From an uncultured Gemmatimonadales bacterium (GTDB lineage: Bacteria; Gemmatimonadota; Gemmatimonadetes; Gemmatimonadales; GWC2-71-9), in assembly GCA_963779755.1 (NCBI GenBank), contig CAVZZO010000003.1, forward strand, positions 320,001 through 384,000: a stretch of 64,000 nt of DNA. Reading direction: 5' to 3'. The notes beneath the pieces were generated by a model. That model was not told the DNA's origin and searched no databases. It saw nothing but the letters and a program-made list of their open reading frames with translations. Positions 1 to 64,000 of the stretch are shown one piece after another; positions within the stretch are counted from its first letter, which is position 1, and the number at the start of each line of letters is the position of its first letter. A program made the position numbers and the translations under genes.

Positions 1-82
1 CCAGCGCGGAGCGCATGCTGAAGATCACGTGGGCGATGATCTGGCTGCGCAGCTCGTTAAGCCGCTCCCGGTTGGACGCCAT
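1..82 (-). CDS. 5' fragment of a gene running off the window, possibly ABC/MacB-type permease
   Basis: ATG at 82 just downstream of the RND adaptor stop; product guessed from context only. Confidence 0.35.
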   Translation of the reverse strand, partial: MASNRERLNELRSQIIAHVIFSMRSAL

Positions 83-91
83 CGCCCGGAC

Positions 92-1468
92 TCAGTTCCG
101 CGGCTGGGTGCCCGGGTTCTCCGCGGTATCGCCGCCCGCCACCGGGGCGCTGTCGCCGACCGCCTTCCCGGCCGGGGGCTCTCCGGCCTGGGACCCCGGT
201 AGCCGCTCGATTTCCATATGGTCGTGGTCGGCGGGTGCGGTGAGCAGCACGCGATCGTCCACCTTCAGGCCTTTGGCAATGACGACCTCGTCGTCGTTCA
301 TGGCGCCGGTGACCACCTCCTGCTTCACCACGTGCCCGCCGGACATCCGGTAGACATAGGGAATGCCCTGGTCGCTGTTCACCGCCTCGAGGGGCACGAA
401 GAGGACGCTGTCCGTGCTGAAGGTCTGGATGGCGTTGCCGGTAGTCATGCCCGGCCGCAACGTCGTATCCGGCTGCGCGACGTTGATCTTGACTTCGAAA
501 ACCTTGGCGTCGGCATTGGGGCGCTGCTCGCCCACATTGGCCACGCTGGTCACGGTCCCGCTCAGGTGCTTGGTGGGATCGGCATCCAGGGTGATCACGA
601 CCGGCTGCCCCGCCTTGATGTGGCGGATGTCGATCTCGTTGACGTAGGTCACCGATTCCATCTTGCTCAGGTCGGGGAGGGTGGCGACCCCGGGATCCCA
701 GGAGGTGACCTGCGAGCCGGTGGTTCGTTTGCGGCCGTTCCATTCTTTCACGTAGATGACCATTCCGGAGGACGGCGCCCGGATAGTGAACCCGGCCATG
801 ACGTCCTGCACCACCTTCAGCAGGTTCTGCTGCCGGGCAAGATCGGCACCGACCTCGCGCATCTTGGCCTTGGCCTGCTCCACCTTGGTGTCGTAATCGG
901 ACTTGGCCTGTGCCAGCGCACGGGTGGCCTTCTCGTAGTCGATTTCCGCCTGGCGCTTGACGGTGGGAGCCTCATAGACCGCCTGCTCCTTGGCCAACCG
1001 CTTTTCTTCGAGGCCCAGGTCCATGGAGCGGATGTTCTCCCGGGCCGTGGAGAGATTGAGGGTCGAATCGAGCATCGCCTGCTCATACTGCGCCTGCGCC
1101 TTCTGCAGGGCGAGCGTCACCTCGTTCATCTTGCTGGCCAGCGTCGAGCGATCCAGCTCGGCGACGACGTCGCCCTGCTTGACCAGGCTCCCCTCGGGCA
1201 CGATCGACTGGATCTTCATCTGGTAGGCACCCGCCTGCTGCGCGTTGGCCGGCGCCGTGATCTCGACAAACTCCTGGGCCTGCAGCTCCCCGGAAGAGTT
1301 GATGGTGACGGTGAATTTTCCCCGCTTCACCGGCGCCACCAGGGCGGCATCGCCCGCGTCGGCCCGGTGGGCGGCAAACCAGAGTGCGGGCACCCCGATC
1401 ACGGCCGCCAGCAGGAAGAGACGGCCGCCACGGGTGCGCGGCAGGCGCAGATAGGATGTGGCTGTCAT
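92..1468 (-). CDS. Efflux RND transporter periplasmic adaptor (HlyD/MacA-like)
   Basis: N-terminal anchor, lipoyl-like VPEGSLVKQGDVVAELD, coiled coil, IRAPSSGMV, LRPGMT. Confidence 0.88.
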   Translation of the reverse strand: MTATSYLRLPRTRGGRLFLLAAVIGVPALWFAAHRADAGDAALVAPVKRGKFTVTINSSGELQAQEFVEITAPANAQQAGAYQMKIQSIVPEGSLVKQGDVVAELDRSTLASKMNEVTLALQKAQAQYEQAMLDSTLNLSTARENIRSMDLGLEEKRLAKEQAVYEAPTVKRQAEIDYEKATRALAQAKSDYDTKVEQAKAKMREVGADLARQQNLLKVVQDVMAGFTIRAPSSGMVIYVKEWNGRKRTTGSQVTSWDPGVATLPDLSKMESVTYVNEIDIRHIKAGQPVVITLDADPTKHLSGTVTSVANVGEQRPNADAKVFEVKINVAQPDTTLRPGMTTGNAIQTFSTDSVLFVPLEAVNSDQGIPYVYRMSGGHVVKQEVVTGAMNDDEVVIAKGLKVDDRVLLTAPADHDHMEIERLPGSQAGEPPAGKAVGDSAPVAGGDTAENPGTQPRN

Positions 1469-1828
1469 GTCGATTTCCCCGGAAAAATGCCGGCCCGGCC
1501 CGGCCGGCTATCCCTTTGATGCCGCACCGCGGCGAAGGGTTGCATCGGGCCGTCACGGCCCCTGTGGGATAAGCTACGCCTGGTCAGGGAAGCGCAAGGG
1601 GGGAACCGGCCGAGAGTTGCGGATTGGGGGCCGCCCGGCTGCCACGGCCGGCGGTGTTCCACCGCGCATCTCCCCCCACCGAACCAAGCTGGGAGCGGCG
1701 ACTTGCGGACTCGTGGGCCGCAGATTACGGAAGCATGACAGCCGGGTGACATTCCCGCACCGGCAATTCCGCAGTCGTGTCTTCGCCCGCAGCCGGCGGA
1801 GACACGACCGAAGGAGTACCGGCCTGCT

Positions 1829-2044
1829 TCAGGCGGAGGCCGGAGGCTGTTTCCGCGTCGAGATGCGAAACAGGGTGTAAAGAGGACACCAACCGATCAG
1901 GCTGGTCACGAAGAAGGCGACTGCCACGACAGCCAGAATGATGGCCACGACGCCGCTCAGCCTGCCGCTGTACCAGAGCCAGGCAATGGCGGCGACGATG
2001 AGCAGTCGGATGAACCGGTCGGCGTTGCCCATATTTCTGGTCAT
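1829..2044 (-). CDS. DUF2892/YgaP-like small membrane protein
   Basis: MTRNMGNADRFIR...GWCPLYTLFRIST signature. Confidence 0.85.
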   Translation of the reverse strand: MTRNMGNADRFIRLLIVAAIAWLWYSGRLSGVVAIILAVVAVAFFVTSLIGWCPLYTLFRISTRKQPPASA

Positions 2045-2073
2045 GAGATCCTCTCGATCGGGGCCAGGCCCCG

Positions 2074-2715
2074 CTAGTGGTTGTACCGCCAACCGCAGAC
2101 TCCGGCCACGTAGAGCGCGCGGATGTCCTGCAGCAGCTCGGGCGCCACGGTGAAGGAATCCGGGCCGATCCGCCCGCGCAGACTGCGCACCGCCGCCAGG
2201 CGCCGGAACTGGCCGGGGCTCAGCGAGATCAGATAGACCCACAGGTCGTTCGGCGCCAGCGGGCGGTACGGCGAGAGTCGGGCGGCGCCCAGATTCAGCG
2301 TGGTGCCGTCGAGCTCCAGCACGACCGCCCGCTGATCCAGCGGCAGCGAATCGCGGCGCCCCACTTCGAGTTGCAGGATCAGGCCCGGCGCCGGCGTGGG
2401 CGGCGGCCCGGCGAACTGCATCCGTGCGGCCACCGACCGCACACCCGGTCGCTCCGATTTCGGCAGGCCACGATACAGCCCTGCGCTGGTACGGCCGAGG
2501 TCGGTCCGGAAGCTCCCGCTGATATGGCCCGCCATACGCTCGCCATGCGTCCCGATGGCGCTGTCGGAGGCGGGGCAGGCCCGGGCGAAGATCGGCCGCG
2601 CGAGGAGGCCGGAGTCCTGGGCCGCCAGTGGCCGGAACCACCCGGCCGCGAGCAGCAACAGGACCGACACACTCCGCGGCGGCCGGAGGCGAATTCGATA
2701 TCCAGGCGTCATCAT
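2074..2715 (-). CDS. Hypothetical exported protein
   Basis: Signal-peptide-like LLLLAAGWFRPLAAQ; co-oriented with neighbours. Confidence 0.55.
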   Translation of the reverse strand: MMTPGYRIRLRPPRSVSVLLLLAAGWFRPLAAQDSGLLARPIFARACPASDSAIGTHGERMAGHISGSFRTDLGRTSAGLYRGLPKSERPGVRSVAARMQFAGPPPTPAPGLILQLEVGRRDSLPLDQRAVVLELDGTTLNLGAARLSPYRPLAPNDLWVYLISLSPGQFRRLAAVRSLRGRIGPDSFTVAPELLQDIRALYVAGVCGWRYNH

Positions 2716-2778
2716 GTCTTTCGAAGATCGGGAGGAATCGATGAAGACAGCATGAAAGCCGGGGGAACCCCGGCGCCC

Positions 2779-3336
2779 TCAGCCCCCCGGCGAGGCGTCG
2801 ACGGGGCCGCCCCAGCGGACCCGGTAGAGACAGCGGGTGGCACCCTCCAGCTGGAAATGCCGGTCGAATACCAGGCCGCACTTGCGCAGCACGTGCTGCG
2901 AACCATGGTTGTCCTGGTTGGTCACGGCGACCACGGTCTCGCACCCGAGTATTCCACGGGCATGCTCCAGACACGCGGTGGCCGTCTCGGTGGCATAGCC
3001 CCTGCCCCACCAGGGCTGGTAGAACGCGTAGCCGACCTCGATCTCGTCCCTGCCCTCGACATCGAGGTGCCGCAGCAGGGCCCGCCCGATCGGCTCGGCA
3101 CCGCCGCGCTCGTAGACGATCCAGAGGCCGAAGTTGTACTGCACCCAGTGCCGCAGGTTGCGCTCGAGATACTGGGCGGTCTCCCCCTCGTCGCGCAGTC
3201 CGCCCAGGTGTGCCATCACCGCTTCATCGCGGTGCATGCGCAGGAGCTCGGCAGCATCGGCCTCCCGGAGACGCCGGGCCACCAGACGCGCGGTGGTGAA
3301 AGCGTCGGGCCAGCCATCGCGAGATGACAGGATCAT
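2779..3336 (-). CDS. GNAT N-acetyltransferase (RimJ/RimL family)
   Basis: TARLVARR, EIEVGY, WGRGYATE, NHGSQHVLRKCG. Confidence 0.9.
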   Translation of the reverse strand: MILSSRDGWPDAFTTARLVARRLREADAAELLRMHRDEAVMAHLGGLRDEGETAQYLERNLRHWVQYNFGLWIVYERGGAEPIGRALLRHLDVEGRDEIEVGYAFYQPWWGRGYATETATACLEHARGILGCETVVAVTNQDNHGSQHVLRKCGLVFDRHFQLEGATRCLYRVRWGGPVDASPGG

Positions 3337-3435
3337 GTTTCTCTCAGGAGGTCGCAGGTCCGGAGCAGGGCGCTGCCGGGAGCAGAGCGGGGGGATGCTG
3401 AATGGCAGGGGCAGATGGCCGCGCAGAGTGCGCCC

Positions 3436-3795
3436 TCATTCCTTCTTTCGGCTCCTGCGGGGCCGTTTCCGCCGGGCCTCGGCGACCGCGATGGCCTTGT
3501 GCATCCACCTCTCCAGCGCCGCGGTGTCCTCCAGCAGGTCACCCGGAATCTCGTAGTACTGCATCACCTCGCCCTCCGGGCCGCCGGGACGGAACGGTCC
3601 CAACCCGAGCTCCAGGTAGTCGCCGCGATTGGAATCGTCCACCTTGAAGTAGACGATATCGTCGTCCATGAGCGCGAAGAACAACTCGCCCGCGTAGATC
3701 CCGACCCCGCCGAACATGTTGCGGGCACGGATATCCGATCGGACCCGGCCAAGCTGGTCGAGCGCAAAGGCGCGGAAGCCGGGGCTGACCGGCAT
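3436..3795 (-). CDS. TfoX/Sxy N-terminal domain protein
   Basis: RNMFGGVGIY...FALMDDDIVYFKVD motif; start set at MPVSPG. Confidence 0.88.
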   Translation of the reverse strand: MPVSPGFRAFALDQLGRVRSDIRARNMFGGVGIYAGELFFALMDDDIVYFKVDDSNRGDYLELGLGPFRPGGPEGEVMQYYEIPGDLLEDTAALERWMHKAIAVAEARRKRPRRSRKKE

Positions 3796-3982
3796 CAGGA
3801 CCCCGGATTCAAACGCAGGTCGGCGGGCTGGGACAGCATGCCGGCATGGCCGGCATGGATGTCCGTGATCCAGTCCTGCCCGCACCGCGGCCGGAGATGA
3901 TAGTCCGCCGGCGGCGCGCACTCCGGGACGGCGCCGCGCGAATACATCGCGGCCGCCACCGGGGAGTCGTGCCGCGCGAGCG

Positions 3983-4264
3983 TCACGGAGCGGCGTGGGC
4001 CGAGTCGGACGCCGGCCAGGGCCAGCCGGCCCGGGTACGGATCTCCATGCATCGGTCGCGGCCGCTGGGGACGGTGCTGTCGGCCCGGGCGGTATCGGCG
4101 GCGGTGCGGGCGGACTGGTAGAGCTCGGCGCACTGCCGGGAGGCTCGGCTGGTATAGAGATGGGTCATCACCCAGCCAGCCGCCACGAGAAAGATGGCCG
4201 CGGCCAGCAGTACCACCAGGCGCGGCGGCCGGGAGCCCGGCCCCCGCTCAGGAGGGGCGGTCAT
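3983..4264 (-). CDS. Hypothetical small membrane-anchored protein
   Basis: One hydrophobic segment; co-oriented. Confidence 0.4.
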   Translation of the reverse strand: MTAPPERGPGSRPPRLVVLLAAAIFLVAAGWVMTHLYTSRASRQCAELYQSARTAADTARADSTVPSGRDRCMEIRTRAGWPWPASDSAHAAP

Positions 4265-4674
4265 GGCCGCACCGCCGCGTGAGCGGCATCAAGGGGTTGT
4301 CTACCGCTGTTCCTGTGCCCATGCCGCGTACCCCACCACCAGAGGCCCGAAGGTCCCCAGCAGCAGACCGGAATAGAACAGGGCTTCGCCATAGTCATAC
4401 GCCTCGATGTGGAAGCTCAGGGCGAGCAGGCCCACACCCGCGAGTAGAAAGCCAGCGAGACCAGGATGACCCCGCAGATCCGTCGCCGGACGCGGCGCTC
4501 TTCCTGTCGGGTCCACTCAGCGTGCCGTCGCTCCTGCGCCAGCCGCTCGTCGGAGAGGGTGAGGAGATTCGCCATGGCTGCAGCGCCGGACGGTCTCCCG
4601 GCGTCTTCTCAATTTCCTGCCCGGCGGCCGGAACTGCAAGCCTGGGGGAGATAGCGCCGGAGCGCCGGGCGGCG

Positions 4675-5328
4675 TCAACGCGGGCCGGCGACGCCCTTCA
4701 GTGCCGCGCGGTGACTGGCCAGGGCTTCGTCATAGGAGGCGGCGGCAAACCCCAGATCGCGCAGAAGGCCATCCTGCAGCCGGTAGATCCACCCGTGCAC
4801 CGCGAGGGGCTGGCCTCGCGCCCAGGCGTCCTGGACCACCGTTGTCCGGCAGACATGCACCGCCTGCTCCAGCACGTTGAGGGCGCAGAGCAGGTCGATG
4901 CGCGCCGCGTCGTCGGCGCAGCCGCCCAGCAGGCCCGCATGCCGCTCGGCCACATCCTGCACATGCCGGAGCCAGTTGTCGATCAGTCCGAGCGGCTGGG
5001 CGCGCCAGGCCGCCTGGACGCCGCCGCAGCCGTAATGACCGCAGACAATGATGTGCTCGACCTTGAGAACCTCGACCGCATACTGCACCACCGAAAGGCA
5101 GTTGAGATCGGTGTGCACCACCACGTTCGCCACATTACGATGGACGAACATCTCCCCCGGGTCCAGCCCGGTGATCTCATTGGCGGGGACCCGGCTGTCG
5201 GCGCAGCCGATCCAGAGGTAGCGGGGATTCTGCTGATGGGCCAGCCGGTCAAAGAACCGCGGGTTCCGTGCGGTCATGCCACGGGCCCAGGCCTGGTTCC
5301 TGGCGAGCAGGTTTGCGAGGGGGTCCAT
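4675..5328 (-). CDS. can: Beta-class carbonic anhydrase
   Basis: WIGCADSRVP, FVHRNVAN, CGHYGCGG zinc motifs. Confidence 0.95.
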   Translation of the reverse strand: MDPLANLLARNQAWARGMTARNPRFFDRLAHQQNPRYLWIGCADSRVPANEITGLDPGEMFVHRNVANVVVHTDLNCLSVVQYAVEVLKVEHIIVCGHYGCGGVQAAWRAQPLGLIDNWLRHVQDVAERHAGLLGGCADDAARIDLLCALNVLEQAVHVCRTTVVQDAWARGQPLAVHGWIYRLQDGLLRDLGFAAASYDEALASHRAALKGVAGPR

Positions 5329-5888
5329 GGCGGTGGAAGATACTCAAGCCGCGCCCGGGGACAGGCCGGTCCATCTCAAGTGCTTGCCCTGCAATGGGAT
5401 GCCATCGCCGGCCGGCAGCGTCAGGAGCGTCGCCCGCAGCCGGGAAACGGGGGGACGTATGGTCCGTGTTGTCCCGGAGAGGAGTCGCGCTCATCGCTGG
5501 CCGCCACCCTGCCGCGAGGATGCCGGCAGACAACCCTGCATCTCACTTGACGTGGCGGCGGCCGCTCAACACCTTAAAGCGGCTGCAGGCGCGCAGAGTT
5601 GGAGCGTTTCCGTGCCTCCCCCCTCTGGCGTCCGCGTTACCTGATCCGTAGACTAACCCCCGCCCCAGGACATGTCCCCCTGCCCTGGCGCAATCGATGT
5701 GCTGCCAAGGTGATAACACAGGGCAACATGCGGGATCTTCGATCTCCTGCAGGGTCCAGTTGTCCGTCCTCTTACCGCGCTCCAGGCGCGGCGTCGGGCC
5801 GTCGGCCCGGCGCCTTGGTGTTTTCCACCGCTCCGGACGCTCTCCGACGGGGCTTTTCCAGTAGCTCACATCTGAAAGGACGTAGCAC

Positions 5889-8849
5889 ATGAAATGGCTA
5901 CGCTACGGAACCGGCGTGGTCCTGGCAGCACTCTGGATTACGCCGCTCGGCGCCCAGGAGCCCACAGGCACCATCCGCGGGCAGGTGACTGACGCCACCT
6001 CGCAAAAGCCGCTGCAGGGCGTGACCATCAGCATCGGCGGTCATGTCGCGCAGAGCGGGACCGATGGTCGCTATTCCATCGGCGGTATCGCGGCCGGTAC
6101 CGATACCCTCCATGCGCGGATGATCGGCTATGATGCGATCGGGCGTGCAGTGACCGTGCGGGCGGGCGAAACGATCGACGTCGCTCTCGCCATGAGCGCG
6201 CATGCGCTGAACCTGGCGGAGATCGTGGCCGTCGGCTACGGCGAGCAACAGGCGGGTAACATCACGGGCGCCGTCTCCCAACTCAACTCGGACGAGTTCA
6301 ACACCGGGCGGGTCGTAACCCCCTCCGAGCTGATTCAGAACAAGGTGGCCGGCGTTCAGGTGGTCGAGAGCAACGAGCCCGGCGGGACCACGCAGATCCG
6401 GATCCGCGGCAACACTTCCACCACGGCGAGCAACAACCCGCTGATCGTGGTTGACGGCATGCCGCTGGCATCCGGGACGAACATCGGACGTGACCCTCTC
6501 AATTTCATCAACTCCGAGGATATCGCGAGCATCACCGTGCTGCGCGACGCCTCGGCTGCCTCGATCTACGGGACCAATTCGGCCAACGGCGTGATCCTGA
6601 TCACCACCAAGAAGGGCCAGGGCGCACCGAGCATCGAGTACAGCGGCAGCGTGTCGGCCTCCACGGTGAACGGCCTGCCCTCGATGCTGAACAACGCCCA
6701 GTTCCGGACCGCGGTGGAGCAGTACGCGCCCCAGAACGTGAACCAGCTGGGCAATTCCGCCACCTACTGGTTCAACCAGGTGGACCGCACGGCGATCGGA
6801 CAGGAGCAGAACGTGGCCATTTCCGGGGCGGGCGAAAGCAACAACTACCGGATCTCGGCCAACTACCTGGACCAGCAGGGCGTGATGAAGGGGACGGAAA
6901 CCCAGCGCATGTCACTGGGGGTCAACTACAACCAGCTGCTCTTCAAGGACAAACTGAACCTCCGGCTGAGCCTGCGCGGATCGCGGGCCGTGGAGCACTT
7001 CACGCCCGGCGGCGTGATTTCGAACGCGGCCCAGATGGGCCCGACCCAGCCAATTTACGACAGCACCAGCGCGACGGGTTTCTTCAATTGGACCGGCGGC
7101 ATCCAGTCGGCCGATAATCCGGTCGAAATCCTGGACCTGTCGAAGAACCAGGGCAACACCCTGCGCAGCGTGGGGAACGTCCAGGCCAGCTATCAGCTGC
7201 CGCGCATCAGCGGTCTCTCGGCGAACGTCAACCTCGGCTACGACGTGAGCAAAGCCAGCCAGGTCAGCTTCAGTCCGAGCGTGCTGCACGCGCAGATCAA
7301 GAACGGGAACTACGGCAACTACTTCCGGCAGGATCCCTACCAGCTCAACAGCACCATCGAGCCGTACCTGGATTATCTGGTTCCCCGCCAGCTGGGGCCG
7401 GGGAACCTGGAGCTGACGGCAGGGTATTCCTACACGAAGTTGCACTCCGAGTTTCCGCAGACCTCGGTCGACAGTTTGAGCACCAACCAGCTGGGCATCA
7501 ACGGAATTCCGGCGGCCAAGACCGTCAACAGCCGGCAATACGTGGCCGAGAGCAAGCTCATCTCGTTCTTCGGTCGAGCGAACTACAATATCAAGGACCG
7601 CTACATCCTTAACATGAGCCTCCGGCGCGACGGCTCGTCGCGGTTCGGCCCCGGCAACCAGTGGGGCACGTTCCCCTCGGTGGCCGCCGCGTGGCGTATC
7701 TCGGAGGAATCGTTCATTCCACGCTCCTGGAACCTCTCGGATCTCAAGCTGCGGGCCTCCTGGGCGGAGACTGGGAACCAGAGCTTCGGTGATTATCTCT
7801 GGTCCACCGCCTACACCGTGAGCGACGCCGAGGCGCAGTACTGGATGGGCGCCGACGGGTTCGTAACCACGATCCGTCCCAGCGCGGTGGATACCAACGT
7901 CAAGTGGGAGCAGACCCGCTCGGTCGACGTGGGTCTTGATTTCGGGTTTGCCAACCAGCGGTTCACCGGCTCGATAGACTGGTACGACAAGAAGACCAGC
8001 GACCTGATCTTCTCTGTCCCGGCGGCTGCCGGAACCGTCCCGGGCGACTTCATCACCACCAACCTGGGAAGCATGCGCAACCGGGGCATCGAGTTCAGCC
8101 TGAGTGCCAACGTGTTGCGCGGCGGGTCGACCGGACGGGGACTCCGCTGGACGACCGATTTCACCGCTTCCCACCTCAGCAATGAGCTGCTGACCATCAC
8201 GCCGTACGGCGGCGGGGGCCAGCAGATCCTGGTGGGCGGCATCGCCGGCGGCGTGGGCCAGACCATCCAGGTCTATACTCCGGGCGTGCCGGTCAATTCG
8301 TTCTTCGTGTACAAGCAGAAGTACGATGCCGCCGGCAAGCCGATCCAGGGCGAGTATGAGGACCTGAACGGCGACGGGATCATCAATCAGCTCGATCTCC
8401 GGCCGTTCCATGATCCGGCCCCACACTGGATGTTCGGCCACTCCTCCTACCTGAATTACAGGAATTTCGACCTGAGCTTCACCCTGCGGGCATACCTGGG
8501 CAACTACGTCTACAACAACGTCGCGTCCAACCTGGGTAGCTATTCCGAGGTCACCCGCGGCTCACCCTATAACTTGCACTCCTCCGTGCTGGAGACCGGG
8601 TTCACCACGCCGCAGTACTTCTCGGATTACTACGTGGAGAAGGCGTCGTTCCTCCGCATGGATAACCTGACGCTCGGGTATTCCTTCAACCTCCGGGGAC
8701 AGGCCGCGCGACTGTACGGAACCGTGCAGGACGTCTTCACGATCACCGGTTACAGCGGCGTGGATCCTACCGCCGGCATCAACGGCATTGACAACAACCT
8801 CTATCCCCGCTCCCGCATCTTCACCGGCGGCATGAGCATCCGGTTCTGA
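5889..8849 (+). CDS. SusC/RagA family TonB-dependent receptor
   Basis: Carboxypeptidase-regulatory-like N-domain, plug LRDASAASIYG..NGVILITTKKG, RRDGSSRFG, C-terminal Phe. Confidence 0.95.
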   Translation: MKWLRYGTGVVLAALWITPLGAQEPTGTIRGQVTDATSQKPLQGVTISIGGHVAQSGTDGRYSIGGIAAGTDTLHARMIGYDAIGRAVTVRAGETIDVALAMSAHALNLAEIVAVGYGEQQAGNITGAVSQLNSDEFNTGRVVTPSELIQNKVAGVQVVESNEPGGTTQIRIRGNTSTTASNNPLIVVDGMPLASGTNIGRDPLNFINSEDIASITVLRDASAASIYGTNSANGVILITTKKGQGAPSIEYSGSVSASTVNGLPSMLNNAQFRTAVEQYAPQNVNQLGNSATYWFNQVDRTAIGQEQNVAISGAGESNNYRISANYLDQQGVMKGTETQRMSLGVNYNQLLFKDKLNLRLSLRGSRAVEHFTPGGVISNAAQMGPTQPIYDSTSATGFFNWTGGIQSADNPVEILDLSKNQGNTLRSVGNVQASYQLPRISGLSANVNLGYDVSKASQVSFSPSVLHAQIKNGNYGNYFRQDPYQLNSTIEPYLDYLVPRQLGPGNLELTAGYSYTKLHSEFPQTSVDSLSTNQLGINGIPAAKTVNSRQYVAESKLISFFGRANYNIKDRYILNMSLRRDGSSRFGPGNQWGTFPSVAAAWRISEESFIPRSWNLSDLKLRASWAETGNQSFGDYLWSTAYTVSDAEAQYWMGADGFVTTIRPSAVDTNVKWEQTRSVDVGLDFGFANQRFTGSIDWYDKKTSDLIFSVPAAAGTVPGDFITTNLGSMRNRGIEFSLSANVLRGGSTGRGLRWTTDFTASHLSNELLTITPYGGGGQQILVGGIAGGVGQTIQVYTPGVPVNSFFVYKQKYDAAGKPIQGEYEDLNGDGIINQLDLRPFHDPAPHWMFGHSSYLNYRNFDLSFTLRAYLGNYVYNNVASNLGSYSEVTRGSPYNLHSSVLETGFTTPQYFSDYYVEKASFLRMDNLTLGYSFNLRGQAARLYGTVQDVFTITGYSGVDPTAGINGIDNNLYPRSRIFTGGMSIRF

Positions 8850-8884
8850 ACGGGAAACCCGATCCTATGATAAGGGACAGAATC

Positions 8885-10450
8885 ATGACTCGCAGATTCC
8901 GCAGCCTTCTCCTCGGTGCCGCCGCCGCGCTGAGTCTGGGCCTGGGTGCCTGCACCGACCCGACCACCAGCCCGCTGAGCACCATCGGCGAGGGAGTGAC
9001 CTTCAACGACCCGAGCTCGTATCTGGCGTTCCTGGCCAAGATCTACGCCGGGCTTTCGACCAGCGGCCAGCAGGGGCCGGCGGGCGACGGGGACATTTCC
9101 ACCATCAACGACGAGGGCTTCTCGCAGTACATGCGGCTCTACTGGGAGCACCAGGAGCTGCCGACGGACGAGGCCGTGCTCGCCTGGAACGACGGTTCGG
9201 TCCAGGACTTCAATAGCATGGTGTGGGGATCGGCCAACGATTTCCTCTCCGCCATGTTCGCCCGGATTTATCTCCAAGTCACGTGGAGCAACCTCTTCCT
9301 GGCCGAAACCACGGATGAGAAGCTCGCGGAACGGGGCGTCAGTAACGCGCTGAAGACCAAGATCACGCAGTACCGCGCCGAAGCCCGTTTCCTCCGAGCG
9401 TTGAGTTACTGGCACGGACTGGACCTGTTCGGCTCGATTCCGATCGTGACGGCGAACAACCCCACCCCACCGCAGCAGAACACCCGGCAGGAGGTCTACG
9501 ATTTCGTGGTGAGCGAGTTGAATGATATCAAGCCGGACCTGCCCTCAGCGGGCCCCGGCACCTACGGCCGCGCCACCAAGGAAGCCGCCGACATGCTGCT
9601 GGCCAACATCTACCTCAACGCCGAAGTGTACACCGGCACGCCCCACTATGCCGAGGCGCTGGCGGCGGCGCAGGCGGTGATCGCCGGCCCGTTCTCGCTG
9701 GATCCATCCTATGCCCATCTGTTCCAGGCGGATAACAATACCTCGCCGGAAATCATCTTCCCGGTCGTTCAGGACGGGATTCACAGCCAGAGTTACGGCG
9801 GAACGACGTTCCTGATCCATGCCGCCTGCGGTGGGGATATGGATCCGAGTGTGTATGGGGTGGACGGCTGCTGGTGGGGGCTGCGACTGAAGCCCGAGGC
9901 GTACAACATGGTTTCGACGGACCCTCGACACAGCGGATACCTGTTCAGCACGAACCAGACGGTGGGGATCTCCTCCCTGACCAATTTCAACGACGGGATC
10001 GCCGCGCCCAAGTTCACCAACAAGACTTCGACCGGCGGTACGGGCTCGAACATCGCGTTCCCGGACACCGATTTCCCGATGTTCCGGCTGGGAGAGGCGT
10101 ACCTGATCTATGCCGAGGCCGCCGTTCGCACCAACAGCAATCTGCCGCAGGCGCTCGCCTATGTGAACGCCCTGCGCGAACGCGCCTATGGAAACACCAG
10201 CGGTGATATCACCGCGCCCGAGCTCACCTTGCAGTTCCTGCTGGACGAGCGCATGCGAGAGCTCCTCTGGGAAGCCCACCGGCGCACCGACCTGATCCGC
10301 TTCGGCGTGTTCACGGGCGGCACGTACCTCTGGGCCTGGAAGGGCAACGTCGAGGCGGGCCAGGCAACCGATGCCCACCTGGACCTGTATCCGATTCCGG
10401 CCAAGCAGCTTTCGGCCAACCCCAACCTCACGCAGAACCCCGGATACTGA
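8885..10450 (+). CDS. SusD/RagB family glycan-binding lipoprotein
   Basis: Lipobox LGAC, AEARFLRALSYW, ERMRELLWEAHRRTDLIRFG, LTQNPGY end; alternative start 8867. Confidence 0.95.
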   Translation: MTRRFRSLLLGAAAALSLGLGACTDPTTSPLSTIGEGVTFNDPSSYLAFLAKIYAGLSTSGQQGPAGDGDISTINDEGFSQYMRLYWEHQELPTDEAVLAWNDGSVQDFNSMVWGSANDFLSAMFARIYLQVTWSNLFLAETTDEKLAERGVSNALKTKITQYRAEARFLRALSYWHGLDLFGSIPIVTANNPTPPQQNTRQEVYDFVVSELNDIKPDLPSAGPGTYGRATKEAADMLLANIYLNAEVYTGTPHYAEALAAAQAVIAGPFSLDPSYAHLFQADNNTSPEIIFPVVQDGIHSQSYGGTTFLIHAACGGDMDPSVYGVDGCWWGLRLKPEAYNMVSTDPRHSGYLFSTNQTVGISSLTNFNDGIAAPKFTNKTSTGGTGSNIAFPDTDFPMFRLGEAYLIYAEAAVRTNSNLPQALAYVNALRERAYGNTSGDITAPELTLQFLLDERMRELLWEAHRRTDLIRFGVFTGGTYLWAWKGNVEAGQATDAHLDLYPIPAKQLSANPNLTQNPGY

Positions 10451-10597
10451 TCCGGGGTCGCTGCGTGCACCAACCCTCCGCAGCTCCGCCGCCAGACCGG
10501 CGGCGGGGCTGTGGCCCGTGCCTGAATCTGCTACCTATAACATGAGGCGTCCTCTCCCGCTGGCCGCGGGCGGCGTACTCCTGTTCGGCGAGCATTG

Positions 10598-10760
10598 CTA
10601 CCGGCATGCCCCCCAGTACGTACTGCGACCGCCTTTCGGGGGGGGATCCAAGGCGCAAGGTGTGCCGGCCGGAGCATCACGGTCGCCGCGGACGGCACGG
10701 TCCAGGTCGCCCTGCCGCCCATGACGGCACTGGTGATCGATGCCGCGACCGGGCTCCGAA
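10598..10760 (+). pseudogene. Remnant of an alpha-amylase C-terminal beta domain
   Basis: GMPPSTYCDRLSGG in one frame continues as GRSITVAADGTVQVALPPMTALVID in another; no catalytic domain upstream. Confidence 0.55.
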
Positions 10761-10809
10761 ATTGTTTCGCTGTCAGCTGCCTCCAGGCTGCCTCCGGTCG
10801 TTCATGGAG

Positions 10810-10985
10810 AATCCACAGATTACACAGATTGTCACAGATTCTGCTCTGATAGAACCGTGGTTCCAGCCGGGTTCTCCGGCTACGGGATGAAAACGCAATC
10901 AACGTTTGAGTGGTCAGGGCAAGGCTCCGTGGAGCTGCGCAAGTGAAGGAGATAAATCTGTGTCAATCTGTGTAATCTGTGGATT
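10810..10985. repeat. 31-bp inverted repeat pair with internal CACAGATT periodicity
   Basis: 10810-10840 AATCCACAGATTACACAGATTGTCACAGATT matches the reverse complement of 10955-10985 at 30/31. Confidence 0.85.
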
Positions 10986-11065
10986 CCCAACCGGACCGAA
11001 GCCCGTCGGACACCGCGAGGGTCCGCCGTAAGGAACCGGCGTTTCTAGCTGAGGAGACTTCTTTG

Positions 11066-12424
11066 ATGCGATATGCTCGCTGGTGCCTCCAGGCCGCCCT
11101 GGCACTGGGCACTCTGCTCGCCGCGCCTGCCCTGCGGGCGCAGCAGGCCTCGGCCGACACCTCGTGGGTCGCCCGCAGCGCGCTCTACGAGGTGTTTACC
11201 CAGGACTTCTCGGCGCGGGGCACGCTGCAGGGCGTCACCGACGGCCTGGACCGCATCCAGGCCTCGGGCGCCAACGTGATCTGGCTCATGCCGGTGCAGC
11301 CGGTGGGCATTCTGAAGCACAAAGGTACCCTGGGCTCTCGCTACGCCATCAGGGACTACATGGCGATCGATTCCACCTATGGGACCGCGGCGGACTTCCG
11401 GGCCCTGGTGGACGCGGCGCACGAGCGGGGCATGAAGGTCATCCTCGACTGGGTGCCGGACCACACCGCCCCGGATCATCCCTGGGTGCGGCAACACCCT
11501 GACTGGTACATCCACGACGCGCAGGGGAACCCGGCCGTTCCCCGCGACCCGGGTGGCAAGCCGACCGACTGGACCGACGTGGTCCAGCTCGACTACCAGA
11601 GCCCGGAGCTGCGGCAGGTGATGATCAATGCCATGCGGGACTGGCTCACGCACTTCGACCTGGACGGCTTCCGGATGGACGTGGCCGGGTTCATTCCGGG
11701 CGATTTCTGGCGCCAGGCGATCCCGGCGCTCCGGGCGTCGGTCTCCCGGCGCATCCTGCTGCTGGCGGAGGCGGGCGAGCCTGAGCTCACGAGCGACGGG
11801 TTCGACCTCATCTACGCCTGGGACAGCTATGCCCGCCTCAAGGCCGTCTGGCGCGGGGCCCCGGCCGCGAGCTTCCTGCCCCCGGAGATCGCCGACCTCC
11901 GGGCCCTGCCACCCACTGGCGCGCGGATGCGGTTCACCACCAACCACGACGAAACGGCATGGGACGCTCCGCCGGTGAAGCTCTTTGGTGGACCCGACGG
12001 GGCCCGGGCCGCTTTTGTCGCGATGGCGCTGCTGCCGGGGCGCCCCCTGCTCTACAACGGGCAGGAGGTGGAAAGCCCACAGCAACTCGGCATCTTCGAG
12101 AAAGAGGCGATCGCCTGGAACCAGCCGGACGCAGACGTGGCCCGCGCCTTCTACGCCCGGGTCGTGCGGCTGGATACGAGCGACCCGTCCCTGCTGCGCC
12201 GGGACCTGGAGCAGGTGACCACCACCGATCCGGCGGATCTGATCGCTTACCGCCGGGGCGACCTTCTGATCGTGGTCAATACGCGAGATCATCCGCTCCA
12301 GCTGACGATCCCGGGACTCGAGCTCCGCGGAACCCGCAATCTGCTCACCGATGAGATCATGCCGGGCGGCCCCATCACCCTGCGGGCCTACGGCGCCCTG
12401 CTGCTCCGGGCGCCGGCTCCATGA
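11066..12424 (+). CDS. GH13 alpha-amylase family glycosidase
   Basis: DWVPDH, DGFRMDVA, LAE, NHD conserved regions; signal peptide; GAGGAG RBS. Confidence 0.92.
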   Translation: MRYARWCLQAALALGTLLAAPALRAQQASADTSWVARSALYEVFTQDFSARGTLQGVTDGLDRIQASGANVIWLMPVQPVGILKHKGTLGSRYAIRDYMAIDSTYGTAADFRALVDAAHERGMKVILDWVPDHTAPDHPWVRQHPDWYIHDAQGNPAVPRDPGGKPTDWTDVVQLDYQSPELRQVMINAMRDWLTHFDLDGFRMDVAGFIPGDFWRQAIPALRASVSRRILLLAEAGEPELTSDGFDLIYAWDSYARLKAVWRGAPAASFLPPEIADLRALPPTGARMRFTTNHDETAWDAPPVKLFGGPDGARAAFVAMALLPGRPLLYNGQEVESPQQLGIFEKEAIAWNQPDADVARAFYARVVRLDTSDPSLLRRDLEQVTTTDPADLIAYRRGDLLIVVNTRDHPLQLTIPGLELRGTRNLLTDEIMPGGPITLRAYGALLLRAPAP

Positions 12425-14895
12425 CCCCCCGGGCCACGGTTCCGTTGCTGCTCCTGCTGCTGGCCCTCTCCGCCCTGCCCGCACCGGCGGCGGCGCAGCG
12501 GCAGCGGTTTTCCATGGATCCGGGCTGGCGTTTCACCCGGGGCGATCCCGCCGGTGCCGAGCAGCCCGATTTCGACGATAACCAGTGGCGGCGGCTGGAC
12601 CTGCCGCACGACTGGAGCATCGAGGGGGTGCCCGACTCTCTGGCAGCGGGCGGCGGCCGGGTGGGCTATTTCCCCACCGGGATCGGCTGGTACCGGAAAT
12701 CCTTCCGGCTGCCGGCCGGAGCCAGCGGCCACGAGGTGCGGCTGGAGTTCGACGGCGTCTACATGAACAGCGACGTCTGGATCAATGGGGTGCACCTGGG
12801 CCGGCGGCCCTACGGCTACAGCAGCTTCGCTTATGATATCACCCGCCACCTGGTCCCGGGTATCAATGTGGTGGCGGTGCGGGTGGACAACTCCCACCAG
12901 CCCAACTCCCGCTGGTACACCGGCAGCGGGATCTACCGCCATACCTGGCTCACCGTCCTGGCGCCGCTGCATGTGGCGCACTGGGGCAGCGTCATCACCA
13001 CCCCGCGGGCCGACAGCGCGGGCGCCCGCGTTCTGGTCCGCACCCGCATCCGGAACCGCACCGGCGCCGTACGGCGTGGCGTGCTGCGGTCGCTGGTGCT
13101 GGACAGCGCGGGGACGATCCTCGCACGAGCAGAGGCGCCGTTTACGGCGCGCGCGGGCGACAGCGCGGCGGTGGAGCAGAATCTGGAGGTCGCGCGGCCC
13201 AGTCTCTGGTCGGTGGAATCGCCCGCGCTCTACACCCTGCGGCAGGAGGTGCTGGCCGGGGGGAAGACGGTGGACACCGCCGCCACTCCGTTCGGAATCC
13301 GGAGCATCGCCTGGGATGCCGACCGCGGCTTCCTGCTCAATGGCCGGCGGGTGAAGCTGCGCGGCGTCAACCTGCACCACGATGCCGGCGGACTCGGCGC
13401 GGCGGTGCCGGAACGGGTGTGGGAAACCCGGCTCAGCACCCTCAAGGCAATGGGCGCCAACGCCATCCGGACCTCGCACAACCCGCCCGCCCCCGAGTTC
13501 CTGGCTCTGTGCGACCGGCTCGGCTTCCTGGTCATGGCCGAGGCGTTCGACGAATGGACCATGGGCAAGGTACCGGGCGGCTATCACAACTACTTCGACG
13601 AGTGGTCGGAGCGCGACGTGGTGGATTTCATCCACCGCGACCACAACCATCCGTCCATCGTCCTCTGGAGTGCCGGCAACGAGATCGGCGAACAGAGCGC
13701 CCCGGACGGCGCCGCCGTGCTCCGCCGGCTGGTGTCGATCTTCCACCGGGAGGACCCGACCAGGCCGGTTACCACCGGCAACGATCAGATCGCCGCCGAC
13801 GGCCACGCGGCCACCCTGGAGTTTCTCAACAGTGAAGACATCGTCGGCTATAACTACGTGGACCGCTGGCACGAACGGCGGGAGTTGTTCGCCGAGGAGG
13901 ACCGGCACGACCATCCCGACTGGAAGATGGTGGGGACGGAGAGCGGCAACATCTTCCAGAGCTTCGACGACAGCTATTCCCTGGGCGACGATTCCGCCGT
14001 GGTGCACGCCAACTATACCAGCGGCATGATCCAGGCGGAGCGGCTGTGGAAGTGGGTCGAGACGCATGACTACTTTGCCGGCGACTTCATGTGGACCGGC
14101 ATTGACTATCTGGGTGAGGCGACCTGGCCCTTCAAGGGTTTCCCCTCCGGCGATCTGGACATCACCGGCCGTCCCAAGGACGGCTACTATCTCTACCAGA
14201 GCCTCTGGACCGGCCGTCCCGTGCTGCACCTCCAGCCCCACTGGACCTGGCCCGGACGCGAGGGGCAGACCATACCCGTCCTGGCCTACACCAACTGCAA
14301 CACGGTGGAGTTGTTCCTGAACGGCCGCTCCCTGGGCGAGAAGCGGCTGGAATTCCCCGCTCAGGGAACCTCCGGAGGCTGGAACAGCTATGCCCAGCCG
14401 GTGGTGCACAGCACCACAGACGATCTCCACCTGAGTTGGGACGTGCCCTATGAACCCGGAACGCTGAAGGCGGTCGGACGGCGGCGGGACGGCACGGTGG
14501 CCTGTCTCGACTCGGCGCGGACCGCGGGCGAGCCGGCCGCCATCCGCCTCAGTCCGGACCGCGACACCATCACCACTGCACCCGGGGATGTCCTCGAGTT
14601 GCGGTTTGCCATCGTGGACCGCGGGGGCACCGTGGTCCCCGGCGCCGCCCCGATGGTCCACGTCGCTGCCCGGGGCGGGACCCTGCTGGCGATGGATAAC
14701 GCCGATCTCCGGGATCACGAGCCGTACCAGACCGACAGCCGCCGGGCCTATCAAGGGCGCGGCATCGCCTATTTGCGCGCTGGCGCTCGCGGCGTGCTGA
14801 GGGTGCGGGTATCGTCCGAGGGATTGGCACCGGTGGAGGTGGAGATTCGCGTCGTTCCCGGGATGGTGCCGGAAACCGTGCCTCCCGCCCACTGA
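12421..14895 (+). CDS. GH2 beta-galactosidase-like glycoside hydrolase
   Basis: LPHDWSIE, FDGVYMN, SRWYTGSGIYR, IRTSHNPP, NHPSIVLWSAGNE. Confidence 0.93.
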   Translation: MTPRATVPLLLLLLALSALPAPAAAQRQRFSMDPGWRFTRGDPAGAEQPDFDDNQWRRLDLPHDWSIEGVPDSLAAGGGRVGYFPTGIGWYRKSFRLPAGASGHEVRLEFDGVYMNSDVWINGVHLGRRPYGYSSFAYDITRHLVPGINVVAVRVDNSHQPNSRWYTGSGIYRHTWLTVLAPLHVAHWGSVITTPRADSAGARVLVRTRIRNRTGAVRRGVLRSLVLDSAGTILARAEAPFTARAGDSAAVEQNLEVARPSLWSVESPALYTLRQEVLAGGKTVDTAATPFGIRSIAWDADRGFLLNGRRVKLRGVNLHHDAGGLGAAVPERVWETRLSTLKAMGANAIRTSHNPPAPEFLALCDRLGFLVMAEAFDEWTMGKVPGGYHNYFDEWSERDVVDFIHRDHNHPSIVLWSAGNEIGEQSAPDGAAVLRRLVSIFHREDPTRPVTTGNDQIAADGHAATLEFLNSEDIVGYNYVDRWHERRELFAEEDRHDHPDWKMVGTESGNIFQSFDDSYSLGDDSAVVHANYTSGMIQAERLWKWVETHDYFAGDFMWTGIDYLGEATWPFKGFPSGDLDITGRPKDGYYLYQSLWTGRPVLHLQPHWTWPGREGQTIPVLAYTNCNTVELFLNGRSLGEKRLEFPAQGTSGGWNSYAQPVVHSTTDDLHLSWDVPYEPGTLKAVGRRRDGTVACLDSARTAGEPAAIRLSPDRDTITTAPGDVLELRFAIVDRGGTVVPGAAPMVHVAARGGTLLAMDNADLRDHEPYQTDSRRAYQGRGIAYLRAGARGVLRVRVSSEGLAPVEVEIRVVPGMVPETVPPAH

Positions 14896-14908
14896 AGAAG
14901 GACGAGCT

Positions 14909-17557
14909 ATGCGACCGCGCCCCCTTGCCGCCCTGCTGTTCCTGGGCCTGGCCGGTCCCGGCCATCGCGACGCCCCGGCCCTGCCGGAGGGGCCCGATCC
15001 CGGGGTCGCTGCCACCCGCGCCGTGTATCTCGACTCTCACGGCGTGATCCGCTGGAAGGATTCGCGCCGGGAGGTGGCGCTGTTCGGCGCGAATTACGTT
15101 CTCACCACCGCCAGCGATTACCGGGCCGCCGGCTATCTGCACGCCGACCGGAAGCGGATGATCGACGAGGACATGGCCCAGTTCGCGCGGATGGGCTGGG
15201 ACGGCATGCGGCTCACCTTCTGGGGAGACTGGGAGGCCTCGGACTCCGCCGGGAATCTCCTCGCCAACGATCACCTGGACCTGCTGGATTATCTCATCGC
15301 CCGGGCCCGCGAGCGCGGGATCTACATGCTGTTCAGCCCGATTCAGCTCTACAGCGCGAACTGGCCCGACGCCATGCAAGACACCACCGACCCCGGGTTC
15401 GGCCGCCGCTATGGCCGGGACGTGATGGGCACCGACCCGGCCGCCATCGCCACCCAGGCCATCTACCTGCGGCAGATCCTGGACCATGTGAATCCCTACA
15501 CCGGCGTGGCCCTGAAAGACGAGCCGGCCATTCTGTTCATCGAGCTGGTGAACGAGCCGGTGCACCACCCGGCGGATACCGCGGGCTCCATCCGCTACAT
15601 CAACACCCTGGTGGACGCGGTGCGCAGCACCGGCTGCCGCAAGCTCATCTTCTACAACGTGAGCCAGGATTTCCGGATCGGCGAGGCAATCCGGCGCTCG
15701 AAGGCCCAGGGGGTCACCTTCGGCTGGTACCCTACCGGTCTCAATTCGGGCCATGAGCTTCAAGGCAACTACCTGCGCGGGGTGGATGCCTATCCCGACA
15801 TGCTGCGACCCGAACTGGCCCGGCTGCCCCGCATCGTGTACGAATTCGACACGCCCGATCTGCGCAGCGGGACCATGTATCCCGCCATGGCCCGAACCTA
15901 CCGCTCCGTCGGGGCGCAGTTCGCCGCCATGTTCGCCTATGACATGCTGGAAACCGCCTCGCGGAATCTGGGCTGGCAGACCCATTACCTCAATCTGGTC
16001 TACACCCCGCGCAAGGCGATGAGCGCCGTCATCGCGGCCGAGGCCATGCGTCGCCTGCCCCGGATGAAGTCGTACGGGACGTATCCGGAAAACACCCGGT
16101 TCGGCGATTTCCATGTTTCGGCGGATTCGAACCTGGGCGAGTTGGTGTCGCGCGATGCCTTCCTCTATGCCGGTTCGACCGGCTCCGTCCCGCCCGATCC
16201 GGGGGCCCTGCGACGACTCGCCGGATACGGCTCCTCACCCGTCGTCCAGTATCCCGGACTGGGGACCTACTTCCTGGACAAGATGCGCCCCGGGCTCTGG
16301 CGGCTGGAGGTGTATGCTGACGCCGTGCCGGTGGCCGACCCCTTCGAGCCGCCGCGGGCGGACAAGCTGGTGACCCGCGCGATCAGCCGCGCCTGGCCCA
16401 TGACGGTGCACCTGCCGGATCTGGGCGATTCCTTCACCGTCCAGCCCTTGGCGGCCGGGAATCCGCAGACCGAGCGGGCCCGGGACGGCCGCTTCCGGGT
16501 GACTCCCGGGGTATACGTCCTGAGCGCCGCCGGCCCGGTGGACCGCGGCATCCTGCCGCGCACACTGGGCGCGATCGGGTTCGCCGAGTATCACGCGCCG
16601 CCGCCGGATACCCTCCCACCAGTAGTACGGTCGCTCGCCGCTCCGTCGTATCTGGCCGGCCACGATGCCCACTTCGCGGCAGAGGTGGTGGACCGCACCA
16701 ATGCCGATTCGGTCAAGCTCTTCCTCCGGCGCACCGCCGCGGACTTCTATCACGGCTACCGGATGGAGCGGGCCGGCGCCTACCGCTATGGCGTATCCGT
16801 TCCCGCCGCATCGCTCCAGCCGGGACCGTACGAGTTCGTGATCACCCTCTACCGGGGCGACTCGGCCGCCACCTTCCCCGGCGGCGCCCGACAGCAGCCC
16901 TGGGACTGGAATTACGACAACCGCGCCTCATGGAAGGTCAGCATTATCGCCCCCGGGACACCGCTGGCGCTTTTCCAGCCGGGCAGCGATGCGAACTGGC
17001 TGGCCTTCAGCCGCATCGGCGACGCCGGGCGGCGGGGCCTGTATCGGCTGATCCTCTCGCCCCGGACCGGCCAGCCCCTCTTCCAGTTCAGCCTCCCAGT
17101 GGCTCCGAGCGGCTGGACGCCGCCGGATTACACCGCCTCCCTGATGATCGCGGATCGGGTTCGGGCCCGGGGCGGGGAGATGCGCATGGCCGACAGCGTA
17201 CACCTGCGGCTCCGGGGGATGGGGCCGCATCAAGTGCTGTATCTGACGTTGATGGAGGACGACGGCACCAGTTGGACCGAGGCGTTACCGCTGGACTCGG
17301 CATGGAGTGAGCCGAGCCTGCCGCTCACGGCCTTCCAACCCGGCCGCGGGGTCCTGCTGCCCGAGGGGTTTCCCGGGGAATGGAATTACTGGGTGAAGCC
17401 GGCTCAGGGCCGGGGCGGGCCGGGCGACCACCCCCGGCTCGACCACCTGGAACGGTTGCAGTTGTCACTCCGGCCCGAGCCGGGGGACATCCCCCGGCCC
17501 GGAGCCTATGGCGTCCTGGTGGAATGGGTGCATCTCGACTTCAGCACGGCGCCCTGA
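14909..17557 (+). CDS. Clan GH-A (GH5-like) secreted glycoside hydrolase with long C-terminal extension
   Basis: HVNPYTGVALKDEPAILFIELVNEP acid/base motif; VYEFD putative nucleophile. Confidence 0.7.
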   Translation: MRPRPLAALLFLGLAGPGHRDAPALPEGPDPGVAATRAVYLDSHGVIRWKDSRREVALFGANYVLTTASDYRAAGYLHADRKRMIDEDMAQFARMGWDGMRLTFWGDWEASDSAGNLLANDHLDLLDYLIARARERGIYMLFSPIQLYSANWPDAMQDTTDPGFGRRYGRDVMGTDPAAIATQAIYLRQILDHVNPYTGVALKDEPAILFIELVNEPVHHPADTAGSIRYINTLVDAVRSTGCRKLIFYNVSQDFRIGEAIRRSKAQGVTFGWYPTGLNSGHELQGNYLRGVDAYPDMLRPELARLPRIVYEFDTPDLRSGTMYPAMARTYRSVGAQFAAMFAYDMLETASRNLGWQTHYLNLVYTPRKAMSAVIAAEAMRRLPRMKSYGTYPENTRFGDFHVSADSNLGELVSRDAFLYAGSTGSVPPDPGALRRLAGYGSSPVVQYPGLGTYFLDKMRPGLWRLEVYADAVPVADPFEPPRADKLVTRAISRAWPMTVHLPDLGDSFTVQPLAAGNPQTERARDGRFRVTPGVYVLSAAGPVDRGILPRTLGAIGFAEYHAPPPDTLPPVVRSLAAPSYLAGHDAHFAAEVVDRTNADSVKLFLRRTAADFYHGYRMERAGAYRYGVSVPAASLQPGPYEFVITLYRGDSAATFPGGARQQPWDWNYDNRASWKVSIIAPGTPLALFQPGSDANWLAFSRIGDAGRRGLYRLILSPRTGQPLFQFSLPVAPSGWTPPDYTASLMIADRVRARGGEMRMADSVHLRLRGMGPHQVLYLTLMEDDGTSWTEALPLDSAWSEPSLPLTAFQPGRGVLLPEGFPGEWNYWVKPAQGRGGPGDHPRLDHLERLQLSLRPEPGDIPRPGAYGVLVEWVHLDFSTAP

Positions 17558-17569
17558 CCCGCCGGGAGA

Positions 17570-17947
17570 TCAGGGGCGAAGTGTCGCCGTGCTGTTGAAC
17601 AGCTGCGCGGTAACCATGAAGTCCACTACGGTACCGGGGGCGAGCAGAAGCGGCCCGGACTCGAAGGGGCGGCGGTGGACTTCGTTGGGCTGCGCCCGCA
17701 GATAGAGCGAGCCGTTCCCGATCATTCCCTGTGGAATAGTGAACTGGGCCTGCAGCCCGGGATTCACCATGCCCAGGCGGTGGGTGGTTCCACCCCCGAT
17801 GACATAGATCTCGACCGGCAGGGCGTTGTGGTTGGCAACCACGACCGTCACCGGATCGCCGGGAGCCGGTTGTTCCGCCTGCTTGTTATGAGCGCAGGCC
17901 GCCGTGAGCAGTAGCCCGCATGCCAGCACCACCCAGCCTCTCATCAT
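17570..17947 (-). CDS. Hypothetical lipoprotein
   Basis: Lipobox LTAAC; GGAGG RBS. Confidence 0.7.
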   Translation of the reverse strand: MMRGWVVLACGLLLTAACAHNKQAEQPAPGDPVTVVVANHNALPVEIYVIGGGTTHRLGMVNPGLQAQFTIPQGMIGNGSLYLRAQPNEVHRRPFESGPLLLAPGTVVDFMVTAQLFNSTATLRP

Positions 17948-18024
17948 GTAGACCTCCTGTGGTCGGCGGCAGCTACCGCCGAGCGCTGATCGGGCGGTTG
18001 TCCGGAGACCGCCGCCCGGCCCGC

Positions 18025-18246
18025 CTACTCGGGATCGCCGCGGCTTCCGGCTCCGGCGCCGCCGCGAAGCGCGAGGGCCAGCATCAGCGCGCCGAACACC
18101 AGGAGCGCCAGACCCCACCAGAGGTTCACGTTGATCCCCAGCGAGCGCTGGTAGATCGCGCGATTCGACAGCAGCCCGAACACTACGAGCATGCCGCCGA
18201 CGATGCTGAACATGAGCCCTATGGGCAACCGCAGATCGAGCCTCAT
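18025..18246 (-). CDS. Small membrane protein associated with sodium:solute symporter
   Basis: MRLDLRLPIGLMF...GINVNLWWG, two TM segments, directly after the SSS gene. Confidence 0.8.
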   Translation of the reverse strand: MRLDLRLPIGLMFSIVGGMLVVFGLLSNRAIYQRSLGINVNLWWGLALLVFGALMLALALRGGAGAGSRGDPE

Positions 18247-18254
18247 CGGAGCCT

Positions 18255-19964
18255 CTACCGGAAGATAATGTTGAGCACCAGCGTGAGGGCCAGGACCACC
18301 ACCCCCAGGGTGGCCGGGCGCTTCCACCATACCAGGTCCCTGTTGGTCAGGCGAGGCGTCAAGGCATAGACCAGGCCGTGCAGTTCCTCGTCCGTCCGAT
18401 CCTGCCGGGTAGCCAGCGAAATGAGGATGGTCGTGCTGAAGCAGACGGTCCAGGCGATGATGGCGGTCCAGAAGTTCTGCGCCATCTCGCTGGGATAGGT
18501 ATGCAGGTTGGCCCCGAGGAAGGCGCCGTTGAGGCCGGCGCTGGCGTCCTGCGGCAGAGTGAGCCCATGGTGCACCGCGGCCGCGAGCGTCCCTAGCAGC
18601 AGGCCGAAGAAGGCGCCGTGGCCGGTCGAGCGGCGCCAGAACATGCCCAGCAGGAAAGTGGCGAAGAGCGGGGCATTCACGAAGGCAAACACCAGTTGCA
18701 GCATGTCCATGATGTTGTTGAACCGCGTCGTGGCATAGGCCGCCGCCACGCTGAGCAGGATTCCGGCCACCGTGGCCGTATGCCCCATGCGTAGATAGTG
18801 GCTGTCGGTCTGTCCCGGACGGATGTACGACTGGTAGATGTCGTAGGTCCACACGGTATTGAACGCGGTGACGTTCCCCGCCATGCCCGACATGAACGAC
18901 GCCATCAGCGCCGTAAGCCCCAGTCCCAGGAGTCCCGTCGGCAGGTAGTGGGCCAGCAGCATGGGCATGGCCAGGTTGTAGTTGGGCACCCCATTGGCCC
19001 CGACCGGCAGGAGGCCGCCGTGGCCCGCCTGCAACGCGATGGCGATCATCCCCGGCACAATCACCAGAAAGGGAAAGAGCATCTTGGGGACGGCGGCAAG
19101 GAGCGGGGTCCGGCGGGCGGCGGTCATGGACTCGGCGGCCATGGCGCGCTGGATCACGAGGAAGTCGGTGCACCAGTAGCCGAACGACAGCACGAAGCCC
19201 AGTCCCATCACCATGCCGAACCACTCGACGCCCATGGGATTCGCCGCGGCCGACCCCAGGTGGCTCCAGGAGGCGGACCAGGCATCGGGGGCATATCCCG
19301 CACCGGTGGCCACCGGCGCCAGCCGGGCGGTGAGCCCACTCCAGCCACCCACGTCCTTGAGCCCGAGAAGCACCAGGGGGAGAAAGCCCAGCACGATCAG
19401 GAAGAACTGCAGCACCTCGTTGTAGATCGCGGAGGTGAGGCCGCCCAGGAAGATGTACGCCAGGACGATGACCGCCGAGAGGAGCACGCTGGTGTGGAAG
19501 TTCCAGCCCAGGATGAGCTCGAGCAGCTTGGCCAGCGCGTACATCGAGATGCCGGAAGAGAAGACCGTCATCACCGCGAAAGTGATGGCGTTGAATGCCC
19601 GGGTCTTTTCGTCGAAGCGCAGCCGGAGGTACTCGGGCACCGATCGCGCCCGGGAACCGTAGTAGAACGGCATCATGAAGATGCCCACGAATACCATGGC
19701 CGGGATGGCGCCCACCCAGTAGAAATGGCTGGTCATCATCCCGTACTTGGCGCCTGAGGCCGCCATGCCGATCACTTCCTGGGCACCCAGGTTGGCCGAG
19801 AGGAAGGCGAGCCCGGCGATCCAGGTCGGGATCCGGCGGCCGGACAGAAAGAAGTCGTCGCTGCTCTTCACCTGCCGGCGCAACACCCAGCCGATGCCCA
19901 GCACAAAGGCGAAGTAAACGATCAGGATGGCGTAGTCGATCGAGCCCAGCTGGATCTGGTGCAC
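18255..19964 (-). CDS. Sodium:solute symporter (SSS) family sugar transporter
   Basis: DFFLSGR, SANLGA, PEYLRLRFD, YWCTDFLVIQRAMAA; many TM helices. Confidence 0.93.
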   Translation of the reverse strand: MHQIQLGSIDYAILIVYFAFVLGIGWVLRRQVKSSDDFFLSGRRIPTWIAGLAFLSANLGAQEVIGMAASGAKYGMMTSHFYWVGAIPAMVFVGIFMMPFYYGSRARSVPEYLRLRFDEKTRAFNAITFAVMTVFSSGISMYALAKLLELILGWNFHTSVLLSAVIVLAYIFLGGLTSAIYNEVLQFFLIVLGFLPLVLLGLKDVGGWSGLTARLAPVATGAGYAPDAWSASWSHLGSAAANPMGVEWFGMVMGLGFVLSFGYWCTDFLVIQRAMAAESMTAARRTPLLAAVPKMLFPFLVIVPGMIAIALQAGHGGLLPVGANGVPNYNLAMPMLLAHYLPTGLLGLGLTALMASFMSGMAGNVTAFNTVWTYDIYQSYIRPGQTDSHYLRMGHTATVAGILLSVAAAYATTRFNNIMDMLQLVFAFVNAPLFATFLLGMFWRRSTGHGAFFGLLLGTLAAAVHHGLTLPQDASAGLNGAFLGANLHTYPSEMAQNFWTAIIAWTVCFSTTILISLATRQDRTDEELHGLVYALTPRLTNRDLVWWKRPATLGVVVLALTLVLNIIFR

Positions 19965-20298
19965 GGCCGGTCTTCCGATAGAATGTTCTCTGACGGGGAA
20001 ATTGCCCAGACAAGTTCGGTCGCGCGGGGCCGCGGCGCAAGACGCCAGACCGGTTCCTCAATGGAACCACAATGAACCCGCAGAGTACGCGGATTTTCGC
20101 AGATACTTCGGTTGGGCTCGCCCTCGTGGCTGGACCATCACACCATGCTGAAATCTTTGGCAACAGCACCGGCGTCGTCTGCAAGCCTGCGGTTTCATCA
20201 GTCGGAAGCCCGCCGCCTAGCGCGACGGCGTCAGATGCCCTAAGTTATTGCAGGGCAGCAACCTCGCCCTGCTCACACCATCCCAAGAGAAACGCTCC

Positions 20299-22338
20299 AT
20301 GCGCCGATTTTCCGGCCTCCTGGTGCCCTGCCTCGCGCTGACGGCCGCCGCTGCGCTTCCAGCCGCCGCCCAGGTCCGCGTCCAGAGCCCTGACGGCCGC
20401 AACGTGGTCGCGGTGGCCGTGCATGACGGCCACCTTACCTGGAGTCTGGATCGGGACGGCCGACCCCTCGTGCTCCCCTCGCTGCTGGGCTTCGCTTTCC
20501 GGGGCGCTCCCGCCCTGCGCGACAGCCTGCGGATCACCGATTCGACCAGACAGTCCCACGACGAATGGTGGACCCAGCCCTGGGGCGAGGTCGCCCGGGT
20601 GCACGACCACCACAACGAGCTCGCCGTCGGCGTGGAAGAAACCACCGCCCCCTACCGCCGCTTTACCCTGCGGGTCCGGGCCTTCGACGACGGGATCGGC
20701 TTTCGCTACGAGTTCCCCGCCCAGCCCGGACTCGGCGCCTTCGAAATCAGCGACGAGCTGACCGAATTCGCCCTGGCCGACAACGCGCGGGCCTGGTGGA
20801 TCCCCTCGAATTACGCGCGGAAAGACCGCTCCGAGATGCTGTTCTCCTCCGGGCCGGTGAGCGTGCTTGACAGCGTGCAGACCCCGCTCACCATGCAGAC
20901 CGAAGGCGGGAAGACCTACCTGGTAATTCACGAGGCGAACCTGGAGAACTACGCCCGGATGTTTCTCGCCGGGACACGCGATGAAAGCCGAACCCTCCAC
21001 GCCGCGCTCGCCCCGATGGCGGACGGTGTCAAGGTGCGCGGCCACACGCCCTTCGTGACACCCTGGCGGACGGTGCAGGTGGCGGACAAGGCGACCCAGT
21101 TGGCCCCCTCGGTGCTGGGGCTCAATCTCAACCCGCCCAGCCGCATCGCCAACACCGACTGGATCCACCCCATGAAGTATGTCGGTATCTGGTGGGGGAT
21201 GCACCTCGGCATCATGACCTGGAGCGAGGGGCCGAAACACGGGGCAACCACGGAGCGGGCGAAGCAGTACATCGATTTCGCGGCCCGGAACGGAATCGGC
21301 GGCGTGCTGGTTGAGGGATGGAACGTCGGCTGGGACGGTGACTGGATCGCCAACCGCAACGCCTTTTCCTTCACGAAATCCTATCCCGACTACGATCTCG
21401 ACTCGGTCGCGGCCTACGCACAGCGCAAGGGCGTGCGGCTCATCGTTCACAACGAGACCTCGGGCGGCATCGCGAACTACGAGCGCCAGCTGGACAGCGC
21501 CTACACGCTCTACCGTTCGCTGGGGCTCGACGCGATCAAGAGCGGCTACGTCACCGACCTGACCAGCGCGGGCGACTCGCACTATTCGCAGGTCATGGTG
21601 AACCACTACCGGAAGGTGATCGAGACGGCCGCCCGCTATCACATCATGCTGGATGTGCACGAACCGATGCACGATACCGGCGAGCGCCGCACCTGGCCCA
21701 ACATGATGAGCCGGGAGGGCGCCCGGGGACAGGAGTACAACGCCTGGAGCGGCGACGGAGGAAACCCGCCGGAGCACGAGACCATCCTCTTCTTCACCCG
21801 GCTGCTGGACGGGCCCATGGACTACACCCCCGGCATCTTCGATATCCTGGAGAAGAGCGGCGGCCACGCCCGGAAGCCGTGGGAGTCGCGGGTCCGCACC
21901 ACCCTGGCCAAGCAGCTCGCGCTCTACGTCGTCATCTACTCCCCGCTCCAGATGGCGGCGGACCTGCCGGAGAATTACGAGGGGCAACCGGCCTTCCAGT
22001 TCATCAGGGATGTGGCGGTGGACTGGGACACCACCCGGGTGATCGACGGGCGGATCGGGGATTATGTGATTGTGGCGCGGCGGGTTCGCGGGAAACAGAC
22101 CTGGTTCCTGGGCGCCATCACCGACGAGCAGGGCCGCACGTTTGACGTCCCCCTCGACTTCCTGACCCCGGGCCGGAGATACATCGCCGAGATCTACGCC
22201 GACGGCCCCAAGGCCGACTGGCTCGCCCATCCCCTGCCCATCACCATCACCCGCCGGACCGTCACGTCTGCCAGCCGGCTGCACATGGTTCTGGCGCCGG
22301 GCGGAGGCCAGGCGATCCGGATCCGGCCGGCGCCGTAG
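20299..22338 (+). CDS. GH97 alpha-glucosidase (SusB-like)
   Basis: KYVGIWWGMH, YIDFAA, LVEGWNVGW, REGARGQEYNAW, GPMDYTPGIF. Confidence 0.95.
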   Translation: MRRFSGLLVPCLALTAAAALPAAAQVRVQSPDGRNVVAVAVHDGHLTWSLDRDGRPLVLPSLLGFAFRGAPALRDSLRITDSTRQSHDEWWTQPWGEVARVHDHHNELAVGVEETTAPYRRFTLRVRAFDDGIGFRYEFPAQPGLGAFEISDELTEFALADNARAWWIPSNYARKDRSEMLFSSGPVSVLDSVQTPLTMQTEGGKTYLVIHEANLENYARMFLAGTRDESRTLHAALAPMADGVKVRGHTPFVTPWRTVQVADKATQLAPSVLGLNLNPPSRIANTDWIHPMKYVGIWWGMHLGIMTWSEGPKHGATTERAKQYIDFAARNGIGGVLVEGWNVGWDGDWIANRNAFSFTKSYPDYDLDSVAAYAQRKGVRLIVHNETSGGIANYERQLDSAYTLYRSLGLDAIKSGYVTDLTSAGDSHYSQVMVNHYRKVIETAARYHIMLDVHEPMHDTGERRTWPNMMSREGARGQEYNAWSGDGGNPPEHETILFFTRLLDGPMDYTPGIFDILEKSGGHARKPWESRVRTTLAKQLALYVVIYSPLQMAADLPENYEGQPAFQFIRDVAVDWDTTRVIDGRIGDYVIVARRVRGKQTWFLGAITDEQGRTFDVPLDFLTPGRRYIAEIYADGPKADWLAHPLPITITRRTVTSASRLHMVLAPGGGQAIRIRPAP

Positions 22339-22363
22339 GGGCGACGCATGCGTCGCCCCTACG
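22334..22363. repeat. REP-like perfect palindrome
   Basis: CGTAGGGGCGACGCATGCGTCGCCCCTACG, GTAG-initiated, overlaps the GH97 stop. Confidence 0.75.
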
Positions 22364-22398
22364 GGCGCCGGCCATCCCCTTACTCGAGACCGAAATCC

Positions 22399-23946
22399 AT
22401 GGCAACACGCGCGGCCCAATCCACAATCACCACCCGGCCGAAGCCCCGGCTCTCGTTCTGGGAGATCTGGAACATGAGCTTCGGGTTTCTGGGCATCCAG
22501 TTCGGGTTTGCCCTGCAGAATGCCAACGTGAGCCGGATCTTCGAAACACTGGGCGCGCGGGTGGAGAACATTCCCATCCTGTGGATCGCCGCCCCGGTCA
22601 CCGGCTTGCTGGTCCAGCCGGTGGTCGGCTACTTCAGCGACCGTACCTGGAGCCGGCTGGGCCGGCGGCGTCCCTATTTCCTGGTGGGCGCGCTGCTCGC
22701 CTCCCTGGCGCTGATCGCCATTCCCAACTCCTCCGCGCTGTGGGTGGCTGCCGGGATCTTCTGGATCATGGACGCCTCCATCAACATTTCGATGGAGCCG
22801 TTCCGCGCCTTCGTGGGCGACAATCTCCCCGCGGCGCAGCGCACTACCGGATTCGCCGCGCAGAGCTTCTTCATCGGTACCGGCGCGGTTGTCGCTTCCC
22901 TGCTCCCCTGGGTGCTCACCAACTGGTTCCACGTGAGCAACCAGGCACCGCAACATCAGATTCCCGATTCCGTCCGCTGGTCGTTCTACCTGGGGGCGGG
23001 GGCATTCTTCGGGGCGGTGCTGTGGACGGTACTCCGCTCCCGCGAGTATTCCGCCGAGGAACGGGCGTCCTTCGAGGAAGACCAGGCGAGGGAGAGCACG
23101 GTAGGGGAGCGCCGGACCGACCGGGAGTTTGCCCGCAACGGGAGCCGCCAGATCCGCCTCGGCGCCGCGTTGATCGCTGCCGGCGGCCTGCTCAGCTGGT
23201 GGCTCGTTTCCCGGGCCGTGTACCAGGTGCTGATCCTGTCGGGCGGCCTGGGTCTGGTGGGAGTGCTGCTCTGCGTAAGCGGTGCCATGCAGCGCGGAGG
23301 CAAGTACGACAACGGCTTCATCACGATTCTGAACGATTTACAGGACATGCCGCGCACCATGCGCCAGCTCGCCTGGGTGCAGTTCTTCTCCTGGTTCGCC
23401 CTTTTCGCGCTCTGGATCTATACCACCGCGGCGGTCACCAGCCACCTGTACCACACGACCGATACGTCGAGCGCACTGTACAACCAGGGCGCCAACTGGG
23501 TGGGGGTGGGGTTCGCCGTCTACAACGGCGTCGCCGCCATCGTGGCCTTCGGGCTCCCGCTCCTTGCGGCGAGAACCAGCCGGCGAATGACCCACGCCAT
23601 CTGCCTCCTCCTTGGAGCGGCGGGCGTCATCTCGATCGTCGTGATCGCCGACCCGCGCATGCTGCTGGGCTCGATGGTGGGCATCGGCATCGCCTGGGCC
23701 AGCATTCTTTCGATGCCCTACGCGATTCTCTGCGGCGCCCTCCCCCCCTCGAAGATGGGCTACTACATGGGGGTCTTCAATTTCTTCATCGTCATTCCCC
23801 AGATCGTCGCAGCATCGCTGCTGGGCTTCCTGGTGGGGCACTTCTTCGGAGGCGAGGCAATCTACGCCCTGGTTATCGGCGGCGGGTCCCTGGCCCTGGC
23901 CGCCGCGCTGACCCTCGGGGTGGACGACCGGGACGAGACCCGCTGA
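22399..23946 (+). CDS. MFS maltose/alpha-glucoside transporter
   Basis: LSFWEIWNMSFGFLGIQFGFALQ, GRRRPYFL, MGYYMGVFNFFIVIPQ. Confidence 0.92.
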   Translation: MATRAAQSTITTRPKPRLSFWEIWNMSFGFLGIQFGFALQNANVSRIFETLGARVENIPILWIAAPVTGLLVQPVVGYFSDRTWSRLGRRRPYFLVGALLASLALIAIPNSSALWVAAGIFWIMDASINISMEPFRAFVGDNLPAAQRTTGFAAQSFFIGTGAVVASLLPWVLTNWFHVSNQAPQHQIPDSVRWSFYLGAGAFFGAVLWTVLRSREYSAEERASFEEDQARESTVGERRTDREFARNGSRQIRLGAALIAAGGLLSWWLVSRAVYQVLILSGGLGLVGVLLCVSGAMQRGGKYDNGFITILNDLQDMPRTMRQLAWVQFFSWFALFALWIYTTAAVTSHLYHTTDTSSALYNQGANWVGVGFAVYNGVAAIVAFGLPLLAARTSRRMTHAICLLLGAAGVISIVVIADPRMLLGSMVGIGIAWASILSMPYAILCGALPPSKMGYYMGVFNFFIVIPQIVAASLLGFLVGHFFGGEAIYALVIGGGSLALAAALTLGVDDRDETR

Positions 23947-25631
23947 TGCGATTCCCCCGGCCCGGTGCCCTGCTCTGCTTCCTCGGCGCCGGCCTGGCTG
24001 CCTGCGCCGGCACATCCTCCACCCCGGCGCCGGCGCGCCCGCCAATCGTCGCGGCACAGCAACAGGTAGCGGATTTCTGGAACGGCGCCACCATCTATTT
24101 CCTCCTGCTTGACCGCTTCGCCGACGGCGACAGTGCCAACGATCATGCCCTGGGGCGGCGACACGACGGCGCCGTGCTGCGCAACTTCGAGGGCGGCGAT
24201 CTCGCCGGTGTGCGCGCGAAGATCGAACAAGGCTGGTTCGACAGCCTGGGCGTGACGGCGATCTGGATGACGCCGTTCGTCGAGCAGATCCACGGCAGCG
24301 TGGACGAGGGCACCGGCAAGACCTACGGCTATCACGGTTACTGGACTCGCGACTGGACCGCGGTGGATCCGGCCTTCGGCACGGAACAGGAGCTGCGCGC
24401 GCTGGTAGCCGCGGCCCACCGCCACGGGATCCGGGTGCTGATGGATGCCGTGGTGAACCATACCGGTCCGGTAACGCCGGAGGACCCGGCCTGGCCCGAC
24501 GACTGGGTCCGGATGACCCCGCTCTGCAACTACAGGAATTACGCAACCACCGTCACCTGCGCCCTGGTGAGGACCCTGCCGGACGTGCGCACCGAGCGTG
24601 ATGCCCCGGTGGACCTCCCTCCCGCCCTGGTCGAGAAGTGGCGAAAGCAAGGCCGCCTGGACCAGGAGCGGGCTTCGCTGGACAGCTTTTTCCAGCGCAC
24701 CGGTTACCCCCGGGCGCCGCGCTACTACATCATCAAGTGGCTCACGGACTGGGTGCGGAGGTGCGGCATCGACGGCTACCGGGTGGATACCGCCAAGCAC
24801 TTCGAGGCCACGGTCAGCGCCGACCTCAGGCGCCAGGCCGAGGCGGCCTACGCAGACTGGAAGCGGAGCCACCCGGGCGAGGTGCCGGACAGCCTGCCTT
24901 TCTACCTGGTGGGCGAGGTCTACGGCTGGGCACCGGAGCAGGGCCGGTCCTACAATTACGGCGACCGGTCGGTGGACTTCCTCAACTTCGGCTACGACGG
25001 GCTCATCAATTTCGCCTTCAAGAGCGACGCCGCGTGGCCGGTGGACAGCCTCTTCACCGCCTACGGCGCCATGTTGCACGGCCCGCTCGCGGGCAAGACG
25101 TTCCTCAACTATCTCAGTTCGCACGACGACGGCGCCCCCTACGACCGGGATCGCGCGCATCCCTTCGACGCGGGCACCCGGCTCCTGCTGACCCCCGGGA
25201 CGGCGCAGATCTACTACGGCGACGAGCTGGCCCGGCCGCTTCAGGTTCCGGGGGCCGAGACCGATGCCAACCTCCGCGCCATGATGAACTGGAGCGATCT
25301 TCGCCCCGGCGATCGCACCGCCATGATCCTGGAACACTGGCGCAAGCTGGGCCGCTTCCGCCGAGCCCATCCGGCGGTAGGGGCAGGCGAGCACCGGACC
25401 CTGCAGGAGCGTCCGTTCGTCTTCAGTCGGATCCTGGACGAGGGTGCACTGCACGACCGCGTACTCGTCGCCCTGGACCAGCCTGCCGGGCCGAAGGACA
25501 TCCCGGCCTTCGGCGTGTTCCCCGACGGTACCGTGCTGACGGACGGATATTCCGGCGTGACGGCCACCGTGCGCGACGGCCGGATCCGGCTCAGCAGTCC
25601 CTTCGGCATCGTACTGCTGGGGGAACGGTAA
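23946..25631 (+). CDS. GH13 alpha-amylase, lipoprotein
   Basis: TGATG coupling to MFS gene; lipobox LAAC; YHGYW, DAVVNH, DGYRVDTAKH, GEVY, SHDD. Confidence 0.92.
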   Translation: MRFPRPGALLCFLGAGLAACAGTSSTPAPARPPIVAAQQQVADFWNGATIYFLLLDRFADGDSANDHALGRRHDGAVLRNFEGGDLAGVRAKIEQGWFDSLGVTAIWMTPFVEQIHGSVDEGTGKTYGYHGYWTRDWTAVDPAFGTEQELRALVAAAHRHGIRVLMDAVVNHTGPVTPEDPAWPDDWVRMTPLCNYRNYATTVTCALVRTLPDVRTERDAPVDLPPALVEKWRKQGRLDQERASLDSFFQRTGYPRAPRYYIIKWLTDWVRRCGIDGYRVDTAKHFEATVSADLRRQAEAAYADWKRSHPGEVPDSLPFYLVGEVYGWAPEQGRSYNYGDRSVDFLNFGYDGLINFAFKSDAAWPVDSLFTAYGAMLHGPLAGKTFLNYLSSHDDGAPYDRDRAHPFDAGTRLLLTPGTAQIYYGDELARPLQVPGAETDANLRAMMNWSDLRPGDRTAMILEHWRKLGRFRRAHPAVGAGEHRTLQERPFVFSRILDEGALHDRVLVALDQPAGPKDIPAFGVFPDGTVLTDGYSGVTATVRDGRIRLSSPFGIVLLGER

Positions 25632-25699
25632 GAGGGATCAGGAAGCAGGGACCAGGGAGCGGCGAAACGGCCAAGGCACCCTGGAAACGTGCGGTGCGG

Positions 25700-27574
25700 T
25701 TATGGCTGGCGGAGCCACACCTCCGCCGACCGGGCCGGCAGCGTGACCTGAAGGTCCCCTGCCCCGGGGCTCGCACTCGAATCGGGCCACTCCCGCCGGT
25801 ATCGCCCCTGCACGCCCAGATCCACCCGCTGCGGACGGGTTGAGACGTTGAACGCGACGATGGCGGATTGATTCGCCAGGCTCCGCGCATACGCGAGAAT
25901 CCCCCGCGCGTCATCCCGCACCAGCCACCTGGTCCCGCCATCCACGAACAGCCGCAGGTGTGCCTTCCGGAGCGCGATCAGGCTCTGATAGACGCGGAAG
26001 AGGGCCGTGTCGGGGGCCACCGTGCTGCGGGGCCGCGACCGGCCGAACGGGCCGGCCACCTCGTCATCGTAGTGCAGGTCTCCCCAGACCACCGGTTTTC
26101 GGTTGTCGGGATCGTCGGCGCCCCACATGCCCGCCTCGTCGCCGTTCCAGATCTCCGGGGCGCCGATCCAGGTGAACTGCTGCGCCAGGATCATCGCCTC
26201 GGTTCGCCGGGTGGCGGTGCCCGGCCGGTCGATCCGGTAGGTGGAGTCCTCGCGCGGATTCGCATGATACTTGTACCGCACCGGATTGAAGACGGAGGTC
26301 GCGAAGCGGGGCGTATCGTGGCTCGCCGTCAGGTTCATCATCGCCTGCTGCTCGTCGCACGGGATGCCCAGTCCCAGCGAGTCCAGCGCCGCGGCGTAGG
26401 CGGAGGCAGTGAGTTGGGGCGGCGCCCCCGCGAAGAAGCTCCGGGTGGGCGCGTACCACTGGTAGTGCATCACCGCGTCGAACACGTCGCCCTGGAGCCA
26501 GGGGGCCGGGTCCCACATCCGGTCGGGCCAGGAGTCCCACCAGACCTCGCCCACGAGATACGCCCCCGGGTTCACGCCGCGTACGAAGCGGCGGTAATCG
26601 CGCCAGAAGCCGAGGGGGACCACATCGGCCACGTCGAGGCGGAAGCCGTCCACGCCATCCGAGGGATCGCCGTCGCCGTTCGGGTCCAGCCAGCGCCGGG
26701 TCACCGCGAAAACCAGCTGCTTCACCGGCGGCACCAGATCTCCCGGGATCGGGCCGCGTGTTTCTCCCTCGGGACGGCCCACCTTCTTCCATTCGGGCAG
26801 CGACTGCGCGCCGGCCCAGCCGCGATAGGCGAACTCGCTGGTATCGGGCGTGGCCGGGTCGTCGAACCGCTGGATCTCGTACCAGCCGGCGTAGGGCGAG
26901 GCCTGCTGCCGCTTCAGGATATCCTGCCAGGCCCAGAAGCTGGTCCCGGTGTGATTCCAGGAGTAGTCCATGATGATGCGCATGCCACGCCGGTGGACCT
27001 CGCGCACCAGGGCCAGGAAGAGGCTGTCGGCGGCGGTCCAGCGCCAGGTGCCGGGGTCGGCGGGGTTCTCCGCCGCCATCCGCGCTTCATCCCCCCGCGG
27101 ATCCGGTCCGAAGTTGCGGTCGATATGCCGGTAGTTGCGGGCGTCGTACTTGTGGAGCGACGGAGCGTCGTTCACCGGATTCAGGAAGAGTGCCGTTACG
27201 CCCAGCCGCTGGAGGTAATCCAGTTCGTCCAGCACCCCCTGGAGGTCGCCGCCGTAGCGGCGGAACTGCACCGTGGCGTAGAAGTCCTTCCCGGTCGCTT
27301 TCGCCCAGGGTTCTTCCTGATACCAGTCGTGGGACCATGGTGTCACCCGCCAGCCGGCCGGCACCCTCCGGGGGCTGAAACCCTGGATATCGTGCGGCGT
27401 CGGATCGTTCGCGGTATCGCCGTTGCGGAATCGCTCGACGAAGATCTGGTACCAGATCGCATCCTTGGACCAGGTGGGCACCGCCATGGAGGGAGCAACC
27501 GCGGGATGCCGCGCGGGGGGACCGTCCCACCATCCGGCCAGCGCCGTCGCGACGATCAGGAGGAGCCGGTTCAT
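25700..27574 (-). CDS. GH13 neopullulanase/cyclomaltodextrinase-like glycosidase
   Basis: WYQIFVERFRNGD, GGDLQG, HKYD, DGFRLDVA, GEVW, SHDTPR. Confidence 0.92.
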   Translation of the reverse strand: MNRLLLIVATALAGWWDGPPARHPAVAPSMAVPTWSKDAIWYQIFVERFRNGDTANDPTPHDIQGFSPRRVPAGWRVTPWSHDWYQEEPWAKATGKDFYATVQFRRYGGDLQGVLDELDYLQRLGVTALFLNPVNDAPSLHKYDARNYRHIDRNFGPDPRGDEARMAAENPADPGTWRWTAADSLFLALVREVHRRGMRIIMDYSWNHTGTSFWAWQDILKRQQASPYAGWYEIQRFDDPATPDTSEFAYRGWAGAQSLPEWKKVGRPEGETRGPIPGDLVPPVKQLVFAVTRRWLDPNGDGDPSDGVDGFRLDVADVVPLGFWRDYRRFVRGVNPGAYLVGEVWWDSWPDRMWDPAPWLQGDVFDAVMHYQWYAPTRSFFAGAPPQLTASAYAAALDSLGLGIPCDEQQAMMNLTASHDTPRFATSVFNPVRYKYHANPREDSTYRIDRPGTATRRTEAMILAQQFTWIGAPEIWNGDEAGMWGADDPDNRKPVVWGDLHYDDEVAGPFGRSRPRSTVAPDTALFRVYQSLIALRKAHLRLFVDGGTRWLVRDDARGILAYARSLANQSAIVAFNVSTRPQRVDLGVQGRYRREWPDSSASPGAGDLQVTLPARSAEVWLRQP

Positions 27575-28878
27575 TGCCGGGGCCGGCCGAAGATGAACGT
27601 GAGCGGGTCCTCCAGCCTGGCCCGCCAGGAGGCCTCGTTGTGGGTGGCGCCTTCATACCGCTTGATCACGAAGTCGCGGCCCTCGACCTTGCCCTGCGCC
27701 AGCAGCCAGCGGCGGACGGCCTCATGCGTGGGCCCGTAGGCGGCGTCCAGCCCTTCGCTGCCGTAGTCGAAGCGGTAGCGGGCGTGGGACGGCGCTTTCA
27801 TGCCGCCCTCGATATCACGGATCACATAGGGCACCGTGTCGGAGGACGCGGCGGCGCTGTCGCCCTGCATGATCTGCCCCGCCACCGCCGGCGACAGGGG
27901 AAAGTGGGTGGACTCGCAGCCGCAGGCGCCGAAGACCTCCGGGTGATGCGTCACCAGGTAGAAAGAGAGCAGCCCGCCCATCGAGCTCCCCATGGTCGCG
28001 GTGTTTGCCGGGCCGGTACGCGCGCGGAACTCGTGATTCACCCGCGGCATCAACTCCTCGATGAGAAACCGGGCGTACTGCGGCGCATCCTGCCAGGGGG
28101 AATACTCTTCGAATCGCTTCTCGGTGCTCCAGGCCCCGACCACGATGATCGGCGGGATGACGCCCTTCCGCACCAGCCGCATCACCGCCTCGTCGACGCC
28201 CCAGTCCGTTCCGGTATTCGCGATGCGCGGATCAAACAGGTTCTGGCCGTCGTGCATGTAGAGCACGGGATAGCGCCGGGTCGTGTCCTGGTCGTAGCCC
28301 GGCGGCAGCCAGATCTCCACGTTCCGGGTGGGACCGAGAAACGCCGACTTGACGTCGGTCCAGTAGACCAGCCGGCCCTCCACGCCGGATCCCTCCGGGT
28401 GGGCCACCGCGTCCCGGATCCGCGCCGCGGTGGCCTGCCGCTCGGCCGCCGCCTGTTCCGGCGTCTTGAACCTCGGGAGCTCGTGGCTGACCGTGGTGTC
28501 GTGGGTCAGGACCAGCCGGTAGTTCGGCGGGGCCTGGCCGGCGGCGGTGAGCGCCTCGGTGTCCCAGGAGCCGAGCGTGAACTTGTATTCCAGGACGGTG
28601 CCGGAGTCGGCGCTGAGCTCGATGCTCCGCTCCGGGCCCCTGCCGGTGAGGGCGCGCGCGGCCGGGTTCCACGGGCCCAGCTCGGGAAGACTGCCGGTGA
28701 GATAGACTGTGCCGGTGCCCTCGGGTACCCGCACCCGGATCGTCGCCCGGCAGCAGGTTCGAGGTAGCGTATGCGCCCCGTCTCCGCAGGCCATCGCCGG
28801 GTGGGCGAGCAGAACGACACCCAGGAGTGCCACTGCGCCTGAAGCGGCCCCTCGGGACCTGTCGGAGCGGATGCTCAT
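27571..28878 (-). CDS. CBM20-like domain plus alpha/beta-hydrolase esterase
   Basis: GSLPELGPWNP, EYKFTLGSW; YPVLYMHDGQNLFD, GSSMGG, HNEASW. Confidence 0.85.
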   Translation of the reverse strand: MSIRSDRSRGAASGAVALLGVVLLAHPAMACGDGAHTLPRTCCRATIRVRVPEGTGTVYLTGSLPELGPWNPAARALTGRGPERSIELSADSGTVLEYKFTLGSWDTEALTAAGQAPPNYRLVLTHDTTVSHELPRFKTPEQAAAERQATAARIRDAVAHPEGSGVEGRLVYWTDVKSAFLGPTRNVEIWLPPGYDQDTTRRYPVLYMHDGQNLFDPRIANTGTDWGVDEAVMRLVRKGVIPPIIVVGAWSTEKRFEEYSPWQDAPQYARFLIEELMPRVNHEFRARTGPANTATMGSSMGGLLSFYLVTHHPEVFGACGCESTHFPLSPAVAGQIMQGDSAAASSDTVPYVIRDIEGGMKAPSHARYRFDYGSEGLDAAYGPTHEAVRRWLLAQGKVEGRDFVIKRYEGATHNEASWRARLEDPLTFIFGRPRQ

Positions 28879-28991
28879 ATGCTGGCGGATGTTGGCTCTT
28901 GGATCAGGTGAATGTTCCCTCCCCTGCGCACTTGTGCGGACTGTGGGTACCGGCCCGCGCTGTGGTGGTGATGGTCCGGCGCGCGATGGGG

Positions 28992-29273
28992 CCGATATTC
29001 CCCTGCAGGGGGCGGAGGCCTCATACCCGGACCACCTCTCGGGCCTTGCCCCGTGCGATCGCGCACTCCGGTACCGGGCTGCGCGTTTCTGGCGATGATC
29101 GGGTCAGGTGTGTGCCCGATATTCCCCCAATAGGGGGCGGAGGCCTCATACCCGGGACCACCTCTCGGGCCTTGCCCCGTGCGATCGCGCACTCCGGTAC
29201 CGGGCTGCGCGTTTCTGGCGATGATCGGGTCAGGTGTGTGCCCGATATTCCCCCAATAGGCGGCGGAGGCCTC
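28992..29273. repeat. Direct tandem repeat, unit about 125 bp, about 2.2 copies
   Basis: CCGATATTCCC at 28992, 29116 and 29242 with near-identical intervening sequence. Confidence 0.9.
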
Positions 29274-29304
29274 GGAGCCTCCTGCTGCGGCCGGCCACCG
29301 CGGC

Positions 29305-30495
29305 TCAGTCGCTGGTCATGATGAATAGCGGCGCCTTGTCGAAATCGTAGATCGGGCGCAGACGTTCGGTCTGGTAGTACTTCGGCACGTTGACCACCTT
29401 CTTCTCGGCCGTAACGTTCTGGATGGGGACGCTGTCGTAGAAGCCGCGGTGCACGCTGACCAGCCGCCCATACTGCTTCTTCAGGATGAGATCGAGCGCC
29501 AGGTTGCCAAACGCCATCGGCACGATGGAATCGAGCGCATCGGGATCGCCGGAGCGAACGAGATAGCCGAGGCGCTGATTAACGACGTCGATCCGGCGGC
29601 CGTTGTTGTAGCGGGGTGAGGCGTCCGCCAGCGCGCCGGCAACCTTGTCACCGATGCCGCCCAGCTTGCGATGGCCGAACATGTCCGTATCCTCACCCTC
29701 GAAGCTCATGCCGTCGTGCCCCGTCAGGCGGGCTCCTTCCGAGACCAGCACCACGGCGTAGCGGCTGGGATGGCGGTTGCGGTCGAAGGTGAGGAGCTCC
29801 GCGAGCTGGTCCACGTCCACCGGGTGTTCGGGGATGACGCACCGGTCGGCGGCGCCGGCCATGGTGGGCAGGAGCGCGGTGAACCCGGCATACCGGCCGA
29901 AGACCTCGATGACCAGAAAGCGTTCGTGGGACCCCGCCGAGGTGCGCAGCCGGTGCGTCAGTTCGATAGTACGAGTGACGCAGGTGCTGAACCCGATGCA
30001 ATAGTCGGTGCCGTAGACGTCGTTGTCCATGGTCTTGGGGATCCCCACCACGTGCACGCCTTCGTCGTGCAGCCGCTTCGCATAGCTCAGCGTGTCGTCC
30101 CCGCCGATGGGGATCAACGCGTCCACCCCGATGTGCTCCAGGTTGGCGAGCACAGTCCTGGTGATGTCGTTGACATCCTGGTCATGGCCGCGCAGATGTT
30201 CCGGCACCCGGCTGCGCGGCAGGTGGCTGGGCCGGGTTCGGGAGGTGTGCAGGAACGTGCCGCCGGTCCGCCCCGCGCGATTGACGATCGCCTCGGAGAG
30301 CAGCTGGATATTGGCGCTGTTGTCGACGGCGTGATCGGGCACGTAGTCGACCAGGCCGGCCCAGCCCCGCCGGATGCCGATCACCCGATAACCCTCGCGC
30401 AGCGCCCGGATGGTAATGGCCCGGATGGCAGGATTGAGGCCGGGGACGTCGCCCCCGCCGGTCAGAATCGCGATAGTCCCGTGGTAATTCGGCAT
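29305..30495 (-). CDS. pfkA: 6-phosphofructokinase family (ATP or PPi dependent)
   Basis: ILTGGGDVPGLN, GGTFLHTSR, IGGDDT, PKTMDND, EVFGR. Confidence 0.88.
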   Translation of the reverse strand: MPNYHGTIAILTGGGDVPGLNPAIRAITIRALREGYRVIGIRRGWAGLVDYVPDHAVDNSANIQLLSEAIVNRAGRTGGTFLHTSRTRPSHLPRSRVPEHLRGHDQDVNDITRTVLANLEHIGVDALIPIGGDDTLSYAKRLHDEGVHVVGIPKTMDNDVYGTDYCIGFSTCVTRTIELTHRLRTSAGSHERFLVIEVFGRYAGFTALLPTMAGAADRCVIPEHPVDVDQLAELLTFDRNRHPSRYAVVLVSEGARLTGHDGMSFEGEDTDMFGHRKLGGIGDKVAGALADASPRYNNGRRIDVVNQRLGYLVRSGDPDALDSIVPMAFGNLALDLILKKQYGRLVSVHRGFYDSVPIQNVTAEKKVVNVPKYYQTERLRPIYDFDKAPLFIMTSD

Positions 30496-30579
30496 GCCCT
30501 CAATTCCAGTCAGGTCCACTGGATACTATACCGGGAACGCCGTTCCCGACCAGCCGATTTCCTTGCGTCTGCCGGGCGC

Positions 30580-31173
30580 TCAGCGCGTGGAGCAGGCCAT
30601 CCGCGCCGAGCGGGAGATCAGGAGATCGACCGTCAGCCGGGACGGCGCCGCCCTCACCGATCGCAGAGTGATGTCCTGCGGGGCCGGACAGCCGAAGCCG
30701 CGCAGCCGCGGGCCGGGCAGGGTGCTGTCGCGCGCCGCGAGGGCGAGCCGCCCGGCCAGATCCCACGGATTCTGCCGGATGGCGTCGCGCACCGAGGTGG
30801 CGAGACGCCCCACGATGGTGGAGCAGACCGGATTAGGGGCGGCCAGATTGACATCCGTCAGGCCAAGATAGTTGCCGATCAGGATGGGACGCCCGCTGAT
30901 CTGGACGTCGCAGGCCATCATTCCCAGCCGCGCAGTGCCGAAAAACGTCACCTGGCTGCTGGAGATGCCGACATCATTCACCTGCAGTTCGCCCCAGCGC
31001 AGGCCGGCGCCATCGGCCAGGGCCTCCCGGGCCAGCTCCACACCGTCCGATGGAACCAGAGTGATGCTTGCCTGACGCGGAGACTTTCCGGACTGGGCGA
31101 GCGCGGCAGAGGCAGGGATAGCGGCGAAAATCGCACCGAGCAACACGGCTCGGCAGAACACGTGCGTAAACAT
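30580..31173 (-). CDS. Hypothetical exported protein
   Basis: Signal-peptide-like AVLLGAIFAAIPASAALA. Confidence 0.5.
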   Translation of the reverse strand: MFTHVFCRAVLLGAIFAAIPASAALAQSGKSPRQASITLVPSDGVELAREALADGAGLRWGELQVNDVGISSSQVTFFGTARLGMMACDVQISGRPILIGNYLGLTDVNLAAPNPVCSTIVGRLATSVRDAIRQNPWDLAGRLALAARDSTLPGPRLRGFGCPAPQDITLRSVRAAPSRLTVDLLISRSARMACSTR

Positions 31174-31237
31174 CGCCGAAAGATGAGCCCGGACCGCTTC
31201 CCGCGCCAGAGAAGCGGAGGCACCCGACGCCCCGCCC

Positions 31238-31284
31238 TTGACGGGTCCCGTCCCGGGCCCTAGCTTGTGCTGAAAATTCAGCAC
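31238..31284 (+). promoter_or_regulatory. Sigma70-like promoter followed by palindromic operator, probably for the BlaI-like repressor
   Basis: TTGACG-N17-TAGCTT then GTGCTGAAAATTCAGCAC at 31267-31284. Confidence 0.7.
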
Positions 31285-31297
31285 CCGGGAGACCTCG

Positions 31298-31684
31298 ATG
31301 GCTCAGGTCAAATCCGCCCTCAGCCGGCGGGAGCGCGAAGTGATGGACGTGCTGTATCGCTGGGGGGAGTGCACCGTGGCAGAGGTCATGGAGGCGCTGC
31401 CCAATCCTCCCACCTACTCCGCCGTCCGGTCCATCCTGCGGGTCCTGACCCGCAAGGGACACGTCGTCTACCGGGAAGACGGACCCCGCTATGTCTATGC
31501 GCCGGCGGTGGAGCGCGACCGCGCCCGCACCGCCGCCATTGATCACCTGGTGAACACGTTCTTCGAGGGATCGGCCGAAGGAGCGCTGGCCGCCTTGCTG
31601 CGGCGGTCGGATCTCGAGCTCAGCGAAGAACAGGTCCGCCGCCTGGCGCAGAGCATTCGCCGGGCCCGCGAGGAAGGACGCTGA
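31298..31684 (+). CDS. BlaI/MecI/CopY family transcriptional repressor
   Basis: LSRREREVMDVLY, YSAVRSILRVLTRKG, LVNTFFEGS. Confidence 0.93.
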   Translation: MAQVKSALSRREREVMDVLYRWGECTVAEVMEALPNPPTYSAVRSILRVLTRKGHVVYREDGPRYVYAPAVERDRARTAAIDHLVNTFFEGSAEGALAALLRRSDLELSEEQVRRLAQSIRRAREEGR

Positions 31685-31686
31685 CC

Positions 31687-33648
31687 ATGCACGACCTGGC
31701 CCCCCTCTGGACCGTGAGCATGCTGCTCAAGATCACCGCCGCGCTGCTGACGGCGTGGCTCGTCACTCTGGGTCTCCGGCGTTCCTCCGCCGCCCTCCGG
31801 CACCTGGTCTGGAGCGCCGCCCTGCTGGCGGTGCTCGCCCTGCCGCTTCTGTCCGCCCTGCCCTGGCGGCTGCCCGTCATCCTGCCGCAGCAGGCAGCCA
31901 TCGAGCATGCCGGCTCGGGCGCCGGCGACTCGCCGGCCGGTACCGGCATGGCAGCGCCCGAATCGGCTCCGCAGGAAAGGACGGATGGTGCAGCGCCGGC
32001 CATCTCGCAGCCGATCAGCACCACACCTGCCCGGGGTCGGCCCTCCTGGCCCGTCCTTCTGGTCGCCATCTGGGCAGCCGGCGCGCTCATTCTGCTGGGC
32101 CGTCTGGGCGTAGGCGGCTTGGTGGTGGCCCGGCTGGCGCGCCGGGCCACCCCGCTGGATGTGCCGGAATGGACTCGTCCACTGGTGGAGGGAGCCGACC
32201 GGCTGGGGCTGCCTCGGCTTCCCGCGCTCCTGATGAGCCATCGGCTCCCGATGCCGTTCGCCTGCGGGCTGTTCCGTCCCACCATCATCCTGCCTGCCGG
32301 CGCCGACGAATGGGACGACCGGCGGCGCCGCGCGGTGCTCTGTCATGAGCTGGCCCACCTCCGCCGGCTCGACCTGCCGGTGAGTCTGCTGGGCCAGATC
32401 GCCTGCGCCGTGCATTGGTTCAATCCGCTGGTGTGGATGGCCGTGCGCCGGATGCGTATCGAGAGCGAGCGGGCCTGCGACGACCTGGTGCTGGGTGCCG
32501 GCACCCGGCCCTCGGAGTATGCCGACCATCTGCTGCAGATCGTCTGCCGTTCCGCCCGTACCCGGCCCCCCGCCGTGGTTCTGCCCATGGCCCAGCGCCG
32601 GGAATTCGAGGGACGTATGCTCGCCATTCTGGAGCGCGATGCGCGCCGCGAGCCGCTCACCCGGCGGCGCGCGGCCGGTCTCGCCGCGCTGACACTGGTC
32701 CTGGTGCTGCCGCTGGCCGCGCTGGCCCCCGCGACGGGATCCTCCGCCGCGAAGCTGCCGGAGCCGGCGTCCCGGAACACTTCAGAGACGGCGGAACCCC
32801 TCCCCACGACCACCAACCGGGAGGTGCGGGTGGACTCGTCCACCTCTACCCCCAGCCATCGGGAGCAGGAGACCCGGACGGTGACCTCCAACTCAGCCGC
32901 GCCGGCACCAACGCCCGCTCCCGCGCCTCAGCCCTGGGACGGGAAGATTCGCAACCTGGCCGCCGCCGCAGCCGACACGAACGATCCACGGGTGGTAACG
33001 GGGCTGCTCCACGCGCTGGAAGATTCCGTACCCGCGGTCCGCGCCAATGCGGCCTTTGCCCTGGGGGAACTCGCGATCCGGTCCGCCGCGGGCCCCATGG
33101 CAGCCCGCCTCCAGCGGGAATCGAACAGCCAGGTCCGCGACCGGATCATCTGGGCCCTGGGCCAGTTGGAAAGCCGCGACGCCGTGCCCGCGCTGCAGCA
33201 AGTCATTCAGCGGGATTCCAGCGAAGAGCTTCGCAGCAAAGCCGTGTGGGCCCTGGGGCAGATTCAAGATCCCGCGGCCCTCCCCGCCCTGATCACCGCC
33301 CTGGGCGATCGCTCGCCGGAGGTGCGCGGGAAGGCAGCCTGGGCGCTGGGCCAGCTGGAGCCTCGAACCGCCCCGAAGGAGCTGATCGCCGCGTTGCGGG
33401 ATGGCTCCGCCGAGGTGCGGCGGCAGGCCGCGTGGGCGCTGGGCCAGATCGAGGACACCGCGGCGGTCGCCGGACTCATGACCACGCTGGGCGACAGCGT
33501 GACCAAAGTCCGGCGCACGGCGCTCTGGGCACTGGGCCAGATGGAGAGCCCAGTCACCCAGCCGGCCCTGCTCCGGGCACTCAACGATCCGGACCCTGAA
33601 ATCCGCGCGGCCGCAGCCCACGCTCTGGGTAACACCGGCGGCAACTGA
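31687..33648 (+). CDS. M56 (BlaR1-like) metallopeptidase with C-terminal HEAT repeats
   Basis: HELAH zinc motif, HWFNPLVW, ERACDD; repeated WALGQ units. Confidence 0.92.
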   Translation: MHDLAPLWTVSMLLKITAALLTAWLVTLGLRRSSAALRHLVWSAALLAVLALPLLSALPWRLPVILPQQAAIEHAGSGAGDSPAGTGMAAPESAPQERTDGAAPAISQPISTTPARGRPSWPVLLVAIWAAGALILLGRLGVGGLVVARLARRATPLDVPEWTRPLVEGADRLGLPRLPALLMSHRLPMPFACGLFRPTIILPAGADEWDDRRRRAVLCHELAHLRRLDLPVSLLGQIACAVHWFNPLVWMAVRRMRIESERACDDLVLGAGTRPSEYADHLLQIVCRSARTRPPAVVLPMAQRREFEGRMLAILERDARREPLTRRRAAGLAALTLVLVLPLAALAPATGSSAAKLPEPASRNTSETAEPLPTTTNREVRVDSSTSTPSHREQETRTVTSNSAAPAPTPAPAPQPWDGKIRNLAAAAADTNDPRVVTGLLHALEDSVPAVRANAAFALGELAIRSAAGPMAARLQRESNSQVRDRIIWALGQLESRDAVPALQQVIQRDSSEELRSKAVWALGQIQDPAALPALITALGDRSPEVRGKAAWALGQLEPRTAPKELIAALRDGSAEVRRQAAWALGQIEDTAAVAGLMTTLGDSVTKVRRTALWALGQMESPVTQPALLRALNDPDPEIRAAAAHALGNTGGN

Positions 33649-33701
33649 CGGCTGAGAAACGGGACAACCCGTTCCTCACAGAGTATTCCCGTATTCCGTG
33701 A

Positions 33702-33717
33702 TGCTGAAATTTCAGCA
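33702..33717. promoter_or_regulatory. Second copy of the palindromic operator
   Basis: TGCTGAAATTTCAGCA just upstream of the GAGGAG RBS of the HEAT gene. Confidence 0.7.
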
Positions 33718-33729
33718 CCATCAGAGGAG

Positions 33730-35298
33730 ATGCTCATAATGCTCACCGCATCCAACAACTTCTTCGCGCTCACCGCAGGGCTGGCCCTCATGTGCAGCCT
33801 GCGGTCCGGCGGCACGGCAGATCAGGCTACCGTGCGCGCTCCCCGGAGCGACGAGGCGGAGCTGGCGCGTACCGTCCTGGCCGCCTCGCGCGGAGCTCCT
33901 CCCCTGCTCTGCGCGCTGGCCACTCGTGCGGTGGAGTCCCGCTACGGCCGCTGGAGCGGGTTCCCCCCGCCCGCCGGCGGCTCCGATACCCTCCCTGCGG
34001 TACGCTGGGCGCTGAGCGACGATCCGGGCGCCGCTGCCCTACCGGTCCTGGTGGCGGCCCTGAATGACGAGGATCCCTGCGCCCGCGGCCTAGCCGCGCG
34101 GCTGATCTCCCGGTCGGAGGATCCCGCGGCCGCGGCCGGCATGCTGCGGGCGCTCTCCTCCTCCACGCCGGGAACCCGGGTCGCGGGAGCCGTGGCGCTG
34201 GGAATGGCGGAGGTCCCCGGTGCGTTGCAGCCGCTCCTCAACCGGCTGGGCGACGGCGACGCCGCCGTGCGCGCCACCGCCGCCTGGGCGTTGGGAAACT
34301 ACGATTCCCTCCGTGCCGGACCGGCGCTGCGGATGCTTCTCCGGGATCCTGTCCCGATGGTGCGAGGCGCCGGGGCTCGCGCGCTGGGACGGCTGGAGGA
34401 CACCACGGCGGTCGAGGCGCTGGCGCGGCTGCTGCGCTCGGACTCGGATGAGCGCGTGCGTATCGCCGCCGCGGAGGCTCTGGGGCAGATCGAATCGCGC
34501 GCCGCGGTGGGGGCGCTGACGGACGCCCTCGCCGACCGGAGTGCGGATGTTCGCCGCACCTCCGCCTGGGCTCTGGGGCAGATCGAATCGCCCGATGGGG
34601 TGCCGGGACTGATCCACGCCCTGGACGATGCCGATCACGAGGTGCGCGAGACGGCGATCTGGGCGCTGGGCCAGATCGAAGACAAGACGGCGGTGCCGGC
34701 CCTCTCACAGCGGCTGCAGCGCGACAATTCGCCGACGGCGCGCAAGCAGGCGGCCTGGGCCCTGGGCCAGATCGAAGATCGGTCGGCGGCCGGCGCGCTG
34801 GGCCACGCGCTGCAGACCGACACCAATGCCGAGGTTCGCAAGACCGCCGCGTGGGCTCTGGGACAGATCGAAAGCAGAGATGCCGTTCCCGCGCTCTCCG
34901 CCGCCCTGCGAGACAGTTCGGCGCAGGTGCGGGCGACCTCCGCCTGGGCCCTGGGGCAGATCGAGCCGGATCACGCCCCCGACGGGCTGGTTCCCGCCTT
35001 GAAGGATGGCTCGGCCGATGTGCGCAAGAACGTCGCGTGGGCCCTCGGCCAGATCGAGGACCGCGGCACCATCCCCGCGCTCCGGGATGCGCTGAAAGAC
35101 TCCGATGGCGAGGTTCGCCGCACCGCGCTGTGGGCGCTCTCTCAGATGGACGACGACTCCGCACGGGAGATATTCGTCGACCAGCTCAAGAGCGATGACC
35201 CGCAAATCCGCGCGGCCGCTGCCCGGGCGCTGGGCCACGGCAGCGCCGGCCCGCGTCCCCGGCCGCATCCCCGGCCCCAGCCGCGTCCCTTCCCATGA
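33730..35298 (+). CDS. HEAT/PBS-lyase repeat protein
   Basis: More than ten tandem VRxxAAWALGQIE repeats. Confidence 0.88.
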   Translation: MLIMLTASNNFFALTAGLALMCSLRSGGTADQATVRAPRSDEAELARTVLAASRGAPPLLCALATRAVESRYGRWSGFPPPAGGSDTLPAVRWALSDDPGAAALPVLVAALNDEDPCARGLAARLISRSEDPAAAAGMLRALSSSTPGTRVAGAVALGMAEVPGALQPLLNRLGDGDAAVRATAAWALGNYDSLRAGPALRMLLRDPVPMVRGAGARALGRLEDTTAVEALARLLRSDSDERVRIAAAEALGQIESRAAVGALTDALADRSADVRRTSAWALGQIESPDGVPGLIHALDDADHEVRETAIWALGQIEDKTAVPALSQRLQRDNSPTARKQAAWALGQIEDRSAAGALGHALQTDTNAEVRKTAAWALGQIESRDAVPALSAALRDSSAQVRATSAWALGQIEPDHAPDGLVPALKDGSADVRKNVAWALGQIEDRGTIPALRDALKDSDGEVRRTALWALSQMDDDSAREIFVDQLKSDDPQIRAAAARALGHGSAGPRPRPHPRPQPRPFP

Positions 35299-36032
35299 TC
35301 AGGGGCGCCTCAGGCCTCCGATGGCGAAGGGCGGCCCTGCTGGGCCTGCTGCTGCCCGCGCCCACCGCCGCCCAGCAGCCCCGGCTCCATTGTGGGCCCT
35401 GGGCGGTGGCCGGCGGCACTCACGACGGCACCCAGCGCTGGCGGCCGGCAGGGAGCGCCGTCAGGCCCCTGATCCTGCTGGTGACAAACGGTAACGGAGA
35501 AGCCGCCGACACCCTGTTCGCACGCTACCTGGCGAGCCAGGGATACGATGTACTCCGGGCGGGAGGCAGCCCGTCGCGCCTGAGCTCCCTGCTTCAACGC
35601 CTGGCGACACCGGGACAGTCGGCCGCCGGTGTGGCGGTGCTGGGATCAGGGAGCGGTGCCCAGGTGGCGGGTGTGATCGCGCGCCGAGTCGCGGCCGTGC
35701 GGGCGCTGGTGGAGATCGAACCCGCTGCCGGAAGCCCGCCGCTGCCGCCGAGGATCTCGCTGCTCCGCTTTCGGCGCCCCGGCTCGTCGCAAACGGTGAC
35801 GCCTCCCGGGACGGAACGCCTCGTCGTCGTCACCCCGTCGAACGGCCGTCCCCATCATGCCGGCGTGACGCACGCATTCCTGGATCGCGTTCTGCGCGGG
35901 CTGGGCGAGCCCCTGCCGGTGCTGGCCCAGCGGCTTCAGCGCGCCGGCCTCCAAGCCGGCGCTTCGGATGCCGTCCGCCGCGAGCCGGCCCCACAGACAC
36001 GGAGGGTGCTGCGAACGGCCGCACGGCAGTAG
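35295..36032 (+). CDS. Hypothetical exported protein, possibly degenerate alpha/beta hydrolase
   Basis: ATGA overlap; LASQGYDV and VAVLGSGSGA motifs. Confidence 0.5.
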   Translation: MIRGASGLRWRRAALLGLLLPAPTAAQQPRLHCGPWAVAGGTHDGTQRWRPAGSAVRPLILLVTNGNGEAADTLFARYLASQGYDVLRAGGSPSRLSSLLQRLATPGQSAAGVAVLGSGSGAQVAGVIARRVAAVRALVEIEPAAGSPPLPPRISLLRFRRPGSSQTVTPPGTERLVVVTPSNGRPHHAGVTHAFLDRVLRGLGEPLPVLAQRLQRAGLQAGASDAVRREPAPQTRRVLRTAARQ

Positions 36033-36099
36033 ACTTCCCGGCACAGGCCGAGCCTCACCCCGCCGTTAACACGGCCGCGTCCCCGGCGTCACCTGAGCC

Positions 36100-36990
36100 A
36101 TGCGACCTTCAACAATCGCCCTCCTTTTCCTGATCGCAGCCGTAACGCCTGCCGGAGCCCAGCAACTCCCGCTGGGCGACGGCCACGTCTCCGACCATCC
36201 TGAAACCGGTTACGTATATGCGTGCCAGAGCAGCTTCCGGGTTGGCGGGGCCCGTCACGATGGACCCTGGATTCAGGATGCCCGCTGGGATCCCGCGGCG
36301 AAGCCGCACGTGAGCGGGCGGGTCATGTGGCCGCAGGCCAGCTTTGTGATGTCGTCTTCCCACGGCGACGCTCTGCTGATGGTTGAGGGCAACGGGCTGC
36401 CGGTGAATCAGCCGACGGGCACGTTCCCGATTTCCCCGAGTGACCCTGTCTACCGCTACGATACCAATCCCAACACAATTGCCGGGCAACACCTCGACTT
36501 CAGCATTCCCGCGGCGCCGGAACGGGCCGACCGGCCGAGTTGCCTCCCCATGGGCATGATCGGGTTCACCACCACCGGGGTCGCCATCTACAACGCCCTG
36601 GACGACGCCGGGCGCGATGCGGCCGCCCACGAAATCCAGGACCTGTGCGACGGCCATCCCCAGGCCCGGGGACAATACCATTACCACAGCAGCTCCCCTT
36701 GCCTCCCCGGGGCCGGAAGCGATTCCGTGGTGGGCTGGGCGCTGGACGGCTATCCCATCCTGGGGATGCGCGACGCCCGCGGGACTCTGCTGACCAATGC
36801 CCGCCTCGACGCGTGCCACGGCCGCGCCGAGTCGCTCACGGTGGATGGCCGGACCTACGACTACGCCTACCGCCTCACCCGGGAGTATCCTTATATGCTG
36901 GGGTGTTACCGGGGAACCGTGCCTTCGACTACTCTCCGGGCCATTCGCCGGGGGCTGGGTCCGCCGCGCCGCGGCGCGGGACACCCGTGA
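36100..36990 (+). CDS. YHYH domain protein
   Basis: DLCDGH, GQYHYH, GWALDGYPI, LDACHG. Confidence 0.88.
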   Translation: MRPSTIALLFLIAAVTPAGAQQLPLGDGHVSDHPETGYVYACQSSFRVGGARHDGPWIQDARWDPAAKPHVSGRVMWPQASFVMSSSHGDALLMVEGNGLPVNQPTGTFPISPSDPVYRYDTNPNTIAGQHLDFSIPAAPERADRPSCLPMGMIGFTTTGVAIYNALDDAGRDAAAHEIQDLCDGHPQARGQYHYHSSSPCLPGAGSDSVVGWALDGYPILGMRDARGTLLTNARLDACHGRAESLTVDGRTYDYAYRLTREYPYMLGCYRGTVPSTTLRAIRRGLGPPRRGAGHP

Positions 36991-37037
36991 GAACGCTGCC
37001 CTGAGACCCCGACGTCGGCGGCAGAGCAATGCGACAC

Positions 37038-38546
37038 TTATCCTCGGCGGGTGCCGCCCAGAATGCCGCCCAGGATGCCGCGCATGATCTGGCGGCCGAC
37101 CTGGCTGCCGACGGTGCGCGCAGCCTGCTTGGCCATGGCCTCCACCATGCCCTGGCGGCGGCCGGTGCCCCAGAGAAGACTGTTGAGGCCGCCGCCCTGG
37201 TGTGGCTGGGATTTCCCCGCTTCCCCCCTGGGTCCCTGAGGGGCCGGGGCGGGAGCGGGCGCCCCTTCCGCGGCCGCCGCCCGGCGGCTCAGGATTTCAT
37301 AGGCCGATTCGCGGTTAACCGCGGTGTCGTACTTCCCTCCCACCGGGCTGCGTGAGCGTATGGCGGCACGTTCTTCGGTCGTGATCGACCCCATGCGGCA
37401 GCGCGGCGGACACATCAGGGTACGCTCGACCGGGAGTGGTATCCCCTTCTCCTGCAGGGTGGATACGAGGGCCTCCCCCACCCCGAGTTCCGCGATGACC
37501 CTGGCGACGTCGACCCCCGGATTGGCGGCGAAGGTCTCTGCGGCAGTACGGACCGCTTTCTGGTCTCGCGGGGTATAGGCCCGCAGGGCATGCTGGATCC
37601 GGTTGCCGAGCTGTCCCAGGATCTCGTTCGGTACGTCGTCCGGGAACTGGGAACAGAAATACACCCCTACGCCCTTGGAGCGGATGATGCGCACTACCTG
37701 CTCCACCCGCTGGCGCAGGGCGGGGGGCGCATCATCGAAGAGGAGATGTGCCTCATCGAAGATGAATATCATCTTCGGCCGTTCCAGGTCCCCGACTTCC
37801 GGGAGGTTCTCGAACAGCTCGGAGAGCAGCCACAGGAGAAAGCTGGAGTAGAGGTGCGGCTGGAGAACAAGCTGGTCGGCCGCGAGAATGCTGATGACGC
37901 CGCGGCCCGAGAGATCGGTGCGCATCAGGTCGGCCAGGTCCAGCGCCGGCTCGCCGAAGATGCCTTCCCCACCCTCCCGATCGAGGCCCAGCAGGGCGCG
38001 CTGGATGGCCCCGACGGACGCGGTGCTGACCAGGCCATAGCGGGTGCTGATCTCCTGTCGGTGCTCGGCCACGAAGCCCAGCAGGGCGCGGAGGTCGTCG
38101 AGATCGAGGAGCAGCAGACCCTGGTCGTCCGCCAGCTTGAAGCCGATCTCCAGCACGCCCTCCTGGGTGCCGTTGAGCTCGAGGATCCGGCTCAGCAGGG
38201 CCGGCCCCATTTCGCTCACCGTGGTTCGGACCGGGTGCCCCAGTTTGCCGAACAGGTCCCAGAAGAGGACGGGACTTCCTTCCGGGGCATACCCCTCAAT
38301 ACCAATCTGCTGCACCCGCTGCTGGATCTTCTCGTTGGCGGCCCCGGGCATGGCCAGTCCCGCGACATCGCCTTTCACGTCGGCCATGAAGACCGGAACC
38401 CCGAGCCGCGACAAGCCCTCGGCCAACAACAGCAGCGAGACGGTCTTGCCCGTTCCGGTGGCACCGGCCACCAGGCCGTGCCGGTTGGCATACCGGGCCA
38501 GCAGGTAGACCTGGTGTTCACCGTTGCCGAGGAGGATCTCGTTCAC
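37038..38546 (-). CDS. HerA-like ATPase (DUF853/YjgR family)
   Basis: ANRHGLVAGATGTGKT, FDEAHLLF, IRSKGVG, LGNRIQHALRA. Confidence 0.92.
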   Translation of the reverse strand: MNEILLGNGEHQVYLLARYANRHGLVAGATGTGKTVSLLLLAEGLSRLGVPVFMADVKGDVAGLAMPGAANEKIQQRVQQIGIEGYAPEGSPVLFWDLFGKLGHPVRTTVSEMGPALLSRILELNGTQEGVLEIGFKLADDQGLLLLDLDDLRALLGFVAEHRQEISTRYGLVSTASVGAIQRALLGLDREGGEGIFGEPALDLADLMRTDLSGRGVISILAADQLVLQPHLYSSFLLWLLSELFENLPEVGDLERPKMIFIFDEAHLLFDDAPPALRQRVEQVVRIIRSKGVGVYFCSQFPDDVPNEILGQLGNRIQHALRAYTPRDQKAVRTAAETFAANPGVDVARVIAELGVGEALVSTLQEKGIPLPVERTLMCPPRCRMGSITTEERAAIRSRSPVGGKYDTAVNRESAYEILSRRAAAAEGAPAPAPAPQGPRGEAGKSQPHQGGGLNSLLWGTGRRQGMVEAMAKQAARTVGSQVGRQIMRGILGGILGGTRRG

Positions 38547-38712
38547 AGCGGAACCTCTGCTTCAGGAGGTGATGGCCGAGCAGATCGCGGCAACCGGGTT
38601 TCCAGTTTCGGAGGACTGACCGCTGCCGGCGGACCGGAGGAGCCGGTGCGGTAGGATATGAGTATGGGCCCGGCAGGTCCAGTAGCTCGCGCCGGCGTTG
38701 GCCTGCTCCCCG

Positions 38713-39219
38713 TCAGCGGTCGGGGGGAGCTTCGGGCCAGACCGCATCCGGGCTCGCGGGCGGCGGTTGATTGGCGGACACGTTGTCGGCCCGGATCTCT
38801 GACATGAGGAAGTCTTCCGGCGCCACCGGCGAGCCGCACAACCGCCGCAGCATGGCCAGCTGGCCGACATGCGTCATGGCGTCGGCGAAAGGCCCCTGCA
38901 GCAGTTGTTCCTCCGTGGTGTCATGCAGCCGCCCCCCGCCGGCCAGCCGGCCCGAGAGATCGTCCAGCATCTGGTGGAATCGCGCGACCTCGGCATCCAG
39001 GTCCCGGAGCGGCTCCGGACGATACCGGCCGCCGGTGAAGCGGGTGAGGGCGTAACCCAGGACGCTAGTCATGTGCCTAACCAACTCCGACGGCGTGCGG
39101 ACCTGATGTCCTGCCGTGAAATCACCGAAGCCTACGGGAGCCCCGCGCAGGGCTTTCTGGGTCCGGTAGGCAAGCGCCGCCAGGAAGTGGCGCAGCATCT
39201 CGCGCCGGGCATCGGGCAT
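38713..39219 (-). CDS. DinB-like protein
   Basis: LRHFLAALAYR, LVRHM, DAMTHVGQLAMLRR. Confidence 0.75.
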   Translation of the reverse strand: MPDARREMLRHFLAALAYRTQKALRGAPVGFGDFTAGHQVRTPSELVRHMTSVLGYALTRFTGGRYRPEPLRDLDAEVARFHQMLDDLSGRLAGGGRLHDTTEEQLLQGPFADAMTHVGQLAMLRRLCGSPVAPEDFLMSEIRADNVSANQPPPASPDAVWPEAPPDR

Positions 39220-39309
39220 GGTCGGTCTCCGATTGACGGCGGCCCCCGGGCAGCACCATTCGCTGCGGTCCCGCCGGGCCAATGGACAGCCGAGTTGGTA
39301 GCGCCGGGT

Positions 39310-39630
39310 TCAGTGCCGGGCTGCAGTCCGCCGCGCCTGCGCGGCCGCCCGTCGGCCCGCCGCCAGTGCCGACAACACCACCGTGCTCAACACCAGTGCC
39401 AGGCCGCCCAGGATAAAGACAAAGAGCAGCAGCATCCAGGCCGCCGACCAGTCGAGACTGCCCGCGAAGGTGGGCAACGCCGCCGTGACAATCAGCATTC
39501 CGGCGGCAACCGCGCGGATCACGTGCCATATCCGAGGAGCGCGGGCCTTTACTCTACCCGCAGCCACGGCATCATACACTCCGAGGGCGGCCAGCGCGGC
39601 CACGACCAGAATGGAAAACCAGGTGACCAT
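39310..39630 (-). CDS. Hypothetical membrane protein
   Basis: Three TM segments; GGAGG RBS. Confidence 0.6.
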   Translation of the reverse strand: MVTWFSILVVAALAALGVYDAVAAGRVKARAPRIWHVIRAVAAGMLIVTAALPTFAGSLDWSAAWMLLLFVFILGGLALVLSTVVLSALAAGRRAAAQARRTAARH

Positions 39631-39821
39631 AGATATCTCCTCCGCGTGTGTTCCGGGGGGAGGGCCCGGCGTCCCCCCCAGTCAACCTTGGGAGCTGGCG
39701 CTGCGCTTGCCTCCGATCCGCTGCGCCGTATCACCCGCGGTGCGGCGAGCGCCACCGGGCGCGAGCCGCTTCCGCCCTCCACGCCGTCGGCGGCAGGGTC
39801 CCGGTAGATGGCGGGTCGCGA

Positions 39822-40163
39822 TCAGCCCCAGAAGATGCCCGTCGGGTCACGCTCCACCTCACGAAACAGAATTCCGAACGACCCGGCAACCGGCAGCGGC
39901 TCGTATGAATGCCATTTGAGATCGCTCCGCTGGCAGTACAGCTGCCATAGCTCGCGCGTGGCATTGTATCGGAACTTGGCCACCGCGTGCTCCAGCCACT
40001 CGCTCGGATCATTCCAGGCCGGTCTCACCTCGAACAGCACGACATCGCTCCCGGAAATTCGAAACCCATGGCGCAACTGATGCCGCACGCGCTGGGGGAC
40101 TCGGTCGCAGAACGCCGCAAGCTCCCGCTCGATCCGCTTGCGATCCAGATCGCGAATGGCCAT
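39822..40163 (-). CDS. DUF3024-like protein
   Basis: VAKFRY, WQLYCQRSDLKWHSY, DPTGIFWG terminus. Confidence 0.8.
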   Translation of the reverse strand: MAIRDLDRKRIERELAAFCDRVPQRVRHQLRHGFRISGSDVVLFEVRPAWNDPSEWLEHAVAKFRYNATRELWQLYCQRSDLKWHSYEPLPVAGSFGILFREVERDPTGIFWG

Positions 40164-40403
40164 GTAATCTCCGTGTGTGACAGGGGAGGCCAGGCGCCTC
40201 GCGAACGATCGGCGCTTCAGCGGCCCGGGGCCGCCTAGGCCCCCCGACGCCGTGGCCGGCGACGAGGAGAACTGCTGCACCAGCCCGGGCAGTGCAACCT
40301 TCCCAGGACTGGTCGCCGGCGGCCGCGGCGACGCGCCGAGGTCGACTCAGCGCCGTCCTGTGCGGGGGCGACGCCGGCACTGAACCGTTAGAGGCGCTCC
40401 CAC

Positions 40404-41093
40404 TCAGCCCTTGTCGCTACCGATGACTCGATAGATCCCGGCTCCGAGCACACCGCCAATGACCGGAGCCACCCAGAACAGCCACAGCTGCGAAATCGCC
40501 CAACCGCCGGCGAACACCGCCACGCCGGTGCTGCGCGCGGGGTTCACGGAAGTGTTGGTAACCGGGATGCTGATCAAGTGGATCAGGGTAAGGCACAACC
40601 CGATTGCGATCGGCGCGAAACCCTGTGGCGCCCGTTTGTCGGTAGCGCCAAGAATGACGAAGAGAAACATCATCGTCATGACCACCTCTGTTATCAGGGC
40701 GGCCAGCAGGCTGTACCCGCCTGGCGAATGGGCGCCGTACCCGTTCGACGCGAAGCCTGCAGATAGATCGAAACCTGCCTTACCGCTGGCGATGAGATAC
40801 AGAACACCACCCGCCGCGATGCCACCCGCGACCTGTGCAACGATGTAGGGTAGCAACTCCGTCGCCGGGAACCTACCACCGGCCCAGAGACCTACCGACA
40901 CCGCCGGGTTGAGGTGGCAGCCGGAGATGTGCCCGATGGCGAAGGCCATGGTGAGCAGGGTCAGGCCGAATGCCAGTGCGACGCCCAGCAGGCCGATGCC
41001 GACATTAGGGAACGCGGCGGCCAGAATGGCACTGCCGCACCCGCCAAGCACCAGCCAGAACGTTCCGATCAACTCCGCGCCATACCGTTTCAT
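40404..41093 (-). CDS. aqpZ: Aquaporin Z
   Basis: [11 protein letters not shown] and VNPARS motifs; [13 protein letters not shown]. Confidence 0.96.
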
Positions 41094-41609
41094 ACGCTAC
41101 TCCATTCTCATAGGAGGAGCAGGCAATCGAGCCTTTCGGCTCAGGGGACGCTTCGATCGGACTTCCCGACAGATCTCAGGTCGCGGCGCCGCCGTCACAC
41201 TCCGGGAGGACCATGAAAGACTCGCACCGCCGCCCGATCATCAGGTACCAACTGGCAGGCGCGGCAACGGACCTGAACGGCCACCATCCGTCCCACAAGA
41301 TTGGGCCGCGGCCGGGACTTGGCAACGGAGGGGCCGGCGAGCCGTCCCAAGCACTGGTGGGTCAGCCGGCGCTCGATGCCCGGAATGCGCGATGCACGCC
41401 GTCGGCGTCAGCTCCCACCATCGCTGACACGGTCAACCCCGTCGCCAGCCGCAACAGTCCGTGGAGCAGGGCCAGCAGCACAGCCAGCAGCAATGCGCCA
41501 CGAACCCGGTTGCCCACCCCCCATTGGTGACCTGTGCGGGCCACCTGCGCGGTTTCGCCAGGTTCGGCCGACTTGAACATGATGGTCGTGCTGATTCCGA
41601 TTGTCCGGG

Positions 41610-41996
41610 TTATTGGCCGGCAGGCGGTTGCCACAATTCTACCTTGTTTCCTTCTGGATCGATGACCCAGGCAAACGTCCCGTACTCGGACTCGTCGACC
41701 TTCTCGAGGACGTTGCAGCCTTCTTCGCGTAAGACTCTGACCAGAGCGTAGAGATCCTCTACCCGGTAGTTGACCATGAAGGTTGAGTTGCTGGGCGCAA
41801 ACTGGTCACCTTGTGCCGAACCAATAGACCACACGGTAGTTCCGGTAACCGGCTTACCTTCACCGTCGGTCCAGGTGAAAACCGTGCCGCCCCATTCCTG
41901 GACATCGATTCCCAGGTGCCGCTTGTACCACGCCTGGAGTGCCGGAGCGTCTTTGGCTTTGAAGAAGATGCCGCCAATGCCAGTGACCCGCTTCAT
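41610..41996 (-). CDS. VOC/glyoxalase family protein
   Basis: MKRVTGIGGIFFK...DPEGNKVELW. Confidence 0.9.
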   Translation of the reverse strand: MKRVTGIGGIFFKAKDAPALQAWYKRHLGIDVQEWGGTVFTWTDGEGKPVTGTTVWSIGSAQGDQFAPSNSTFMVNYRVEDLYALVRVLREEGCNVLEKVDESEYGTFAWVIDPEGNKVELWQPPAGQ

Positions 41997-42043
41997 AGAG
42001 CCTCGGAGGTCGGGTGGTGGTGAGGGAGAGTGTATCGTCTGCC

Positions 42044-42183
42044 GCTGACGAAGTGCGCGAGTGCTGCGGCGCCCTGCCGACTTGCGTCAAGAACCTACGC
42101 TGCCGCAGCACGGCGGCTAGATCGCCGGGCCCTACTCCAATGGGTCGCAGCACCGGCCTGGAGAACGGTGCGCTTGATAGGCG
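42044..42183 (-). repeat. attC site, degenerate
   Basis: CTGACGAAGTGCGCG...GCGCTTGATAG, both cores mutated. Confidence 0.75.
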
Positions 42184-42249
42184 ACGCAGAAGACCTCCTG
42201 CCAAGTCGACATGGGCGCCCGTGACGCGGCAGTTGGCCTCAGAACGTAG

Positions 42250-42690
42250 CTGCGGCCGTTGGGTGCCAGAGAACTTCCCACAAGTGGCCATCTGGATCCC
42301 GACAATTGCCCGAGTAGATGCCCCACGGGCGCTTGCGGGGCGGCTCAGTACGGCTCGCGCCTGCCGCGACTGCACGCTCCAGCAGGGCGTCCACCTCTGC
42401 AGCGCTCTCCGCAAGGTACCCGAGACTGAACCCGTGGGGGCGATTCGGCGATGCCAGTGTCCTTCACCAGCTCGCGGCGTGGATACAACGCTAACATGAG
42501 ACCACCCTGCATCTGAATCCTCGACGTCCAGCACCTTGCGAATCTCGACCTCCGCCTCGCCGTTGGAGGAGAGCTTCGGCGCGCGCTTCACCGACTCGAT
42601 CGCTTCTTCCAGCGACTTCACCTGAATGATCGAGCAACGAGCTCCGCACCCTGACCCTGGAAACGATCCGTCCTCGTGCACCGTAGGGGG
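42250..42690 (-). pseudogene. Fragments of a VOC protein and a YCII-like protein
   Basis: EVDALLERAVAAGA...RDPDGHLWEVLWHP and IIQVKSLEEAIE...EVEIR C-terminal pieces without proper starts. Confidence 0.55.
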
Positions 42691-42710
42691 GTCCGCAAAG
42701 GAGTGTCCCG

Positions 42711-43112
42711 ATGCGTATCACACTGCGACATGCTCGTCTGGCCGCCACCTGGGTGCTCGGCCTGTATCTGGGCTGGATCTACGTACACCAGGGTTGGATC
42801 AAATTCGATCCCAATGGATTCTGGACAACAGCGTTCGCTCGCTGGAACTATCCCGACTGGCTGCGCCTCCTGGTTGGCAGCATCGAGGTTGGCGGGGGAC
42901 TGTGTCTGATCGTCCCGTGGCTGGCGAGCTACGGAGCCATTGGCCTCCTGGCGGTCATGGGTGCTGCTTGGATCACTCGAGCGCAAGGTGCACACTGGGT
43001 TGACGTTGCGTGGATCACGGCCTACATGATCGGCCTTGCGTGGATCGCGGTGCAGTGGCGGGACTGGCGGCTTCGCCTGACGCCTCTCGGAAAGCGTGTC
43101 GCCGCTGGCTAA
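42711..43112 (+). CDS. DoxX family membrane protein, antisense to the array
   Basis: FARWNYPDWLRLLVGSIEVGGG; stop TAA lies in the attC core. Confidence 0.8.
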   Translation: MRITLRHARLAATWVLGLYLGWIYVHQGWIKFDPNGFWTTAFARWNYPDWLRLLVGSIEVGGGLCLIVPWLASYGAIGLLAVMGAAWITRAQGAHWVDVAWITAYMIGLAWIAVQWRDWRLRLTPLGKRVAAG

Positions 43113-43262
43113 CGAAGTGCGCGAGAGCAGCGGTGCGATGTCCTGCGCCCTTCACAAGCCTGTGCTTCCAGAGCGAGACAGCTAGACCGCGGGGACATGC
43201 GTCGGTGGCCCATGCCGCCGGCCCGAGGGCCACGGCCTAGCAGCTCGACACGTGAGCTAGGG
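43107..43262 (-). repeat. attC site, degenerate
   Basis: GGCTAACGAAGTGCGCG start; far end eroded. Confidence 0.75.
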
Positions 43263-44072
43263 GCCACTTTGCTTTGCCGCTCGTGCTGTCCAAGCCCTCG
43301 CTGTCAGGACTATGGAGCCGTCCTCGTTGCGGGGCAACGTTGCTGCCAGCCGTCTCGCGAGGTCTTGCTGTTTCTGGGCGGCGAGTGAAGACAAATAACC
43401 CGGAGCCGGACCAGGCCCGCCAACGAAGGGGGTCCAGTAGTCAGCAAAGTCCTCGAAGCGCGTTGTAACCTCAAGCGCCTCCACCCCAACATGAGAGAAG
43501 CCCGCCTCCCGGAAAGCAGCTTCCAACGCGGAGCGGGAGCAGATCGGGAAGCGCTCCCCCTCATCGTGCTGACGAGCAGTAGGGTCAAGCTCGACTGCGG
43601 CGTCCCAGAACCGGCGGAGGAACTCCATCCCTCCGGCATAGTCCCAGACGCACGCGGCCACCAGGCCGTCTTCGGCTGCCAGTGACCTCATCTCTCGAAG
43701 GGCCGCCGTTGGATCCGGGAGGAAGTTCAAGACGAGAGAGGAAGCCACGACGTCGTAGCCAGCCGCTCTGGTCGGTAATTTGGCCGCAGTGGCAGTAAGG
43801 AACTGAACCCTTTGATCTGGAAGCGCGGCGCGAGCATGCTCGATAAACTGGTCGGACGCGTCCGTCGCCACCACGGAACCGGGGCGCCCCATCTCGAGTA
43901 TCGCCGAGGTCAGAGCCCCCGTGCCGCAGCCGACTTCGAGCCAATGGCGGCTCGGAGGCACGCCCAGCCACACCACGAAGGCGCGGGCCAACTCCCGACT
44001 CCACCGTCCCATGAAACGCTCATACGCACTCGCACTTTCCCAGACATCCCTGGGAGAATCGTGAGGCATCAT
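43257..44072 (-). CDS. Class I SAM-dependent methyltransferase
   Basis: LEVGCGTGAL, YERFMGRWS, VWDYAGGM. Confidence 0.9.
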   Translation of the reverse strand: MMPHDSPRDVWESASAYERFMGRWSRELARAFVVWLGVPPSRHWLEVGCGTGALTSAILEMGRPGSVVATDASDQFIEHARAALPDQRVQFLTATAAKLPTRAAGYDVVASSLVLNFLPDPTAALREMRSLAAEDGLVAACVWDYAGGMEFLRRFWDAAVELDPTARQHDEGERFPICSRSALEAAFREAGFSHVGVEALEVTTRFEDFADYWTPFVGGPGPAPGYLSSLAAQKQQDLARRLAATLPRNEDGSIVLTARAWTARAAKQSGP

Positions 44073-44086
44073 GGTTTGTTGTAGCC

Positions 44087-44140
44087 GCCTAACGAAGTGC
44101 GCGTGAGCTGCGGCGCCGCAGAACGACGCGCTTGTTAGCC
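44087..44140 (-). repeat. Minimal 54-bp attC site
   Basis: GCCTAACGAAGTGCGCGTGAGCTGCGGCGCCGCAGAACGACGCGCTTGTTAGCC: both arms kept, central region absent. Confidence 0.85.
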
Positions 44141-44375
44141 CGCACCGCGAACTGCTTACCACGGCTGCACGACCGAGCGACCGCGGACCTGGAGAGGGAA
44201 TGGCTATCCTCTCGGCTCATACCGCATCGCTACCGCCCCTGAGCAGTACTCCACCCGGCCTACGAGCCTCAAATCGATAACCTCCGACAGCCCCGCAAAC
44301 AAAGTCGGACCATGGCCCACGAGCCGTGAGTGCAACACGAACTTCGTTTATCCGCACCGCTAGTCCGACATCTTG

Positions 44376-44762
44376 TCAGCGAGCTTGCTTGGGCTGGAAC
44401 AATTCAACCGGATTCCCGGCTGGGTCTTCTATCAGGACTTGATCCCCGCCGATCCCCCTGATGCGATCGCTCCGAAACCGCACCCCCGCGGCGCGCAAGC
44501 GCGTGATCTCCGCCGCTAGGTCCTCGACGACCAGCTGAAAGCGGTTCCAGCCTCCCGGCTCTGGACGCCGGCCATCGGCCAAGACCTGACCACCTCCACC
44601 CGCACTATTCGGGGCGCTGAGGAGCAGTCGGAAACCCTCTCGGGAGAGCATTGCGAATGGAGGAGCGGGATGCATGTCAAGCTGGAATCCAAGCTGCTGG
44701 GTGTAAAAGACGATGGCCTCGTCGACATCCTCCACTATGTATCGTACGGTGATATCAGACAT
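44376..44762 (-). CDS. VOC/glyoxalase family protein
   Basis: VRYIVEDVDEAIVFYT, PGGWNRF, DPAGNPVELF. Confidence 0.9.
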   Translation of the reverse strand: MSDITVRYIVEDVDEAIVFYTQQLGFQLDMHPAPPFAMLSREGFRLLLSAPNSAGGGGQVLADGRRPEPGGWNRFQLVVEDLAAEITRLRAAGVRFRSDRIRGIGGDQVLIEDPAGNPVELFQPKQAR

Positions 44763-44789
44763 CGGTTCTTCCAGGACCCGGGTAGTGCG

Positions 44790-44929
44790 GTTTGATGAGG
44801 TGCGTAACAGCGGCGGCGCGATGCCGCGCTCCTCCATCAAACCTACACTTCCGCAGCCCGGCGGCTAGGTGCCCGGGAAATGGACAAAGAGGCCGCGCGA
44901 CCGGCCCGCAGAACGACGCGCTTAGCCAG
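44790..44929 (-). repeat. attC site, degenerate
   Basis: Body conserved (CAGCGGCGGCGCGATGCC...CAGAACGACGCGCTT), cores mutated. Confidence 0.72.
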
Positions 44930-44933
44930 CAGC

Positions 44934-45455
44934 CTATTGACTAGGGACCAGAGACACTGGCGCCCATCGATGCTGGCGCGAACCTAGCAAGCCACCGATC
45001 AGAGCACCGACACCTACGAAAGTGGTTGCGCCGACGACCCACCGGCCATCCCTCTGGACCGGAGAATCCGGGTCATTGAATGCAATTGAACCGAGAACCA
45101 AGACCCCAGCCGCAATTCCGCCGCCGAGCAGTGCCCCTTTCCACGTTCCAGAGCCGCCGCTCACTGCGAGTTGCCGTAGCTTCTCAACCGAGGCCACTCG
45201 AATACTACCGGAATCGGGCCATGGACACTGCGGCTCCCGATACGGGCAGTAAGTCAGCGCAGTGTCACCAGCATTAAGGGGTATCACGAGACGTCCGATC
45301 ACCACGTCGGCATCAGGCGCTCGGAATCTGACCAGGCTGCCAGAAGGAAGGGGAAGGCGCTGAGGAGTCTGGGCGGCCACTATGCTGACGCAGGACAATG
45401 AGATCAAGCCCACTATGCAGGAACGCACCGAAGCCTCCGGAAAAGCCCTGGCCAA
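44934..45455 (-). CDS. Hypothetical exported protein with C-terminal glycine-rich hydrophobic hairpin
   Basis: KGALLGGGIAAG...GALIGGLLG; similar to 57600-58100. Confidence 0.6.
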   Translation of the reverse strand: MARAFPEASVRSCIVGLISLSCVSIVAAQTPQRLPLPSGSLVRFRAPDADVVIGRLVIPLNAGDTALTYCPYREPQCPWPDSGSIRVASVEKLRQLAVSGGSGTWKGALLGGGIAAGVLVLGSIAFNDPDSPVQRDGRWVVGATTFVGVGALIGGLLGSRQHRWAPVSLVPSQ

Positions 45456-45495
45456 ATCTGATTCCGGCCCATCCCCTGAGCGTGACCTCGCTGCG

Positions 45496-45634
45496 GGCTA
45501 ACGAAGTGCGTGTCAGCGGCGGCGCGATGCCCCGCCCTTTCACAATCCTACGCCTCCACAGCGCGACGCTGGATCCACGGGAGATGCCGCGCGCGGCCCC
45601 GGCACCGGCCTGCAGAACGACGCGCATGTTAGGC
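45496..45634 (-). repeat. attC site
   Basis: GGCTAAC...GCGCATGTTAGGC. Confidence 0.9.
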
Positions 45635-45642
45635 GGCGGCGT

Positions 45643-46014
45643 TCATCGAGTGAGGTTGGCAATGTTCTTCAGTACCGCGCCCCACGCGACCCCGAGCAAG
45701 CCGGCTAACATCAGGGCATACAGTTCAAGCATAAGCGCCCAGCGGCCCACTTGACGCGTCTTCCAGGAATACCATGAAATGGCAAATGGAAGGAGCAGGT
45801 ACAGGAAGAACCCCGCATCCATTGCCCTGGTCAGGCCATGTCGCCGAACATTAGGTGCTAGCCACGTTACCACGGCGAGAGGCGGCACTATGGCAAGGAT
45901 GAGCCACATTCCTTGCGACGGCGGAACCCCCAGGAGGGAATAGAGCATGCCGAACAGCAGACACGAGCCGGTGATGATGTACAGCTTGTACCGGGGTGTC
46001 TCGACCTCGTCCAT
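45643..46014 (-). CDS. Hypothetical membrane protein
   Basis: Four TM segments; GGAGG RBS; fills the cassette. Confidence 0.7.
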   Translation of the reverse strand: MDEVETPRYKLYIITGSCLLFGMLYSLLGVPPSQGMWLILAIVPPLAVVTWLAPNVRRHGLTRAMDAGFFLYLLLPFAISWYSWKTRQVGRWALMLELYALMLAGLLGVAWGAVLKNIANLTR

Positions 46015-46036
46015 TGCTCCTCCGTTCAGGCCGTCC

Positions 46037-46170
46037 GCCTAACGAAGTGCGCGTGTGCTGCGGCGCGAACCCAACTTCCTTCACAAACTTACGGTTCCGC
46101 AGCGCGGCCGCTAGATGCCGGGGAGAGGCACTACGCGGCCGCACCGCCGGCCCTGTCAGCTCGACGCGCT
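46037..46170 (-). repeat. attC site interrupted by IS110-family element (remainder at 48787-48796)
   Basis: Ends at CGACGCGCT; missing AGTTAAGC found after the element. Confidence 0.88.
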
Positions 46171-46171
46171 C

Positions 46172-46708
46172 ATGTACGCGGATCCTTTCGGGTTGAGAGG
46201 CTGTCCAGATGTTACGGGAACTGACCCGAATAGTCTAGACGATTGTCCGGAGCGATCCCCAGGTTACTATGCTGCTCGCATTGCCAAGGGTGAAGGTAGC
46301 AGGGTGTTGAATACGGCTTTGGGAGTACTCGCCACGATGGGTCAGGTGCTGGCGGAGCATACGACGGGGAGTGTCACAGTCGGTGAAGAAAGTATCGAGA
46401 CGGATGCCTATGGACTCACGGGTGGACTGGAAAATGGCAATACCAGAGTAGTGCAACGAGTCGGACTTCCCCAGATAGGAGGAAGCCTCGGATTCACTGT
46501 TGGGAATCCGGGTACTGGCGCCGTTGATTTTGGATGGAGCAAGCATCTCGGCATCACGATTCATACCGTGCCCAGTCCTGAAGGCGGCGGAATCTCTGGA
46601 ATCACCTTCAATCTCGGAATCGGCACACCGACCCTTATCGGCATCCAGGACCGGACAGTCGTGTCGCAACCGATTCCCAAATGCCTCGTCTCATGTGCAC
46701 ATGAGTAG
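46172..46708 (+). CDS. Orphan Rhs C-terminal toxin-like tip, type A
   Basis: Starts MYADPFGL (Rhs DPxGL boundary motif), then a unique 170 aa; visibly lower GC. Confidence 0.7.
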   Translation: MYADPFGLRGCPDVTGTDPNSLDDCPERSPGYYAARIAKGEGSRVLNTALGVLATMGQVLAEHTTGSVTVGEESIETDAYGLTGGLENGNTRVVQRVGLPQIGGSLGFTVGNPGTGAVDFGWSKHLGITIHTVPSPEGGGISGITFNLGIGTPTLIGIQDRTVVSQPIPKCLVSCAHE

Positions 46709-46937
46709 TCTACTTGGGTGGTTTCTGGTTGCCGGGGGAATTTTCTACATCGGCGCTGCTGCGTTCGACTGGATTGGGCGAGCAGCAAGTGTGCCCATCG
46801 TGAAGTGGCTTATCCTGCCGCTCCGCATAGGTGAAATACGCTGGGTTGGTGGTGGCAATCGACGATTTGCCGCTACCCTCGGCATCTTTCTTCTAGTCAT
46901 CGGCTTGCTACTCGTCTTGTTCGGTCCTGAACGATAG
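46701..46937 (+). CDS. Putative immunity protein, two TM segments
   Basis: Overlaps tip stop (ATGAGTAG); 78 aa hydrophobic; function inferred from position. Confidence 0.6.
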   Translation: MSSLLGWFLVAGGIFYIGAAAFDWIGRAASVPIVKWLILPLRIGEIRWVGGGNRRFAATLGIFLLVIGLLLVLFGPER

Positions 46938-46946
46938 GCTGCCGAA

Positions 46947-47435
46947 GGAGCCGGCCTCGTCTAGCCTGGGGCGCTCGCAGTGCCTCCGGGTTGTCGGGCC
47001 TGAGCTCCGAGGGGTCGGGTCTAGTTAGGAGCCTCGCGGGCTGCCGCGCGTGGCGGACCTCGGCCGGCGGAAAAGGAAAGTGGTGGGGGCCCCACGAGTT
47101 CAGCGGAACCCATCGGCTCCAGACCTGCCGCGAGCCGGCTCCCTCGTCGGGCGTCATGCGCCCACGGGAGCAGACGGGGTCACCCCACCGGCTCCAAGGT
47201 GCTACCCGGTCCTTCGATTGTCAAAGAGCGCCGCGTTCCGCGTGCCGGCGGGATCCTGGCACCACCCTCATAGGTCGTTGAGGCTCGGGGCCTCCCACAT
47301 CTTCATGGATGCTCTCCGATCCGCGGCCGGGCGGCCAGCAACACTCTGTGCGCGGAGCTCACCGAAGACGCCGGCGGCTCAAGGCAAATAGTGGGCGGCC
47401 CGGCCGCGCACGCGCGGCTCCCCACCGATCTCCGG
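46947..47435 (-). ncRNA. Putative bridge/seek RNA region with one donor and two target loops
   Basis: Non-coding, conserved in three copies, downstream of the recombinase; guide segments match the end junction and attC. Confidence 0.8.
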
Positions 47436-48704
47436 CTATTCGCTCACCACCGGCTCTGCCCGATGCCGCTGCGCCTCCCAGCGCTCCCGCTCGAACGGCT
47501 GGCCCGAGTGGAGTACGGCCAGGAGGAGCGGCACCAGCTTGCGCGCCACCGCACAGACCGCCTTGGTCCGGAGCCCGCCATTGCGGGCCAGCAGGGCCTG
47601 ATAGTACGCGCGGTAGAGCCCCCGGGGCTGGCACCAGCGGCCGCCCAGGAGGAACAGCTGGCGGCGGAGCAGCGGCCGGCCCCGTTTGGACTGTTTGCGC
47701 CGCCCCTGCACGCTGCCGCTGGAACGCTCGACCAGATTCATGCCTGCGAGTTTCAGCACCTGGCGGGGATGAGTGAAGCGCTCCGGAGTGCCCAGCTCGG
47801 CCACAATCGTAGCCGCACAGGTGGCACTCACCTCGGGAATGGTGGTCAGCGCCTTGGCGGCGGGACACTGCTCCACCAAGGCGGCGATCTGCTGGTTCAA
47901 CACCGCGAGCTGCTCCCGCAGGAGGTCCCAGCGGGCCAGGAGCTGCTGGATCTCCAACCGCCGCTCGGGAGCGGCGTCGGCCAGGGCGACACTGGTGCGG
48001 GCGGACTCGCGCAGGACGTGGAGCCGCTCCGGGCCCACGTGGCCCCGCGAGACGGACCGCGCCAGGCGCGTCACCGCGGCCGGGGCGGCCGCCAGGAAGT
48101 CCTGCGGCAGCGGCCAACGCGCCAGCAGGGCGCGCGGGGTGGGCTTGCGCACCTGCGAGAAGTGCGTCAGGAACTCGGGCCAGGCCAGGTCGAGCAGGCT
48201 CTGGAGACGGTTCTTGAACCGGGTTTCCTCGACGGTTAACCGGTGCCGGTGGGTGGTGAGCAGCCGCAGCTCGAGATACGGGGGCTGCAGCGCCGGATAT
48301 CCCACGAAGATCCCCAGGCTCACCAGCTTGCAGATCTCGGCGGCATCCTTCGCGTCCGTCTTGTTGGGGCTGTTATCCTCCAGTTCCTTGGCCCGCTTGG
48401 TGTGGGCCGGCAGGATATTGACCAGCGCATAGCCGCGCGCCCGCAGGCACTCGGCAAACGTGAAGCCGTGATGGCCGGCGAACTCCAGCCCCACCAGCAT
48501 CTGTCCGGGCCGGATGCCGGGAAACCAGGCCGTCAACTGCGCCGCGGCGGCCTCGAAGCCCGCGCGGCTCACCGGCACCCGGACCGGCTTCGTGCGGCGC
48601 CCATCGGGGCCCTGAGCAACCAGCACGTGGACCCGCTTCGCGGTATCCACGCCTACGTGAACGGGGAACGTGCGGGTATAGGCAGACTTTTCGTCGGGGG
48701 TCAT
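47436..48704 (-). CDS. IS110 family DEDD recombinase/transposase
   Basis: VGVDTAK, GLEFAG, KTDAKDA and C-terminal RSSGS; alternative start 48731. Confidence 0.95.
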   Translation of the reverse strand: MTPDEKSAYTRTFPVHVGVDTAKRVHVLVAQGPDGRRTKPVRVPVSRAGFEAAAAQLTAWFPGIRPGQMLVGLEFAGHHGFTFAECLRARGYALVNILPAHTKRAKELEDNSPNKTDAKDAAEICKLVSLGIFVGYPALQPPYLELRLLTTHRHRLTVEETRFKNRLQSLLDLAWPEFLTHFSQVRKPTPRALLARWPLPQDFLAAAPAAVTRLARSVSRGHVGPERLHVLRESARTSVALADAAPERRLEIQQLLARWDLLREQLAVLNQQIAALVEQCPAAKALTTIPEVSATCAATIVAELGTPERFTHPRQVLKLAGMNLVERSSGSVQGRRKQSKRGRPLLRRQLFLLGGRWCQPRGLYRAYYQALLARNGGLRTKAVCAVARKLVPLLLAVLHSGQPFERERWEAQRHRAEPVVSE

Positions 48705-48796
48705 GGCGCGGCTCCGGGTGGAGGGAATCACAGGAGTCGCGGAAGGAGCTACGGGCCGCGCAGCGGCGTCAAGCGGGTATAGATGTCTAGTTAAGC

Positions 48797-49277
48797 GACT
48801 ATGCTCGGGTTGCGTACTTCACGGGGAGGTCAAGACTCCGCTCTCTTCTGCGGGGAGGCTCGACTCGAGGCCGGGGTGCTCCTGCGGCGACTCCGGCGGG
48901 GCGAGAAGCTCGGGCTCCCGCACTCCCGACCGATACCGGGACTCGGCCGGCGGTGTCAAGAGTTGCGGATTCCCGACCAAGGACGCCACCTGGCGGATCA
49001 TCTATCGGCTCGATCGAGACGCAATCGTGATTGTGGAGGTCTTTGCGAAGAGCCAAGCGACTCCACAACAGGTCCTGGCCACGTGCGCGCGGCGGCCGAA
49101 CCACTAGGATGCGGTGAGCCGCGGGGAGGATTGATCATGAACAAACGGAAGCAGAAGCGGCTGGAAGCTGCCGGCTGGCGGGTGGGAACGACCACCGACT
49201 TCCTCGACCTCTCCCCTGAGGAGGCCGCCTTGGTGGAGCTGCGCCTGAAGCTGAGCGCGGCCCTCCGTCGAATCTGA
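48797..49277 (+). pseudogene. Decayed RelE/Gp49-like toxin plus truncated HTH antitoxin
   Basis: LHGEVKTP, ARLEAGVLLRRL..LGLPHSRP, WRIIYRLDRDAIVIVEVFAK in shifting frames; antitoxin MNKRKQKRLEAAGW stops before the HTH. Confidence 0.8.
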
Positions 49278-49287
49278 GTGGGTTGCT

Positions 49288-49427
49288 GGCTAACGAAGTG
49301 CGCGTGTGCTGCGGCGCGAACCTTCAGGTCTTCACAAACCTACGCGTCCTTATCCGTGCCACTAGGAGCCCGAGAGACTAGAGGAGACCGGCGCGACCGG
49401 CCCCGCAGAACGAAGCGCTAGTGAGGT
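49288..49427 (-). repeat. attC site with one core mismatch
   Basis: GGCTAAC...GCGCTAGTGAGGT. Confidence 0.85.
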
Positions 49428-49446
49428 GGCCCACTGCGGCCGCTCA

Positions 49447-49629
49447 CTACACTTCGTACGAGATCGGAAGGGCATGCAAGCACTCGGGGCAGAAATAGAT
49501 GCGGCGGGCGACGACAACCGAGCGGGCGCGCTTGTAGAAGATTCTGTCGAGCGAGGCATCACACGAGGGACATAGCGGGACCAGATCGCCCCTCTCCTCA
49601 TACGTGATTTTGGAATAGCGCTCCATCAT
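49447..49629 (-). CDS. Small zinc-ribbon protein
   Basis: CPSC...CPEC, 60 aa. Confidence 0.6.
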   Translation of the reverse strand: MMERYSKITYEERGDLVPLCPSCDASLDRIFYKRARSVVVARRIYFCPECLHALPISYEV

Positions 49630-49736
49630 GCCGCCCCCATCGTTAGAGCATGAAGTCAAGGAAGCCGAGGGATGGAACCGGGGCTCGAGCCCGACAAAGC
49701 AGGATGCCCTCCCTCCGGGGTGAGCCATTCCGCGCC

Positions 49737-49875
49737 ACCTAACGAAGTGCACGTGTGCTGCCGCGCGAGCCTTCAGGTCTTCACAAACCTACGCGTCCTT
49801 AGCCGCACCGCCAGGGCCGGAGCGTGCGCCCGCGGCCCTCGCGACCGGCCCGCCTGCTGCAAACACTGGTTAGAC
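49737..49875 (-). repeat. attC site
   Basis: ACCTAAC...CACTGGTTAGAC. Confidence 0.9.
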
Positions 49876-49889
49876 CGCAGCGTCCGCCA

Positions 49890-49918
49890 TTGACAGATAG
49901 ACGCCAGCGGCGTATATT
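49890..49918 (+). promoter_or_regulatory. Sigma70 promoter of TA cassette with palindromic operator in the spacer
   Basis: TTGACA-N17-TATATT; ACGCC-AGC-GGCGT. Confidence 0.8.
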
Positions 49919-49923
49919 GACGC

Positions 49924-50235
49924 ACGGAACTGATCGAAACAGCGGTCTTTACCAAACAAGCGACCGCCGAATGGTCGGCGGAGGCGTACCGGGCTTTCCA
50001 GCTCTACCTGGTGCTCAACCCGGAGGCCGGGGCCGTCATTCCCGGCGCCGGCGGTCTACGAAAGGTCCGCTGGCGACTGCCAGGCCGGGGCAAGCGCGGT
50101 GGTGCCCGGGTGATCTACTACTACAAGAATGCCGCGGGCCGGATCTACCTCTTGTTCCTGTATCCGAAGCACGTGCGGAGTGATCTGAGCCCCGGGGAGC
50201 TGCGGACGCTCCGGGCTCTCGTGGAGTCGGAGTGA
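49924..50235 (+). CDS. RelE/HigB-family toxin with ACG at the expected start
   Basis: ELIETAVF...NPEAGAVIPGAGGLRKVRW..GKRGGARVIYY. Confidence 0.8.
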   Translation, partial: TELIETAVFTKQATAEWSAEAYRAFQLYLVLNPEAGAVIPGAGGLRKVRWRLPGRGKRGGARVIYYYKNAAGRIYLLFLYPKHVRSDLSPGELRTLRALVESE

Positions 50236-50256
50236 TTCATTGACCGAGAGGATGAC

Positions 50257-50602
50257 CATGCGCAAGGACCTGTTCGACCAACTGCTGGCCAGCATCACGC
50301 AGATGAAGGAGATCGAGGCGGGCCGCCGGAAGCCCTCCCGGGTAACCCGCGGGGAGGACTTGCTGGCCAGCGAGCCCCCCGACGTCGCGGCCCTCCGTGC
50401 CCACTTTGGCTTGAGCCAGAGCAAGTTCGCGGCGCTACTTGGCATCAGCGTGGATACTCTGCAGAACTGGGAGCAGCATCGCCGCACGCCCGAGGGGCCT
50501 GCTCGGGTGCTTCTTCGTGTCGCCGCGACTCATCCGGAGGCGCTGCTTTCGATCTCCCAGAACCCCGCCCCCCGCCGTCGCGCCCGCAAAATAGCCGTCT
50601 AG
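50257..50602 (+). CDS. HTH (HigA-like) antitoxin
   Basis: GLSQSKFAALLGISVDTLQNWEQHRRTPEGPA; start approximate. Confidence 0.85.
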
Positions 50603-50637
50603 CCGCCTCGACCGACGCCACGGAGCGAGGTGCTGCG

Positions 50638-50779
50638 GTCTAACGAAGTGCGCGTGTGTTGCAGCGCGATCCCCACCTCCTTCACAAACCTACGTTTCCG
50701 CAGCGCGGCCGCTAGATCGACGGGAAATGCACCAACCGCCGGCAGCCCCCGGCCTGCAGAACGATGCTGCTTGTTAGGA
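50638..50779 (-). repeat. attC site
   Basis: GTCTAAC...GCTTGTTAGGA. Confidence 0.9.
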
Positions 50780-50806
50780 GGCGCCCGGCGTATTACATTG
50801 CATGAC

Positions 50807-51028
50807 ATGAAAAGCTCAGCCCTGACCATCCGCCTCGATCCCGAATTGGAGCGAGAGCTCGCCCGGGTGGCGAAACGCTCCGGCCGTTCCCGCAGCCAGG
50901 TCGTCCGCGACGCCTTACGCCGTCAACTGGCGATCGCTCAATTCCAGGATCTCCGCCGCCGGATCATGCCGCTCGCTGAGGCTGCCGGCTACCTGACCGA
51001 TGAGGATGTCTTTCGCGACGTCTCGTGA
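50807..51028 (+). CDS. CopG/ribbon-helix-helix antitoxin
   Basis: LTIRLDPEL...SRSQVVRDALRR. Confidence 0.85.
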   Translation: MKSSALTIRLDPELERELARVAKRSGRSRSQVVRDALRRQLAIAQFQDLRRRIMPLAEAAGYLTDEDVFRDVS

Positions 51029-51426
51029 GAGTCTTCTTCGATACCAATGTGCTGGTGAGCGCATTGGCTACTCGGGGGCTATGCGCTGACCTCTTCCAAG
51101 CTACTCTGGCGGACCATGATCTTCTCATTGGCGAAACGGTCATCGCCGAACTCACGGACGTTCTCAAACGTAAATTCCACGCCAGTGCCGCGAACCTCGC
51201 TGAAATCGAAGCGCTCCTGCGTCGGCATGGCGAAGTCATTCACAGTGAGCGGCTACTGCAGGTGAGGATCCGTGATCCCAAAGATCGAGCGATTCTCGCG
51301 GAAGCCGTTGCTGGTCGGGCAGATATCCTGGTCACAGGGGACCGTGACCTTCTCTCCATCACCGCCCGCGCGCCGATACCAATTCGCTCGCCCAGGGAGT
51401 TTTGGGAGGCCCTCCGGTCGAAATAG
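51025..51426 (+). CDS. PIN-domain toxin
   Basis: FFDTNVLVSA, RDPKD, LVTGDRDLL; GTGA overlap. Confidence 0.9.
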   Translation: MRVFFDTNVLVSALATRGLCADLFQATLADHDLLIGETVIAELTDVLKRKFHASAANLAEIEALLRRHGEVIHSERLLQVRIRDPKDRAILAEAVAGRADILVTGDRDLLSITARAPIPIRSPREFWEALRSK

Positions 51427-51443
51427 CTCCGATACTTAGCGCC

Positions 51444-51583
51444 TCCTAACGAACTGCGCGTGTGCTGCAGCGCGATCCCGACTTCCTTCACAAACCTACG
51501 TTTCCGCAGCGCCGCCGCTAGATGCCCGGGACATGCTCCGATGCCGGCAGCACCGGCCCGCCCATTGGAAACGCTAGTTAAAC
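51444..51583 (-). repeat. attC site
   Basis: TCCTAAC...GAAACGCTAGTTAAAC. Confidence 0.9.
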
Positions 51584-51967
51584 CGCCATCGGGCGGATGC
51601 TCGCCCGCACCCACTCCAAAAGCTGCTCCCGGCTCAGGCGGCCAGCCGCAACTCCCAGAATGACCTCTTCCGCCTTGTCCACCGAAGAAACCAGCTCCTG
51701 GCCATTGAGAACCAAGAAGACTTCCATAGCTGCGTGGCCGATCCGCTTGTTCCCGTCCACAAAGGGATGATTCTGGATCAGGCTAAACGCCAGGGCGGTC
51801 GCCTTGGCCGCGAGGTCCGGGTACAGGTCCTCTCCACCAAAGGTCATCCGTGGCTGGGCGAGCGCGGCCTCAAGCGCCCCGAGGTCCCGGATGCCAGAAG
51901 CGCCGCCGCTCTGATGGAGCAGACGGCGCTGAAGCTCAATCGCTTCGCCGAGTGTGAGGTACCGCAC
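51578..51967 (-). CDS. doc: Doc/Fic family toxin
   Basis: HPFVDGNKRIG; stop within attC core. Confidence 0.92.
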   Translation of the reverse strand: MRYLTLGEAIELQRRLLHQSGGASGIRDLGALEAALAQPRMTFGGEDLYPDLAAKATALAFSLIQNHPFVDGNKRIGHAAMEVFLVLNGQELVSSVDKAEEVILGVAAGRLSREQLLEWVRASIRPMAV

Positions 51968-51968
51968 C

Positions 51969-52163
51969 CTAGGCGAGCCGGCGATACAGTTCGCTGTTCT
52001 TGCTCAGAACACGACGCGCAGCTTCCTCGAAGTCCTTCTCGGGGTTCGCGATGAAGTCACGCACCGCCGCCGCGGCCAGATCCGCCGGGGGAACGCGCAA
52101 CTCCGCGGCGGCCTCCCGGAGGCGCCGCTCGGCATCGTCAGGCAGTTGGATCGAAAGGGTCAT
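51969..52163 (-). CDS. Antitoxin partner of Doc
   Basis: 64 aa ending KNSELYRRLA, directly upstream of doc. Confidence 0.82.
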   Translation of the reverse strand: MTLSIQLPDDAERRLREAAAELRVPPADLAAAAVRDFIANPEKDFEEAARRVLSKNSELYRRLA

Positions 52164-52216
52164 AGAGCCTCCGCTCCAATTCTAGCCCATCCGGACGCTC
52201 CGGGCCAGTTCTGGCG

Positions 52217-52357
52217 GTTTAACGAAGTGCGCGTGTGCTGCGGCGCGATGCCCAGCACCCTCACAAACCTACGTTTCCACCGCGCGACCGCGAGACCACT
52301 GGGAAATGCCCCAAGCGGCCGCAGCGCCGGCCCGCCTGCTGCAAACACTTGTTAGAG
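52217..52357 (-). repeat. attC site
   Basis: GTTTAAC...CACTTGTTAGAG. Confidence 0.9.
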
Positions 52358-52427
52358 GGCTTTGCCTTGCTCGTACAACGATATAGCGATAGATTACGCA
52401 GTCGTTGTACAGGCCTAGGAGGACAGA

Positions 52428-52634
52428 GTGTCTATCGTCAAAGTGTCGCCCAAGTACCAGGTGGTCATCCCGCAAAAGATCCGGGAAGCCCTCGGGATTG
52501 CTCCGGGCCAGAAGGTCCAGGCTATCCAGTACGGCGACCGGATCGAGTTCATCCCCGTGAAGCGGTTGCGGCAAATGCGTGGCTTTCTTGGGGGCATCGA
52601 CACTGAGGTGCCCCGCGAAGCGGACCGGGTGTGA
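52428..52634 (+). CDS. AbrB/MazE/SpoVT family antitoxin
   Basis: VSPKYQVVIPQKIREALGIAPG. Confidence 0.9.
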   Translation: MSIVKVSPKYQVVIPQKIREALGIAPGQKVQAIQYGDRIEFIPVKRLRQMRGFLGGIDTEVPREADRV

Positions 52635-53005
52635 ACGTCGTCGACTCGTCGGCCTGGCTCGAGTACTTCGCCGATGGCCCGAACGCAGCTTTCTTCGCTC
52701 CAGCCATTGAGCAGACGGCCAAGCTTCTCATCCCCACCGTGTGCCTCTATGAAGTCTTCAAACGGGTTCTCCTGCAGCGGGGGGAGGGCCCTGCCCTCCA
52801 AGCCATTGCCCTCATGCAGCAAGGTACCCTGGTGGACTTGGACGGCCCGATTGCCCTCACGGCGGCCCGCCTCAGCTCCGATCTCAAGCTGCCGATGGCT
52901 GACAGCATTGTTCTCGCAAGCGCTCGGCACCATGCAGCAACGGTCTGGACGCAGGATGTGGATTTTGAGAGCCTCCCCGACGGTCGATTTGCCCGGAAGA
53001 AGTAG
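52631..53005 (+). CDS. vapC: VapC PIN-domain toxin
   Basis: VVDSSAWLEYF, LPMADS, WTQDVDF. Confidence 0.9.
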   Translation: MNVVDSSAWLEYFADGPNAAFFAPAIEQTAKLLIPTVCLYEVFKRVLLQRGEGPALQAIALMQQGTLVDLDGPIALTAARLSSDLKLPMADSIVLASARHHAATVWTQDVDFESLPDGRFARKK

Positions 53006-53015
53006 GGGCAAAGCT

Positions 53016-53156
53016 GGCTAACGAAGTGCGTTTCAGCGGCGGCGCGATGCTCCGCGCCTCTCACAATCCTACGCTTCCACAGCGCGACCGCTAGATCCCC
53101 GGGGATGCGCCAGCGGCCTGCAGCCTCGGCGCGCCCGCTGGAAACGCTAGTTAGGC
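53016..53156 (-). repeat. attC site
   Basis: GGCTAAC...GAAACGCTAGTTAGGC. Confidence 0.9.
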
Positions 53157-53157
53157 C

Positions 53158-53451
53158 TCATTCCCGACGCAGCCAACGGCGGGGGTGCCGGCGCCCATGG
53201 ATGATCCCGAGGACAGAGATCACCGACGGAAATACCCGGTAGTAGACCGCATAGGGGAACCGATGCAAAAGGGCCCGCCGAACGTTCGGGCGGACCTCGG
53301 GGAAGGCTTCAGGATGCTGACGAATGGCAAGGAACTCGTCGTCCAGGGCTTCGACGAACTGTCGCGCCCGCTCTAGTGACTTACTGGCATACCAGATAGT
53401 GGCCTCGGCGAGCTCGGTGCTGGCCTGTGACCGAAGCCTAAGAGGGAGCAC
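53158..53451 (-). CDS. ParE/RelE family toxin
   Basis: RRALLHRFPYAVYY, HGRRHPRRW. Confidence 0.88.
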   Translation of the reverse strand: MLPLRLRSQASTELAEATIWYASKSLERARQFVEALDDEFLAIRQHPEAFPEVRPNVRRALLHRFPYAVYYRVFPSVISVLGIIHGRRHPRRWLRRE

Positions 53452-53669
53452 TACTTGAGGTGACGCTTAAGGTCCGCCTTGACCGCGTCCCAATCGCGCC
53501 CACCCTCGGGGTCCTTCTCGGCCTGCCCCGACCGACGGTCCAGCTCGGCGGCGAGTTCCGGGGACATCGGGGCCGCCTCCTCGGCCTCGAGACTGTCCCA
53601 GATAGCCTCAAGGAGGTCGAGGCGCTCCTGAGGAGTCAGCCGGGAGATATCGACTTTGGGGTGTGCCAT
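53451..53669 (-). CDS. Addiction-module antitoxin
   Basis: LTPQERLDLLEAIWDSL...ELDRR...WDAVK. Confidence 0.88.
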   Translation of the reverse strand: MAHPKVDISRLTPQERLDLLEAIWDSLEAEEAAPMSPELAAELDRRSGQAEKDPEGGRDWDAVKADLKRHLK

Positions 53670-53718
53670 GCTTCAATCTCGGTCCGGGGCCCCAGGTAGG
53701 CAAGATCAGGGCAATGAG

Positions 53719-53859
53719 GCCTAACGAAGTGCGTGTAAGCGGCGGCGCGATGCCCCGCCCTCTCACAATCCTACGCTTCCACAGCGCGACCGCTAAATGC
53801 CCGGGAGATGCAACGACTCGCCGCAGCTCCGGCCCGCTCGCTGGAAACGCTAGTTAAGC
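53719..53859 (-). repeat. attC site
   Basis: GCCTAAC...GAAACGCTAGTTAAGC. Confidence 0.9.
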
Positions 53860-53860
53860 G

Positions 53861-54047
53861 TCAGGGCGCGGGGATCTCAAGATCCCGGCAGATCTTGCGC
53901 GCCAGATGCTCATTTAGCTCGCGATGCCGAGGCACCGTCGTGGCCTTGCGGGCCGTCCGGTTGACATAAACCGAATGGGCGCCACCCTCCCGAAAGGAGT
54001 TGGCACCCATTGTCCTCAAGGTGCTTGATCAGATCGCGACGCTTCAC
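53861..54047 (-). pseudogene. hicA: HicA toxin with +1 frameshift
   Basis: MKRRDLIKHLEDNGCQLL then REGGAHSVY...VPRHREL in another frame; span is 187 nt. Confidence 0.78.
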
Positions 54048-54265
54048 GCCGAGATACGCAGAGGCTCGCGGATTACCGCCTGGCCGGCGAGGGACTCCTC
54101 AGCGAGGGTGCGGTTGGCCTCCAGGACAAGGTGAATTGCCTCCTGGAGATTCTGCCGGGCCTCGTCGAGGGTTGCACCCTGGGTATTCGCGCCCGGCAGC
54201 TCCTCTACGAAACCGATATACCCCTCGGGAACCTCTTGGAAAACGGCCGTAAGCTGGAGCTGCAT
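54044..54265 (-). CDS. hicB: HicB family antitoxin
   Basis: ELPGANTQGATLDEARQNLQEA; AGGAG RBS. Confidence 0.9.
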   Translation of the reverse strand: MQLQLTAVFQEVPEGYIGFVEELPGANTQGATLDEARQNLQEAIHLVLEANRTLAEESLAGQAVIREPLRISA

Positions 54266-54313
54266 GGGGGCTCCTCCTTGGAGCCTGAAATATAGCGGCG
54301 ACCGGTCCCTGAC

Positions 54314-54446
54314 GCTTAACGAAGTGCGCGTGTGCTGCGGCGCGAACCCGCGCTCCTTCACAAACCTACGTTTCCACAGCGCGACAGCTAGATCCCCGGG
54401 AGATGCGCCGCCAGCCCGCGCGACCGGCCCGTCAGAACGACGCGCT
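54314..54446 (-). repeat. attC site interrupted by IS110-family element (remainder at 57039-57048)
   Basis: Ends CAGAACGACGCGCT; AGTTAGGC resumes after the element. Confidence 0.9.
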
Positions 54447-54447
54447 C

Positions 54448-54903
54448 ATGTACGCGGATCCTTTCGGGCTGCTTGCCCAGGATTGTTGTATCGAAACGGG
54501 GGATTGGCGAAAGGATAACCTGCTTCACCCTGCTGTCTACAGCGGCAAGAGAGACAACCCGATGCTGGGAGTAGCTGTGGGTCTCCTGGCCGTTGCAGGT
54601 GGGGCCGAACTGGCTGCTCCCAGGTTATTTGCCGCGGCCACCGCTGCTCTTCCTAAGGTACCGTTTGAGAAATTCCAGGACTGGGGACGAAATGTTGTCC
54701 AATGGGGCCGTGGGGCAGCGGGGGCAATTCAGCGGGTTTCTGAAGTGACGGCCGAGCAGGCCTCTAAATTGGATCCACAGAAAGTGAAGATGGCTCGCGA
54801 CTTCTACCAGAAAGCTGTTGATGCTGGCCGAGGGGGAGCCGCCGCACCCGAACGAGTAAAGCTGATGGAACGCATTTTAGACCTGCAGCAGAGAACCCAT
54901 TAG
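54448..54903 (+). CDS. Orphan Rhs C-terminal toxin-like tip, type B
   Basis: MYADPFGL start, hydrophobic linker, C-domain WGRGAAGAIQR..FYQ..RVKLMERI reminiscent of DUF4951 (from memory, unverified). Confidence 0.72.
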   Translation: MYADPFGLLAQDCCIETGDWRKDNLLHPAVYSGKRDNPMLGVAVGLLAVAGGAELAAPRLFAAATAALPKVPFEKFQDWGRNVVQWGRGAAGAIQRVSEVTAEQASKLDPQKVKMARDFYQKAVDAGRGGAAAPERVKLMERILDLQQRTH

Positions 54904-54949
54904 TGGCTCGGTCCGGTCTATTCGAGCATTGCAACACGGAGGAAGAGCC

Positions 54950-55198
54950 ATGCTGGAAGCAGCGGTCACACTTCGGCTTACGAATAGATGCGAAACTGCG
55001 CGGAAGCTCGTGATTGAGCCATGGACCACCGAGTTTCGACTGCAACCTGGGCACACTTACGACTTGGTGATATCAGGGGACCTTGGCCTCCCCTTAGAGG
55101 TTGAGTTCGAGGACGACGAACTAACCGTATACACTTTCGATTCCGCCAATGCCTCCTTCAAGATTTCCGAAGGCGGGGCTGAACTTAAACCACTGTAG
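54950..55198 (+). CDS. Putative immunity protein
   Basis: GGAGG RBS, 82 aa acidic protein with IEPW motif, directly after the tip. Confidence 0.65.
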   Translation: MLEAAVTLRLTNRCETARKLVIEPWTTEFRLQPGHTYDLVISGDLGLPLEVEFEDDELTVYTFDSANASFKISEGGAELKPL

Positions 55199-55687
55199 GA
55201 GCCCGGCCCTGTCTAGCCTGGGGCGCTCGGGGCGCCTCCGGGTTGTCGGGCCTGAACTCCGAGGGGTCGGGTCTAGTTAGGAGCCTCGCGGGCTGCCGCG
55301 CGTGGCGGACCTCGGCCGGCGGAAAAGGAAAGTGGTGGGGGCCCCACGAGTTCAGCGGAACCCATCGGCTCCAGACCTGCCGCGAGCCGGCTCCCTCGTC
55401 GGGCGTCATGCGCCCACGGGAGCAGACGGGGTCACCCCACCGGCTCCAAGGTGCTACCCGGTCCTTCGATTGTCAAAGAGCGCCGCGTTCCGCGTGCCGG
55501 CGGGATCCTGGCACCACCCTCATAGGTCGTTGAGGCTCGGGGCCTCCCACATCTTCATGGATGCTCTCCGATCCGCGGCCGGGCGGCCAGCCATACTCTG
55601 TGCGCGGAACTCACCGAAGACGCCGGCGGCTCAAGGCAAATAGAGGGCGGCCCGGCCGCGCACGCGCGGCTCCCCCCCGGTCTCCGA
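55198..55687 (-). ncRNA. Putative bridge/seek RNA region, copy 2
   Basis: Near-identical to 46947-47435; guide segments unchanged. Confidence 0.8.
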
Positions 55688-56956
55688 CTATTCGATCACC
55701 ACCGGCTCTGCGTGATGCCGCTGGGTCTCCCAGCGCTCCCGGTCGAACGGCTGGCCCGACTGGAGCACGGCCAGGAGGAGCGGCACCAGCTTGCGGGCCA
55801 CCGCGCAGACCGCCTTGGTCCGGAGCCCCCCGTTACGGGCGAGCAGGGCCTGATAGTACGCGCGGTAGAGCCCCCGGGGCTGGCACCAGCGGCCGCCCAG
55901 GAGGAACAGCTGGCGGCGGAGCAGCGGCCGGCCCCGTTTGGACTGTTTGCGCCGCCCCTGCACGCTGCCGCTGGAACGCTCGACCAGATTCATGCCTGCG
56001 AGTTTCAGCACCTGGCGGGGATGAGTGAAGCGCTCCGGAGTGCCCAGCTCGGCCACAATCGTAGCCGCACAGGTGGCACTCACCTCGGGAATGGTGGTCA
56101 GCGCCTTGGCGGCGGGACACTGCTCCACCAAGGCGGCGATCTGCTGGTTCAACACCGCGAGCTGCTCCCGCAGGAGGTCCCAGCGGGCCAGGAGCTGCTG
56201 GATCTCCAACCGCCGCTCGGGAGCGGCGTCGGCCAGGGCGACACTGGTGCGGGCGGACTCGCGCAGGACGTGGAGCCGCTCCGGGCCCACGTGGCCCCGC
56301 GAGACGGACCGCGCCAGGCGCGTCACCGCGGCCGGGGCGGCCGCCAGGAAGTCCTGCGGCAGCGGCCAACGCGCCAGCAGGGCGCGCGGGGTGGGCTTGC
56401 GCACCTGCGAGAAGTGCGTCAGGAACTCGGGCCAGGCCAGGTCGAGCAGGCTCTGGAGACGGTTCTTGAACCGGGTTTCCTCGACGGTTAACCGGTGCCG
56501 GTGGGTGGTGAGCAGCCGCAGCTCGAGATACGGGGGCTGCAGCGCCGGATACCCCACGAAGATCCCCAGGCTCACCAGCTTGCAGATCTCGGCGGCATCC
56601 TTCGCGTCCGTCTTGTTGGGGCTGTTATCCTCCAGTTCCTTGGCCCGCTTGGTGTGGGCCGGCAGGATATTGACCAGCGCATAGCCGCGCGCCCGCAGGC
56701 ACTCGGCAAACGTGAAGCCGTGATGGCCGGCGAACTCCAGCCCCACCAGCATCTGTCCGGGCCGGACGCCGGGAAACCAGGCCGTCAACTGCGCCGCGGC
56801 GGCCTCGAAGCCTGCGCGGCTCACCGGCACTCGGACCGGCTTCGTCCGCCGGCCATCGGGGCCCTGGGCGACCAGGACGTGAACGCGCTTGGCGGTGTCC
56901 ACACCCACGTGGACGGGAAACCAGCGGGCGTAGGCGGACTTCTCATCGGGGGTCAT
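55688..56956 (-). CDS. IS110 family DEDD recombinase/transposase
   Basis: Near-identical to copy 1; intact; alternative start 56983. Confidence 0.95.
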   Translation of the reverse strand: MTPDEKSAYARWFPVHVGVDTAKRVHVLVAQGPDGRRTKPVRVPVSRAGFEAAAAQLTAWFPGVRPGQMLVGLEFAGHHGFTFAECLRARGYALVNILPAHTKRAKELEDNSPNKTDAKDAAEICKLVSLGIFVGYPALQPPYLELRLLTTHRHRLTVEETRFKNRLQSLLDLAWPEFLTHFSQVRKPTPRALLARWPLPQDFLAAAPAAVTRLARSVSRGHVGPERLHVLRESARTSVALADAAPERRLEIQQLLARWDLLREQLAVLNQQIAALVEQCPAAKALTTIPEVSATCAATIVAELGTPERFTHPRQVLKLAGMNLVERSSGSVQGRRKQSKRGRPLLRRQLFLLGGRWCQPRGLYRAYYQALLARNGGLRTKAVCAVARKLVPLLLAVLQSGQPFDRERWETQRHHAEPVVIE

Positions 56957-57065
56957 AGCGCGGCTCCGGGTGGAAGGAATCACAGGAGTCGCGGAAGGAG
57001 CTACGGGCCGCGCCGCGGCGTCAAGCGGGTATAGATGTCTAGTTAGGCTTCACTGCGCATTCAAC

Positions 57066-57446
57066 TTATCCGAAGCGTTCTCTGAAGCCTTCCTGTGCCT
57101 CGCTGATAATAGGCAAGAGCTCGTGCTCGGCGACTTGAACAGTTTCGATACCAAGCCGCTCCGCCTCACTGGCTACGGACTGAGCTACCAGATCCTTCGG
57201 AAGAAGCAGGGTCTTTGGCCAGCGCCTCTTATGATCATGCGCCTCCTTCAGCAGACGCTTTGCCTCGAGCTGACTGGGCTCCGCCTGATCTACTGGAACG
57301 GGCGCGGAGCTGAGAATGAAGCAGCTCGCCGCGTCCATCAGTGCAAGAAAATGGAAATCCCCGTCCTGCTCTGTGCGGATGGGCTCCTTGTTCAGTTTGA
57401 ACCAGATCCAGGCTTGGTTGATTTCGAACTGATTTGGGTGGAGCAC
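57066..57446 (-). CDS. Hypothetical cassette protein
   Basis: GTG start after AGAGG; fills the cassette. Confidence 0.7.
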   Translation of the reverse strand: MLHPNQFEINQAWIWFKLNKEPIRTEQDGDFHFLALMDAASCFILSSAPVPVDQAEPSQLEAKRLLKEAHDHKRRWPKTLLLPKDLVAQSVASEAERLGIETVQVAEHELLPIISEAQEGFRERFG

Positions 57447-57464
57447 TGGTGAACCTCTGGTGAA

Positions 57465-57605
57465 GCCTAACGAAGTGCGTTTCAGCGGCGGCGCGATGCC
57501 CCGCTCCTCCACAATCCTACGCTTCCACAGCGCGACCGCTAGATCCGGGGGCAATGCACCAACAGGCAGCAGCACCGGCCCGCCCGCTGGAAACGCTAGT
57601 TAGGG
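57465..57605 (-). repeat. attC site
   Basis: GCCTAAC...GAAACGCTAGTTAGGG. Confidence 0.9.
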
Positions 57606-58100
57606 TCGCAGGCGCTCGACACCCAAGTGAACCGGTTTCCACGAGTCGAAACCGGTACCGATCAGCGCGCCGAGAGCACCCCACGTCAGGCCAGTACCGA
57701 TTATGGCTCCGGCTTCCCCCTGACCTGCAGGTCGCTGCTCCGCTGTGCCGACCACATAGACCAAGGCCAGGCCGGCGCCCACGAGCGCACCGATCACCGC
57801 TCCTCGCCGTGCTTGGTTGCCTTGGCGTACTTCGACGAGGCTCAACCCGGCCGCGGGCCGGCGAATGGTGTCCGCGGCCCCCCTCGCAGTGCACGCGGGA
57901 CTCGGGTAGCTGCAATACACGATAGTATCCGTCTGGGCACCGAGTGGCGACAGCAAACGCCCACGCGCTGGAGGAGCGAGGGACCACGTCAGACGCACCA
58001 CACTCCCAACGGGGAGAACGGCTAGGGAGTCCCTCTTCTGGGCACCGGCAATCGCTGGCCACAGAAGGAGCAGGGCGACTGCAAAGAAGGCATGCCGCAT
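57600..58100 (-). CDS. Hypothetical exported protein with C-terminal glycine-rich hydrophobic hairpin
   Basis: Signal peptide; RGAVIGALVGAG...GALGALIG; stop in attC core. Confidence 0.65.
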   Translation of the reverse strand: MRHAFFAVALLLLWPAIAGAQKRDSLAVLPVGSVVRLTWSLAPPARGRLLSPLGAQTDTIVYCSYPSPACTARGAADTIRRPAAGLSLVEVRQGNQARRGAVIGALVGAGLALVYVVGTAEQRPAGQGEAGAIIGTGLTWGALGALIGTGFDSWKPVHLGVERLRP

Positions 58101-58178
58101 GTGCCGGGCCCGTGGAAGGAGACCTTCTGCCACTACTTGTTCTCCGTCCTCCAGCCGTGACCTAGTCGACTTGCTGCG

Positions 58179-58318
58179 CCCTAACGAAGTGCGTTTCAGC
58201 GGCGGCGCGATGCCCCGCTCCCTCACAATCCTACGCTTCCACAGCGCGGCCGCTAGATGTTTGGAGTTGCGCCAGGCGGCAGCAGCCCCGGCCCGTCCGC
58301 TGGAAACGCTAGTTACGC
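58179..58318 (-). repeat. attC site
   Basis: CCCTAAC...GAAACGCTAGTTACGC. Confidence 0.9.
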
Positions 58319-58324
58319 AGCAGC

Positions 58325-58537
58325 CTAAAGGTCGTTCGGAGTGAGCCCGGTATGCTTCGAGATTCGGGCGAGCATTCTGGGACCGATCTCCTCTTGGTCA
58401 TGGAAGGCAAAGACGAAGTCAGGCCAGCCTGCCCGACTCAACGTCCGGTGGGAGCCGGATTCGCGCTTGACAGACCAGCCGATCCGGAGAAGAGCCGCCA
58501 AGACCCGTCGGGCCTTGGCAGCTCCCCAGCTACTCAT
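58325..58537 (-). CDS. hicA: HicA family toxin
   Basis: LLRIGWSVKRESGSH, FAFHDQEEIG. Confidence 0.88.
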   Translation of the reverse strand: MSSWGAAKARRVLAALLRIGWSVKRESGSHRTLSRAGWPDFVFAFHDQEEIGPRMLARISKHTGLTPNDL

Positions 58538-58740
58538 GCGGCCTGAAAGCTAAGGTTCAGGAGTTCGGGGACAGCCTCGCCATGCTCCAAGCGTTCGGCC
58601 AAGGAACGCAAGGCCAGGGCTTGGACCCTCGCCACGGCGTCAGGCCGCGTGACCCCGTAGGCCATCACGCCCGGGAGGTCCTGGACCTCCGCAAGCCAAC
58701 GGCCATCAGTCTCCTGTTCGACCTCGATACGGAGAATCAC
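58534..58740 (-). CDS. hicB: HicB family antitoxin
   Basis: EQETDGRWLAEVQDLPGVMAYG. Confidence 0.88.
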   Translation of the reverse strand: MILRIEVEQETDGRWLAEVQDLPGVMAYGVTRPDAVARVQALALRSLAERLEHGEAVPELLNLSFQAA

Positions 58741-58797
58741 GGCGTTCCTCCAAGGCTAGTTTGCTTGGCCCAAATCTAACTGGGAAGCGGCCTTGCT

Positions 58798-58937
58798 GCG
58801 TAACGAAGTGCGCGTGTGCTGCAGCGCGATCCCGACTTCCTTCACAAACCTACGTTTCCGCAGCGCGGCCGCTAGATCCCTCGGAGATGCCCCACCCGGC
58901 GGCAGCACCGGCCTGCAGAACGACGCGCTTGTTACAC
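58798..58937 (-). repeat. attC site
   Basis: GCGTAAC...GACGCGCTTGTTACAC. Confidence 0.9.
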
Positions 58938-58943
58938 AGCACC

Positions 58944-59213
58944 CTAGAGGTCTTGGATCAGCCGCTCGTACTCGTCGTGGGAGCCAATCCAAAACCAAAG
59001 AATGAGCTCGCCCTCGCGCACGCCAAGAGCGCGATACCCCAGACTGACCCGGGCGGAGTAGATCGGCTGTGTGGCGTGGACTGGCTTGAAATGCAGGCTT
59101 GGGTGCTGCGGGTCGTCACGGAATTGCTGATAGGCCTTGCGGGCTCGCTCCTGCACATGGACCGGTAAGGCCCCGAACGCCTTCCGGAACCGGGCCGTGG
59201 TCCTGGAGATCAA
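58944..59213 (-). CDS. RelE/ParE-fold toxin
   Basis: TTG start overlapping the upstream stop; HPSLHFK, YSARVSLGYRALG, WFWIGSHDEY. Confidence 0.85.
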   Translation of the reverse strand: MISRTTARFRKAFGALPVHVQERARKAYQQFRDDPQHPSLHFKPVHATQPIYSARVSLGYRALGVREGELILWFWIGSHDEYERLIQDL

Positions 59214-59428
59214 AGCCGGTCGGGATCTAGAGCCTCTGATCGGCCGGCCCGATGCTCCTCCAGGGCCTCCTGGGCCAGCCTCTGCAGCTGATCTCCAGAG
59301 GCACCCAAGAGGGCTTCCCACCGCGCATCGGCGGCCAATTCTTCCAGGATCGCGGCGGCAAGCTCGTCCTGGTCCTTGGGGGGGAGCCGGGAGGCCACTT
59401 CAAAGGCCTTCTTCAGGTTACGGGTCAT
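59210..59428 (-). CDS. Putative antitoxin
   Basis: 72 aa acidic protein coupled to the toxin. Confidence 0.8.
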   Translation of the reverse strand: MTRNLKKAFEVASRLPPKDQDELAAAILEELAADARWEALLGASGDQLQRLAQEALEEHRAGRSEALDPDRL

Positions 59429-59478
59429 GCTGGATGATATGGCAAAGGAGAGCGGCGCGCTAGCCGCGCCTCAGTGCT

Positions 59479-59618
59479 GTGTAACGAAGTGCGCGTGTGC
59501 TGCAGCGCGGTCCTTCAGGATTTCACAAACCTACGCTTCCACAGCCGCGCCGCCAGGAGGCCGGAGTGTGGGCCAGGGGCCTGCGCGACTGGCCTGCAGA
59601 ACGACGCGCTTGTTATAT
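59479..59618 (-). repeat. attC site
   Basis: GTGTAAC...GACGCGCTTGTTATAT. Confidence 0.9.
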
Positions 59619-59818
59619 GGCGAAACGCTCTCGGCCTCAACCGGAACCGGGGCCAAATGCCTGGGCCGCCTCACGGAGACCGGGGCGCCGGCACCTGTTG
59701 GAACTTCTGCCGCGCTTTGATGCATGGCGGCCCGAACAGCGCCCTCAAGGAACTTGGGCGGCCACCACCAGATGCTGTTGTACATCAAAAGAGAACGAGC
59801 AGTCCAGCCCGTTCGACC

Positions 59819-59958
59819 ATATAACGAAGTGCGCGTGTGCTGCAGCGCGATCCCTCAGGTTCTCACAAACCTACGCTTCCACAGCCGCGGCGCCAGGAGG
59901 CCCGGGCGAGGGCCGGCGGTCCGCGCGACCGGCCTGCAGAACGACGCGCTTGTTAGGT
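59819..59958 (-). repeat. attC site
   Basis: ATATAAC...GACGCGCTTGTTAGGT. Confidence 0.9.
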
Positions 59959-60357
59959 TGCTGCAGGATGCCCGCTGCGCCGGCGCCATTCAAAGACGAC
60001 GACCAGGGCGAGAACGAGCAGAATGGGAGCCGTCAGTACCCCTGGGGTATAGCCTCCTTGCTGCCAGGACCACAACGGATGACCGACGCCGTTGATGACT
60101 TCGATGGTCACCCAGAACGTGACAATCGCTCCCGTCCCACGCCAGCCGCGCCTCACGGGCCAGATAAAGCACCAAACCCCAAAAGCAACGAGGGCGACAT
60201 TGAGGACCGCAAACCCGACCTGCCGGTTGCTCGACACTAAGCCGGTGAGAATGCGGGCTGGCGGGAAGGAGTCGTAGAGCTTGCCCAGATATTCCTCGAC
60301 CGAGTGCGCTGCCTGGCCAAGTACCAGTGCTCCAAACGCCAAGTGAAAGCGAGACAT
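59953..60357 (-). CDS. HXXEE domain membrane protein
   Basis: AHSVEE, INGVGH, YTPGVLTA; stop in attC core. Confidence 0.85.
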   Translation of the reverse strand: MSRFHLAFGALVLGQAAHSVEEYLGKLYDSFPPARILTGLVSSNRQVGFAVLNVALVAFGVWCFIWPVRRGWRGTGAIVTFWVTIEVINGVGHPLWSWQQGGYTPGVLTAPILLVLALVVVFEWRRRSGHPAAT

Positions 60358-60368
60358 GCTTGGCAGCA

Positions 60369-60508
60369 ACCTAACGAAGTGCGCGTGTGCTGCAGCGCGG
60401 TCCTTCAGGTTCTCACAAACCTACGTTTCCTTAGCCGCGCCGCCAGGAGGCTCGGCCGATGCCAGGCAGCCAGCGCGACCGGCCTGCAGAACGACGCGCT
60501 TGTTAGCA
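60369..60508 (-). repeat. attC site
   Basis: ACCTAAC...GACGCGCTTGTTAGCA. Confidence 0.9.
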
Positions 60509-60790
60509 ACCAGCTGCGCACGGCGGCCTAGGCTAGCCCGGAGCCCGCGCCCCGAAGCCCTGGCCGCCCGCTGGGAACGGTGCGGCGCGGGGACGGCCCG
60601 GTGGCGTGGAACTCTCACGGCACCTGCCCTGCCCCGACCGCGCCGGGCTCCAGAAGCCCTGGGCGGCGGATTCGTTTGAGCCTTTCTGCACGGAGGCGGG
60701 GCCGCCCGCAAGGAGTTGCTCTCGGGTTCCTGAGCTCCGCGGCCCTCATGGGGCCCACCAAAGAGACCCGCTGCGGTGCCTCGCTTGTGT

Positions 60791-60921
60791 TGCTAACGAA
60801 GTGCGCGTGTGCTGCAGCGCGATCCCTCAGGATTTCACAAACTTACGCTTCCACAGCCGCGCCGCCAGGAGGCCGGAGCATGGGCCCGCGGCCCGCGCGA
60901 CGGCCTGCAGAACGACGCGCT
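60791..60921 (-). repeat. attC site interrupted by IS110-family element (remainder at 63505-63514)
   Basis: Ends CAGAACGACGCGCT; TGTTAGAC resumes after the element. Confidence 0.9.
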
Positions 60922-60922
60922 C

Positions 60923-61377
60923 ATGTACGCGGATCCTTTCGGGCTGCCTGCCCAGGATTGTTGTATCGAAACGGGGGATTGGCGAAAGGATAACCTGCTT
61001 CACCCTGCTGTCTACAGCGGCAAGAGAGACAACCCGATGCTGGGAGTAGCTGTGGGTCTCCTGGCCGTTGCAGGTGGGGCCGAACTGGCTGCTCCCAGGT
61101 TATTTGCCGCGGCCACCGCTGCTCTTCCTAAGGTACCGTTTGAGAAATTCCAGGACTGGGGACGAAATGTTGTCCAATGGGGCCGTGGGGCAGCGGGGGC
61201 AATTCAGCGGGTTTCTGAAGTGACGGCGAGCAGGCCTCTAAATTGGATCCACAGAAAGTGAAGATGGCTCGCGACTTCTACCAGAAAGCTGTTGATGCTG
61301 GCCGAGGGGGAGCCGCCGCACCCGAACGAGTAAAGCTGATGGAACGCATTTTAGACCTGCAGCAGAGAACCCATTAG
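60923..61377 (+). pseudogene. Rhs tip type B with 1-bp deletion near 61227 (possible sequencing error)
   Basis: GTGACGGCGAGC versus GTGACGGCCGAGC in copy 2. Confidence 0.65.
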
Positions 61378-61423
61378 TGGCTCGGTCCGGTCTATTCGAG
61401 CATTGCAACACGGAGGAAGAGCC

Positions 61424-61672
61424 ATGCTGGAAGCAGCGGTCACACTTCGGCTTACGAATAGATGCGAAACTGCGCGGAAGCTCGTGATTGAGCCATGGAC
61501 CACCGAGTTTCGACTGCAACCTGGGCACACTTACGACTTGGTGATATCAGGGGACCTTGGCCTCCCCTTAGAGGTTGAGTTCGAGGACGACGAACTAACC
61601 GTATACACTTTCGATTCCGCCAATGCCTCCTTCAAGATTTCCGAAGGCGGGGCTGAACTTAAACCACTGTAG
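61424..61672 (+). CDS. Putative immunity protein, identical to copy 2
   Basis: Same translation as 54950-55198. Confidence 0.65.
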   Translation: MLEAAVTLRLTNRCETARKLVIEPWTTEFRLQPGHTYDLVISGDLGLPLEVEFEDDELTVYTFDSANASFKISEGGAELKPL

Positions 61673-62156
61673 GAGCCCGGCCCTGTCTAGCCGGGGCGCT
61701 CGGGGCGCCTCCGGGTTGTCGGGCCTGAACTCCGAGGGGTTGGGTCTAGTTAGGAGCCTCGCGGGCTGCCGCGCGTGGCGGACCTCGGCCGGCGGAAAAG
61801 GAAAGTGGTGGGGGCCCCACGAGTTCAGCGGAACCCATCGGCTCCAGACCTGCCGCGAGCCGGCTCCCTCGTCGGGCGTATGCGCCCACGGGAGCAGACG
61901 GGGTCACCCCACCGGCTCCAAGGTGCTACCGGTCCTTCGATTGTCAAAGAGCGCCGCGTTCCGCGTGCCGGCGGGATCCTGGCACCACCCTCATAGGTCG
62001 TTGAGGCTCGGGGCCTCCCACATCTTCATGGATGCTCTCCGATCGCGGCCGGGCGGCCAGCAACACTCTGTGCGCGGAGCTCACCGAAGACGCCGGCGGC
62101 TCAAGGCAAATAGAGGGCGGCCTGGCCGCGCACGCGCGGCTCCCACCGATCTCCGG
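61672..62156 (-). ncRNA. Putative bridge/seek RNA region, copy 3
   Basis: Near-identical to the other copies with a few single-base deletions. Confidence 0.75.
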
Positions 62157-63422
62157 CTATTCGCTCACCACCGGCTCTGCGTGATGCCGCTGCGCCTCCC
62201 AGCGCTCCCGCTCGAACGGCTGGCCCGAGTGGAGTACGGCCAGGAGGAGCGGCACCAGCTTGCGCGCCACCGCACAGACCGCCTTGGTCCGGAGCCCGCC
62301 ATTGCGGGCCAGCAGGGCCTGATAGTACGCGCGGTAGAGCCCCCGGGGCTGGCACCAGCGGCCGCCCAGGAGGAACAGCTGGCGGCGGAGCAGCGGCAGG
62401 CCCCGTTTGGACTGTTTGCGCCGCCCCTGCACGCTGCCGCTGGAACGCTCGACCAGATTCATGCCTGCGAGTTTCAGCACCTGGCGGGGATGAGTGAAGC
62501 GCTCCGGAGTGCCCAGCTCGGCCACAATCGTAGCCGCACAGGTGGCACTCACCTCGGGAATGGTGGTCAGCGCCTTGGCGGCGGGACACTGCTCCACCAA
62601 GGCGGCGATCTGCTGGTTCAACACCGCGAGCTGCTCCCGCAGGAGGTCCCAGCGGGCCAGGAGCTGCTGGATCTCCAACCGCCGCTCGGGAGCGGCGTCG
62701 GCCAGGGCGACACTGGTGCGGGCGGACTCGCGCAGGACGTGGAGCCGCTCCGGGCCCACGTGGCCCCGCGAGACGGACCGCGCCAGGCGCGTCACCGCGG
62801 CCGGGGCGGCTGCCAGGAAGTCCTGCGGCAGCGGCCAACGCGCCAGCAGGGCGCGCGGGGTGGGCTTGCGCACCTGCGAGAAGTGCGTCAGGAACTCGGG
62901 CCAGGCCAGGTCGAGCAGGCTCTGGAGACGGTTCTTGAACCGGGTTTCCTCGACGGTTAACCGGTGCGGTGGGTGGTGAGCAGCCGCAGCTCGAGATACG
63001 GGGGCTGCAGCGCCGGATATCCCACGAAGATCCCCAGGCTCACCAGCTTGCAGATCTCGGCGGCATCCTTCGCGTTCGTCTTGTTGGGGCTGTTATCCTC
63101 CAGTTCCTTGGCCCGCTTGGTGTGGGCCGGCAGGATATTGACCAGCGCATAGCCGCGCGCCGCAGGCACTCGGCAAACGTGAAGCCGTGATGGCCGGCGA
63201 ACTCCAGCCCCACCAGCATCTGTCCGGGCCGGACGCCGGGAAACCAGGCCGTCAACTGCGCCGCGGCGGCCTCGAAGCCTGCGCGGCTCACCGGCACTCG
63301 GACCGGCTTCGTCGCCGGCCATCGGGGCCCTGGGCGACCAGGACGTGAACGCGCTTGGCGGTGTCCACACCCACGTGGACGGGAAACCAGCGGGCGTAGG
63401 CGGACTTCTCATCGGGGGTCAT
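62157..63422 (-). pseudogene. IS110 recombinase with several 1-bp deletions (possible sequencing errors)
   Basis: Single C missing near 62967, 63160 and 63313 relative to copy 2. Confidence 0.8.
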
Positions 63423-63508
63423 AGCGCGGCTCCGGGTGGAAGGAATCACAGGAGTCGCGGAAGGAGCTACGGGCCGCGCCGCGGCGTCAAGCGGGTATAG
63501 ATGTCTTG

Positions 63509-63934
63509 TTAGACAGTGCCCCGTACCTCCTGAACGCGTCCACCTACGACCGGGTCATATGGAGAAGGACACGGACATCTTGAGCCGGGCGGGCACGTGT
63601 TGCGTGTTAGCATCGCCGGTTGAAACCGGCAAGTCCTGATAGATGCAGCAGCTGCAGCCCCGAACCTGGCATCGGAAGCACTCAGAACCCGCACTGACGC
63701 GCTGTCCACGGACCCGCTTGAATCGACAATGAAGGCCAAGGAGACGGTCCCAGATACTCGGGCAACTCGTAAGGAAGGTGGATAGACGGGCTCTACGCAG
63801 CTGATGTAACGCGGGAGGCTATCGAGAGTTGAACCATCTAGGGCGGTGGCCGGCTGGTGCTTGCCAGCCCCAGGGATCCCGTTGGTAGCACAGGCTGCGA
63901 GGAGTAAGAACGCCACAGCTGTACTTCCTCTCAT
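63509..63934 (-). CDS. TonB C-terminal domain lipoprotein
   Basis: Lipobox LAAC; PVYPPSLR..SGTVSLAFIVDSSGSV..RFQPA; C-terminus may be frameshifted. Confidence 0.75.
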   Translation of the reverse strand: MRGSTAVAFLLLAACATNGIPGAGKHQPATALDGSTLDSLPRYISCVEPVYPPSLRVARVSGTVSLAFIVDSSGSVDSASVRVLSASDARFGAAAAASIRTCRFQPAMLTRNTCPPGSRCPCPSPYDPVVGGRVQEVRGTV

Positions 63935-63960
63935 GCGTCTGCTCCTAGTGGCGTGGCACT

Positions 63961-64000
63961 GGCTAACGAAGTGTGCGTCAGCGGCGGCGCGATGCCCCGC
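63961..64000 (-). repeat. attC site, truncated by window end
   Basis: GGCTAACGAAGTGTGCGTCAGCGGCGGCGCGATGCCCCGC. Confidence 0.85.

Follow-up and report, generated by a model that had tools for sequence, protein, structure and literature searches.

The window, by which we mean the whole 64,000-nucleotide stretch of Gemmatimonadales DNA analysed here, contains a repeated unit whose copies have a common backbone and carry unrelated pairs of small genes, and the question it raises is how such pairs come to be exchanged. The original prediction held that sharply bounded pairs, each a toxin tip and an immunity gene, are swapped at the DPxGL codons of a single chassis. Upstream of the tips, copies 1 and 2 are identical over 31 bases (46162-46192 and 54438-54468, CGACGCGCTCATGTACGCGGATCCTTTCGGG) ending in the DPFG codons. 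The Leu codon follows, TTG in copy 1 (46193-46195) and CTG in copy 2 (54469-54471), and beyond it the cargo (46196-46947 and 54472-55198) has no real similarity, with 428 of 818 columns identical in a forced global alignment. Homology restarts at AGGAGCC, at 46947 in copy 1, nine nucleotides past the partner's stop codon (46935-46937), and at 55197 in copy 2, overlapping the stop codon (55196-55198). The GC content is 55.3% in cargo A and 55.8% in cargo B, compared with 70.1-70.4% in the remaining element and 66.4% in the window. In outline this had been foreseen, including the lower GC of the cargo and the two-transmembrane partner of the 178-residue tip in copy 1, which is a 78-residue protein with two hydrophobic stretches. 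A 151-residue tip with a soluble acidic partner had been expected in copies 2 and 3; copy 2 encodes both, and copy 3 also carries cargo B, but its tip is frameshifted.

The description of the two copies as the same chassis is correct in that a conserved backbone bears an exchangeable tip and partner, but the backbone is a mosaic. Of 1854 backbone columns, 60 distinguish copy 1 from copy 2, and the differences are clustered in three patches separated by 300 and 675 nucleotides without a difference; seven lie in the 75 nucleotides adjoining the cargo. Such a distribution resembles the outcome of gene conversion between two diverged lineages, and to speak of an identical chassis with different cargo therefore makes any swap seem more recent than is warranted. 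Farther upstream of the tips, similarity between the copies drops to about 80%, in a stretch that is an integron attC repeat.

The unit lies in the cassette array of a chromosomal integron, one of two in this genome, which has two integron integrases above the cut-off. With up to two mismatches allowed, a search for the attC motif TAACGAAGTGCG gives 21 matches in the window and 58 on C3:362046-404263; in the window, no attC-type repeats were found before 42046. The integrase gene intI is at C3:405150-406091(-) and matches TIGR02249 with 448 bits (cut-off 265 bits). The array had escaped the original prediction, and the upstream sequence shared by the copies consists of the remainder of an interrupted attC and the right end of the element. 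The inserted element has CTAAC, the inverse core, on one side and GCGCGT on the other. Intact attCs of the same class read CTAAC-NN-GCGCGT, with a spacer of exactly two nucleotides in 25 out of 25, and the whole 2.6 kb is therefore an insert.

This genome contains four copies with two types of cargo, each copy in a different attC of the two integrons. All four read (Y)YTAAC and one further base N, then AGACATC, the transposase, the non-coding region and the cargo up to GGATCCGCGTACATG, followed by AGCGCGTC and the remainder of the attC. The ends of copy 1 are located to within 1-2 nucleotides. Position and orientation are the same in the four attC insertions and the flanks rebuild a normal attC; insertion is thus site- and orientation-specific and without target duplication. 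The left end begins AGACATCTAT. The right end, antisense to x-Y/F-x-D-P-F-G, is situated 10 nucleotides upstream of the Asp codon of DPFGL, the motif that terminates every Rhs core. No right-left end joints were found in the contigs of two metagenome runs covering part of the stretch. The features are collected in the table below.

Table. Positions of the integron, element copies, cargo genes and guide-like modules, in window coordinates unless a contig is given
Feature	Positions	Strand	Remarks
Chromosomal integron cassette array, part	42046..64000	-	Cassettes on the minus strand; integrase past the window at higher coordinates
attC interrupted by copy 1, larger part (L''...R')	46040..46170	-	R'' box GCTTAAC at 48790-48796, across the element
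Element copy 1, 2618 nt	46171..48788	-	Left end ...AGACATCTATACCC at 48788, right end ...GGATCCGCGTACATG at 46171; intact; cargo A
Cargo A tip, 178 aa	46172..46708	+	Starts MYADPFGL; Rhs-type tip
Cargo A partner, 78 aa	46701..46937	+	Two hydrophobic segments; presumed immunity protein, judging from position
3' non-coding region, copy 1	46947..47435	-	Two repeated guide-like modules, ~46947-47001 and ~47005-47060
Transposase, copy 1, IS110-family DEDD, 431 aa	47436..48731	-	PF01548, PF02371, NF033542
attC interrupted by copy 2, larger part	54316..54446	-	R'' box GCCTAAC at 57042-57048
Element copy 2, 2594 nt	54447..57040	-	Intact; cargo B
Cargo B tip, 151 aa	54448..54903	+	DUF4951, 32.7 bits (cut-off 27.3 bits)
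Cargo B partner, 82 aa	54950..55198	+	Acidic (15 D+E, 7 K+R); presumed immunity protein
Guide-like module M2 (copy 2)	55197..55253	-	Ends exactly at the cargo boundary; has ACAACCCGG and AGGCTAGAC
Guide-like module M1 (copy 2)	55257..55312	-	ACGCGC is the reverse complement of attC right flank GCGCGT; CCTAACTAGAC is the left junction (attC CCTAACT + element AGAC)
Transposase, copy 2, 431 aa	55688..56983	-	98% identical to copy 1 transposase
Element copy 3, 2585 nt	60922..63506	-	Cargo B; decayed: tip frameshifted, transposase with frameshifts and stops
Element copy 4	C1:684207-686790 (other contig)		Cargo B; also decayed

One strand of the element encodes the 431-residue transposase, followed by a 3' non-coding region of about 490 nucleotides; the tip and its partner are on the opposite strand. 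In a profile search the copy 1 transposase matched the DEDD N-terminal domain (PF01548, 1.8e-24) and the Transposase_20 C-terminal domain (PF02371, 1.5e-16), and it scored 195 bits against NF033542, 'IS110 family RNA-guided transposase' (cut-off 140 bits). The recombinase of the original prediction is thus an IS110-family RNA-guided transposase. About 60 nucleotides of non-coding DNA lie upstream of its gene against some 490 downstream, a trait of the IS1111 subgroup. No IS1111-type subterminal inverted repeats (11-13 bp, with 7 and 3 nucleotide extensions) were detected when the reverse-complemented left end was locally aligned to the distal 1.3 kb of both intact copies, with either candidate right end.

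Relatives were collected with the 20-base left-end motif as query, which yielded 28 further loci, one in a genome and 27 in metagenomes. In 19 of the 28 the left flank is the antisense of xYxDPFG plus a tip, that is, the element is positioned at an rhs core/tip junction. The distance from GGRTC to the left end is exactly 10 nucleotides in all 11 distinct flanks. In the rhs-located relatives the reading frame of the resident Rhs core continues into the cargo tip; the displaced former tip is found immediately past the left end, where it too is cut at -10. As both rhs junctions are at -10, joining the flanks restores the frame. Five distinct rhs-located elements have a right flank of 1 kb or more. 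In each of them no stop codon interrupts the frame before the flank ends (339-653 codons), and a TIGR03696 (Rhs_assc_core) match of 58.7-63.5 bits (cut-off 32.5) ends at DPFGL; the right flanks of rhs-located loci extend to at most 1.95 kb, so that these loci show partial, not full-length, Rhs genes. This genome has no copy in an rhs gene; the examples of tip replacement all come from other genomes and from metagenomes.

Among 19 complete elements there are 12 different cargos and 10 tip families (E<1e-4), which bears out the population-level library of tips that had been proposed. As predicted, recombination has a boundary at the codons immediately before DPFGL, but this boundary is the terminus of the element, and in the relatives the point of insertion into rhs, rather than the site of an in-place cargo swap. 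The claim of sharp boundaries applies to the outer junction, at -10 throughout, but not to the inner one: in other elements the distance from the partner's stop codon to the conserved GTCTAG motif ranges from 12 to about 95 nucleotides, and a tight inner boundary is peculiar to this genome. Nested arrays, with the order Rhs core-tip1-imm1-IS-tip2-IS-tip3-imm3, are present in genome G122. The same layout is found in a second family with a transposase about 40% identical, one member of which is in this genome beside its own orphan Rhs array.

In Rhs systems a new tip replaces the expressed tip at the conserved end of the core, and the GC content of tips is below that of cores. In the window, only three codons and DPFGL precede each tip. 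The cargo B tip shares 59% identity with the C-terminus of P0001, a protein that bears the end of an Rhs core. Tip A has eight relatives among 1.84 billion representatives, of which P0004 and P0008 are located after the ends of Rhs cores, and a search for longer proteins related to it gave none; over its N-terminal 56 residues it shares 48% identity with an orphan Rhs tip located at C3:1494468. Relatives of both tips thus occur behind Rhs cores, where the original prediction had proposed to look for them. From these sequence relationships, both proteins are Rhs tips and are predicted to be toxins. In the profile search tip A matched no family and a known toxin domain was found in neither tip, the single match of tip B being DUF4951. 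The cargo A partner gave a weak match to DUF4395, under the cut-off.

Across the elements the non-coding region contains two to four repeated guide-like modules. In copy 2, CCTAACTAGAC of module M1 matches the left junction at 11 of 11 positions, a score equalled by 0.05% of shuffles; the 6-nucleotide right match (ACGCGC) in the window is not significant alone. A compensatory difference is seen between G000, with ACGCGC and attC GCGCGT, and G122, with ATGCGC and its own attC GCGCAT. ACAACCCGG and AGGCTAGAC in module M2 resemble the rhs junction flanks of L041, L058 and G122, and constitute a putative rhs match. Exact right-flank matches of 8-9 nucleotides were found in L046, L048, L063 and L068. 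Seven of the 11 elements, copy 2 among them, had guide matches better than those of shuffles (p<=0.055); the other four (L041, L054, L058 and G122_rhsA) did not. Three elements with attC-type guides are located in rhs genes, a fact for which the guide model does not account. The predicted RNA fold of the non-coding region was no better than that of shuffles (z -0.35), its alignment fold had just one 4-bp stem, and there was no match in Rfam. The repetition of the modules suggests that a natural bridge or seek RNA is able to specify two or more targets.

Taken as a whole, the best explanation is that the repeated unit is a 2.6 kb IS110-family mobile element with a Rhs-type tip and its partner as internal cargo and an rhs-junction right end, landing in attC sites and rhs genes; we put the probability of this at about 0.8. 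The accepted model for Rhs and T6SS effectors is that tips are displaced through homologous recombination at the conserved end of the core, and the rhs region of this genome has orphan tips with about 30 core codons, as that model would have it, the transposase then being a passive passenger in rhs loci. Here the junction shares only about 10 nucleotides plus the DPFG codons, the exact -10 position in every distinct flank is not expected of homologous recombination, and recombination could not have placed the unit in attCs, which together make this explanation highly improbable.

It is also very unlikely that the IS is a plain 1.85 kb element that found its target by chance beside orphan Rhs tips, and that the tip pair does not move. 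IS110 elements usually measure 1.0-1.6 kb, the homology of copies 1 and 2 ends at the stop codon of the partner gene, and in rhs loci the left end always abuts the DPFGL junction, all of which would fit a plain element. In each of the four attC insertions, however, attC sequence resumes only past the first codons of the tip and not past the non-coding region; no core fragment is present between the non-coding region and the partner gene, and cargo B has moved within the unit, together with the backbone, into three different attCs. The surroundings, a cassette array with intI, could instead point to ordinary gene cassettes exchanged by IntI at attC, with the IS as an unrelated later insertion. 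A relative of the cargo B partner, 38% identical, is a separate cassette at C3:392765-392983(-), and PMC11187229 describes IS1111-type elements that target attC sites. Yet no attC crossover sites bound the tip pairs, which lie with the element inside one interrupted attC, between R'' and L''; they run antisense to the cassette direction, and the rhs-located loci have the same layout without a nearby attC. We consider exchange as cassettes highly improbable.

On the interpretation as a cargo-bearing element, it would travel as a circle guided by RNA from its non-coding region, by analogy with other IS110 and IS1111 elements in which this has been shown experimentally. Arrival in an rhs gene would exchange the expressed toxin and bring in the matching immunity gene, successive landings would produce tip-IS-tip arrays, and attC sites would serve as a second, neutral landing place. 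We give slightly less than an even chance to the further reading that this IS110 lineage is an RNA-guided vehicle of Rhs tips, which reaches rhs junctions or attCs by means of several guide modules and uses attCs as parking places for a shared tip library. Because the right end is itself an rhs core/tip junction, each landing in an rhs gene would then give that gene a new toxin in frame, together with immunity. New tip and immunity genes may be loaded when the right end is re-defined at the junction of an upstream rhs gene, a candidate route because flexible IS110 boundaries are reported: two preprints (bioRxiv 10.64898/2026.08.14.744561; 10.64898/2026.08.31.748434) describe expanded IS110 elements, above 2 kb, that carry adaptive genes and whose boundaries are flexible through partial, 'half-match' guide recognition. 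Alternatively, modular mini-circles may form at internal CTAGAC copies of the left junction, as in ISPpu9.

New tips of polymorphic toxin genes have for the most part been attributed to homologous recombination with orphan modules. In the present case the tip and immunity genes move together with a site-specific, probably RNA-guided, recombinase of their own, and the break falls at a single nucleotide position. This would offer a definite, testable path for toxin repertoires to pass from strain to strain, and would be a natural case of an IS110 element whose insertion yields an in-frame protein fusion. The finding also links integron cassette arrays and rhs loci, two diversity-generating systems, through one element family. 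A literature search found no paper that connects Rhs to IS110, bridge RNA or seekRNA elements.

Among known elements, the IS1111-attC group (ISPst6, ISKpn4, ISPa25), which is seekRNA-guided and targets attC, likewise has a DEDD transposase, a long downstream non-coding region and orientation-specific insertion at one attC end. In contrast to that group, the window element yielded no subterminal inverted repeats in the alignment, carries two protein genes as cargo, ends on the right in an rhs junction, has relatives in rhs genes and contains two to four guide-like modules instead of one. The cargo-bearing expanded IS110 elements of 10.64898/2026.08.14.744561 also exceed 2 kb, but the passages available describe mainly drug and metal resistance as cargo and no in-frame fusion to a host gene, and the words Rhs, toxin, integron and attC do not occur in the main text. 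ISPpu9, another IS110-family element with a downstream module, forms circles of transposase alone, transposase with module, or module alone according to PMC12288879, and so sets a precedent for end-like sites within an element; the ISPpu9 module is a small RNA gene, whereas that of the window element is protein cargo. The rhs systems themselves offer the remaining comparison. In the rhs loci of E. coli and Salmonella and in the T6SS of V. cholerae, silent tip/immunity modules pile up downstream of the core gene. Displacement from such orphan arrays is thought to occur by homologous recombination over core fragments, whereas here the module brings its own site-specific recombinase and the break is at one fixed nucleotide.

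The 431 aa minus-strand ORF of the element encodes an IS110-family RNA-guided DEDD transposase (PF01548, 1.8e-24; PF02371, 1.5e-16; NF033542, 195 bits against a 140-bit cut-off). Subterminal inverted repeats were sought in the element and none were found, and it is therefore classed here in the IS110 family, as an element whose non-coding region is 3′, and not in the IS1111 subgroup. From 42046 onwards the window lies within the cassette array of a chromosomal integron, in which a repeat of approximately 135 nt with CTAAC...GTTAG ends recurs every 340–900 nt. The attC motif occurs 58 times on C3:362046-404263 (C3 is the contig that contains the window). Cassette ORFs are mostly on the minus strand and the integron integrase lies at the high-coordinate end, indicating that the minus strand is the reading strand of the array and that the integrase has the same orientation. 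Contig C1 of the same genome, G000, holds a second integron.

On the minus strand all four copies of the element have the same layout: ...(Y)YTAAC-N / AGACATCTATACCC...transposase...approximately 490 nt of non-coding DNA...partner gene and toxin tip (antisense)...CCCGAAAGGATCCGCGTACATG / AGCGCGTC...rest of attC...GTTAG, with slashes at the junctions. The right end consists of 22 bases encoding MYADPFG. All 25 intact attCs of the same class have the sequence TAAC-NN-GCGC (NN was AA in 22). As they have just these two nucleotides between TAAC and GCGC, the whole 2585–2618 nt is a single insert placed directly past the inverse core, with the tip and its partner, the presumed immunity gene, inside it; the tip pair is not classed here as an integron cassette. 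The attC remainders and the neighbouring cassettes differ in all four copies, and the cargo designated B was carried with the backbone into three different attCs.

Coordinates of the element copies and related features (positions without a contig or locus name refer to the window)
Feature	Location	Strand	Remarks
Copy 1	46171..48788	-	cargo A
Copy 2	54447..57040	-	cargo B
Copy 3	60922..63506	-	cargo B
Fourth copy	C1:684207-686790		cargo B
Module M1, copy 2	55257..55312	-	guide-like
Module M2, copy 2	55197..55253	-	guide-like
Integron integrase	C3:405150-406091	-	TIGR02249, 448 bits (cut-off 265 bits)
Solo left end, 146 nt	C1:673507-673652		99% identical, includes first ~30 transposase codons; adjoins GCCTAAC (CTAAC) box; remainder of element missing
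Second-family member, G000	C3:1486126-1488884		transposase of 422 aa with 40% identity; at the border of the orphan Rhs array of G000
Cargo tip of metagenome locus L058 fused to Rhs core	L058:2-1414		PF00277, 3.9e-26 (serum-amyloid-A-like)

Other features of the array and of the window were also recorded. A relative of the cargo B partner, 38% identical, forms its own cassette in cassette orientation in the same array (C3:392765-392983, minus strand) and may be an orphan immunity gene. The cassette with the attC interrupted by copy 1 (48801-49277) has two plus-strand ORFs, antisense to the array, which by eye are RelE/HigB-type toxin-like and XRE-type antitoxin-like; Pfam gave no match to either frame. 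Outside the array, 33228-35150 contains two blocks of 93–96 nt tandem repeats in a coding region, where ...AAWALGQIED... recurs as a unit; we take this to resemble HEAT/PBS-lyase-type repeats. At 28946-29273 a unit of approximately 125 nt is present three times in tandem, two of the copies being 98% identical over 122 nt.

The original prediction was that copies 1 and 2 carry unrelated cargo between sharp boundaries on the same backbone, and this was borne out by direct comparison. The two copies share 31 identical bases (46162-46192 and 54438-54468) ending in GATCCTTTCGGG at the DPFG codons. A Leu codon comes next (TTG in the first copy, CTG in the second), and past it 752 bases of copy 1 and 727 bases of copy 2 are unrelated. 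Homology resumes at AGGAGCC, which lies 9 nt past the partner-gene stop codon in copy 1 and overlaps the stop codon in copy 2. The gene sizes were also as described, with a 178 aa tip and a 78 aa partner containing two hydrophobic segments in cargo A, and a 151 aa tip and an 82 aa acidic partner in cargo B, and the GC content of the cargo is indeed lower (55.3% for A and 55.8% for B, against 70.1–70.4% for the remainder of the repeat). Copy 3 had been credited with the same 151 aa tip as copy 2. It does carry cargo B, but the tip is frameshifted there, the transposase is broken and the copy is decayed; the fourth copy, on another contig, likewise carries cargo B and is decayed. Among sequencing runs matched to the stretch there was no RNA run; two soil metagenome runs contained 22% and 8% of its words as contigs. 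These contigs showed no joints, and one of them gave no more than the cargo sequence of copy 1 placed behind position 54468.

Outside the cargo (46947-48798 compared with 55197-57050), copies 1 and 2 differ in clusters: three patches have 7, 21 and 29 differences, and stretches of 300 nt and 675 nt have none. This clustering suggests, from sequence comparison, gene conversion between two diverged element lineages within one genome. As the two copies are a mosaic of identical patches and patches with 8–10% divergence, one of which spans M2, beside the cargo, the two cargo types probably arrived on diverged backbones that were homogenised later. The tight inner boundary is confined to G000; in other elements 12 to approximately 95 nt separate the partner stop codon from a conserved GTCTAG.

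A transposase-based search for related loci among genome contigs gave no confirmed relative. Relatives were instead sought in 401 genomes of the phylum, including G000, and by left-end pattern scans. Transposase matches at E≤1e-40 were present in 11 of the 401 sampled genomes, and a 20-base left-end motif was found in one public genome record, labelled as a Gemmatimonadetes MAG, and 27 metagenome contigs. At 19 of these 28 loci the left flank reads, in antisense, x-Y/F-x-D-P-F-G-L and then a tip, at three it is of the attC type (...CCTAACN), and six belong to a third class, ...GTT / element / GAGGGCGTTTTTGC (L042/L054, L055/L068 and perhaps L065 and L067), which is neither rhs nor the G000 type of attC. 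The third class is not a local repeat.

Each of the 11 distinct rhs-type flanks has exactly 10 nt between GGRTC and the first base of the element. The right end is of the same form, and where a copy is located in an rhs gene, true core codons in antisense, for example ...NLYQFNGNNPV, come after it. Since both junctions lie 10 nt upstream of the Asp codon of DPFGL, the two flanks are in frame with each other when rejoined. Five distinct elements have a right flank of 1 kb or more; in each of them the cargo-tip frame is open to the end of the flank (339–653 codons) and contains Rhs_assc_core (58.7–63.5 bits, cut-off 32.5 bits) ending at DPFGL. In L063, a sixth element, the fusion partner is an orphan module, a core fragment of 47 codons. 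Insertion has cut the rhs gene between ...NPV and xYxDPFGL, setting the cargo tip behind the core and displacing the old tip to behind the left end of the element. The relative genome G122 contains an array, Rhs core-tip1-imm1-IS-tip2-IS-tip3-imm3, that is probably the outcome of serial events, and additionally has a member of this element family in an attC.

A second family, with a transposase approximately 40% identical, has the same layout as the window's element, and in six of seven members examined the element borders on one or more DPFGL junctions. In the G000 member (Table) the left end abuts the antisense of AFRDPFGL and a tip, and a partner gene and tip lie approximately 480 nt beyond the transposase stop codon, the tip being preceded by ...GGNPVAYTDPFGL. 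The Rhs genes and orphans of G000 all end in ...NPVxFxDPFGL.

The original prediction also proposed a library of exchangeable tips, to be doubted if there were only two cargos or if boundaries were ragged. Neither was the case: among 19 complete elements we found 12 different cargos with 10 tip families (E<1e-4), and in the 11 distinct rhs-type flanks the junction is fixed at the 10 nt position. Tip lengths are 127–173 aa, with the exception of one read-through. Only a small number of known domains occur: tip B contains DUF4951, and the tip of L058 contains the serum-amyloid-A-like domain. The protein P0001, which has the end of an Rhs core, shares 59% identity with tip B at its C-terminus. 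Among 1.84 billion representatives tip A has eight relatives; P0004 and P0008 are placed after core ends, P0003 and P0005 begin at the same M-x-F-x-DP position, and no longer proteins related to tip A were found.

IS110/IS1111 elements are described as using an RNA from their own non-coding region with short matches to both target strands, the top-strand match lying 5′ of the bottom-strand match in the IS1111 type (PMC11187229). In the present elements the distal non-coding region consists of two to four repeated modules, AGGYYCG - guide 1 - short hairpin - guide 2 - (C/T)TAGAC - RRCC. Plain 7-mer and 11-mer guide searches over the whole non-coding region and cargo were too noisy, and were replaced by a comparison, over a 310 nt region, of the longest exact match with shuffles. 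In M1 of copy 2, CCTAACTAGAC equals the left junction at 11 of 11 bases, which 0.05% of shuffles equalled, and ACGCGC, 22 nt upstream, is the complement of the attC right flank GCGCGT. G122 has ATGCGC at this position and GCGCAT in its attC. Guide 1 of one module is an exact 8–9 nt complement of the element's own right flank in L046, L048 and L063, where the flank is D-P-V core codons, and in L068, where it is of the third type (a 9-nt exact match). Guide matches at p≤0.055 were obtained in seven of 11 elements and none in the other four. Three elements with an attC-type M1 are located in rhs genes, and a prediction that rhs-located G122 copies would have an M1 guide matching the rhs left flank failed, M1 there being attC-type. 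Within M2 of the window element, which ends exactly at the cargo boundary, ACAACCCGG and AGGCTAGAC are similar to the N-P-V codons and to the ...TAGGCT/AGAC left junction of rhs-located relatives; this resemblance suggests dual targeting by one element. Folding of two modules gave a z of -0.35 against shuffles, an alignment fold of 15 modules gave only a 4-bp outer stem, and Rfam gave no matches at E≤1 on 46100-48850.

Cargo could be loaded through a flexible ('half-match') definition of the element boundary, as reported for the IS110 family (10.64898/2026.08.14.744561; 10.64898/2026.08.31.748434), or through modular circles, as reported for ISPpu9 (PMC12288879); either route would be compatible with the published behaviour of the family. 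In literature on IS110/IS1111, bridge RNA/seekRNA, Rhs/polymorphic toxins and integron cassettes, covered mostly at the level of titles and opening lines of abstracts, we found no description of the combined arrangement, and the terms Rhs, toxin, integron and attC are absent from the main text of the preprint on IS110 cargo (10.64898/2026.08.14.744561). Its components are known separately, as attC-targeting elements, IS110 elements with cargo and Rhs tip displacement.

Follow-up and report, generated by a model that had tools for sequence, protein, structure and literature searches.

Elements of the IS1111 group, including the attC-targeting ISKpn4 and ISPst6, are described in the accessible parts of PMC11187229 and PMC11208160 as seekRNA/bridge elements. 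They combine a DEDD recombinase of ~340 aa with a long non-coding region downstream of its gene, in which the top-strand guide comes before the bottom-strand guide; they have a subterminal inverted repeat, and ISKpn4 and ISPst6 insert at one attC end. The bridge recombinases IS621 and ISCro4 (PDB 8wt6, 9t56) have a 2-bp core and two kinds of loop, for donor and for target, whose guides covary, and the available text of PMC12045711 presents the bridge RNA as a single two-stem unit. Large cargo-carrying IS110 elements have also been reported, with opportunistic natural cargo that is mostly plasmid and resistance DNA, and with several predicted donor loops at one locus; in the main text as available, the words Rhs, toxin, attC and integron do not occur (10.64898/2026.08.14.744561). 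Replacement of the C-terminal domain in Rhs and other polymorphic toxins has so far been explained by a homologous-recombination model of C-terminal displacement, in which a proposed circular intermediate delivers the new tip, the old one is moved downstream without being lost, and PxxxxDPxGL marks the boundary (Jackson 2009, PMC2935791; Poole 2011, PMC3150448). The consulted part of PMC2935791 predicts tip-carrying circles, with old immunity retained, and names no dedicated enzyme. Our literature search found no paper describing an IS110 system that carries Rhs tips.

In this study, we analysed a window of 64,000 nt from an uncultured Gemmatimonadales bacterium, for which an initial annotation had proposed IS110/IS1111 elements with Rhs toxin-tip and immunity genes inside their own ends. 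The evidence below points strongly to IS1111-like bridge recombinase elements being RNA-guided exchangers of Rhs toxin tips, that is, agents of Rhs C-terminal displacement that use attC as an additional site. Comparison of the boundaries showed three CT-flanked units of ~2.6 kb, all within attC sites and at the positions first proposed (Table 1). On the left of each stood GACGCG-CT and on the right CT-(A/T)GTTA; both termini were common to all three, and removal of a unit with one CT restored the attC end, as had been claimed, giving an attC of ~130 bp with a long hairpin fold and paired TAAC/GTTA ends. The layout of these type A units was tip, immunity gene, guide region, antisense recombinase and short end. 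A fourth full copy was present on another contig (C1:684203-686785) and, together with a 135-bp right-end remnant (C1:673507-673641), adjoined a second integron integrase. The position of insertion in attC was identical in 4/4 full copies, as in the attC-targeting IS1111 group. Since the tip borders directly on attC sequence in four different flanks, we rejected a true element end located after the immunity gene and before the guide region. Three contig sets of low coverage, in which cover was patchy and did not span the element, contained neither a circle junction nor an empty site. Unit 3 differed from unit 2 by 9 single-base indels, with frameshifts in the tip and the recombinase; long-read errors may be their source.

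Table 1. Coordinates of the elements and their parts in the window
Feature	Position	Strand	Remarks
attC left part	46040..46170	.	ends GACGCG-CT (left target + core); array cassettes in - orientation
Unit 1, whole mobile element (type A)	46171..48786	.	from boundary analysis
Rhs tip 1	46172..46708	+	178 aa, MYADPFGL...; first bases are the right-donor end and degenerate subterminal repeat
Putative immunity gene 1	46701..46937	+	78 aa, hydrophobic; overlaps tip stop codon; role suggested by position
rhs-motif target-binding loop, unit 1 (predicted)	46947..47008	-	left guide ACAACCCGG (46986-46994) = N-N-P-V codons; right guide pairs CT-AGCC (46961-46966)
attC target-binding loop, unit 1 (predicted)	47007..47063	-	left guide ACGCGC (47046-47051); right guide pairs CT-AGTTAG (47021-47028)
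Intervening structured region, unit 1	47064..47254	-	conserved motif 47218-47233
Donor-binding loop, unit 1 (predicted)	47255..47315	-	left guide AGAUGU (47296-47302); right guide pairs CT-CAT (47267-47273)
IS110-family DEDD recombinase, type A, unit 1	47436..48704	-	422 aa from ATG; D-E-D-D and SSG columns conserved
Unit 1 short end upstream of recombinase	48705..48788		ends ...TAGATGT, then second CT core; attC resumes AGTTA
Unit 2, whole element	54447..57038	.	in attC starting 54317
Rhs tip 2	54448..54903	+	151 aa; C-terminal DUF4951 helical domain
Putative immunity gene 2	54950..55198	+	82 aa; homolog behind homologous tip in L037
Unit 2 guide region	55199..55567	-	rhs loop (guides 55213, 55238), attC loop (55273, 55298), donor loop (55519, 55548)
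Unit 2 recombinase	55688..56956	-	98% identical to that of unit 1
Unit 3	60922..63504	.	cargo as in unit 2; in attC starting 60794

The recombinase carried the Pfam domains PF01548 and PF02371 and scored 195 bits against NF033542 (cut-off 140). Its DEDD RuvC-like and Transposase_20 domains, with conserved catalytic positions (D, E, D, D, S-G), are those of the IS110 family. Donor and target loops, covarying guides and a 2-bp core (CT in the window copies) were shared with IS621 and ISCro4, whereas similarity to these enzymes was distant (E 1e-20). The IS1111 layout was present, with a guide region of ~490 nt downstream of the recombinase gene and an end of ~80 nt upstream; read in the orientation of the recombinase, the top-strand complement came first in both target loops. 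The subterminal repeat was degenerate and followed one diagonal, with a mean of 5.7/11 matches against at most 3.7 off the diagonal over 44 end pairs; in the window, it matched at 6/11 positions and overlapped the YxDP codons. Compared with the IS1111 group as described in the accessible text, the enzyme is longer (~430 aa), natural cargo lies inside an end that is itself protein-coding, several target loops stand in tandem, and the primary target lies within a host gene, giving an in-frame fusion. Most homologues are in rhs genes, so that attC is not the sole target as in the IS1111-attC group; the enzyme also differs in length, and the elements probably fall outside that clade. No relatives were found in viral contigs; those on plasmids were all below 60% identity (best ~33%), and the DPxG motif was absent within 3 kb of both plasmid relatives inspected.

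We then examined the cargo. Both genes were on the + strand, opposite to the recombinase, and not oppositely oriented as the initial annotation had them. The N-terminal ~55 aa of tip 1 resembled other Rhs tips, and this tip had no match in Pfam. The DUF4951 domain of tip 2 occurs at the C-terminus of RHS-repeat proteins, and in a HMMER library search, 6 of the 16 long matches picked from 101 were tip 2 homologues ending RHS-repeat proteins. At one related locus (L037), an Rhs gene that precedes a related element carried a homologous tip and immunity pair. Word-index searches yielded no longer homologues of tips 1 and 2, and the search with immunity gene 2 returned the gene itself as its sole match. 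The tip 2 homologues, the L037 fusion and the likeness of the tip 1 N-terminus bear out the view that Rhs coding sequence forms the element end, and the PxxxxDPxGL boundary, with a tip that ends RHS-repeat proteins, is characteristic of an Rhs module. They also support the cargo as an Rhs tip plus immunity gene; judged from sequence, the immunity role is probable and the tips are candidate toxins. The predicted model of tip 2 (pLDDT 85) had a sole structural match, the uncharacterised Acinetobacter protein 2MMB (Foldseek E 0.007; superposition Z 11.0, rmsd 2.9, 83 aligned), which therefore gives no clue to activity. A feature search gave hypothetical proteins or weak leads only, and one VgrG model found no match in this genome (completeness 97%).

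The initial annotation had suggested that homologues of the recombinase be inspected for DPxGL-starting reading frames at the distal end. The results showed an xxDPFGL tip 0.6-2.3 kb downstream in 66/69 evaluable homologues, compared with 0/69 on the opposite strand and 5/2000 random genome windows; the motif was absent in the other 3/69. Among 79 tips, 14 were fused in frame to Rhs cores of at least 500 aa, 22 to shorter or cut cores, and 24 lay directly behind another element's end. All of the fusions tested (4/4) matched Rhs_assc_core and YD repeats. A displaced tip stood right after the far end in 57/102 elements. From these insertions, the rhs gene itself is the main target among the relatives and attC a second site. 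In the genome studied, no type A copy was found in the rhs locus and all four full copies were in attC, while a type B element had both junctions within that locus. Recombinases of types A and B were ~40% identical, and type B formed one clade of 41 rows with 100% support in a quick, unfinished tree search that included several wrong-frame rows. Another genome (G137) contained both an rhs and an attC insertion, the latter 3.4 kb from an integron integrase.

In the non-coding region, a single donor loop was predicted along with target loops in tandem, of which one is for the rhs motif (ACAACCCG-GT-AGCC) and another for attC. The donor left guide equalled the left donor end in 28/31 elements, across three variants. 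The core dinucleotide of the target loop was that of the donor in 36/38 (shuffled mean 23.0), the right target matched in 11/38 against 3.9 in the shuffled comparison, and the left-target score was 121 against 99.9 over 22 elements; p-values for these comparisons are overstated, since the set contains related elements and some duplicate loci. At right-target positions 2-4, 27/38 elements had no exactly matching decoded loop, and a cruder exact-match test was passed by 16/44 (target) and 14/44 (donor). In a test of 15 loops chosen by pattern, the stems were 92.6% paired, with double changes at 6/9 pairs, a result reached by 0/500 shuffles. Guides that match donor and target, as expected of IS110 elements, were thus seen in guide/flank and stem covariation of an RNA predicted from sequence. 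Folding of the whole region was not significant (z -1.4), and Rfam gave no match. Unlike the single two-stem bridge RNA, type A elements showed 0-3 detectable target loops, at least two in 33/61, as called by a profile HMM that under-calls loops. The same pair of rhs and attC guides occurred in attC-inserted copies (the window and L034) and in rhs-inserted copies (L066, L038). The window rhs guide matched the rhs motifs of its own genome poorly (best, 3 mismatches in 13 positions); elsewhere, 263 sites had at most 2 mismatches.

An ordinary attC-targeting IS1111 element might instead have picked up a tip and immunity gene passively through sloppy end choice, with homologous recombination, as the 2009 model has it, producing the rhs arrays. 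The accessible literature lends this some plausibility, as attC-targeting members are known (PMC11187229) and cargo capture through flexible end recognition has been described (10.64898/2026.08.14.744561). We nevertheless consider it highly improbable. The donor right guide tracked the first bases of the tip in 22/23 elements (CAC 13, CAT 7, CAA 2), and an rhs-type target loop was found in 44/57. Displaced tips started precisely at the core, and no core fragment was left over, contrary to the homologous-recombination model.

We also considered the attC copies themselves. The window contained 20 attC-like starts, the genome 46 uninterrupted repeats of this type, of which 19 had CGACGCGCTTGTTA as their terminus, and integron integrases above the cut-off were located at C3:405150, 21 kb past the window, and C1:690828. 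These repeats and integrases identify an integron cassette array. The cargo in attC could be a stand-alone toxin-antitoxin (addiction) module or an immunity store, the attC copies being the functional state in this genome. The array has many toxin-antitoxin-like cassettes (named from sequence features), an orphan homolog of immunity gene 2 lies at C3:392756-393025, all four copies have an ATG at base 2, and orphan Rhs tips can be type II TA modules, according to the part of PMC7043789 available. We judge this reading unlikely. The tip runs against the direction of the cassette array, a promoter search of 46000-48900 gave no sigma-70 match, and no obvious ribosome-binding site precedes the ATG. 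Inspection by eye gave no clear junction promoter. The base-2 ATG, which the initial annotation took as the start, was rejected as a selected start: Met stood there in 9/79 homologous tips only, the others having mostly Thr, Ala, Asn or Ser; it also occurred in rhs-inserted copies, and another attC-inserted copy had Thr. Moreover, the rhs guide was intact in all four full copies.

In the tip exchanger that we favour, the donor loop would read ...TAGATGT at one element end and the initial codons of the tip at the other, and, by analogy with IS110 elements, the donor ends would be joined at the 2-bp core into a circle. One target loop would read the (N/D)-P-V-x codons just ahead of YxDPFGL in rhs genes. 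The core corresponds to bases 1 and 2 of the Val codon within (N/D)PVxYxDPFGL; insertion would therefore join the Rhs core and the cargo tip in one reading frame, and the old tip and immunity gene would be pushed intact behind the element, an arrangement seen as end product in many genomes. The second target loop would read another site, here attC, where insertions are observed; a tip placed there without an Rhs core is probably stored silent. The codon after Val may serve as an address by which an element avoids its own tip junction, which differed from the target in 35/37 elements. Types A and B may target each other's junctions and so build alternating arrays; neighbouring elements alternated A/B in 16/20. 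Tips were mosaic among element bodies, probably reshuffled through recombination of near-identical copies. As read from sequence, three points go beyond the initial annotation: the usual target is the rhs motif, rhs and attC have separate guides, and a second, mutually targeting type occupies the rhs locus of the same genome.

Two target pathways are also known in Tn7 and CAST, and tRNA-targeting integrases of genomic islands restore the 3' end of the interrupted gene. Their enzymes are unrelated to the present one; in contrast to Tn7 and CAST, it seems to be RNA loops that define the two pathways of one protein here, and in contrast to tRNA-restoring islands, the 3' end that is restored encodes a variable toxin domain. 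The present elements share with the Rhs displacement model, as far as the cited sources were available, a proposed circular intermediate, the unharmed shunting of the old tip and the boundary motif; they differ in that the crossover is fixed and every tip is accompanied by an RNA-guided recombinase of its own.

A purely selfish element that targets the conserved rhs motif, with a replacement 3' end that only repairs the interrupted gene, much as tRNA-targeting integrases do, and toxin diversification as a by-product, is a possible account that we hold to be less probable. The presence of several copies, guides for a second site and the targeting of each other by types A and B resemble competition between elements, and all four type A copies here lie in attC, away from rhs. 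Repair, however, needs a constant 3' end, yet the cargo was hypervariable (107 tips in 77 clusters), and it has a downstream gene and known toxin domains. The selfish reading and the tip exchanger can both hold, because the chemistry is identical and the evolutionary purpose alone differs. Taking these patterns together, we think it likely that a phylum-level family of RNA-guided recombinases reloads polymorphic toxins with one-toxin cartridges, each with the reading frame of its toxin as an end. Its small target-loop arrays, reprogrammed over evolution, would follow rhs codon variants and include safe sites such as attC, giving several pathways per enzyme, and two types would alternately displace warheads on one Rhs carrier.

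The recombinase family is thus a candidate dedicated enzyme for Rhs tip replacement, with an exact crossover and a testable circle. If so, a natural IS110 enzyme would swap domains of a coding gene in frame and without a scar, and multiplexed, dual-pathway targeting would be achieved by a single recombinase through its array of target guides; both domain swapping and guide arrays bear on the engineering of bridge recombinases. The element ends also flag many candidate pairs of antibacterial toxin and immunity gene. Of the 103 tips scanned, 87 had no Pfam family, and the matches in the other 16 included Tox-REase-9, AHH, Ntox10, Tlde1, TseH, lysozyme, M23 and NlpC/P60.

We compared the three units at their boundaries and in their attC setting. 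The results showed that each lies where the initial annotation had placed it, with CT on both sides; the three occupy an identical position within the attC repeat and have both termini in common. The two cargo genes of each unit, the tip (the variable C-terminal Rhs toxin domain starting near YxDPFGL) and the immunity gene, had been described as oppositely oriented; both in fact lie on the + strand, opposite to that of the recombinase and the cassettes. Contig C1 of the same genome, G000, bears one further complete copy, the fourth, and a remnant of the right end; the genome holds 46 intact repeats of this attC kind, and the GACGCG end class of repeat hosts all four copies. AttC-like hairpins were predicted by folding for the reconstructed empty sites, and both integron arrays of the genome are flanked by integrases scoring above the cut-off. 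The G+C content was 55-56% in the cargo versus 70% in the element body. The four copies are mosaics of one another, which suggests a route by which one body may come to bear different tips.

Profile matches confirmed that the window recombinase belongs to the IS110 family, and IS621 and ISCro4 are its distant relatives. Guide order and position agree with the IS1111 group as defined in the accessible text of PMC11187229 and PMC11208160, and a degenerate subterminal inverted repeat pairs the element's short end with the YxDP codons. The enzyme is an IS110 family member working like an IS1111 bridge recombinase. Relatives were sought in 301 order-level and 401 phylum-level genomes (matches in 12 and 9, the window's genome counted), and further ones came from 72 metagenome and 20 genome loci, 18 of the latter labelled as Gemmatimonadota lineages; viral contigs yielded none and plasmids only distant ones. 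After removal of double calls, 133 element calls were obtained, 79 of type A (the window's recombinase type) and 54 of type B (~40% identical), which are non-independent, some being one element fetched twice. A DPxGL-type motif was looked for beside homologous recombinases, and its relaxed form was present in 66 of the 69 elements with enough flank, 0.6-2.3 kb past the recombinase (strict [YWFH]xDP[FY]G form, 61/69; opposite strand, 0/69; random windows, 5/2000). The three elements without the relaxed form were L075_B, L120 and L153, and DPxG was absent beside two Bacillota relatives (~33% identity). This is a real, multi-genome system.

Among 79 tips, 14 formed in-frame fusions with cores 511-1,529 aa long, 22 were joined to short or cut cores, 24 lay directly behind another element's end, 16 were classed at non-rhs sites (about three of these rhs-like by eye), and three stood at contig ends. 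All four long fusions checked by domain search were Rhs proteins. A displaced tip abutted the far end in 57/102 elements, with the element end standing in place of its N-P or D-P codons (as in NRCL-A-YTDPFGL), indicating that the crossover core is the first two Val-codon bases of (N/D)PVxYxDPFGL. At loci L065, L102, L121, L144, L145 and L076, two or three elements of alternating type follow one another behind a single rhs core. One rhs-element array stands on two contigs of another genome, G137 (L038 on C3, L039 on C1), likely an assembly duplication.

The rhs locus of G000 itself gave 13 Rhs-core matches, 12 above the cut-off and four in frames of 1,394-1,665 aa, and the C-terminus of one full-length Rhs protein is a Colicin E5-like domain. 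The locus also holds a type B element, 40% identical and laid out like the window units, whose own tip is fused to GGNPVA-YTDPFGL and whose far end continues directly into V-A-FRDPFGL, the displaced tip. The orphan tips with a core fragment there show the classical homologous-recombination pattern, and both tip-exchange routes may exist side by side. Duplicated genes in this locus are presumably GxxExxY-like.

Downstream of the recombinase, the ~490-nt guide region had no Rfam match, and its stability when folded whole was not unusual. It contains repeated ~60-nt stem-internal loop-hairpin units, detected by a profile HMM (shuffled sequences, n = 115, reached at most 9.3 bits); in 15 units picked by pattern, the two stems were 92.6% paired, with compensatory changes. 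The donor loop, which guides for the element's own ends, reads AGATGT / CT-CAT in the window. Each window element has two target loops, which guide for insertion sites: the rhs loop reads ACAACCCG-G / CT-AGCC, the N-N-P-V-A codons, and the attC loop reads ACGCG-C / CT-AGTTAG, the attC site. All 17 exact genomic matches of the attC guide pattern fell inside the two arrays; G000's own rhs motifs differ from the window rhs guide by at least three mismatches in 13 positions. Guides and sites covary. The left donor guide equalled the element end in 28/31 type A elements, tracking the variants AGATGT, AGAGGT and AGGTGT, and the right donor guide equalled the first three bases of the tip in 22/23. 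Target-loop core letters matched the donor core in 36/38 (shuffled 23.0), the right target matched in 11/38 (shuffled 3.9), and the left-target score over 22 elements was 121 versus 99.9 shuffled; a simple exact-match test gave a weaker outcome (targets 16/44, donors 14/44). An rhs-type loop was present in 44/57 elements, 27 of the 44 with an additional, different loop, and two or three loops occurred in 33/61 full guide regions. Loci L065/L090 have three tandem target loops, two of them for rhs codon variants.

Coordinates of features in the window and in its genome (G000; C1 and C3, contigs)
Feature	Coordinates	Strand	Description
Unit 1	window:46171-48786		
Unit 2	window:54447-57038		
Unit 3	window:60922-63504		
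Cassette array	window:40000-64000		attC repeats ~130 bp long, two end classes
Integrase of this array	G000:C3:405150	same as cassettes	
Cassettes	window:49100-58700		many presumably resembling toxin-antitoxin pairs (RelE/HigB, PIN, Doc, HicAB-like; named from sequence features)
TTGTCAAAGAGC-like motif	window:47218-47233		between donor and target loops; kept in the non-coding regions of both element types, A and B
ACAACCCG-AT	window:54554-54567		within tip 2, right before in-frame Met; left half of element's own rhs guide, probably a chance match
Right-end remnant, 135 bp	G000:C1:673507-673641		attC context; truncated within recombinase 5' end
Immunity gene 2 homolog, 35-38%	G000:C3:392756-393025 (L168:457-726)	-	stand-alone, no tip, in window's cassette array
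rhs locus (L047, L048)	G000:C3:1485000-1550000		at least four long rhs frames, one type B element, ~8 orphan tips retaining 30-40 aa core fragment

Two site classes are in use. A pattern search found the attC-type loop in 9/65 type A regions, carried alike by copies in attC (window, L034) and by copies in rhs (L038/L039; L066, whose core has 1,433 aa), and an rhs loop was likewise present in all seven listed of the nine, plus L098 and L079. In G137, the attC guide and the attC site are altered jointly relative to the window (CCATGCGC / CT-GGTTAG), and an integron integrase lies 3.4 kb from the attC-inserted copy. The G137 junctions keep the target's GT on the left and the donor's CT on the right, which fits exchange immediately after the core. 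Near-identical recombinases at L065 (in rhs) and L068 (other site) have two guides in common. CT-AAC and GT-TTCT are further recurring second sites, AAAAACGCC-CT-AAC (not attC) for type A and GT-TTCT for type B; loci with recurring non-attC second sites are L068, L082, L091, L093, L136; L117-L119, L133 and L140. The target was unlike the element's own tip junction in 35/37 cases. In type A, the element's own junction is mostly CA(C/T)G and that of the displaced tip AGCC or CAAC; in one type B group, the own junction is AGCC and that of the displaced tip CACG or CATG. Neighbours alternated between the types in 16/20.

We consider it highly probable that this is an RNA-guided exchange mechanism for Rhs tips. 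By analogy with IS110 biology, the elements would form circles, strand exchange would be guided by RNA, and the target loops could be separate RNAs, an arrangement reported for a different IS110 in the accessible part of 10.1101/2025.10.25.684509. The accessible text of the TIGR-Tas paper (PMC12045711) describes the IS110 bridge RNA as a single two-stem unit. Toxins are absent from the main text of 10.64898/2026.08.14.744561 and 10.64898/2026.10.21.760802, whose supplements could list such elements. Our search, with most subscription journals and ISfinder outside it, found no paper that connects IS110 or IS1111 with the exchange of Rhs tips, and a search for IS110 with polymorphic toxins and RNA guidance found nothing. 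In the literature searched, no described system matches the proposed combination of RNA-guided Rhs tip exchange, arrayed guides and a second parking site.

The 107 distinct tips formed 77 clusters. A Pfam scan of 103 of the 104 non-window tips (one frameshifted duplicate omitted) gave matches in 16/103, several being polymorphic-toxin or cell-wall-lytic families. Toxicity of the tips and an immunity role of the following genes are putative. The Rhs-tip claim made for the cargo was upheld. Tip 2 matched DUF4951, a domain on which a literature search found nothing, and had 101 homologs, mostly C-terminal; a PxxxxDPxG-like motif occurred in 22/101, and RHS repeats in six of 16 long homologs selected from the 101. 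A structure search with the predicted tip 2 model gave an uncharacterised Acinetobacter structure as its sole match, and the likeness of tip 1 to other tips was restricted to the first ~55 residues. At locus L037, a 44%-identical tip 2 homolog on an Rhs gene is followed by an immunity-2 homolog and then by a type A element.

Follow-up and report, generated by a model that had tools for sequence, protein, structure and literature searches.

The window, by which we mean the whole 64-kb stretch of DNA analysed, contains an array of attC-like repeats interrupted by three related units, each with a DEDD recombinase gene, a non-coding region and two cargo genes. The features of the array and of the units are as follows.

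42046..64000, no strand: array of 22 attC-like repeats, about 135 nt each, with short cassettes between them (pattern search and DNA fold)
46169..46170, no strand: unit 1, CT core on the cargo side, with its twin CT at 48787-48788
46171..46192, + strand: unit 1, right end (RE), encoding M-Y-A-D-P-F-G, the Rhs core/tip boundary (22 nt common to the three units)
46172..46708, + strand: unit 1, cargo gene 1, Rhs C-terminal tip P0001, 178 aa, putative toxin (from homologues)
46701..46937, + strand: unit 1, cargo gene 2, P0005, 78-aa hydrophobic protein, candidate immunity protein (from its position, as in relatives)
46952..47002, - strand: unit 1, target-guide module M2, guides 46986-46994 and 46961-46969, predicted reader of an Rhs core end (covariance model)
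47012..47061, - strand: unit 1, target-guide module M1, guides 47046-47051 and 47021-47029 (matching the unit's two attC flanks)
47248..47325, - strand: unit 1, donor-guide loop, guides 47297-47302 and 47267-47273 (covarying closing stems)
47436..48704, - strand: unit 1, DEDD recombinase gene (start set at 48704 in agreement with homologues, within an ORF extending to 48731)
48705..48786, - strand: unit 1, left end (LE), terminus ...GGGTATAGATGT (sequence comparison)
54447..57038, - strand: unit 2, whole
54447-54468: unit 2, RE
54448-54903, + strand: unit 2, tip P0002, DUF4951
54950-55198, + strand: unit 2, second cargo gene P0003
55204-55254: unit 2, module M2
55264-55313: unit 2, module M1
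55688-56956: unit 2, recombinase gene, followed by LE up to 57038
60922..63504, - strand: unit 3, whole, with the cargo of unit 2
61678-61727 and 61737-61786: unit 3, target-guide modules

Within the array, 21 repeats were found by pattern and the one at 49740 was found separately. Intact members terminate in ...GACGCGCTTGTTA or ...GAAACGCTAGTTA, and the ends of the repeats pair in the DNA fold, as in integron arrays. The array runs off the window at 64000, and no integron integrase was found among the ORFs tested (Pfam, neighbouring ORFs, 64-kb window).

All three units (46171-48786, 54447-57038 and 60922-63504; 2616, 2592 and 2583 nt) interrupt attC sites and are bounded by CT on both sides. 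Their ends are identical over 22 nt on the left and 14 nt on the right in window coordinates, and these end motifs occur without mismatch in the 64 kb only at the three units. Each unit lies at GACGCG-CT-(A/T)GTTA in the same orientation, the fixed placement at the attC end that characterises the IS1111-attC elements, and removal of a unit restores this site; the coordinates, lengths, common ends and restored sites of the original prediction all hold. Because attC is restored only by removing the entire 2.6 kb, and because the unit's own guide module matches the attC flanks outside the entire unit, the cargo genes belong to the mobile unit, which comprises, as had been proposed, the recombinase gene, the non-coding region and two cargo genes. 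Also as predicted, both cargo genes are on the + strand, opposite in direction to the recombinase gene on the - strand, and the first cargo ORF opens at base 2 of the element with MYADPFGL in all three units.

Units 1 and 2 resemble each other in their first ~22 nt and then from 46948 (unit 1) and 55199 (unit 2) as far as the right end, 56 of 1839 shared columns being different; the intervening ~770 nt are unrelated. The three units hold two different two-gene cargoes, located between the non-coding region and the far end, that of unit 2 being the same as that of unit 3. Unit 3 looks decayed from its sequence, with nine single-base deletions, eight of them of C, one falling in the tip ORF and three in the recombinase gene. 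Its backbone combines segments resembling unit 1 with others resembling unit 2, which indicates that unit copies do recombine with each other.

The recombinase family and its cargo

The recombinase (47436-48731, - strand) scores beyond the curated cut-offs for Pfam DEDD_Tnp_IS110 (E 1.8e-24) and for Transposase_20 (E 1.5e-16), and both domains place it in the IS110 family of DEDD transposases. It is followed downstream by a non-coding region of ~490 nt (46938-47435) that is conserved in blocks across 24 sequences. A long non-coding region 3' of the recombinase gene is a hallmark of the IS1111 group according to the available text of two reports (PMC11187229, PMC11208160). Members of this group also have inverted repeats of 7-17 bp that lie sub-terminally, inside short terminal extensions; such repeats are weak here, with at best 8-12 ungapped matches per 25 nt in the five elements compared, and GCGATCC or CGGATCC is found near both ends in some relatives.

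The search for homologues returned 492 recombinases at E <= 0.001, and 26 of the 29 loci fetched are titled Gemmatimonadota; sequence comparison places the window recombinase within a large Gemmatimonadota clade. Loci were considered assessable when they contained the C-terminus of the recombinase with 1.1 kb or more of sequence downstream (n=22). A tip starting with D(P/A)FGL, together with a second gene, occupies the equivalent place in 21 of these 22, on the opposite strand and 1172-1838 nt past the end of the recombinase match, as expected if the distal end of homologues carries a DPxGL-type ORF. The cargo persists at recombinase identities as low as 48% and therefore does not represent a one-off capture.

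The first cargo genes were predicted to be Rhs tips, and their homologues indeed come after the DPxGL boundary of Rhs cores. P0001 has 16 matches in 1.84 billion representatives, and in 9 of the 13 fetched the matching stretch sits behind a core end (...NLY.Y...NP...DPFGL); one match is a protein of 1953 aa aligned at 1784-1843. P0002 and P0003 share 42% identity with the tip and second gene of L028, a pair that sits behind an Rhs core end, and P0144-P0146 give the same picture. Judged by these homologues, both kinds of first cargo gene are true Rhs C-terminal tips. P0003 and P0005 have no family match above cut-off; known pairs of tip and second gene in relatives are Ribonuclease with Barstar (L013) and DUF4329 with Imm-NTF2-2 (L006). 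The window has no rhs gene in its 64 kb, and its three copies are not fused to any Rhs core. A six-frame translation of the window contains six instances of the pattern DP.GL, of which three belong to the units.

In the relatives, an Rhs core end lies in frame ahead of D(P/A)FGL in 13 of the 21 loci. Five of these frames are long, with 1209-1702 aa ahead of the boundary; all five contain Pfam RHS_repeat and all five are in frame across the junction. On the other side, a displaced DPxGL tip directly follows the LE-core in 10 of the 17 loci with a readable LE flank. Read in translation, RE is a set of codons for x-(Y/F)-x-D-P-F-G-L, the Rhs core/tip boundary. The in-frame core joins and the displaced tips give the strongest support to the view, put forward in the original prediction, that the end of the element is itself Rhs coding sequence and that the unit would be a mobile tip-delivery unit.

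The shared coding sequence permits another reading, in which the mobile part of the relatives is the recombinase and non-coding region only, targeting the DPFGL start of orphan tips, and the cargo genes are resident neighbours. RE cannot be placed from a single Rhs locus, because the element end and the native gene share codons, and this is the point in its favour. However, the reading is contradicted for the window, where three attC sites contain this architecture and the duplicated CT encloses the cargo as well. Among the relatives, L019 lies in an attC-like site, L016 lies in a palindromic site, and L011 contains an LE-core-RE junction between two units. We therefore regard a mobile part without cargo as very improbable.

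An artefact of metagenomic assembly or binning would account for the repeat structure, and the nine single-base deletions of unit 3, eight of them of C, could be taken as a sign of it, as could the fact that all relatives are MAG contigs, three of which start exactly at LE. Yet the window is contiguous and holds three units with different attC flanks and two different cargoes, and the architecture recurs in 21 loci, each on a different contig (one assembly being common to L011, L012, L013 and L024, and another to L015 and L018), making an artefact barely credible.

A probable guide RNA with donor loop and target modules

The non-coding region very probably encodes a bridge/seekRNA-like RNA with one donor loop and one to three target modules. 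As in bridge/seekRNAs, the two sides of its loops correspond to the donor ends and to the target flanks, core included, an assignment based on sequence covariation only. The donor loop of unit 1 contains one guide complementary to the start of LE (47297-47302) and one that equals the end of RE plus the core (47267-47273). The donor-loop stems are 94.6% paired, compared with 28-52% when slid, and contain 30 double-change cells, compared with 8.3 +/- 2.2 in shuffles, a value reached by none of 500 shuffles. The LE guide covaries with LE, being ACGTCT with AGACGT in L008 and L016, and ACCTCT with AGAGGT or AGAGGG in L019 and L009. Single-sequence folds of the window RNA do not surpass those of shuffles (z 0.17 and 0.11), and Rfam has no family matching it.

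The target-module stem is 94.1% paired, compared with at most 51.5% when slid. A search of the window with the covariance model yields six modules and no more, a pair in each unit, all within the non-coding regions. The M1 guides match the two attC flanks beyond the whole unit. Ten of 16 elements have one or more modules that match the flank on their own far side over 6-9 nt; a 6-nt match is absent from L001, L003, L004, L006, L007 and L019, with L007 and L019 one base short of it. The score for own flanks is 66, compared with 48.1 +/- 4.3 for permuted flanks, and was reached in 1 of 20000 permutations. The second guide ends in the dinucleotide of the LE-side core in nine of nine cases. The far-flank guide matches sequence beyond the tip and not that adjoining the non-coding region, which again speaks against a mobile part that lacks the cargo.

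Guides complementary to the Rhs core end match their own flanks over 7-9 nt in L008, L009, L013, L014, L017, L018 and L028. The M2 guide of the window is the same as that of L014, which matches the L014 Rhs flank over 9 nt, and in L023 both guide and flank have T where guide and flank of L014 have C. The predicted M2 site encodes N-N-P-(V/L)-A-W. A scan of the fetched loci under relaxed conditions gave no exact M2 site; among 15 sites with three or fewer mismatches, only three are Rhs core ends. We infer that the window copies would be deliverable to an rhs gene via M2: the M2 guide type matches the Rhs core end of a relative, so that the copies probably can enter an rhs gene of the N-N-P-(V/L)-A-W type.

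These matches also bear on a further explanation, in which the units are an ordinary site-specific IS that at some time acquired a passive tip-immunity passenger, perhaps serving only as an addiction module, and the in-frame Rhs fusions of the relatives arose when conserved core ends underwent homologous recombination, with no guided insertion and hence no delivery function. The six of 16 elements that have no guide match to the Rhs-side flank would fit such a passenger. The RE-side dinucleotide of the relatives is likewise irregular (GT, GC, AC or CT; AC in L023, for example) and often differs from the LE-side core, and some junctions may therefore stem from homologous recombination. L023 and L027 contain classical orphan arrays with ~30 core codons ahead of each tip, and the mosaic backbone of unit 3 is a sign of recombination between copies. 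A passive passenger would, however, hardly be expected to recur in 21 of the 22 assessable relatives, at recombinase identities as low as 48%, nor would LE be expected to adjoin a displaced tip at its exact terminus in ten loci, core-end guides to match their own flanks over 7-9 nt in the seven elements named above, or all five long frames to be in frame across the junction. We consider this explanation unlikely.

Proposed Rhs tip exchange and related systems

Rather, there is good reason to believe that the three units are IS1111-type (IS110 family) copies equipped with a guide RNA, an immunity-type gene and an Rhs tip, and that they belong to a system for Rhs exchange. The order of the element is LE, DEDD recombinase gene, ~490-nt non-coding region and then, on the opposite strand, the immunity-type gene and the Rhs tip. 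The element would excise as a circle that inserts at the last codons of an Rhs core, thereby giving the cell a new warhead with its immunity gene and keeping the old module downstream, in a recombinase-driven form of Rhs C-terminal displacement. Module M1 would have directed the window copies into attC sites of the cassette array, which leaves the tip unattached to a core; probably guided by M2, the copies could go on into an rhs gene of the N-N-P-(V/L)-A-W type, where insertion would read N-N-P-L-M-Y-A-D-P-F-G-L in frame.

The in-frame fusions of relatives to complete toxin genes suggest a dedicated RNA-guided exchange of toxin warheads. With less assurance, we lean towards a broader reading, in which a phylum-wide RNA-guided family of IS1111 type acts as a programmable in-frame exchanger of Rhs warheads, with attC depots and self-driven spread. 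Each insertion would fuse the new tip to the resident core, store the old tip and immunity gene downstream and regenerate the target, and the extra guide modules would allow the element to reside in neutral depots, for example integron attC sites, and then return to rhs genes. Carriers would kill non-carriers, and the element would thereby drive its own spread.

Rhs and other polymorphic toxins change their warheads and leave orphan tip arrays. For Rhs C-terminal displacement, the available text of PMC2935791 describes a new tip and immunity gene arriving behind the core, with the old tip shunted downstream, and postulates a circular intermediate. Here, in contrast, a dedicated recombinase and guide RNA accompany the tip, and the junction is at a fixed dinucleotide four codons ahead of D-P. 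If the broader reading is correct, the units would supply the enzyme missing from the circular-intermediate model, and with recombinase, guide RNA, tip and immunity gene in one unit that ends at the fusion point, warhead exchange becomes directly testable.

Among the closest known elements are ISKpn4, ISPst6 and ISPa25 of the IS1111-attC group, which, in the available part of PMC11187229, have a DEDD recombinase with a long non-coding region downstream, insert at one end of attC sites in a single orientation, and encode a short RNA in which a segment complementary to one target strand precedes a segment matching the other. The M1 guides have the same order. In contrast to the window units, which carry two passenger genes, have coding sequence as RE and possess two target modules, this group has no passenger genes described in that part of the source (PMC11187229). 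Targeting of attC as such is already known for IS1111-type elements (PMC11187229, available text); our literature search found no published description of a tip-carrying RNA-guided element of this kind. Kinship with the ISPst6, ISKpn4 and ISPa21 recombinases is a further mark of the IS1111-attC group; in a comparison restricted to plasmid records, no IS110-family gene exceeded 33% identity to the window recombinase, and attC targeting in the window units is therefore probably independent.

As in the IS621/IS110 bridge RNA, one loop reads the donor ends and another the target, both with a short core, which is CT in IS621. The elements described here differ in having one to three tandem target modules after one donor loop and in naturally carrying protein-coding genes between the RNA gene and RE; their RE is also bound to preserve a reading frame. 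Piv-type DEDD invertases, which are related to IS110, exchange the C-terminal coding part of a host gene (pilin), but act by inversion at a fixed chromosomal locus and are not mobile elements with cargo; we know of no guide RNA shown for Piv. IS1111-group elements have been predicted to carry their RNA in RE (PMC11208160, available text), and the ssr9 module of ISPpu9 (IS110 family), downstream of the recombinase gene, moves as circles with or without that gene; unlike the cargo here, ssr9 is, in the available text, a small RNA gene with neither coding cargo nor host-gene fusion (PMC12288879). Cargo carriage by bridge/seekRNA systems has so far involved only engineered inserts, according to the available part of PMC11187229. 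If the broader reading is right, these units would be the first bridge/seekRNA elements in nature to have protein-coding cargo and several target guides. Their end would also be constrained by a reading frame, and several target modules behind one donor loop suggest a natural route to several addresses per recombinase.

The units would also link two cassette systems, integrons and Rhs loci. Like integron cassettes, which are small promoterless modules at attC, the window units add two genes each to the array; unlike cassettes, they have no attC of their own, and their movement would use their own recombinase and RNA instead of the integron integrase.

Insertion of the units into an attC array

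The three copies of the IS1111-type (IS110 family) element lie within an array of attC-like repeats resembling integron cassette recombination sites:

42046 to the window end (64000): attC-like repeat array, 22 repeats of ~135 nt each, 21 found by pattern plus one at 49740
46171-48786: unit 1, recombinase on the minus strand
54447-57038: unit 2, recombinase on the minus strand
60922-63504: unit 3, recombinase on the minus strand

When the repeats are compared within the window, the attC ends are mutually complementary and form two covarying classes, such that ...GACGCGCTTGTTA pairs with TAACGAAGTGCGCGTG in class 1 and ...GAAACGCTAGTTA pairs with TAACGAAGTGCGTTTCAG in class 2. These ends are paired in DNA folds, the fold energy of which is no better than that of shuffles. 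Within the array, units occupy only attCs of the GACGCGCT class and the other class is free of them. Three class-1 attCs are broken at the identical position by units of 2616, 2592 and 2583 nt, each of which is bounded by CT, and deletion of a unit together with one CT leaves GACGCG-CT-(A/T)GTTA, identical to intact sites. The original observation of CT flanks, and of an attC end restored upon removal, is confirmed at all three units. The 22-nt left and 14-nt right termini (window orientation) have no further zero-mismatch occurrence in the 64-kb window. No integrase gene was seen in the window, and the tested ORFs on the left side of the array are ordinary chromosomal genes. Positions 1-41000 encode, among such genes, a SusC/SusD-like pair, several alpha-amylase family proteins, a GH2 glycosidase and a phosphofructokinase, as well as a BlaR1-like protein with HEAT repeats, a HerA-like ATPase and an aquaporin.

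Along the recombinase strand (minus), each unit runs from its left end (LE, high coordinate) through the recombinase gene, ~490 nt without an ORF and two opposite-strand genes to the right end (RE, low coordinate). The recombinase is a DEDD protein of 422–431 aa, in which the Pfam domains DEDD_Tnp_IS110 and Transposase_20 are recognized. Units 1 and 2 are alike, with 56 differences over 1839 shared columns, except for the ~770 nt that hold the two cargo genes. Unit 3 shares the cargo of unit 2 and has a backbone that is unit 1-like at about 62060-62310; from this mosaic it follows that the copies have recombined with each other. Relative to unit 2, unit 3 carries nine single-base deletions (eight of a C), one within the tip ORF and three within the recombinase gene, and is either decayed or poorly assembled. 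A blastn comparison of unit 1 with plasmids returned zero matches.

Base 2 of the element is, in all three units, the start of the first cargo gene, whose product opens with MYADPFGL and so contains the DPxGL boundary after which an Rhs protein continues into its variable C-terminal toxin domain, or tip. For the unit 1 protein (P0001), a search of 1.84 billion representatives yielded 16 relatives at E ≤ 0.001; in nine of the 13 that were fetched, an Rhs core end of the pattern ...DPIGLAGG.NLY.Y.GNNP...DPFGL precedes the stretch aligned to P0001 residues 2–60. A further relative, outside these 13, is a 1953-aa protein matched at residues 1784–1843, and two others start like P0001 itself, with M-x-F-x-DP(F/Y)GL. 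The corresponding protein of units 2 and 3 (P0002) contains a DUF4951 domain above the Pfam cut-off. A first search had returned no homologues of P0002 among longer proteins, which was weak evidence and was overturned by a related locus in another genome (L028), where a tip with 42% identity to P0002 sits after an Rhs core end, and by three of four further fetched homologues, where a core end precedes DPFGL or DPYGL. The second gene of unit 2 (P0003) is likewise 42% identical to the gene following the L028 tip. Since the homologues follow Rhs core ends, we assign both cargoes, on sequence grounds, as Rhs tips, each followed by a small candidate immunity gene in the expected position; the core ends before DPFGL in homologues of both P0001 and P0002 thus uphold the proposed nature of the first gene.

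The structure predicted for P0001 (8 sequences, mean pLDDT 53.7) was set aside, and in the ESM Atlas this protein finds unnamed clusters only (best score 0.90). The P0002 model (5 sequences, mean pLDDT 56.9) is helical in its C-terminal part, and its sole match among PDB folds is the uncharacterised DUF4951 NMR structure 2mmb (E 0.019), also returned by sequence search. None of these comparisons points to a particular activity for either tip.

Rhs tips and displaced tips in related elements

A search with the recombinase yields 492 homologues at E ≤ 0.001; among the 120 matches listed of these, identity ranges from 62 to 97% and the three with names are from Gemmatimonadetes or Gemmatimonadales. 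The nearest plasmid-borne IS110-family gene is at most 33% identical to the window recombinase. Scanning GTDB species genomes with a 25-member alignment yielded 29 loci (26 of them titled Gemmatimonadota), hereafter given L numbers, compared with zero for a single-recombinase query. Of the 29, the 22 whose sequence covers the recombinase C-terminus together with 1.1 kb or more beyond it were assessed. A check proposed earlier was whether homologues bear a DPxGL-starting ORF at the distal end, and 21 of the 22 do so, with an opposite-strand D(P/A)FGL located 1172–1838 nt past the end of the recombinase match (DAFGL in L005); the remaining locus, L020, has a truncated gene. For comparison, chance occurrences of DP.GL in the 64-kb window number three when its six frames are taken together. 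An Rhs core end precedes the motif in frame in 13 of the 21 loci; in five loci the frame is open for 1209–1702 residues upstream of the motif, and all five contain RHS_repeat. The tips of the relatives are diverse, with lengths of 144–175 residues, and include known pairs of tip and next gene by Pfam, namely Ribonuclease and Barstar (L013) and DUF4329 and Imm-NTF2-2 (L006).

On the other side of the element, the flank is readable in 17 loci, and in 10 of them a DPxGL tip lies directly past LE and the core dinucleotide, as would be expected for a displaced former tip. The remaining flanks are attC-like on both sides in L019, palindromic in L016 and of other sequence in L002, L010, L022 and L026, and that of L006 is possibly a decayed DPFGL site. 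In L011, the LE of one unit leads via the core into the RE of the next. Loci L010–L013 and L024 belong to one MAG with at least five copies, and the four with readable cargo (L011, L012, L013 and L024) carry different tips. The LE–tip junctions in this assembly lie nine bases before the D codon, rather than ten, which places the ATG of LE in frame with the displaced tip. The MAG contigs of L003, L005 and L014 start exactly at the core dinucleotide before LE, which suggests that the repeat tends to interrupt assembly and that more copies exist than are counted. In addition, long arrays of orphan tips, with ~30 core codons per tip, adjoin an element copy in L023 (12160-19067) and L027 (2702-5439). 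Orphan tips that each carry ~30 core codons represent the classical pattern ascribed to homologous recombination.

Donor loop and target modules of the predicted guide RNA

Alignment of the non-coding regions of 24 sequences reveals conservation in blocks. The stop codon is followed, at a distance of ~110–190 nt, by a donor loop that two stems close. Pairing in these stems is 94.6%, compared with 28–52% when the partners are slid, and double-sided changes occur in 30 cells versus 8.3 ± 2.2 in shuffles, none of 500 shuffles reaching 30. The 5′ side of the loop contains a hexamer that is complementary to the first six bases of LE and covaries with them: AGATGT is accompanied by ACATCT in most loci, AGACGT by ACGTCT in L008 and L016, and AGAGGT or AGAGGG by ACCTCT in L019 and L009, whereas L001, L006 and L017 show one or two mismatches. 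The 3′ side of the loop equals the last bases of RE plus the first core base and covaries with RE, such that ATGAG accompanies ...ACATG (window, L007 and L016), GTGAG accompanies ...ACGTG, TTGA accompanies ...AGTTG and TTCA accompanies ...AGTTC (L009). GCGGATC in the non-coding region was considered as the RE guide and dropped, being one strand of a covarying stem. No Rfam family reaches the gathering score in the window or E ≤ 1 in the non-coding region, and single-sequence RNA folds are no better than shuffles.

Downstream of the donor loop follow one to three tandem target modules of ~50 nt, each comprising a 4-bp closing stem, a guide of 8–9 nt, a hairpin and a second guide, 9 nt long, with the core at its end. 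Pairing in the closing stem is 94.1%, compared with at most 51.5% when slid, and one of its pairs switches between C-G (12) and U-A (4). The modules were detected with a covariance model built from 17 modules, a strict regular expression having missed most of them; over 361,742 nt the model gives 30 matches with E ≤ 0.1. The window accounts for exactly six of these, and each unit has two, both located within its non-coding region. Matches at L020 7776-7900 and L009 196-403 lie outside the studied elements and may be what is left of neighbouring copies.

The first guide complements the flank past RE, and hence past the cargo, whereas the second equals the flank before LE plus the core, the same guide order as is described for IS1111 seekRNAs in the relevant passages of PMC11187229. 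Of the 16 elements whose flank is non-tandem, ten have at least one module with a match of 6–9 nt to their own far flank (window, L008, L009, L013, L014, L016, L017, L018, L023 and L028), two miss this match by one base (L007 and L019), and it is absent from L001, L003, L004 and L006. When scoring is confined to the first module, own flanks reach 66 versus 48.1 ± 4.3 for permuted flanks, and 1 of 20000 permutations reaches 66; with one representative per class, 4 of 20000 reach the own-flank score. The second guide matches the element's own near flank by 6–9 nt in the window, L006, L008, L016, L017 and L019, as well as, by eye, in L009, and in 9/9 it ends in two bases identical to the LE-side core. 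Both flanks of the complete unit, cargo included, are matched by the two guides of a single module in the window, L016 and L017, bearing out the earlier claim that the cargo lies inside the mobile unit.

Two probable addresses and a proposed tip exchange

The modules of unit 1 appear to specify two different sites:

47012-47061: module M1, reads attC
46952-47002: module M2, predicted Rhs core-end address

In M1, the first guide agrees with the attC flank over 6 nt and the second over 7–9 nt plus the core. At least two more intact attCs, at 45620 and 59944, closely fit M1. The first guide of M2 (9 nt) is identical to a module guide of L014, and in L014 itself that guide has a 9-nt match to the Rhs flank. 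Guide and flank of L023 both have T where those of L014 have C. The M2 half-sites translate as N-N-P, then (V/L), then A-W, which is the core end of the L023 orphans. The spacing between core and D codon is ten bases in the window and in all relatives bar one assembly, so that insertion at such a site stays in frame, and we infer that the window element in an M2-type site would read N-N-P-L-M-Y-A-D-P-F-G-L. There is no rhs gene in the window and no exact M2 site in the fetched loci, where core ends make up only 3 of the 15 sites with three or fewer mismatches.

The sequence itself shows where the units end, what kind of cargo they hold, the in-frame fusions and displaced tips of the relatives, and the complementarity of guides to ends and flanks, with its covariation. 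The steps of the mechanism (circle, loops, exchange and regenerated target) are modelled on known IS110/IS1111 chemistry, as presented in the pertinent passages of PMC11208160 and PMC11187229. The element would leave as a circle joining LE and RE, of which the donor loop would grip the junction while a target module grips the insertion site, and core exchange would then put the element's tip behind an Rhs core. RE resembles the sequence that it replaces, and the new core/RE junction would again be target-like, which we propose as the origin of tandem units and arrays. The attC copies may serve as a depot, and carriers would acquire a toxin lethal to cells that lack it. Four features fit this model poorly: a matching guide is missing from four Rhs-embedded elements, the dinucleotide on the RE side is irregular, the LE–tip junctions of one assembly have nine bases instead of ten, and the sub-terminal inverted repeats are weak. 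The first two could reflect guides supplied in trans by other copies, turnover of the guides or homologous recombination at the core end, which is conserved.

IS1111 elements that target attC, seekRNAs or bridge RNAs, and engineered cargo are already published, as seen in parts of PMC11187229 and PMC11208160, as is, in the part of PMC12288879 concerned, a small-RNA module moving with ISPpu9. No published description of an IS110/IS1111 element with Rhs cargo was found, as judged by titles, abstract starts and passages, with supplements and subscription journals outside this scope. The feature is real and best filed within the IS1111 kind, and its reading as a bridge-recombinase element that would carry an Rhs tip and second gene within its own ends is supported and extended.

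The more distant L016 element (48% recombinase identity) occupies a palindromic site (6066-6110 and 8915-8927) that is neither Rhs nor attC, and because the two guides of its first module fit the sequence on either side, this site would represent a third kind of address.

Follow-up and report, generated by a model that had tools for sequence, protein, structure and literature searches.

A predicted bridge RNA with target loops for attC-like repeats and an Rhs tip junction in an IS110-family element of a Gemmatimonadales bacterium

An element present in three copies in an attC-like repeat array

The window analysed here (the whole stretch of 64,000 nucleotides, from an uncultured Gemmatimonadales bacterium) holds three copies of a 2.6-kb element, each of which interrupts an attC-like repeat of a cassette array (Table 1). 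The repeats are spaced 340-4000 bp apart between single small genes, have the RYYYAAC ... GTTRRRY ends of attC sites and contain imperfect internal inverted repeats; a centroid fold pairs both ends. Since their GCCTAAC/GTTAGGC ends pair in the fold, we read the repeats as an integron-type cassette array. No integron integrase was found among 25 ORFs scanned between 36100 and 49277, and the array extends past the end of the window. The position and orientation of the insertion in the attC-like site are identical in 3/3 copies, and CT stands at both ends of each (46169-46170 and 48787-48788 in copy 1). In all three, the left junction reads ACGCG-CT-CATGTACGCGG and the right junction AGATGT-CT followed by (A/T)GTTA(A/G)G. 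No long subterminal inverted repeats were seen by eye at the element ends, only CATGTA/CATCTA.

The copies have in common the 1.84-kb recombinase and RNA part (46944 to 48786 in copy 1) and the first 22-27 nt at the far end, and the segment in between holds one gene pair in copy 1 and a different one in copies 2 and 3. The recombinase gene of copy 2 is intact (431-aa, 55688-56983). Copy 3 differs from copy 2 by nine single-base deletions; among them are a deletion within the toxin ORF, another in the right guide of the third guide RNA unit (loop 3, described below) and several in the recombinase gene. As copies 2 and 3 carry a cargo unlike that of copy 1 while the flanking parts are shared, and as an attC-type insertion in a related locus (L016) also holds a toxin tip, we place the cargo inside the mobile unit.

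Table 1 Coordinates of the annotated features, as positions in the window
Feature	Position	Strand	Details
attC-like repeat array	42046..64000	.	about 20 repeats, each ~135 nt, GCCTAAC ... GTTAGGC ends
Element copy 1	46171..48786	-	2616 bp: recombinase, guide RNA region and cargo
Toxin-tip-like ORF	46172..46708	+	178 aa; starts MYADPFGL one base inside the element end
Small membrane-protein ORF	46701..46937	+	78 aa; overlaps the toxin stop
Target-binding unit B = loop 3 (Rhs-junction type)	46942..47004	-	left guide GACAACCCG(G) 46995-46986; without (G) 46995-46987
Target-binding unit A (attC type)	47004..47065	-	left guide ACGCGC 47051-47046
Donor-binding loop	47262..47310	-	left guide AGATGT 47302-47297, right guide ATGAG 47271-47267
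IS110-family recombinase gene	47436..48731	-	431 aa from GTG; 422 aa from ATG at 48704
Element copy 2	54447..57038	-	151-aa tip with DUF4951 and 82-aa ORF; loop 3 at 55196-55258
Element copy 3	60922..63504	-	cargo as in copy 2; loop 3 at 61670-61731

The recombinase contains the Pfam domains DEDD_Tnp_IS110 (PF01548, 1.8e-24), which is N-terminal and RuvC-like, and Transposase_20 (PF02371, 1.5e-16) at the C-terminal end, and scores 195 bits, at a cutoff of 140, against NCBIfam NF033542, 'IS110 family RNA-guided transposase'. In an alignment of 39 homologues D29, E83, D126, D129 and S338 are invariant. The spacing of the first four (54, 43, 3) is close to that of the catalytic residues D11/E60/D102/D105 of IS621 (PMC11208158), and by position all five, S338 included, are the putative catalytic residues of this enzyme. 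The domains, these residues and the loops described below, which match both strands of donor and target around a core dinucleotide, are the sequence-level features of an IS110-family bridge recombinase system.

Both cargo pairs consist of a 150-180-aa ORF that begins M-Y-A-D-P-F-G-L, followed by a small ORF. This beginning at the element end fits the start of an Rhs tip at the PxxxxDPxGL end of the core, where relatives read NNPV-TFTDPFGL and similar and where the match to the core domain model stops. The copy 1 tip matched no Pfam family; 16 relatives of it were found at E<=0.001, most of them short, its homologues share the DPFGL start, and one long Rhs-like protein (1953-aa) shares its first 60 residues. 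Among 6837 candidates there was no longer protein with the copy 2 tip, which is weak evidence, and searches of PDB and Atlas gave no informative match bearing on toxin function. The 78-aa ORF appears immunity-like, by position only. The tips in the window stand alone in attC-like repeats, unfused to an RHS-repeat core; they are fused to one in the relatives L001 and L019. At the boundary the window cargo reads CT-C ATG, and the same boundary in L016 and L024 reads CT-C ACG, without a start codon.

Guide RNA units of the element and its relatives

Downstream of the recombinase gene, the minus strand carries three units of guide, short hairpin and guide between 47302 and 46959, with the coordinates and strings that the original prediction of a bridge-RNA region had given. 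In every unit an internal loop separates a basal stem from a 4-5-bp hairpin whose pentaloop ends in GA, and this fold corresponds to the loop layout of IS621, with stem, left guide, stem-loop and right guide (Hiraizumi et al. 2024, PMC11208158). The whole 401-nt region folds no better than shuffles (z = -0.05), and an Rfam 15 scan of 40000-55000 at E<=1 gave no family.

A locus search with the single recombinase protein yielded 116 pattern matches, none of them confirmed. Repeated with an alignment of 39 of 492 homologues, the search returned 29 loci, 26 of which are recorded as Gemmatimonadota, mostly MAGs. Since these relatives are MAG contigs that share ancestry, with loci in related subfamilies, the counts given below are not numbers of independent events. 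A two-stem scanner for units was dropped as too noisy in GC-rich DNA, and MAFFT set the loop-3-type hairpins one column out of register; units were found instead with a covariance model of the target unit, for which 24 units had been picked by hand. In 380,103 bases searched on both strands it gave 46 matches at E<=1, all 46 on the recombinase strand, and every relative whose guide RNA region is resolved carries 1-3 target-loop units. When the 46 units are aligned to the model, the share of paired cells is 86.5% vs 75.5% in shuffles, and sliding the pairing partners lowers pairing to 53% or less. In the same model-fitted alignment, compensatory changes on both sides, which had been suggested as a check in homologues, occur at 8/8 pairs, and the observed score was reached in 0/500 shuffles. 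These changes, the IS110-family gene next to the region and the fold of its units all favour the prediction of a bridge RNA.

The donor loop, with the hairpin GAGGC-CCCGA-GCCTC (47294-47280), aligns across the family, and both of its guides track the ends of the element to which they were assigned. The left donor guide follows the LE end, which is AGATGT in most relatives, AGACGT in L008 and AGAGGT in L016. In 22/25 copies with a downstream DPxGL junction, the three 5' bases of the right donor guide are complementary to the three with which the tip begins, across five states (CAT, CAC, CAA, GAA and CTC); three of these 22 are the window copies, and L006 matches on a non-junction motif and is doubtful. 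The misses are an alignment slip in L017, where a match is seen by eye, a tandem junction in L011 and a true mismatch in L028. The donor guides thus define a mobile unit that takes in the toxin tip, and the four attC-type insertions (three here and that of L016) show this directly.

In unit A the hairpin AGCC-CGCGA-GGCT (47042-47030) is followed by the right guide CCTAACTAG (47029-47021) and AC (47020-47019). The 11-mer CCTAACTAGAC, made up of this guide and AC, is found where the element meets attC, as a perfect match in copy 2 and with a single mismatch in copy 1, and has 5 matches in the window vs 0.25 expected, a number reached in 0/100 shuffles. Against the actual insertion sites in the window unit A matches at 9/9 plus 6 nt, as expected for the attC loop that it had been taken for. 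Compared by eye with their flanks, the non-Rhs right guides match at 9/9 (unit A in the window), 8/9 (L016, L007) and 7/9 (L017). Across relatives the dinucleotide before the final AC of a target unit is AG where the LE core is CT and AC where the core is GT (L007, L008, L017, L020).

Loop 3 and insertion at Rhs tip junctions

Unit B, or loop 3, has a hairpin with one A.C mismatch in copy 1 (GGCAC-TGCGA-GCGCC, 46984-46970) and a perfect stem in copies 2 and 3 (GGCGC-CCCGA-GCGCC). The right guide CCAGGCTAG (46969-46961) is followed by AC (46960-46959), and in the basal stem GGCC (47000-46997) pairs with 46956-46953. The loop 3 11-mer occurs in the window only within the three element copies. 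The decoded 18-nt target is absent from the window, its best match being a single one with 3 mismatches at 20779, which is at chance level, and neither an Rhs gene nor another DPxGL junction was found within the window.

Loop 3 had been decoded as N-P-L-A-W, with insertion giving AAC CCG CT-C ATG TAC GCG GAT CCT TTC GGG = N-P-L-M-Y-A-D-P-F-G, and the translation of this in-frame fusion is correct. We aligned eight loop-3-type units, namely two window copies, two units in tandem in L003 and those of L014, L016, L017 and L027 (78% mean identity). Among loop-3-type units the stems show little variation (1 compensatory pair). The left guides decode D-N-P in 8/8 and the right guides L/I-A. The third decoded codon of the right-hand side is TGG, TGA, TAG or TGC, and W is unreliable since it rests on two C's common to most units whatever the target. 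Guide variation falls on 4/5 third codon positions vs 2/12 other positions (Fisher one-sided p=0.028), and the same test in the two other frames gives p=0.96. L024 adds a change of AAC to AAT, again at a third position. Loss of the NPxxW/Y coding pattern in homologues had been named as grounds for refutation; as D-N-P is kept and most of the variation is at third positions, this check does not refute the reading of loop 3 as an Rhs loop. In Rhs genes the codon at this site is usually one for valine (GTN) rather than leucine.

At least 11 relatives have the element within an Rhs locus, with the cargo tip fused in frame to the core and the old tip displaced beyond AGATGT-CT, an arrangement that the original prediction had anticipated and of which L001 and L019 are examples. 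L001 encodes a 1563-aa RHS-repeat protein whose core domain ends at residue 1411 and is followed by a 152-aa tip; then come a small ORF, the guide RNA region, the recombinase gene and the displaced tip, at whose junction AGATGT-CT-A GCC TAT ACG GAT CCG TTT GGA reads L-A-Y-T-D-P-F-G. L019 is arranged in the same way, with an 1803-aa RHS-repeat protein whose core domain ends 178 aa before the stop, and L022 has two elements in tandem. LE junctions were located in 19/24 loci examined, three of which lack a flank (contig end), leaving 16. In 11/16 the LE junction abuts a toxin tip at the codon four before DPxGL, with L011-L013 one base out of register, and in 5/16 it abuts other sequence, which is attC-type in L016, palindromic in L007, L010 and L017 and unclear in L004. 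Three further tip-abutting junctions lie at L009:1121, L022:2894 and L019:1324. Natural junctions NNPVAWSDPYGL, NNPLAYTDPFGL and NNPVAYTDPFGL, of the types NNPVAW, NNPLAY and NNPVAY, occur in L024 and L027.

The left guides of target units in the relatives read as codons of two classes, GGN GAY CCG G (with all four Gly codons and both Asp codons) and GAC AAC CCG G, and these codons specify the residues with which the Rhs core ends in the genomes concerned (...G-D-P-V or ...N-N-P-V). Guide class agrees with the class of the adjoining Rhs flank in 11/11 loci where both are known: NNP flanks go with an AAY guide in 4/4, and GDP flanks with a GAY guide in 7/7 and with AAY in none. The loop-3-type left guide of L014 agrees with the Rhs flank of that locus (GGGAACAACCCG-G) at 9/10 positions. 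The Rhs-type right guides, compared by eye with the displaced tips, match at 7/9 in L019 and L020, 5/9 in L018 and L001, 5/10 in L008, 4/9 in L024 and 3/9 in L011, where the chance level is ~3.75 of 9 because two core bases always match, so that L024 and L011 are at about chance. Judging from these matches, Rhs targeting appears to depend chiefly on the left guide, the one that faces the conserved side of the junction, the core. Such targeting would fit the half-match recombination reported for IS621 (10.64898/2026.08.31.748434).

L001, L018, L019 and L023 have GT at the junction of Rhs core and tip and CT at the junction of LE and old tip. In IS621 recombination the top strands are cut immediately 3' of the core and exchanged, and GT cores are tolerated (PMC11208158). 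An exchange of this type keeps the target core at the left junction and the donor core at the right one, so that a CT donor and a GT target would give the observed pattern. A GT target core keeps the valine codon, so that there is no need for the target to encode leucine. We also considered GT as the core, with LE ending in AGAT, and rejected it: the duplication at attC sites comprises CT alone, and the displaced tips stay in frame with no core other than CT/GT.

Loop 3 might instead be no guide at all, and serve as a structural or protein-binding hairpin or as a terminator, either of the cargo operon on the plus strand or of the RNA on the minus strand. It is located where the conserved non-coding region has its 3' end, right behind the stop of the immunity-like ORF, and its hairpin and the flanking GGCCC/GGGCC are strongly conserved. 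However, the plus-strand terminator allowed for in the original prediction did not materialise, as a terminator scan of 46940-47000 found no terminator-like site on either strand and no T run follows. A structural role would also leave unexplained the codon-phased variation, the agreement of guide class with Rhs flank class and the layout, which is identical to that of unit A, whose guides match real junctions. We consider this explanation very unlikely.

A second alternative accepts loop 3 as an inherited Rhs target loop that is now idle, with the element moving only between attC sites by means of unit A. In its favour, attC-like repeats house all three copies, the unit A target is matched with 1-3 mismatches by eleven other, unoccupied repeats of the window, and the window has neither an Rhs gene nor a loop-3 target. 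The stem mismatch in copy 1, the guide deletion in copy 3 and the ATG gained by the cargo at the junction point the same way. On the other side, loop 3 is perfect in copy 2, and it is as well conserved as unit A in copies that differ elsewhere by up to 12%. L001, moreover, carries an attC-type unit yet sits in an Rhs locus, which suggests that elements with both kinds of unit use both kinds of site. An idle loop 3 is thus unlikely in our judgement, although its activity in this particular element is something that we infer, as the window is without an Rhs gene.

The tips could, finally, be ordinary orphan Rhs modules swapped by homologous recombination, with a plain insertion sequence beside them and the cargo outside the mobile unit. 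Orphan modules with core fragments, typical of homologous displacement, are present in L027 and L024, and the sharing of flanks by copies with different cargo would be compatible with such exchange. Yet all four attC-type insertions hold the tip between CT junctions without Rhs sequence outside, the donor guide tracks the first bases of the tip, and LE abuts the next tip at one exact codon in most of the flanks (the 11/16 given above). An insertion sequence alone as the mobile unit was rejected on these grounds, and we regard homologous exchange of this kind as extremely improbable.

Relation to known systems and proposed mechanism

The usual explanation of Rhs displacement is homologous recombination by way of core sequence that has been retained. 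Work by Poole and colleagues from 2011 and by Jackson and colleagues from 2009 reportedly deals with Rhs C-terminal displacement and with orphan toxin/immunity arrays. The loci described here resemble such displacement in that a new tip and immunity gene replace the old ones at PxxxxDPxGL and old modules accumulate downstream. They differ from it in having an RNA-guided, site-specific recombinase placed between the new tip and the old one.

The IS1111-attC group is likewise said to have been treated by Post and Hall in 2009 and by Tetu and Holmes in 2008. The present element shares with the IS1111-attC/seekRNA elements a non-coding RNA downstream of the transposase and orientation-specific insertion into attC (Siddiquee et al. 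2024, PMC11187229). It differs from them in its second target loop, its toxin cargo and its transposase of 422-431 aa, against 330-350 aa in IS1111-type transposases (PMC11187229), and judged by transposase size it does not appear to be a member of that group.

The closest parallels concern IS621 (Durrant et al. 2024, PMC11208160; PMC11208158). Common to both are a recombinase with DEDD and serine active-site parts, the loop layout, a left guide equal to the top strand, a right guide that complements the top strand with the core included, a two-base extension after the right target guide that complements the last two donor bases (the handshake), and a CT core with GT tolerated. Unlike in IS621, the RNA here lies 3' of a 420-430-aa recombinase and begins with the donor loop, there are two or three target-type loops rather than one, one target is an in-frame protein-coding motif, and cargo is carried (PMC11208160, PMC11208158).

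Expanded IS110 loci that hold more than recombinase and RNA, with adaptive cargo, have been described, with boundaries set by donor-guide matches and with half-matches common (Hu et al. 2026, 10.64898/2026.08.14.744561). Their cargo comprises resistance, metal and plasmid functions (10.64898/2026.08.14.744561), whereas here it is a start-less gene fragment that has a codon as its boundary. The terms Rhs, toxin, attC and integron do not occur in the available text of that preprint. ISPpu9, also of the IS110 family, has an extra module downstream of the transposase that can co-move (Pares-Guillen et al. 2025, PMC12288879); this module is a small-RNA gene in REP sequences, with no in-frame fusion (PMC12288879). 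For CazIS110-1 the target-loop RNA can act apart from the full bridge RNA, as a single target loop processed from one RNA and without alternative targets (Sun et al. 2025, 10.1101/2025.10.25.684509). In titles, starts of abstracts and main texts we found no literature that joins bridge RNAs with Rhs, and supplementary files may hold cases; the available text of a review makes no mention of "multiple target" or "two target" loops.

The region probably encodes a 3' bridge RNA of the IS110-family recombinase, with one donor loop and two target loops, one for attC and one for the Rhs tip junction. The 3' region of the recombinase gene would give rise to an RNA that starts with the donor loop and continues with the two target loops; this RNA would be bound by the recombinase, and either target loop would pair with the one donor loop. 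In such a scheme the mobile unit consists of recombinase, RNA, immunity gene and toxin tip. The donor loop would read AGATGT at the recombinase end and CT-CAT, in the first codons of the tip, at the far end, and would thereby hold the circle junction AGATGT-CT-CATG, with either target loop supplying the target. Unit A would direct insertion into attC-like repeats (ACGCG-CT-AGTTAGG) and so park the cassette; that attC targeting serves storage and spread, as the original prediction had it, is speculation.

The target of unit B would be the coding sequence at the end of Rhs cores, (D/N)-N-P followed by V/L-A-x-x-D-P-x-G-L. Were recombination to take place at bases one and two of the V/L codon, the carried tip would be joined in frame to the Rhs core, giving ...N-P-V/L-M-Y-A-D-P-F-G-L... 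together with a new immunity gene, and the old tip/immunity pair would be pushed downstream as an orphan. The proposal of two programmed targets, attC and Rhs, holds up in its main lines with unit A at real sites, a codon-phased loop 3 and Rhs-inserted relatives, and the locus is to that extent supported as a multi-target, in-frame-cargo variant of bridge recombination that replaces Rhs toxin tips. We put forward more tentatively the wider possibility of a natural multi-guide bridge RNA, in which one recombinase and donor loop with several alternative target loops may move a promoter-less, start-less tip/immunity cassette back and forth between sites of neutral storage (attC or palindromic repeats) and a site of in-frame expression in Rhs genes.

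This would be the first natural bridge RNA with more than one target loop, the first guide evolved against a protein-coding motif in codon register, and the first bridge-recombinase cargo in the form of a partial gene that the insertion itself makes complete. A connection between integron cassette arrays and the traffic in toxin tips would follow as well. The source of new polymorphic-toxin tips and the downstream pile-up of old pairs are mostly ascribed to homologous recombination; with a dedicated enzyme and its guide placed precisely between new tip and old tip, the question of tip acquisition becomes testable. If the reading is true, RNA-guided recombination, and not only homologous exchange, drives Rhs C-terminal displacement and the formation of orphan arrays, at least in Gemmatimonadota.

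The cassette array and the element copies within it

The three element copies are hosted by an integron-like array of about 20 attC-like repeats (each about 135 nt), in which the recognised cassette genes (glyoxalase-like, methyltransferase) are mostly on the minus strand; a DoxX cassette gene is on the plus strand. No integron integrase was found among the 25 ORFs scanned (36100-49277), and the array extends past the end of the window. Just outside the array lies a HerA-like helicase gene, with a DUF3024 gene close by; the helicase gene has no connection with the guide-RNA finding.

The cargo toxin tip of copy 2 matches a Pfam family and is also similar to an uncharacterised protein, PDB 2mmb chain A (6.1e-05). 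No family was assigned to the copy 1 tip, whose relatives are for the most part short stand-alone ORFs. Compared with copy 2, copy 3 has nine single-base deletions, every one within a short run of C or of G, affecting the toxin ORF, the right guide of loop 3 (the Rhs-junction-type target unit) and the recombinase gene. These deletions represent either decay of the copy or assembly errors.

Features of the window and of related loci (L numbers), each in its own coordinates
Feature	Position	Strand	Match
HerA-like helicase gene	window 37038-40280		PF05872, 5e-217
Cassette array	window 42046-64000		
Terminator-like hairpin	window 47095-47083	minus	
Copy 2 tip	window 54448-54900		DUF4951, 8.4e-08
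Copy 3	window 60922-63504		
Loop-3-type units	L003 5503-5617		
Target units	L022 1752-1976		
Cargo end against LE	L022 2860-2900		
Segment 5' of hairpin	L002 1946-1995; L004 11788-11834; L005 1996-2041		
Shortened LE junction	L011 334; L012 1733; L013 1299		
Apparently interrupted element	L023 11132-14400		
Donor-loop-like sequence	L023 ~14389		
Non-Rhs target unit and flank	L007 2319; 4091-4154		palindromic flank, 8/9
Non-Rhs target unit and flank	L017 6113; 7960-8020		palindromic flank, 7/9

Layout of the guide-RNA region

The donor loop is separated from the target units by a stretch that contains a terminator-like hairpin, GTGGGGCCCCCAC, followed by CACTTTCCTT. In relatives, an upstream GGTGGTGGGG is able to pair with the CCCCCACCAC part of this hairpin region, which may close a domain or may divide the RNA into donor and target parts. 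Three target units are present in L022, and L003 carries two loop-3-type units in tandem. In the subfamily of L002, L004 and L005, a CTAGAC/CGAGAC-type segment stands 5' of the hairpin rather than 3', so that the guide order seems reversed; units of this subfamily mostly escape our covariance model.

Insertion junctions and probable non-coding targets in relatives

The cargo end of one element in L022 directly abuts the LE (recombinase-side end) of a second, as expected from successive insertions into the same Rhs junction. Three copies from a single MAG (L011-L013) share the LE junction AGATGT|GT|AACTCGTCCGATCC. This junction lacks one base relative to the usual register, which, given a GT core, puts the displaced tip out of frame. 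In L023 the recombinase match ends at residue 391 and gives way to unrelated sequence before a donor-loop-like sequence turns up again; this element thus seems to have been broken up by another insertion.

In both L007 and L017, the non-Rhs target unit matches a palindromic intergenic flank. A second, non-coding parking target, not confined to attC, seems to be a trait of the element family.
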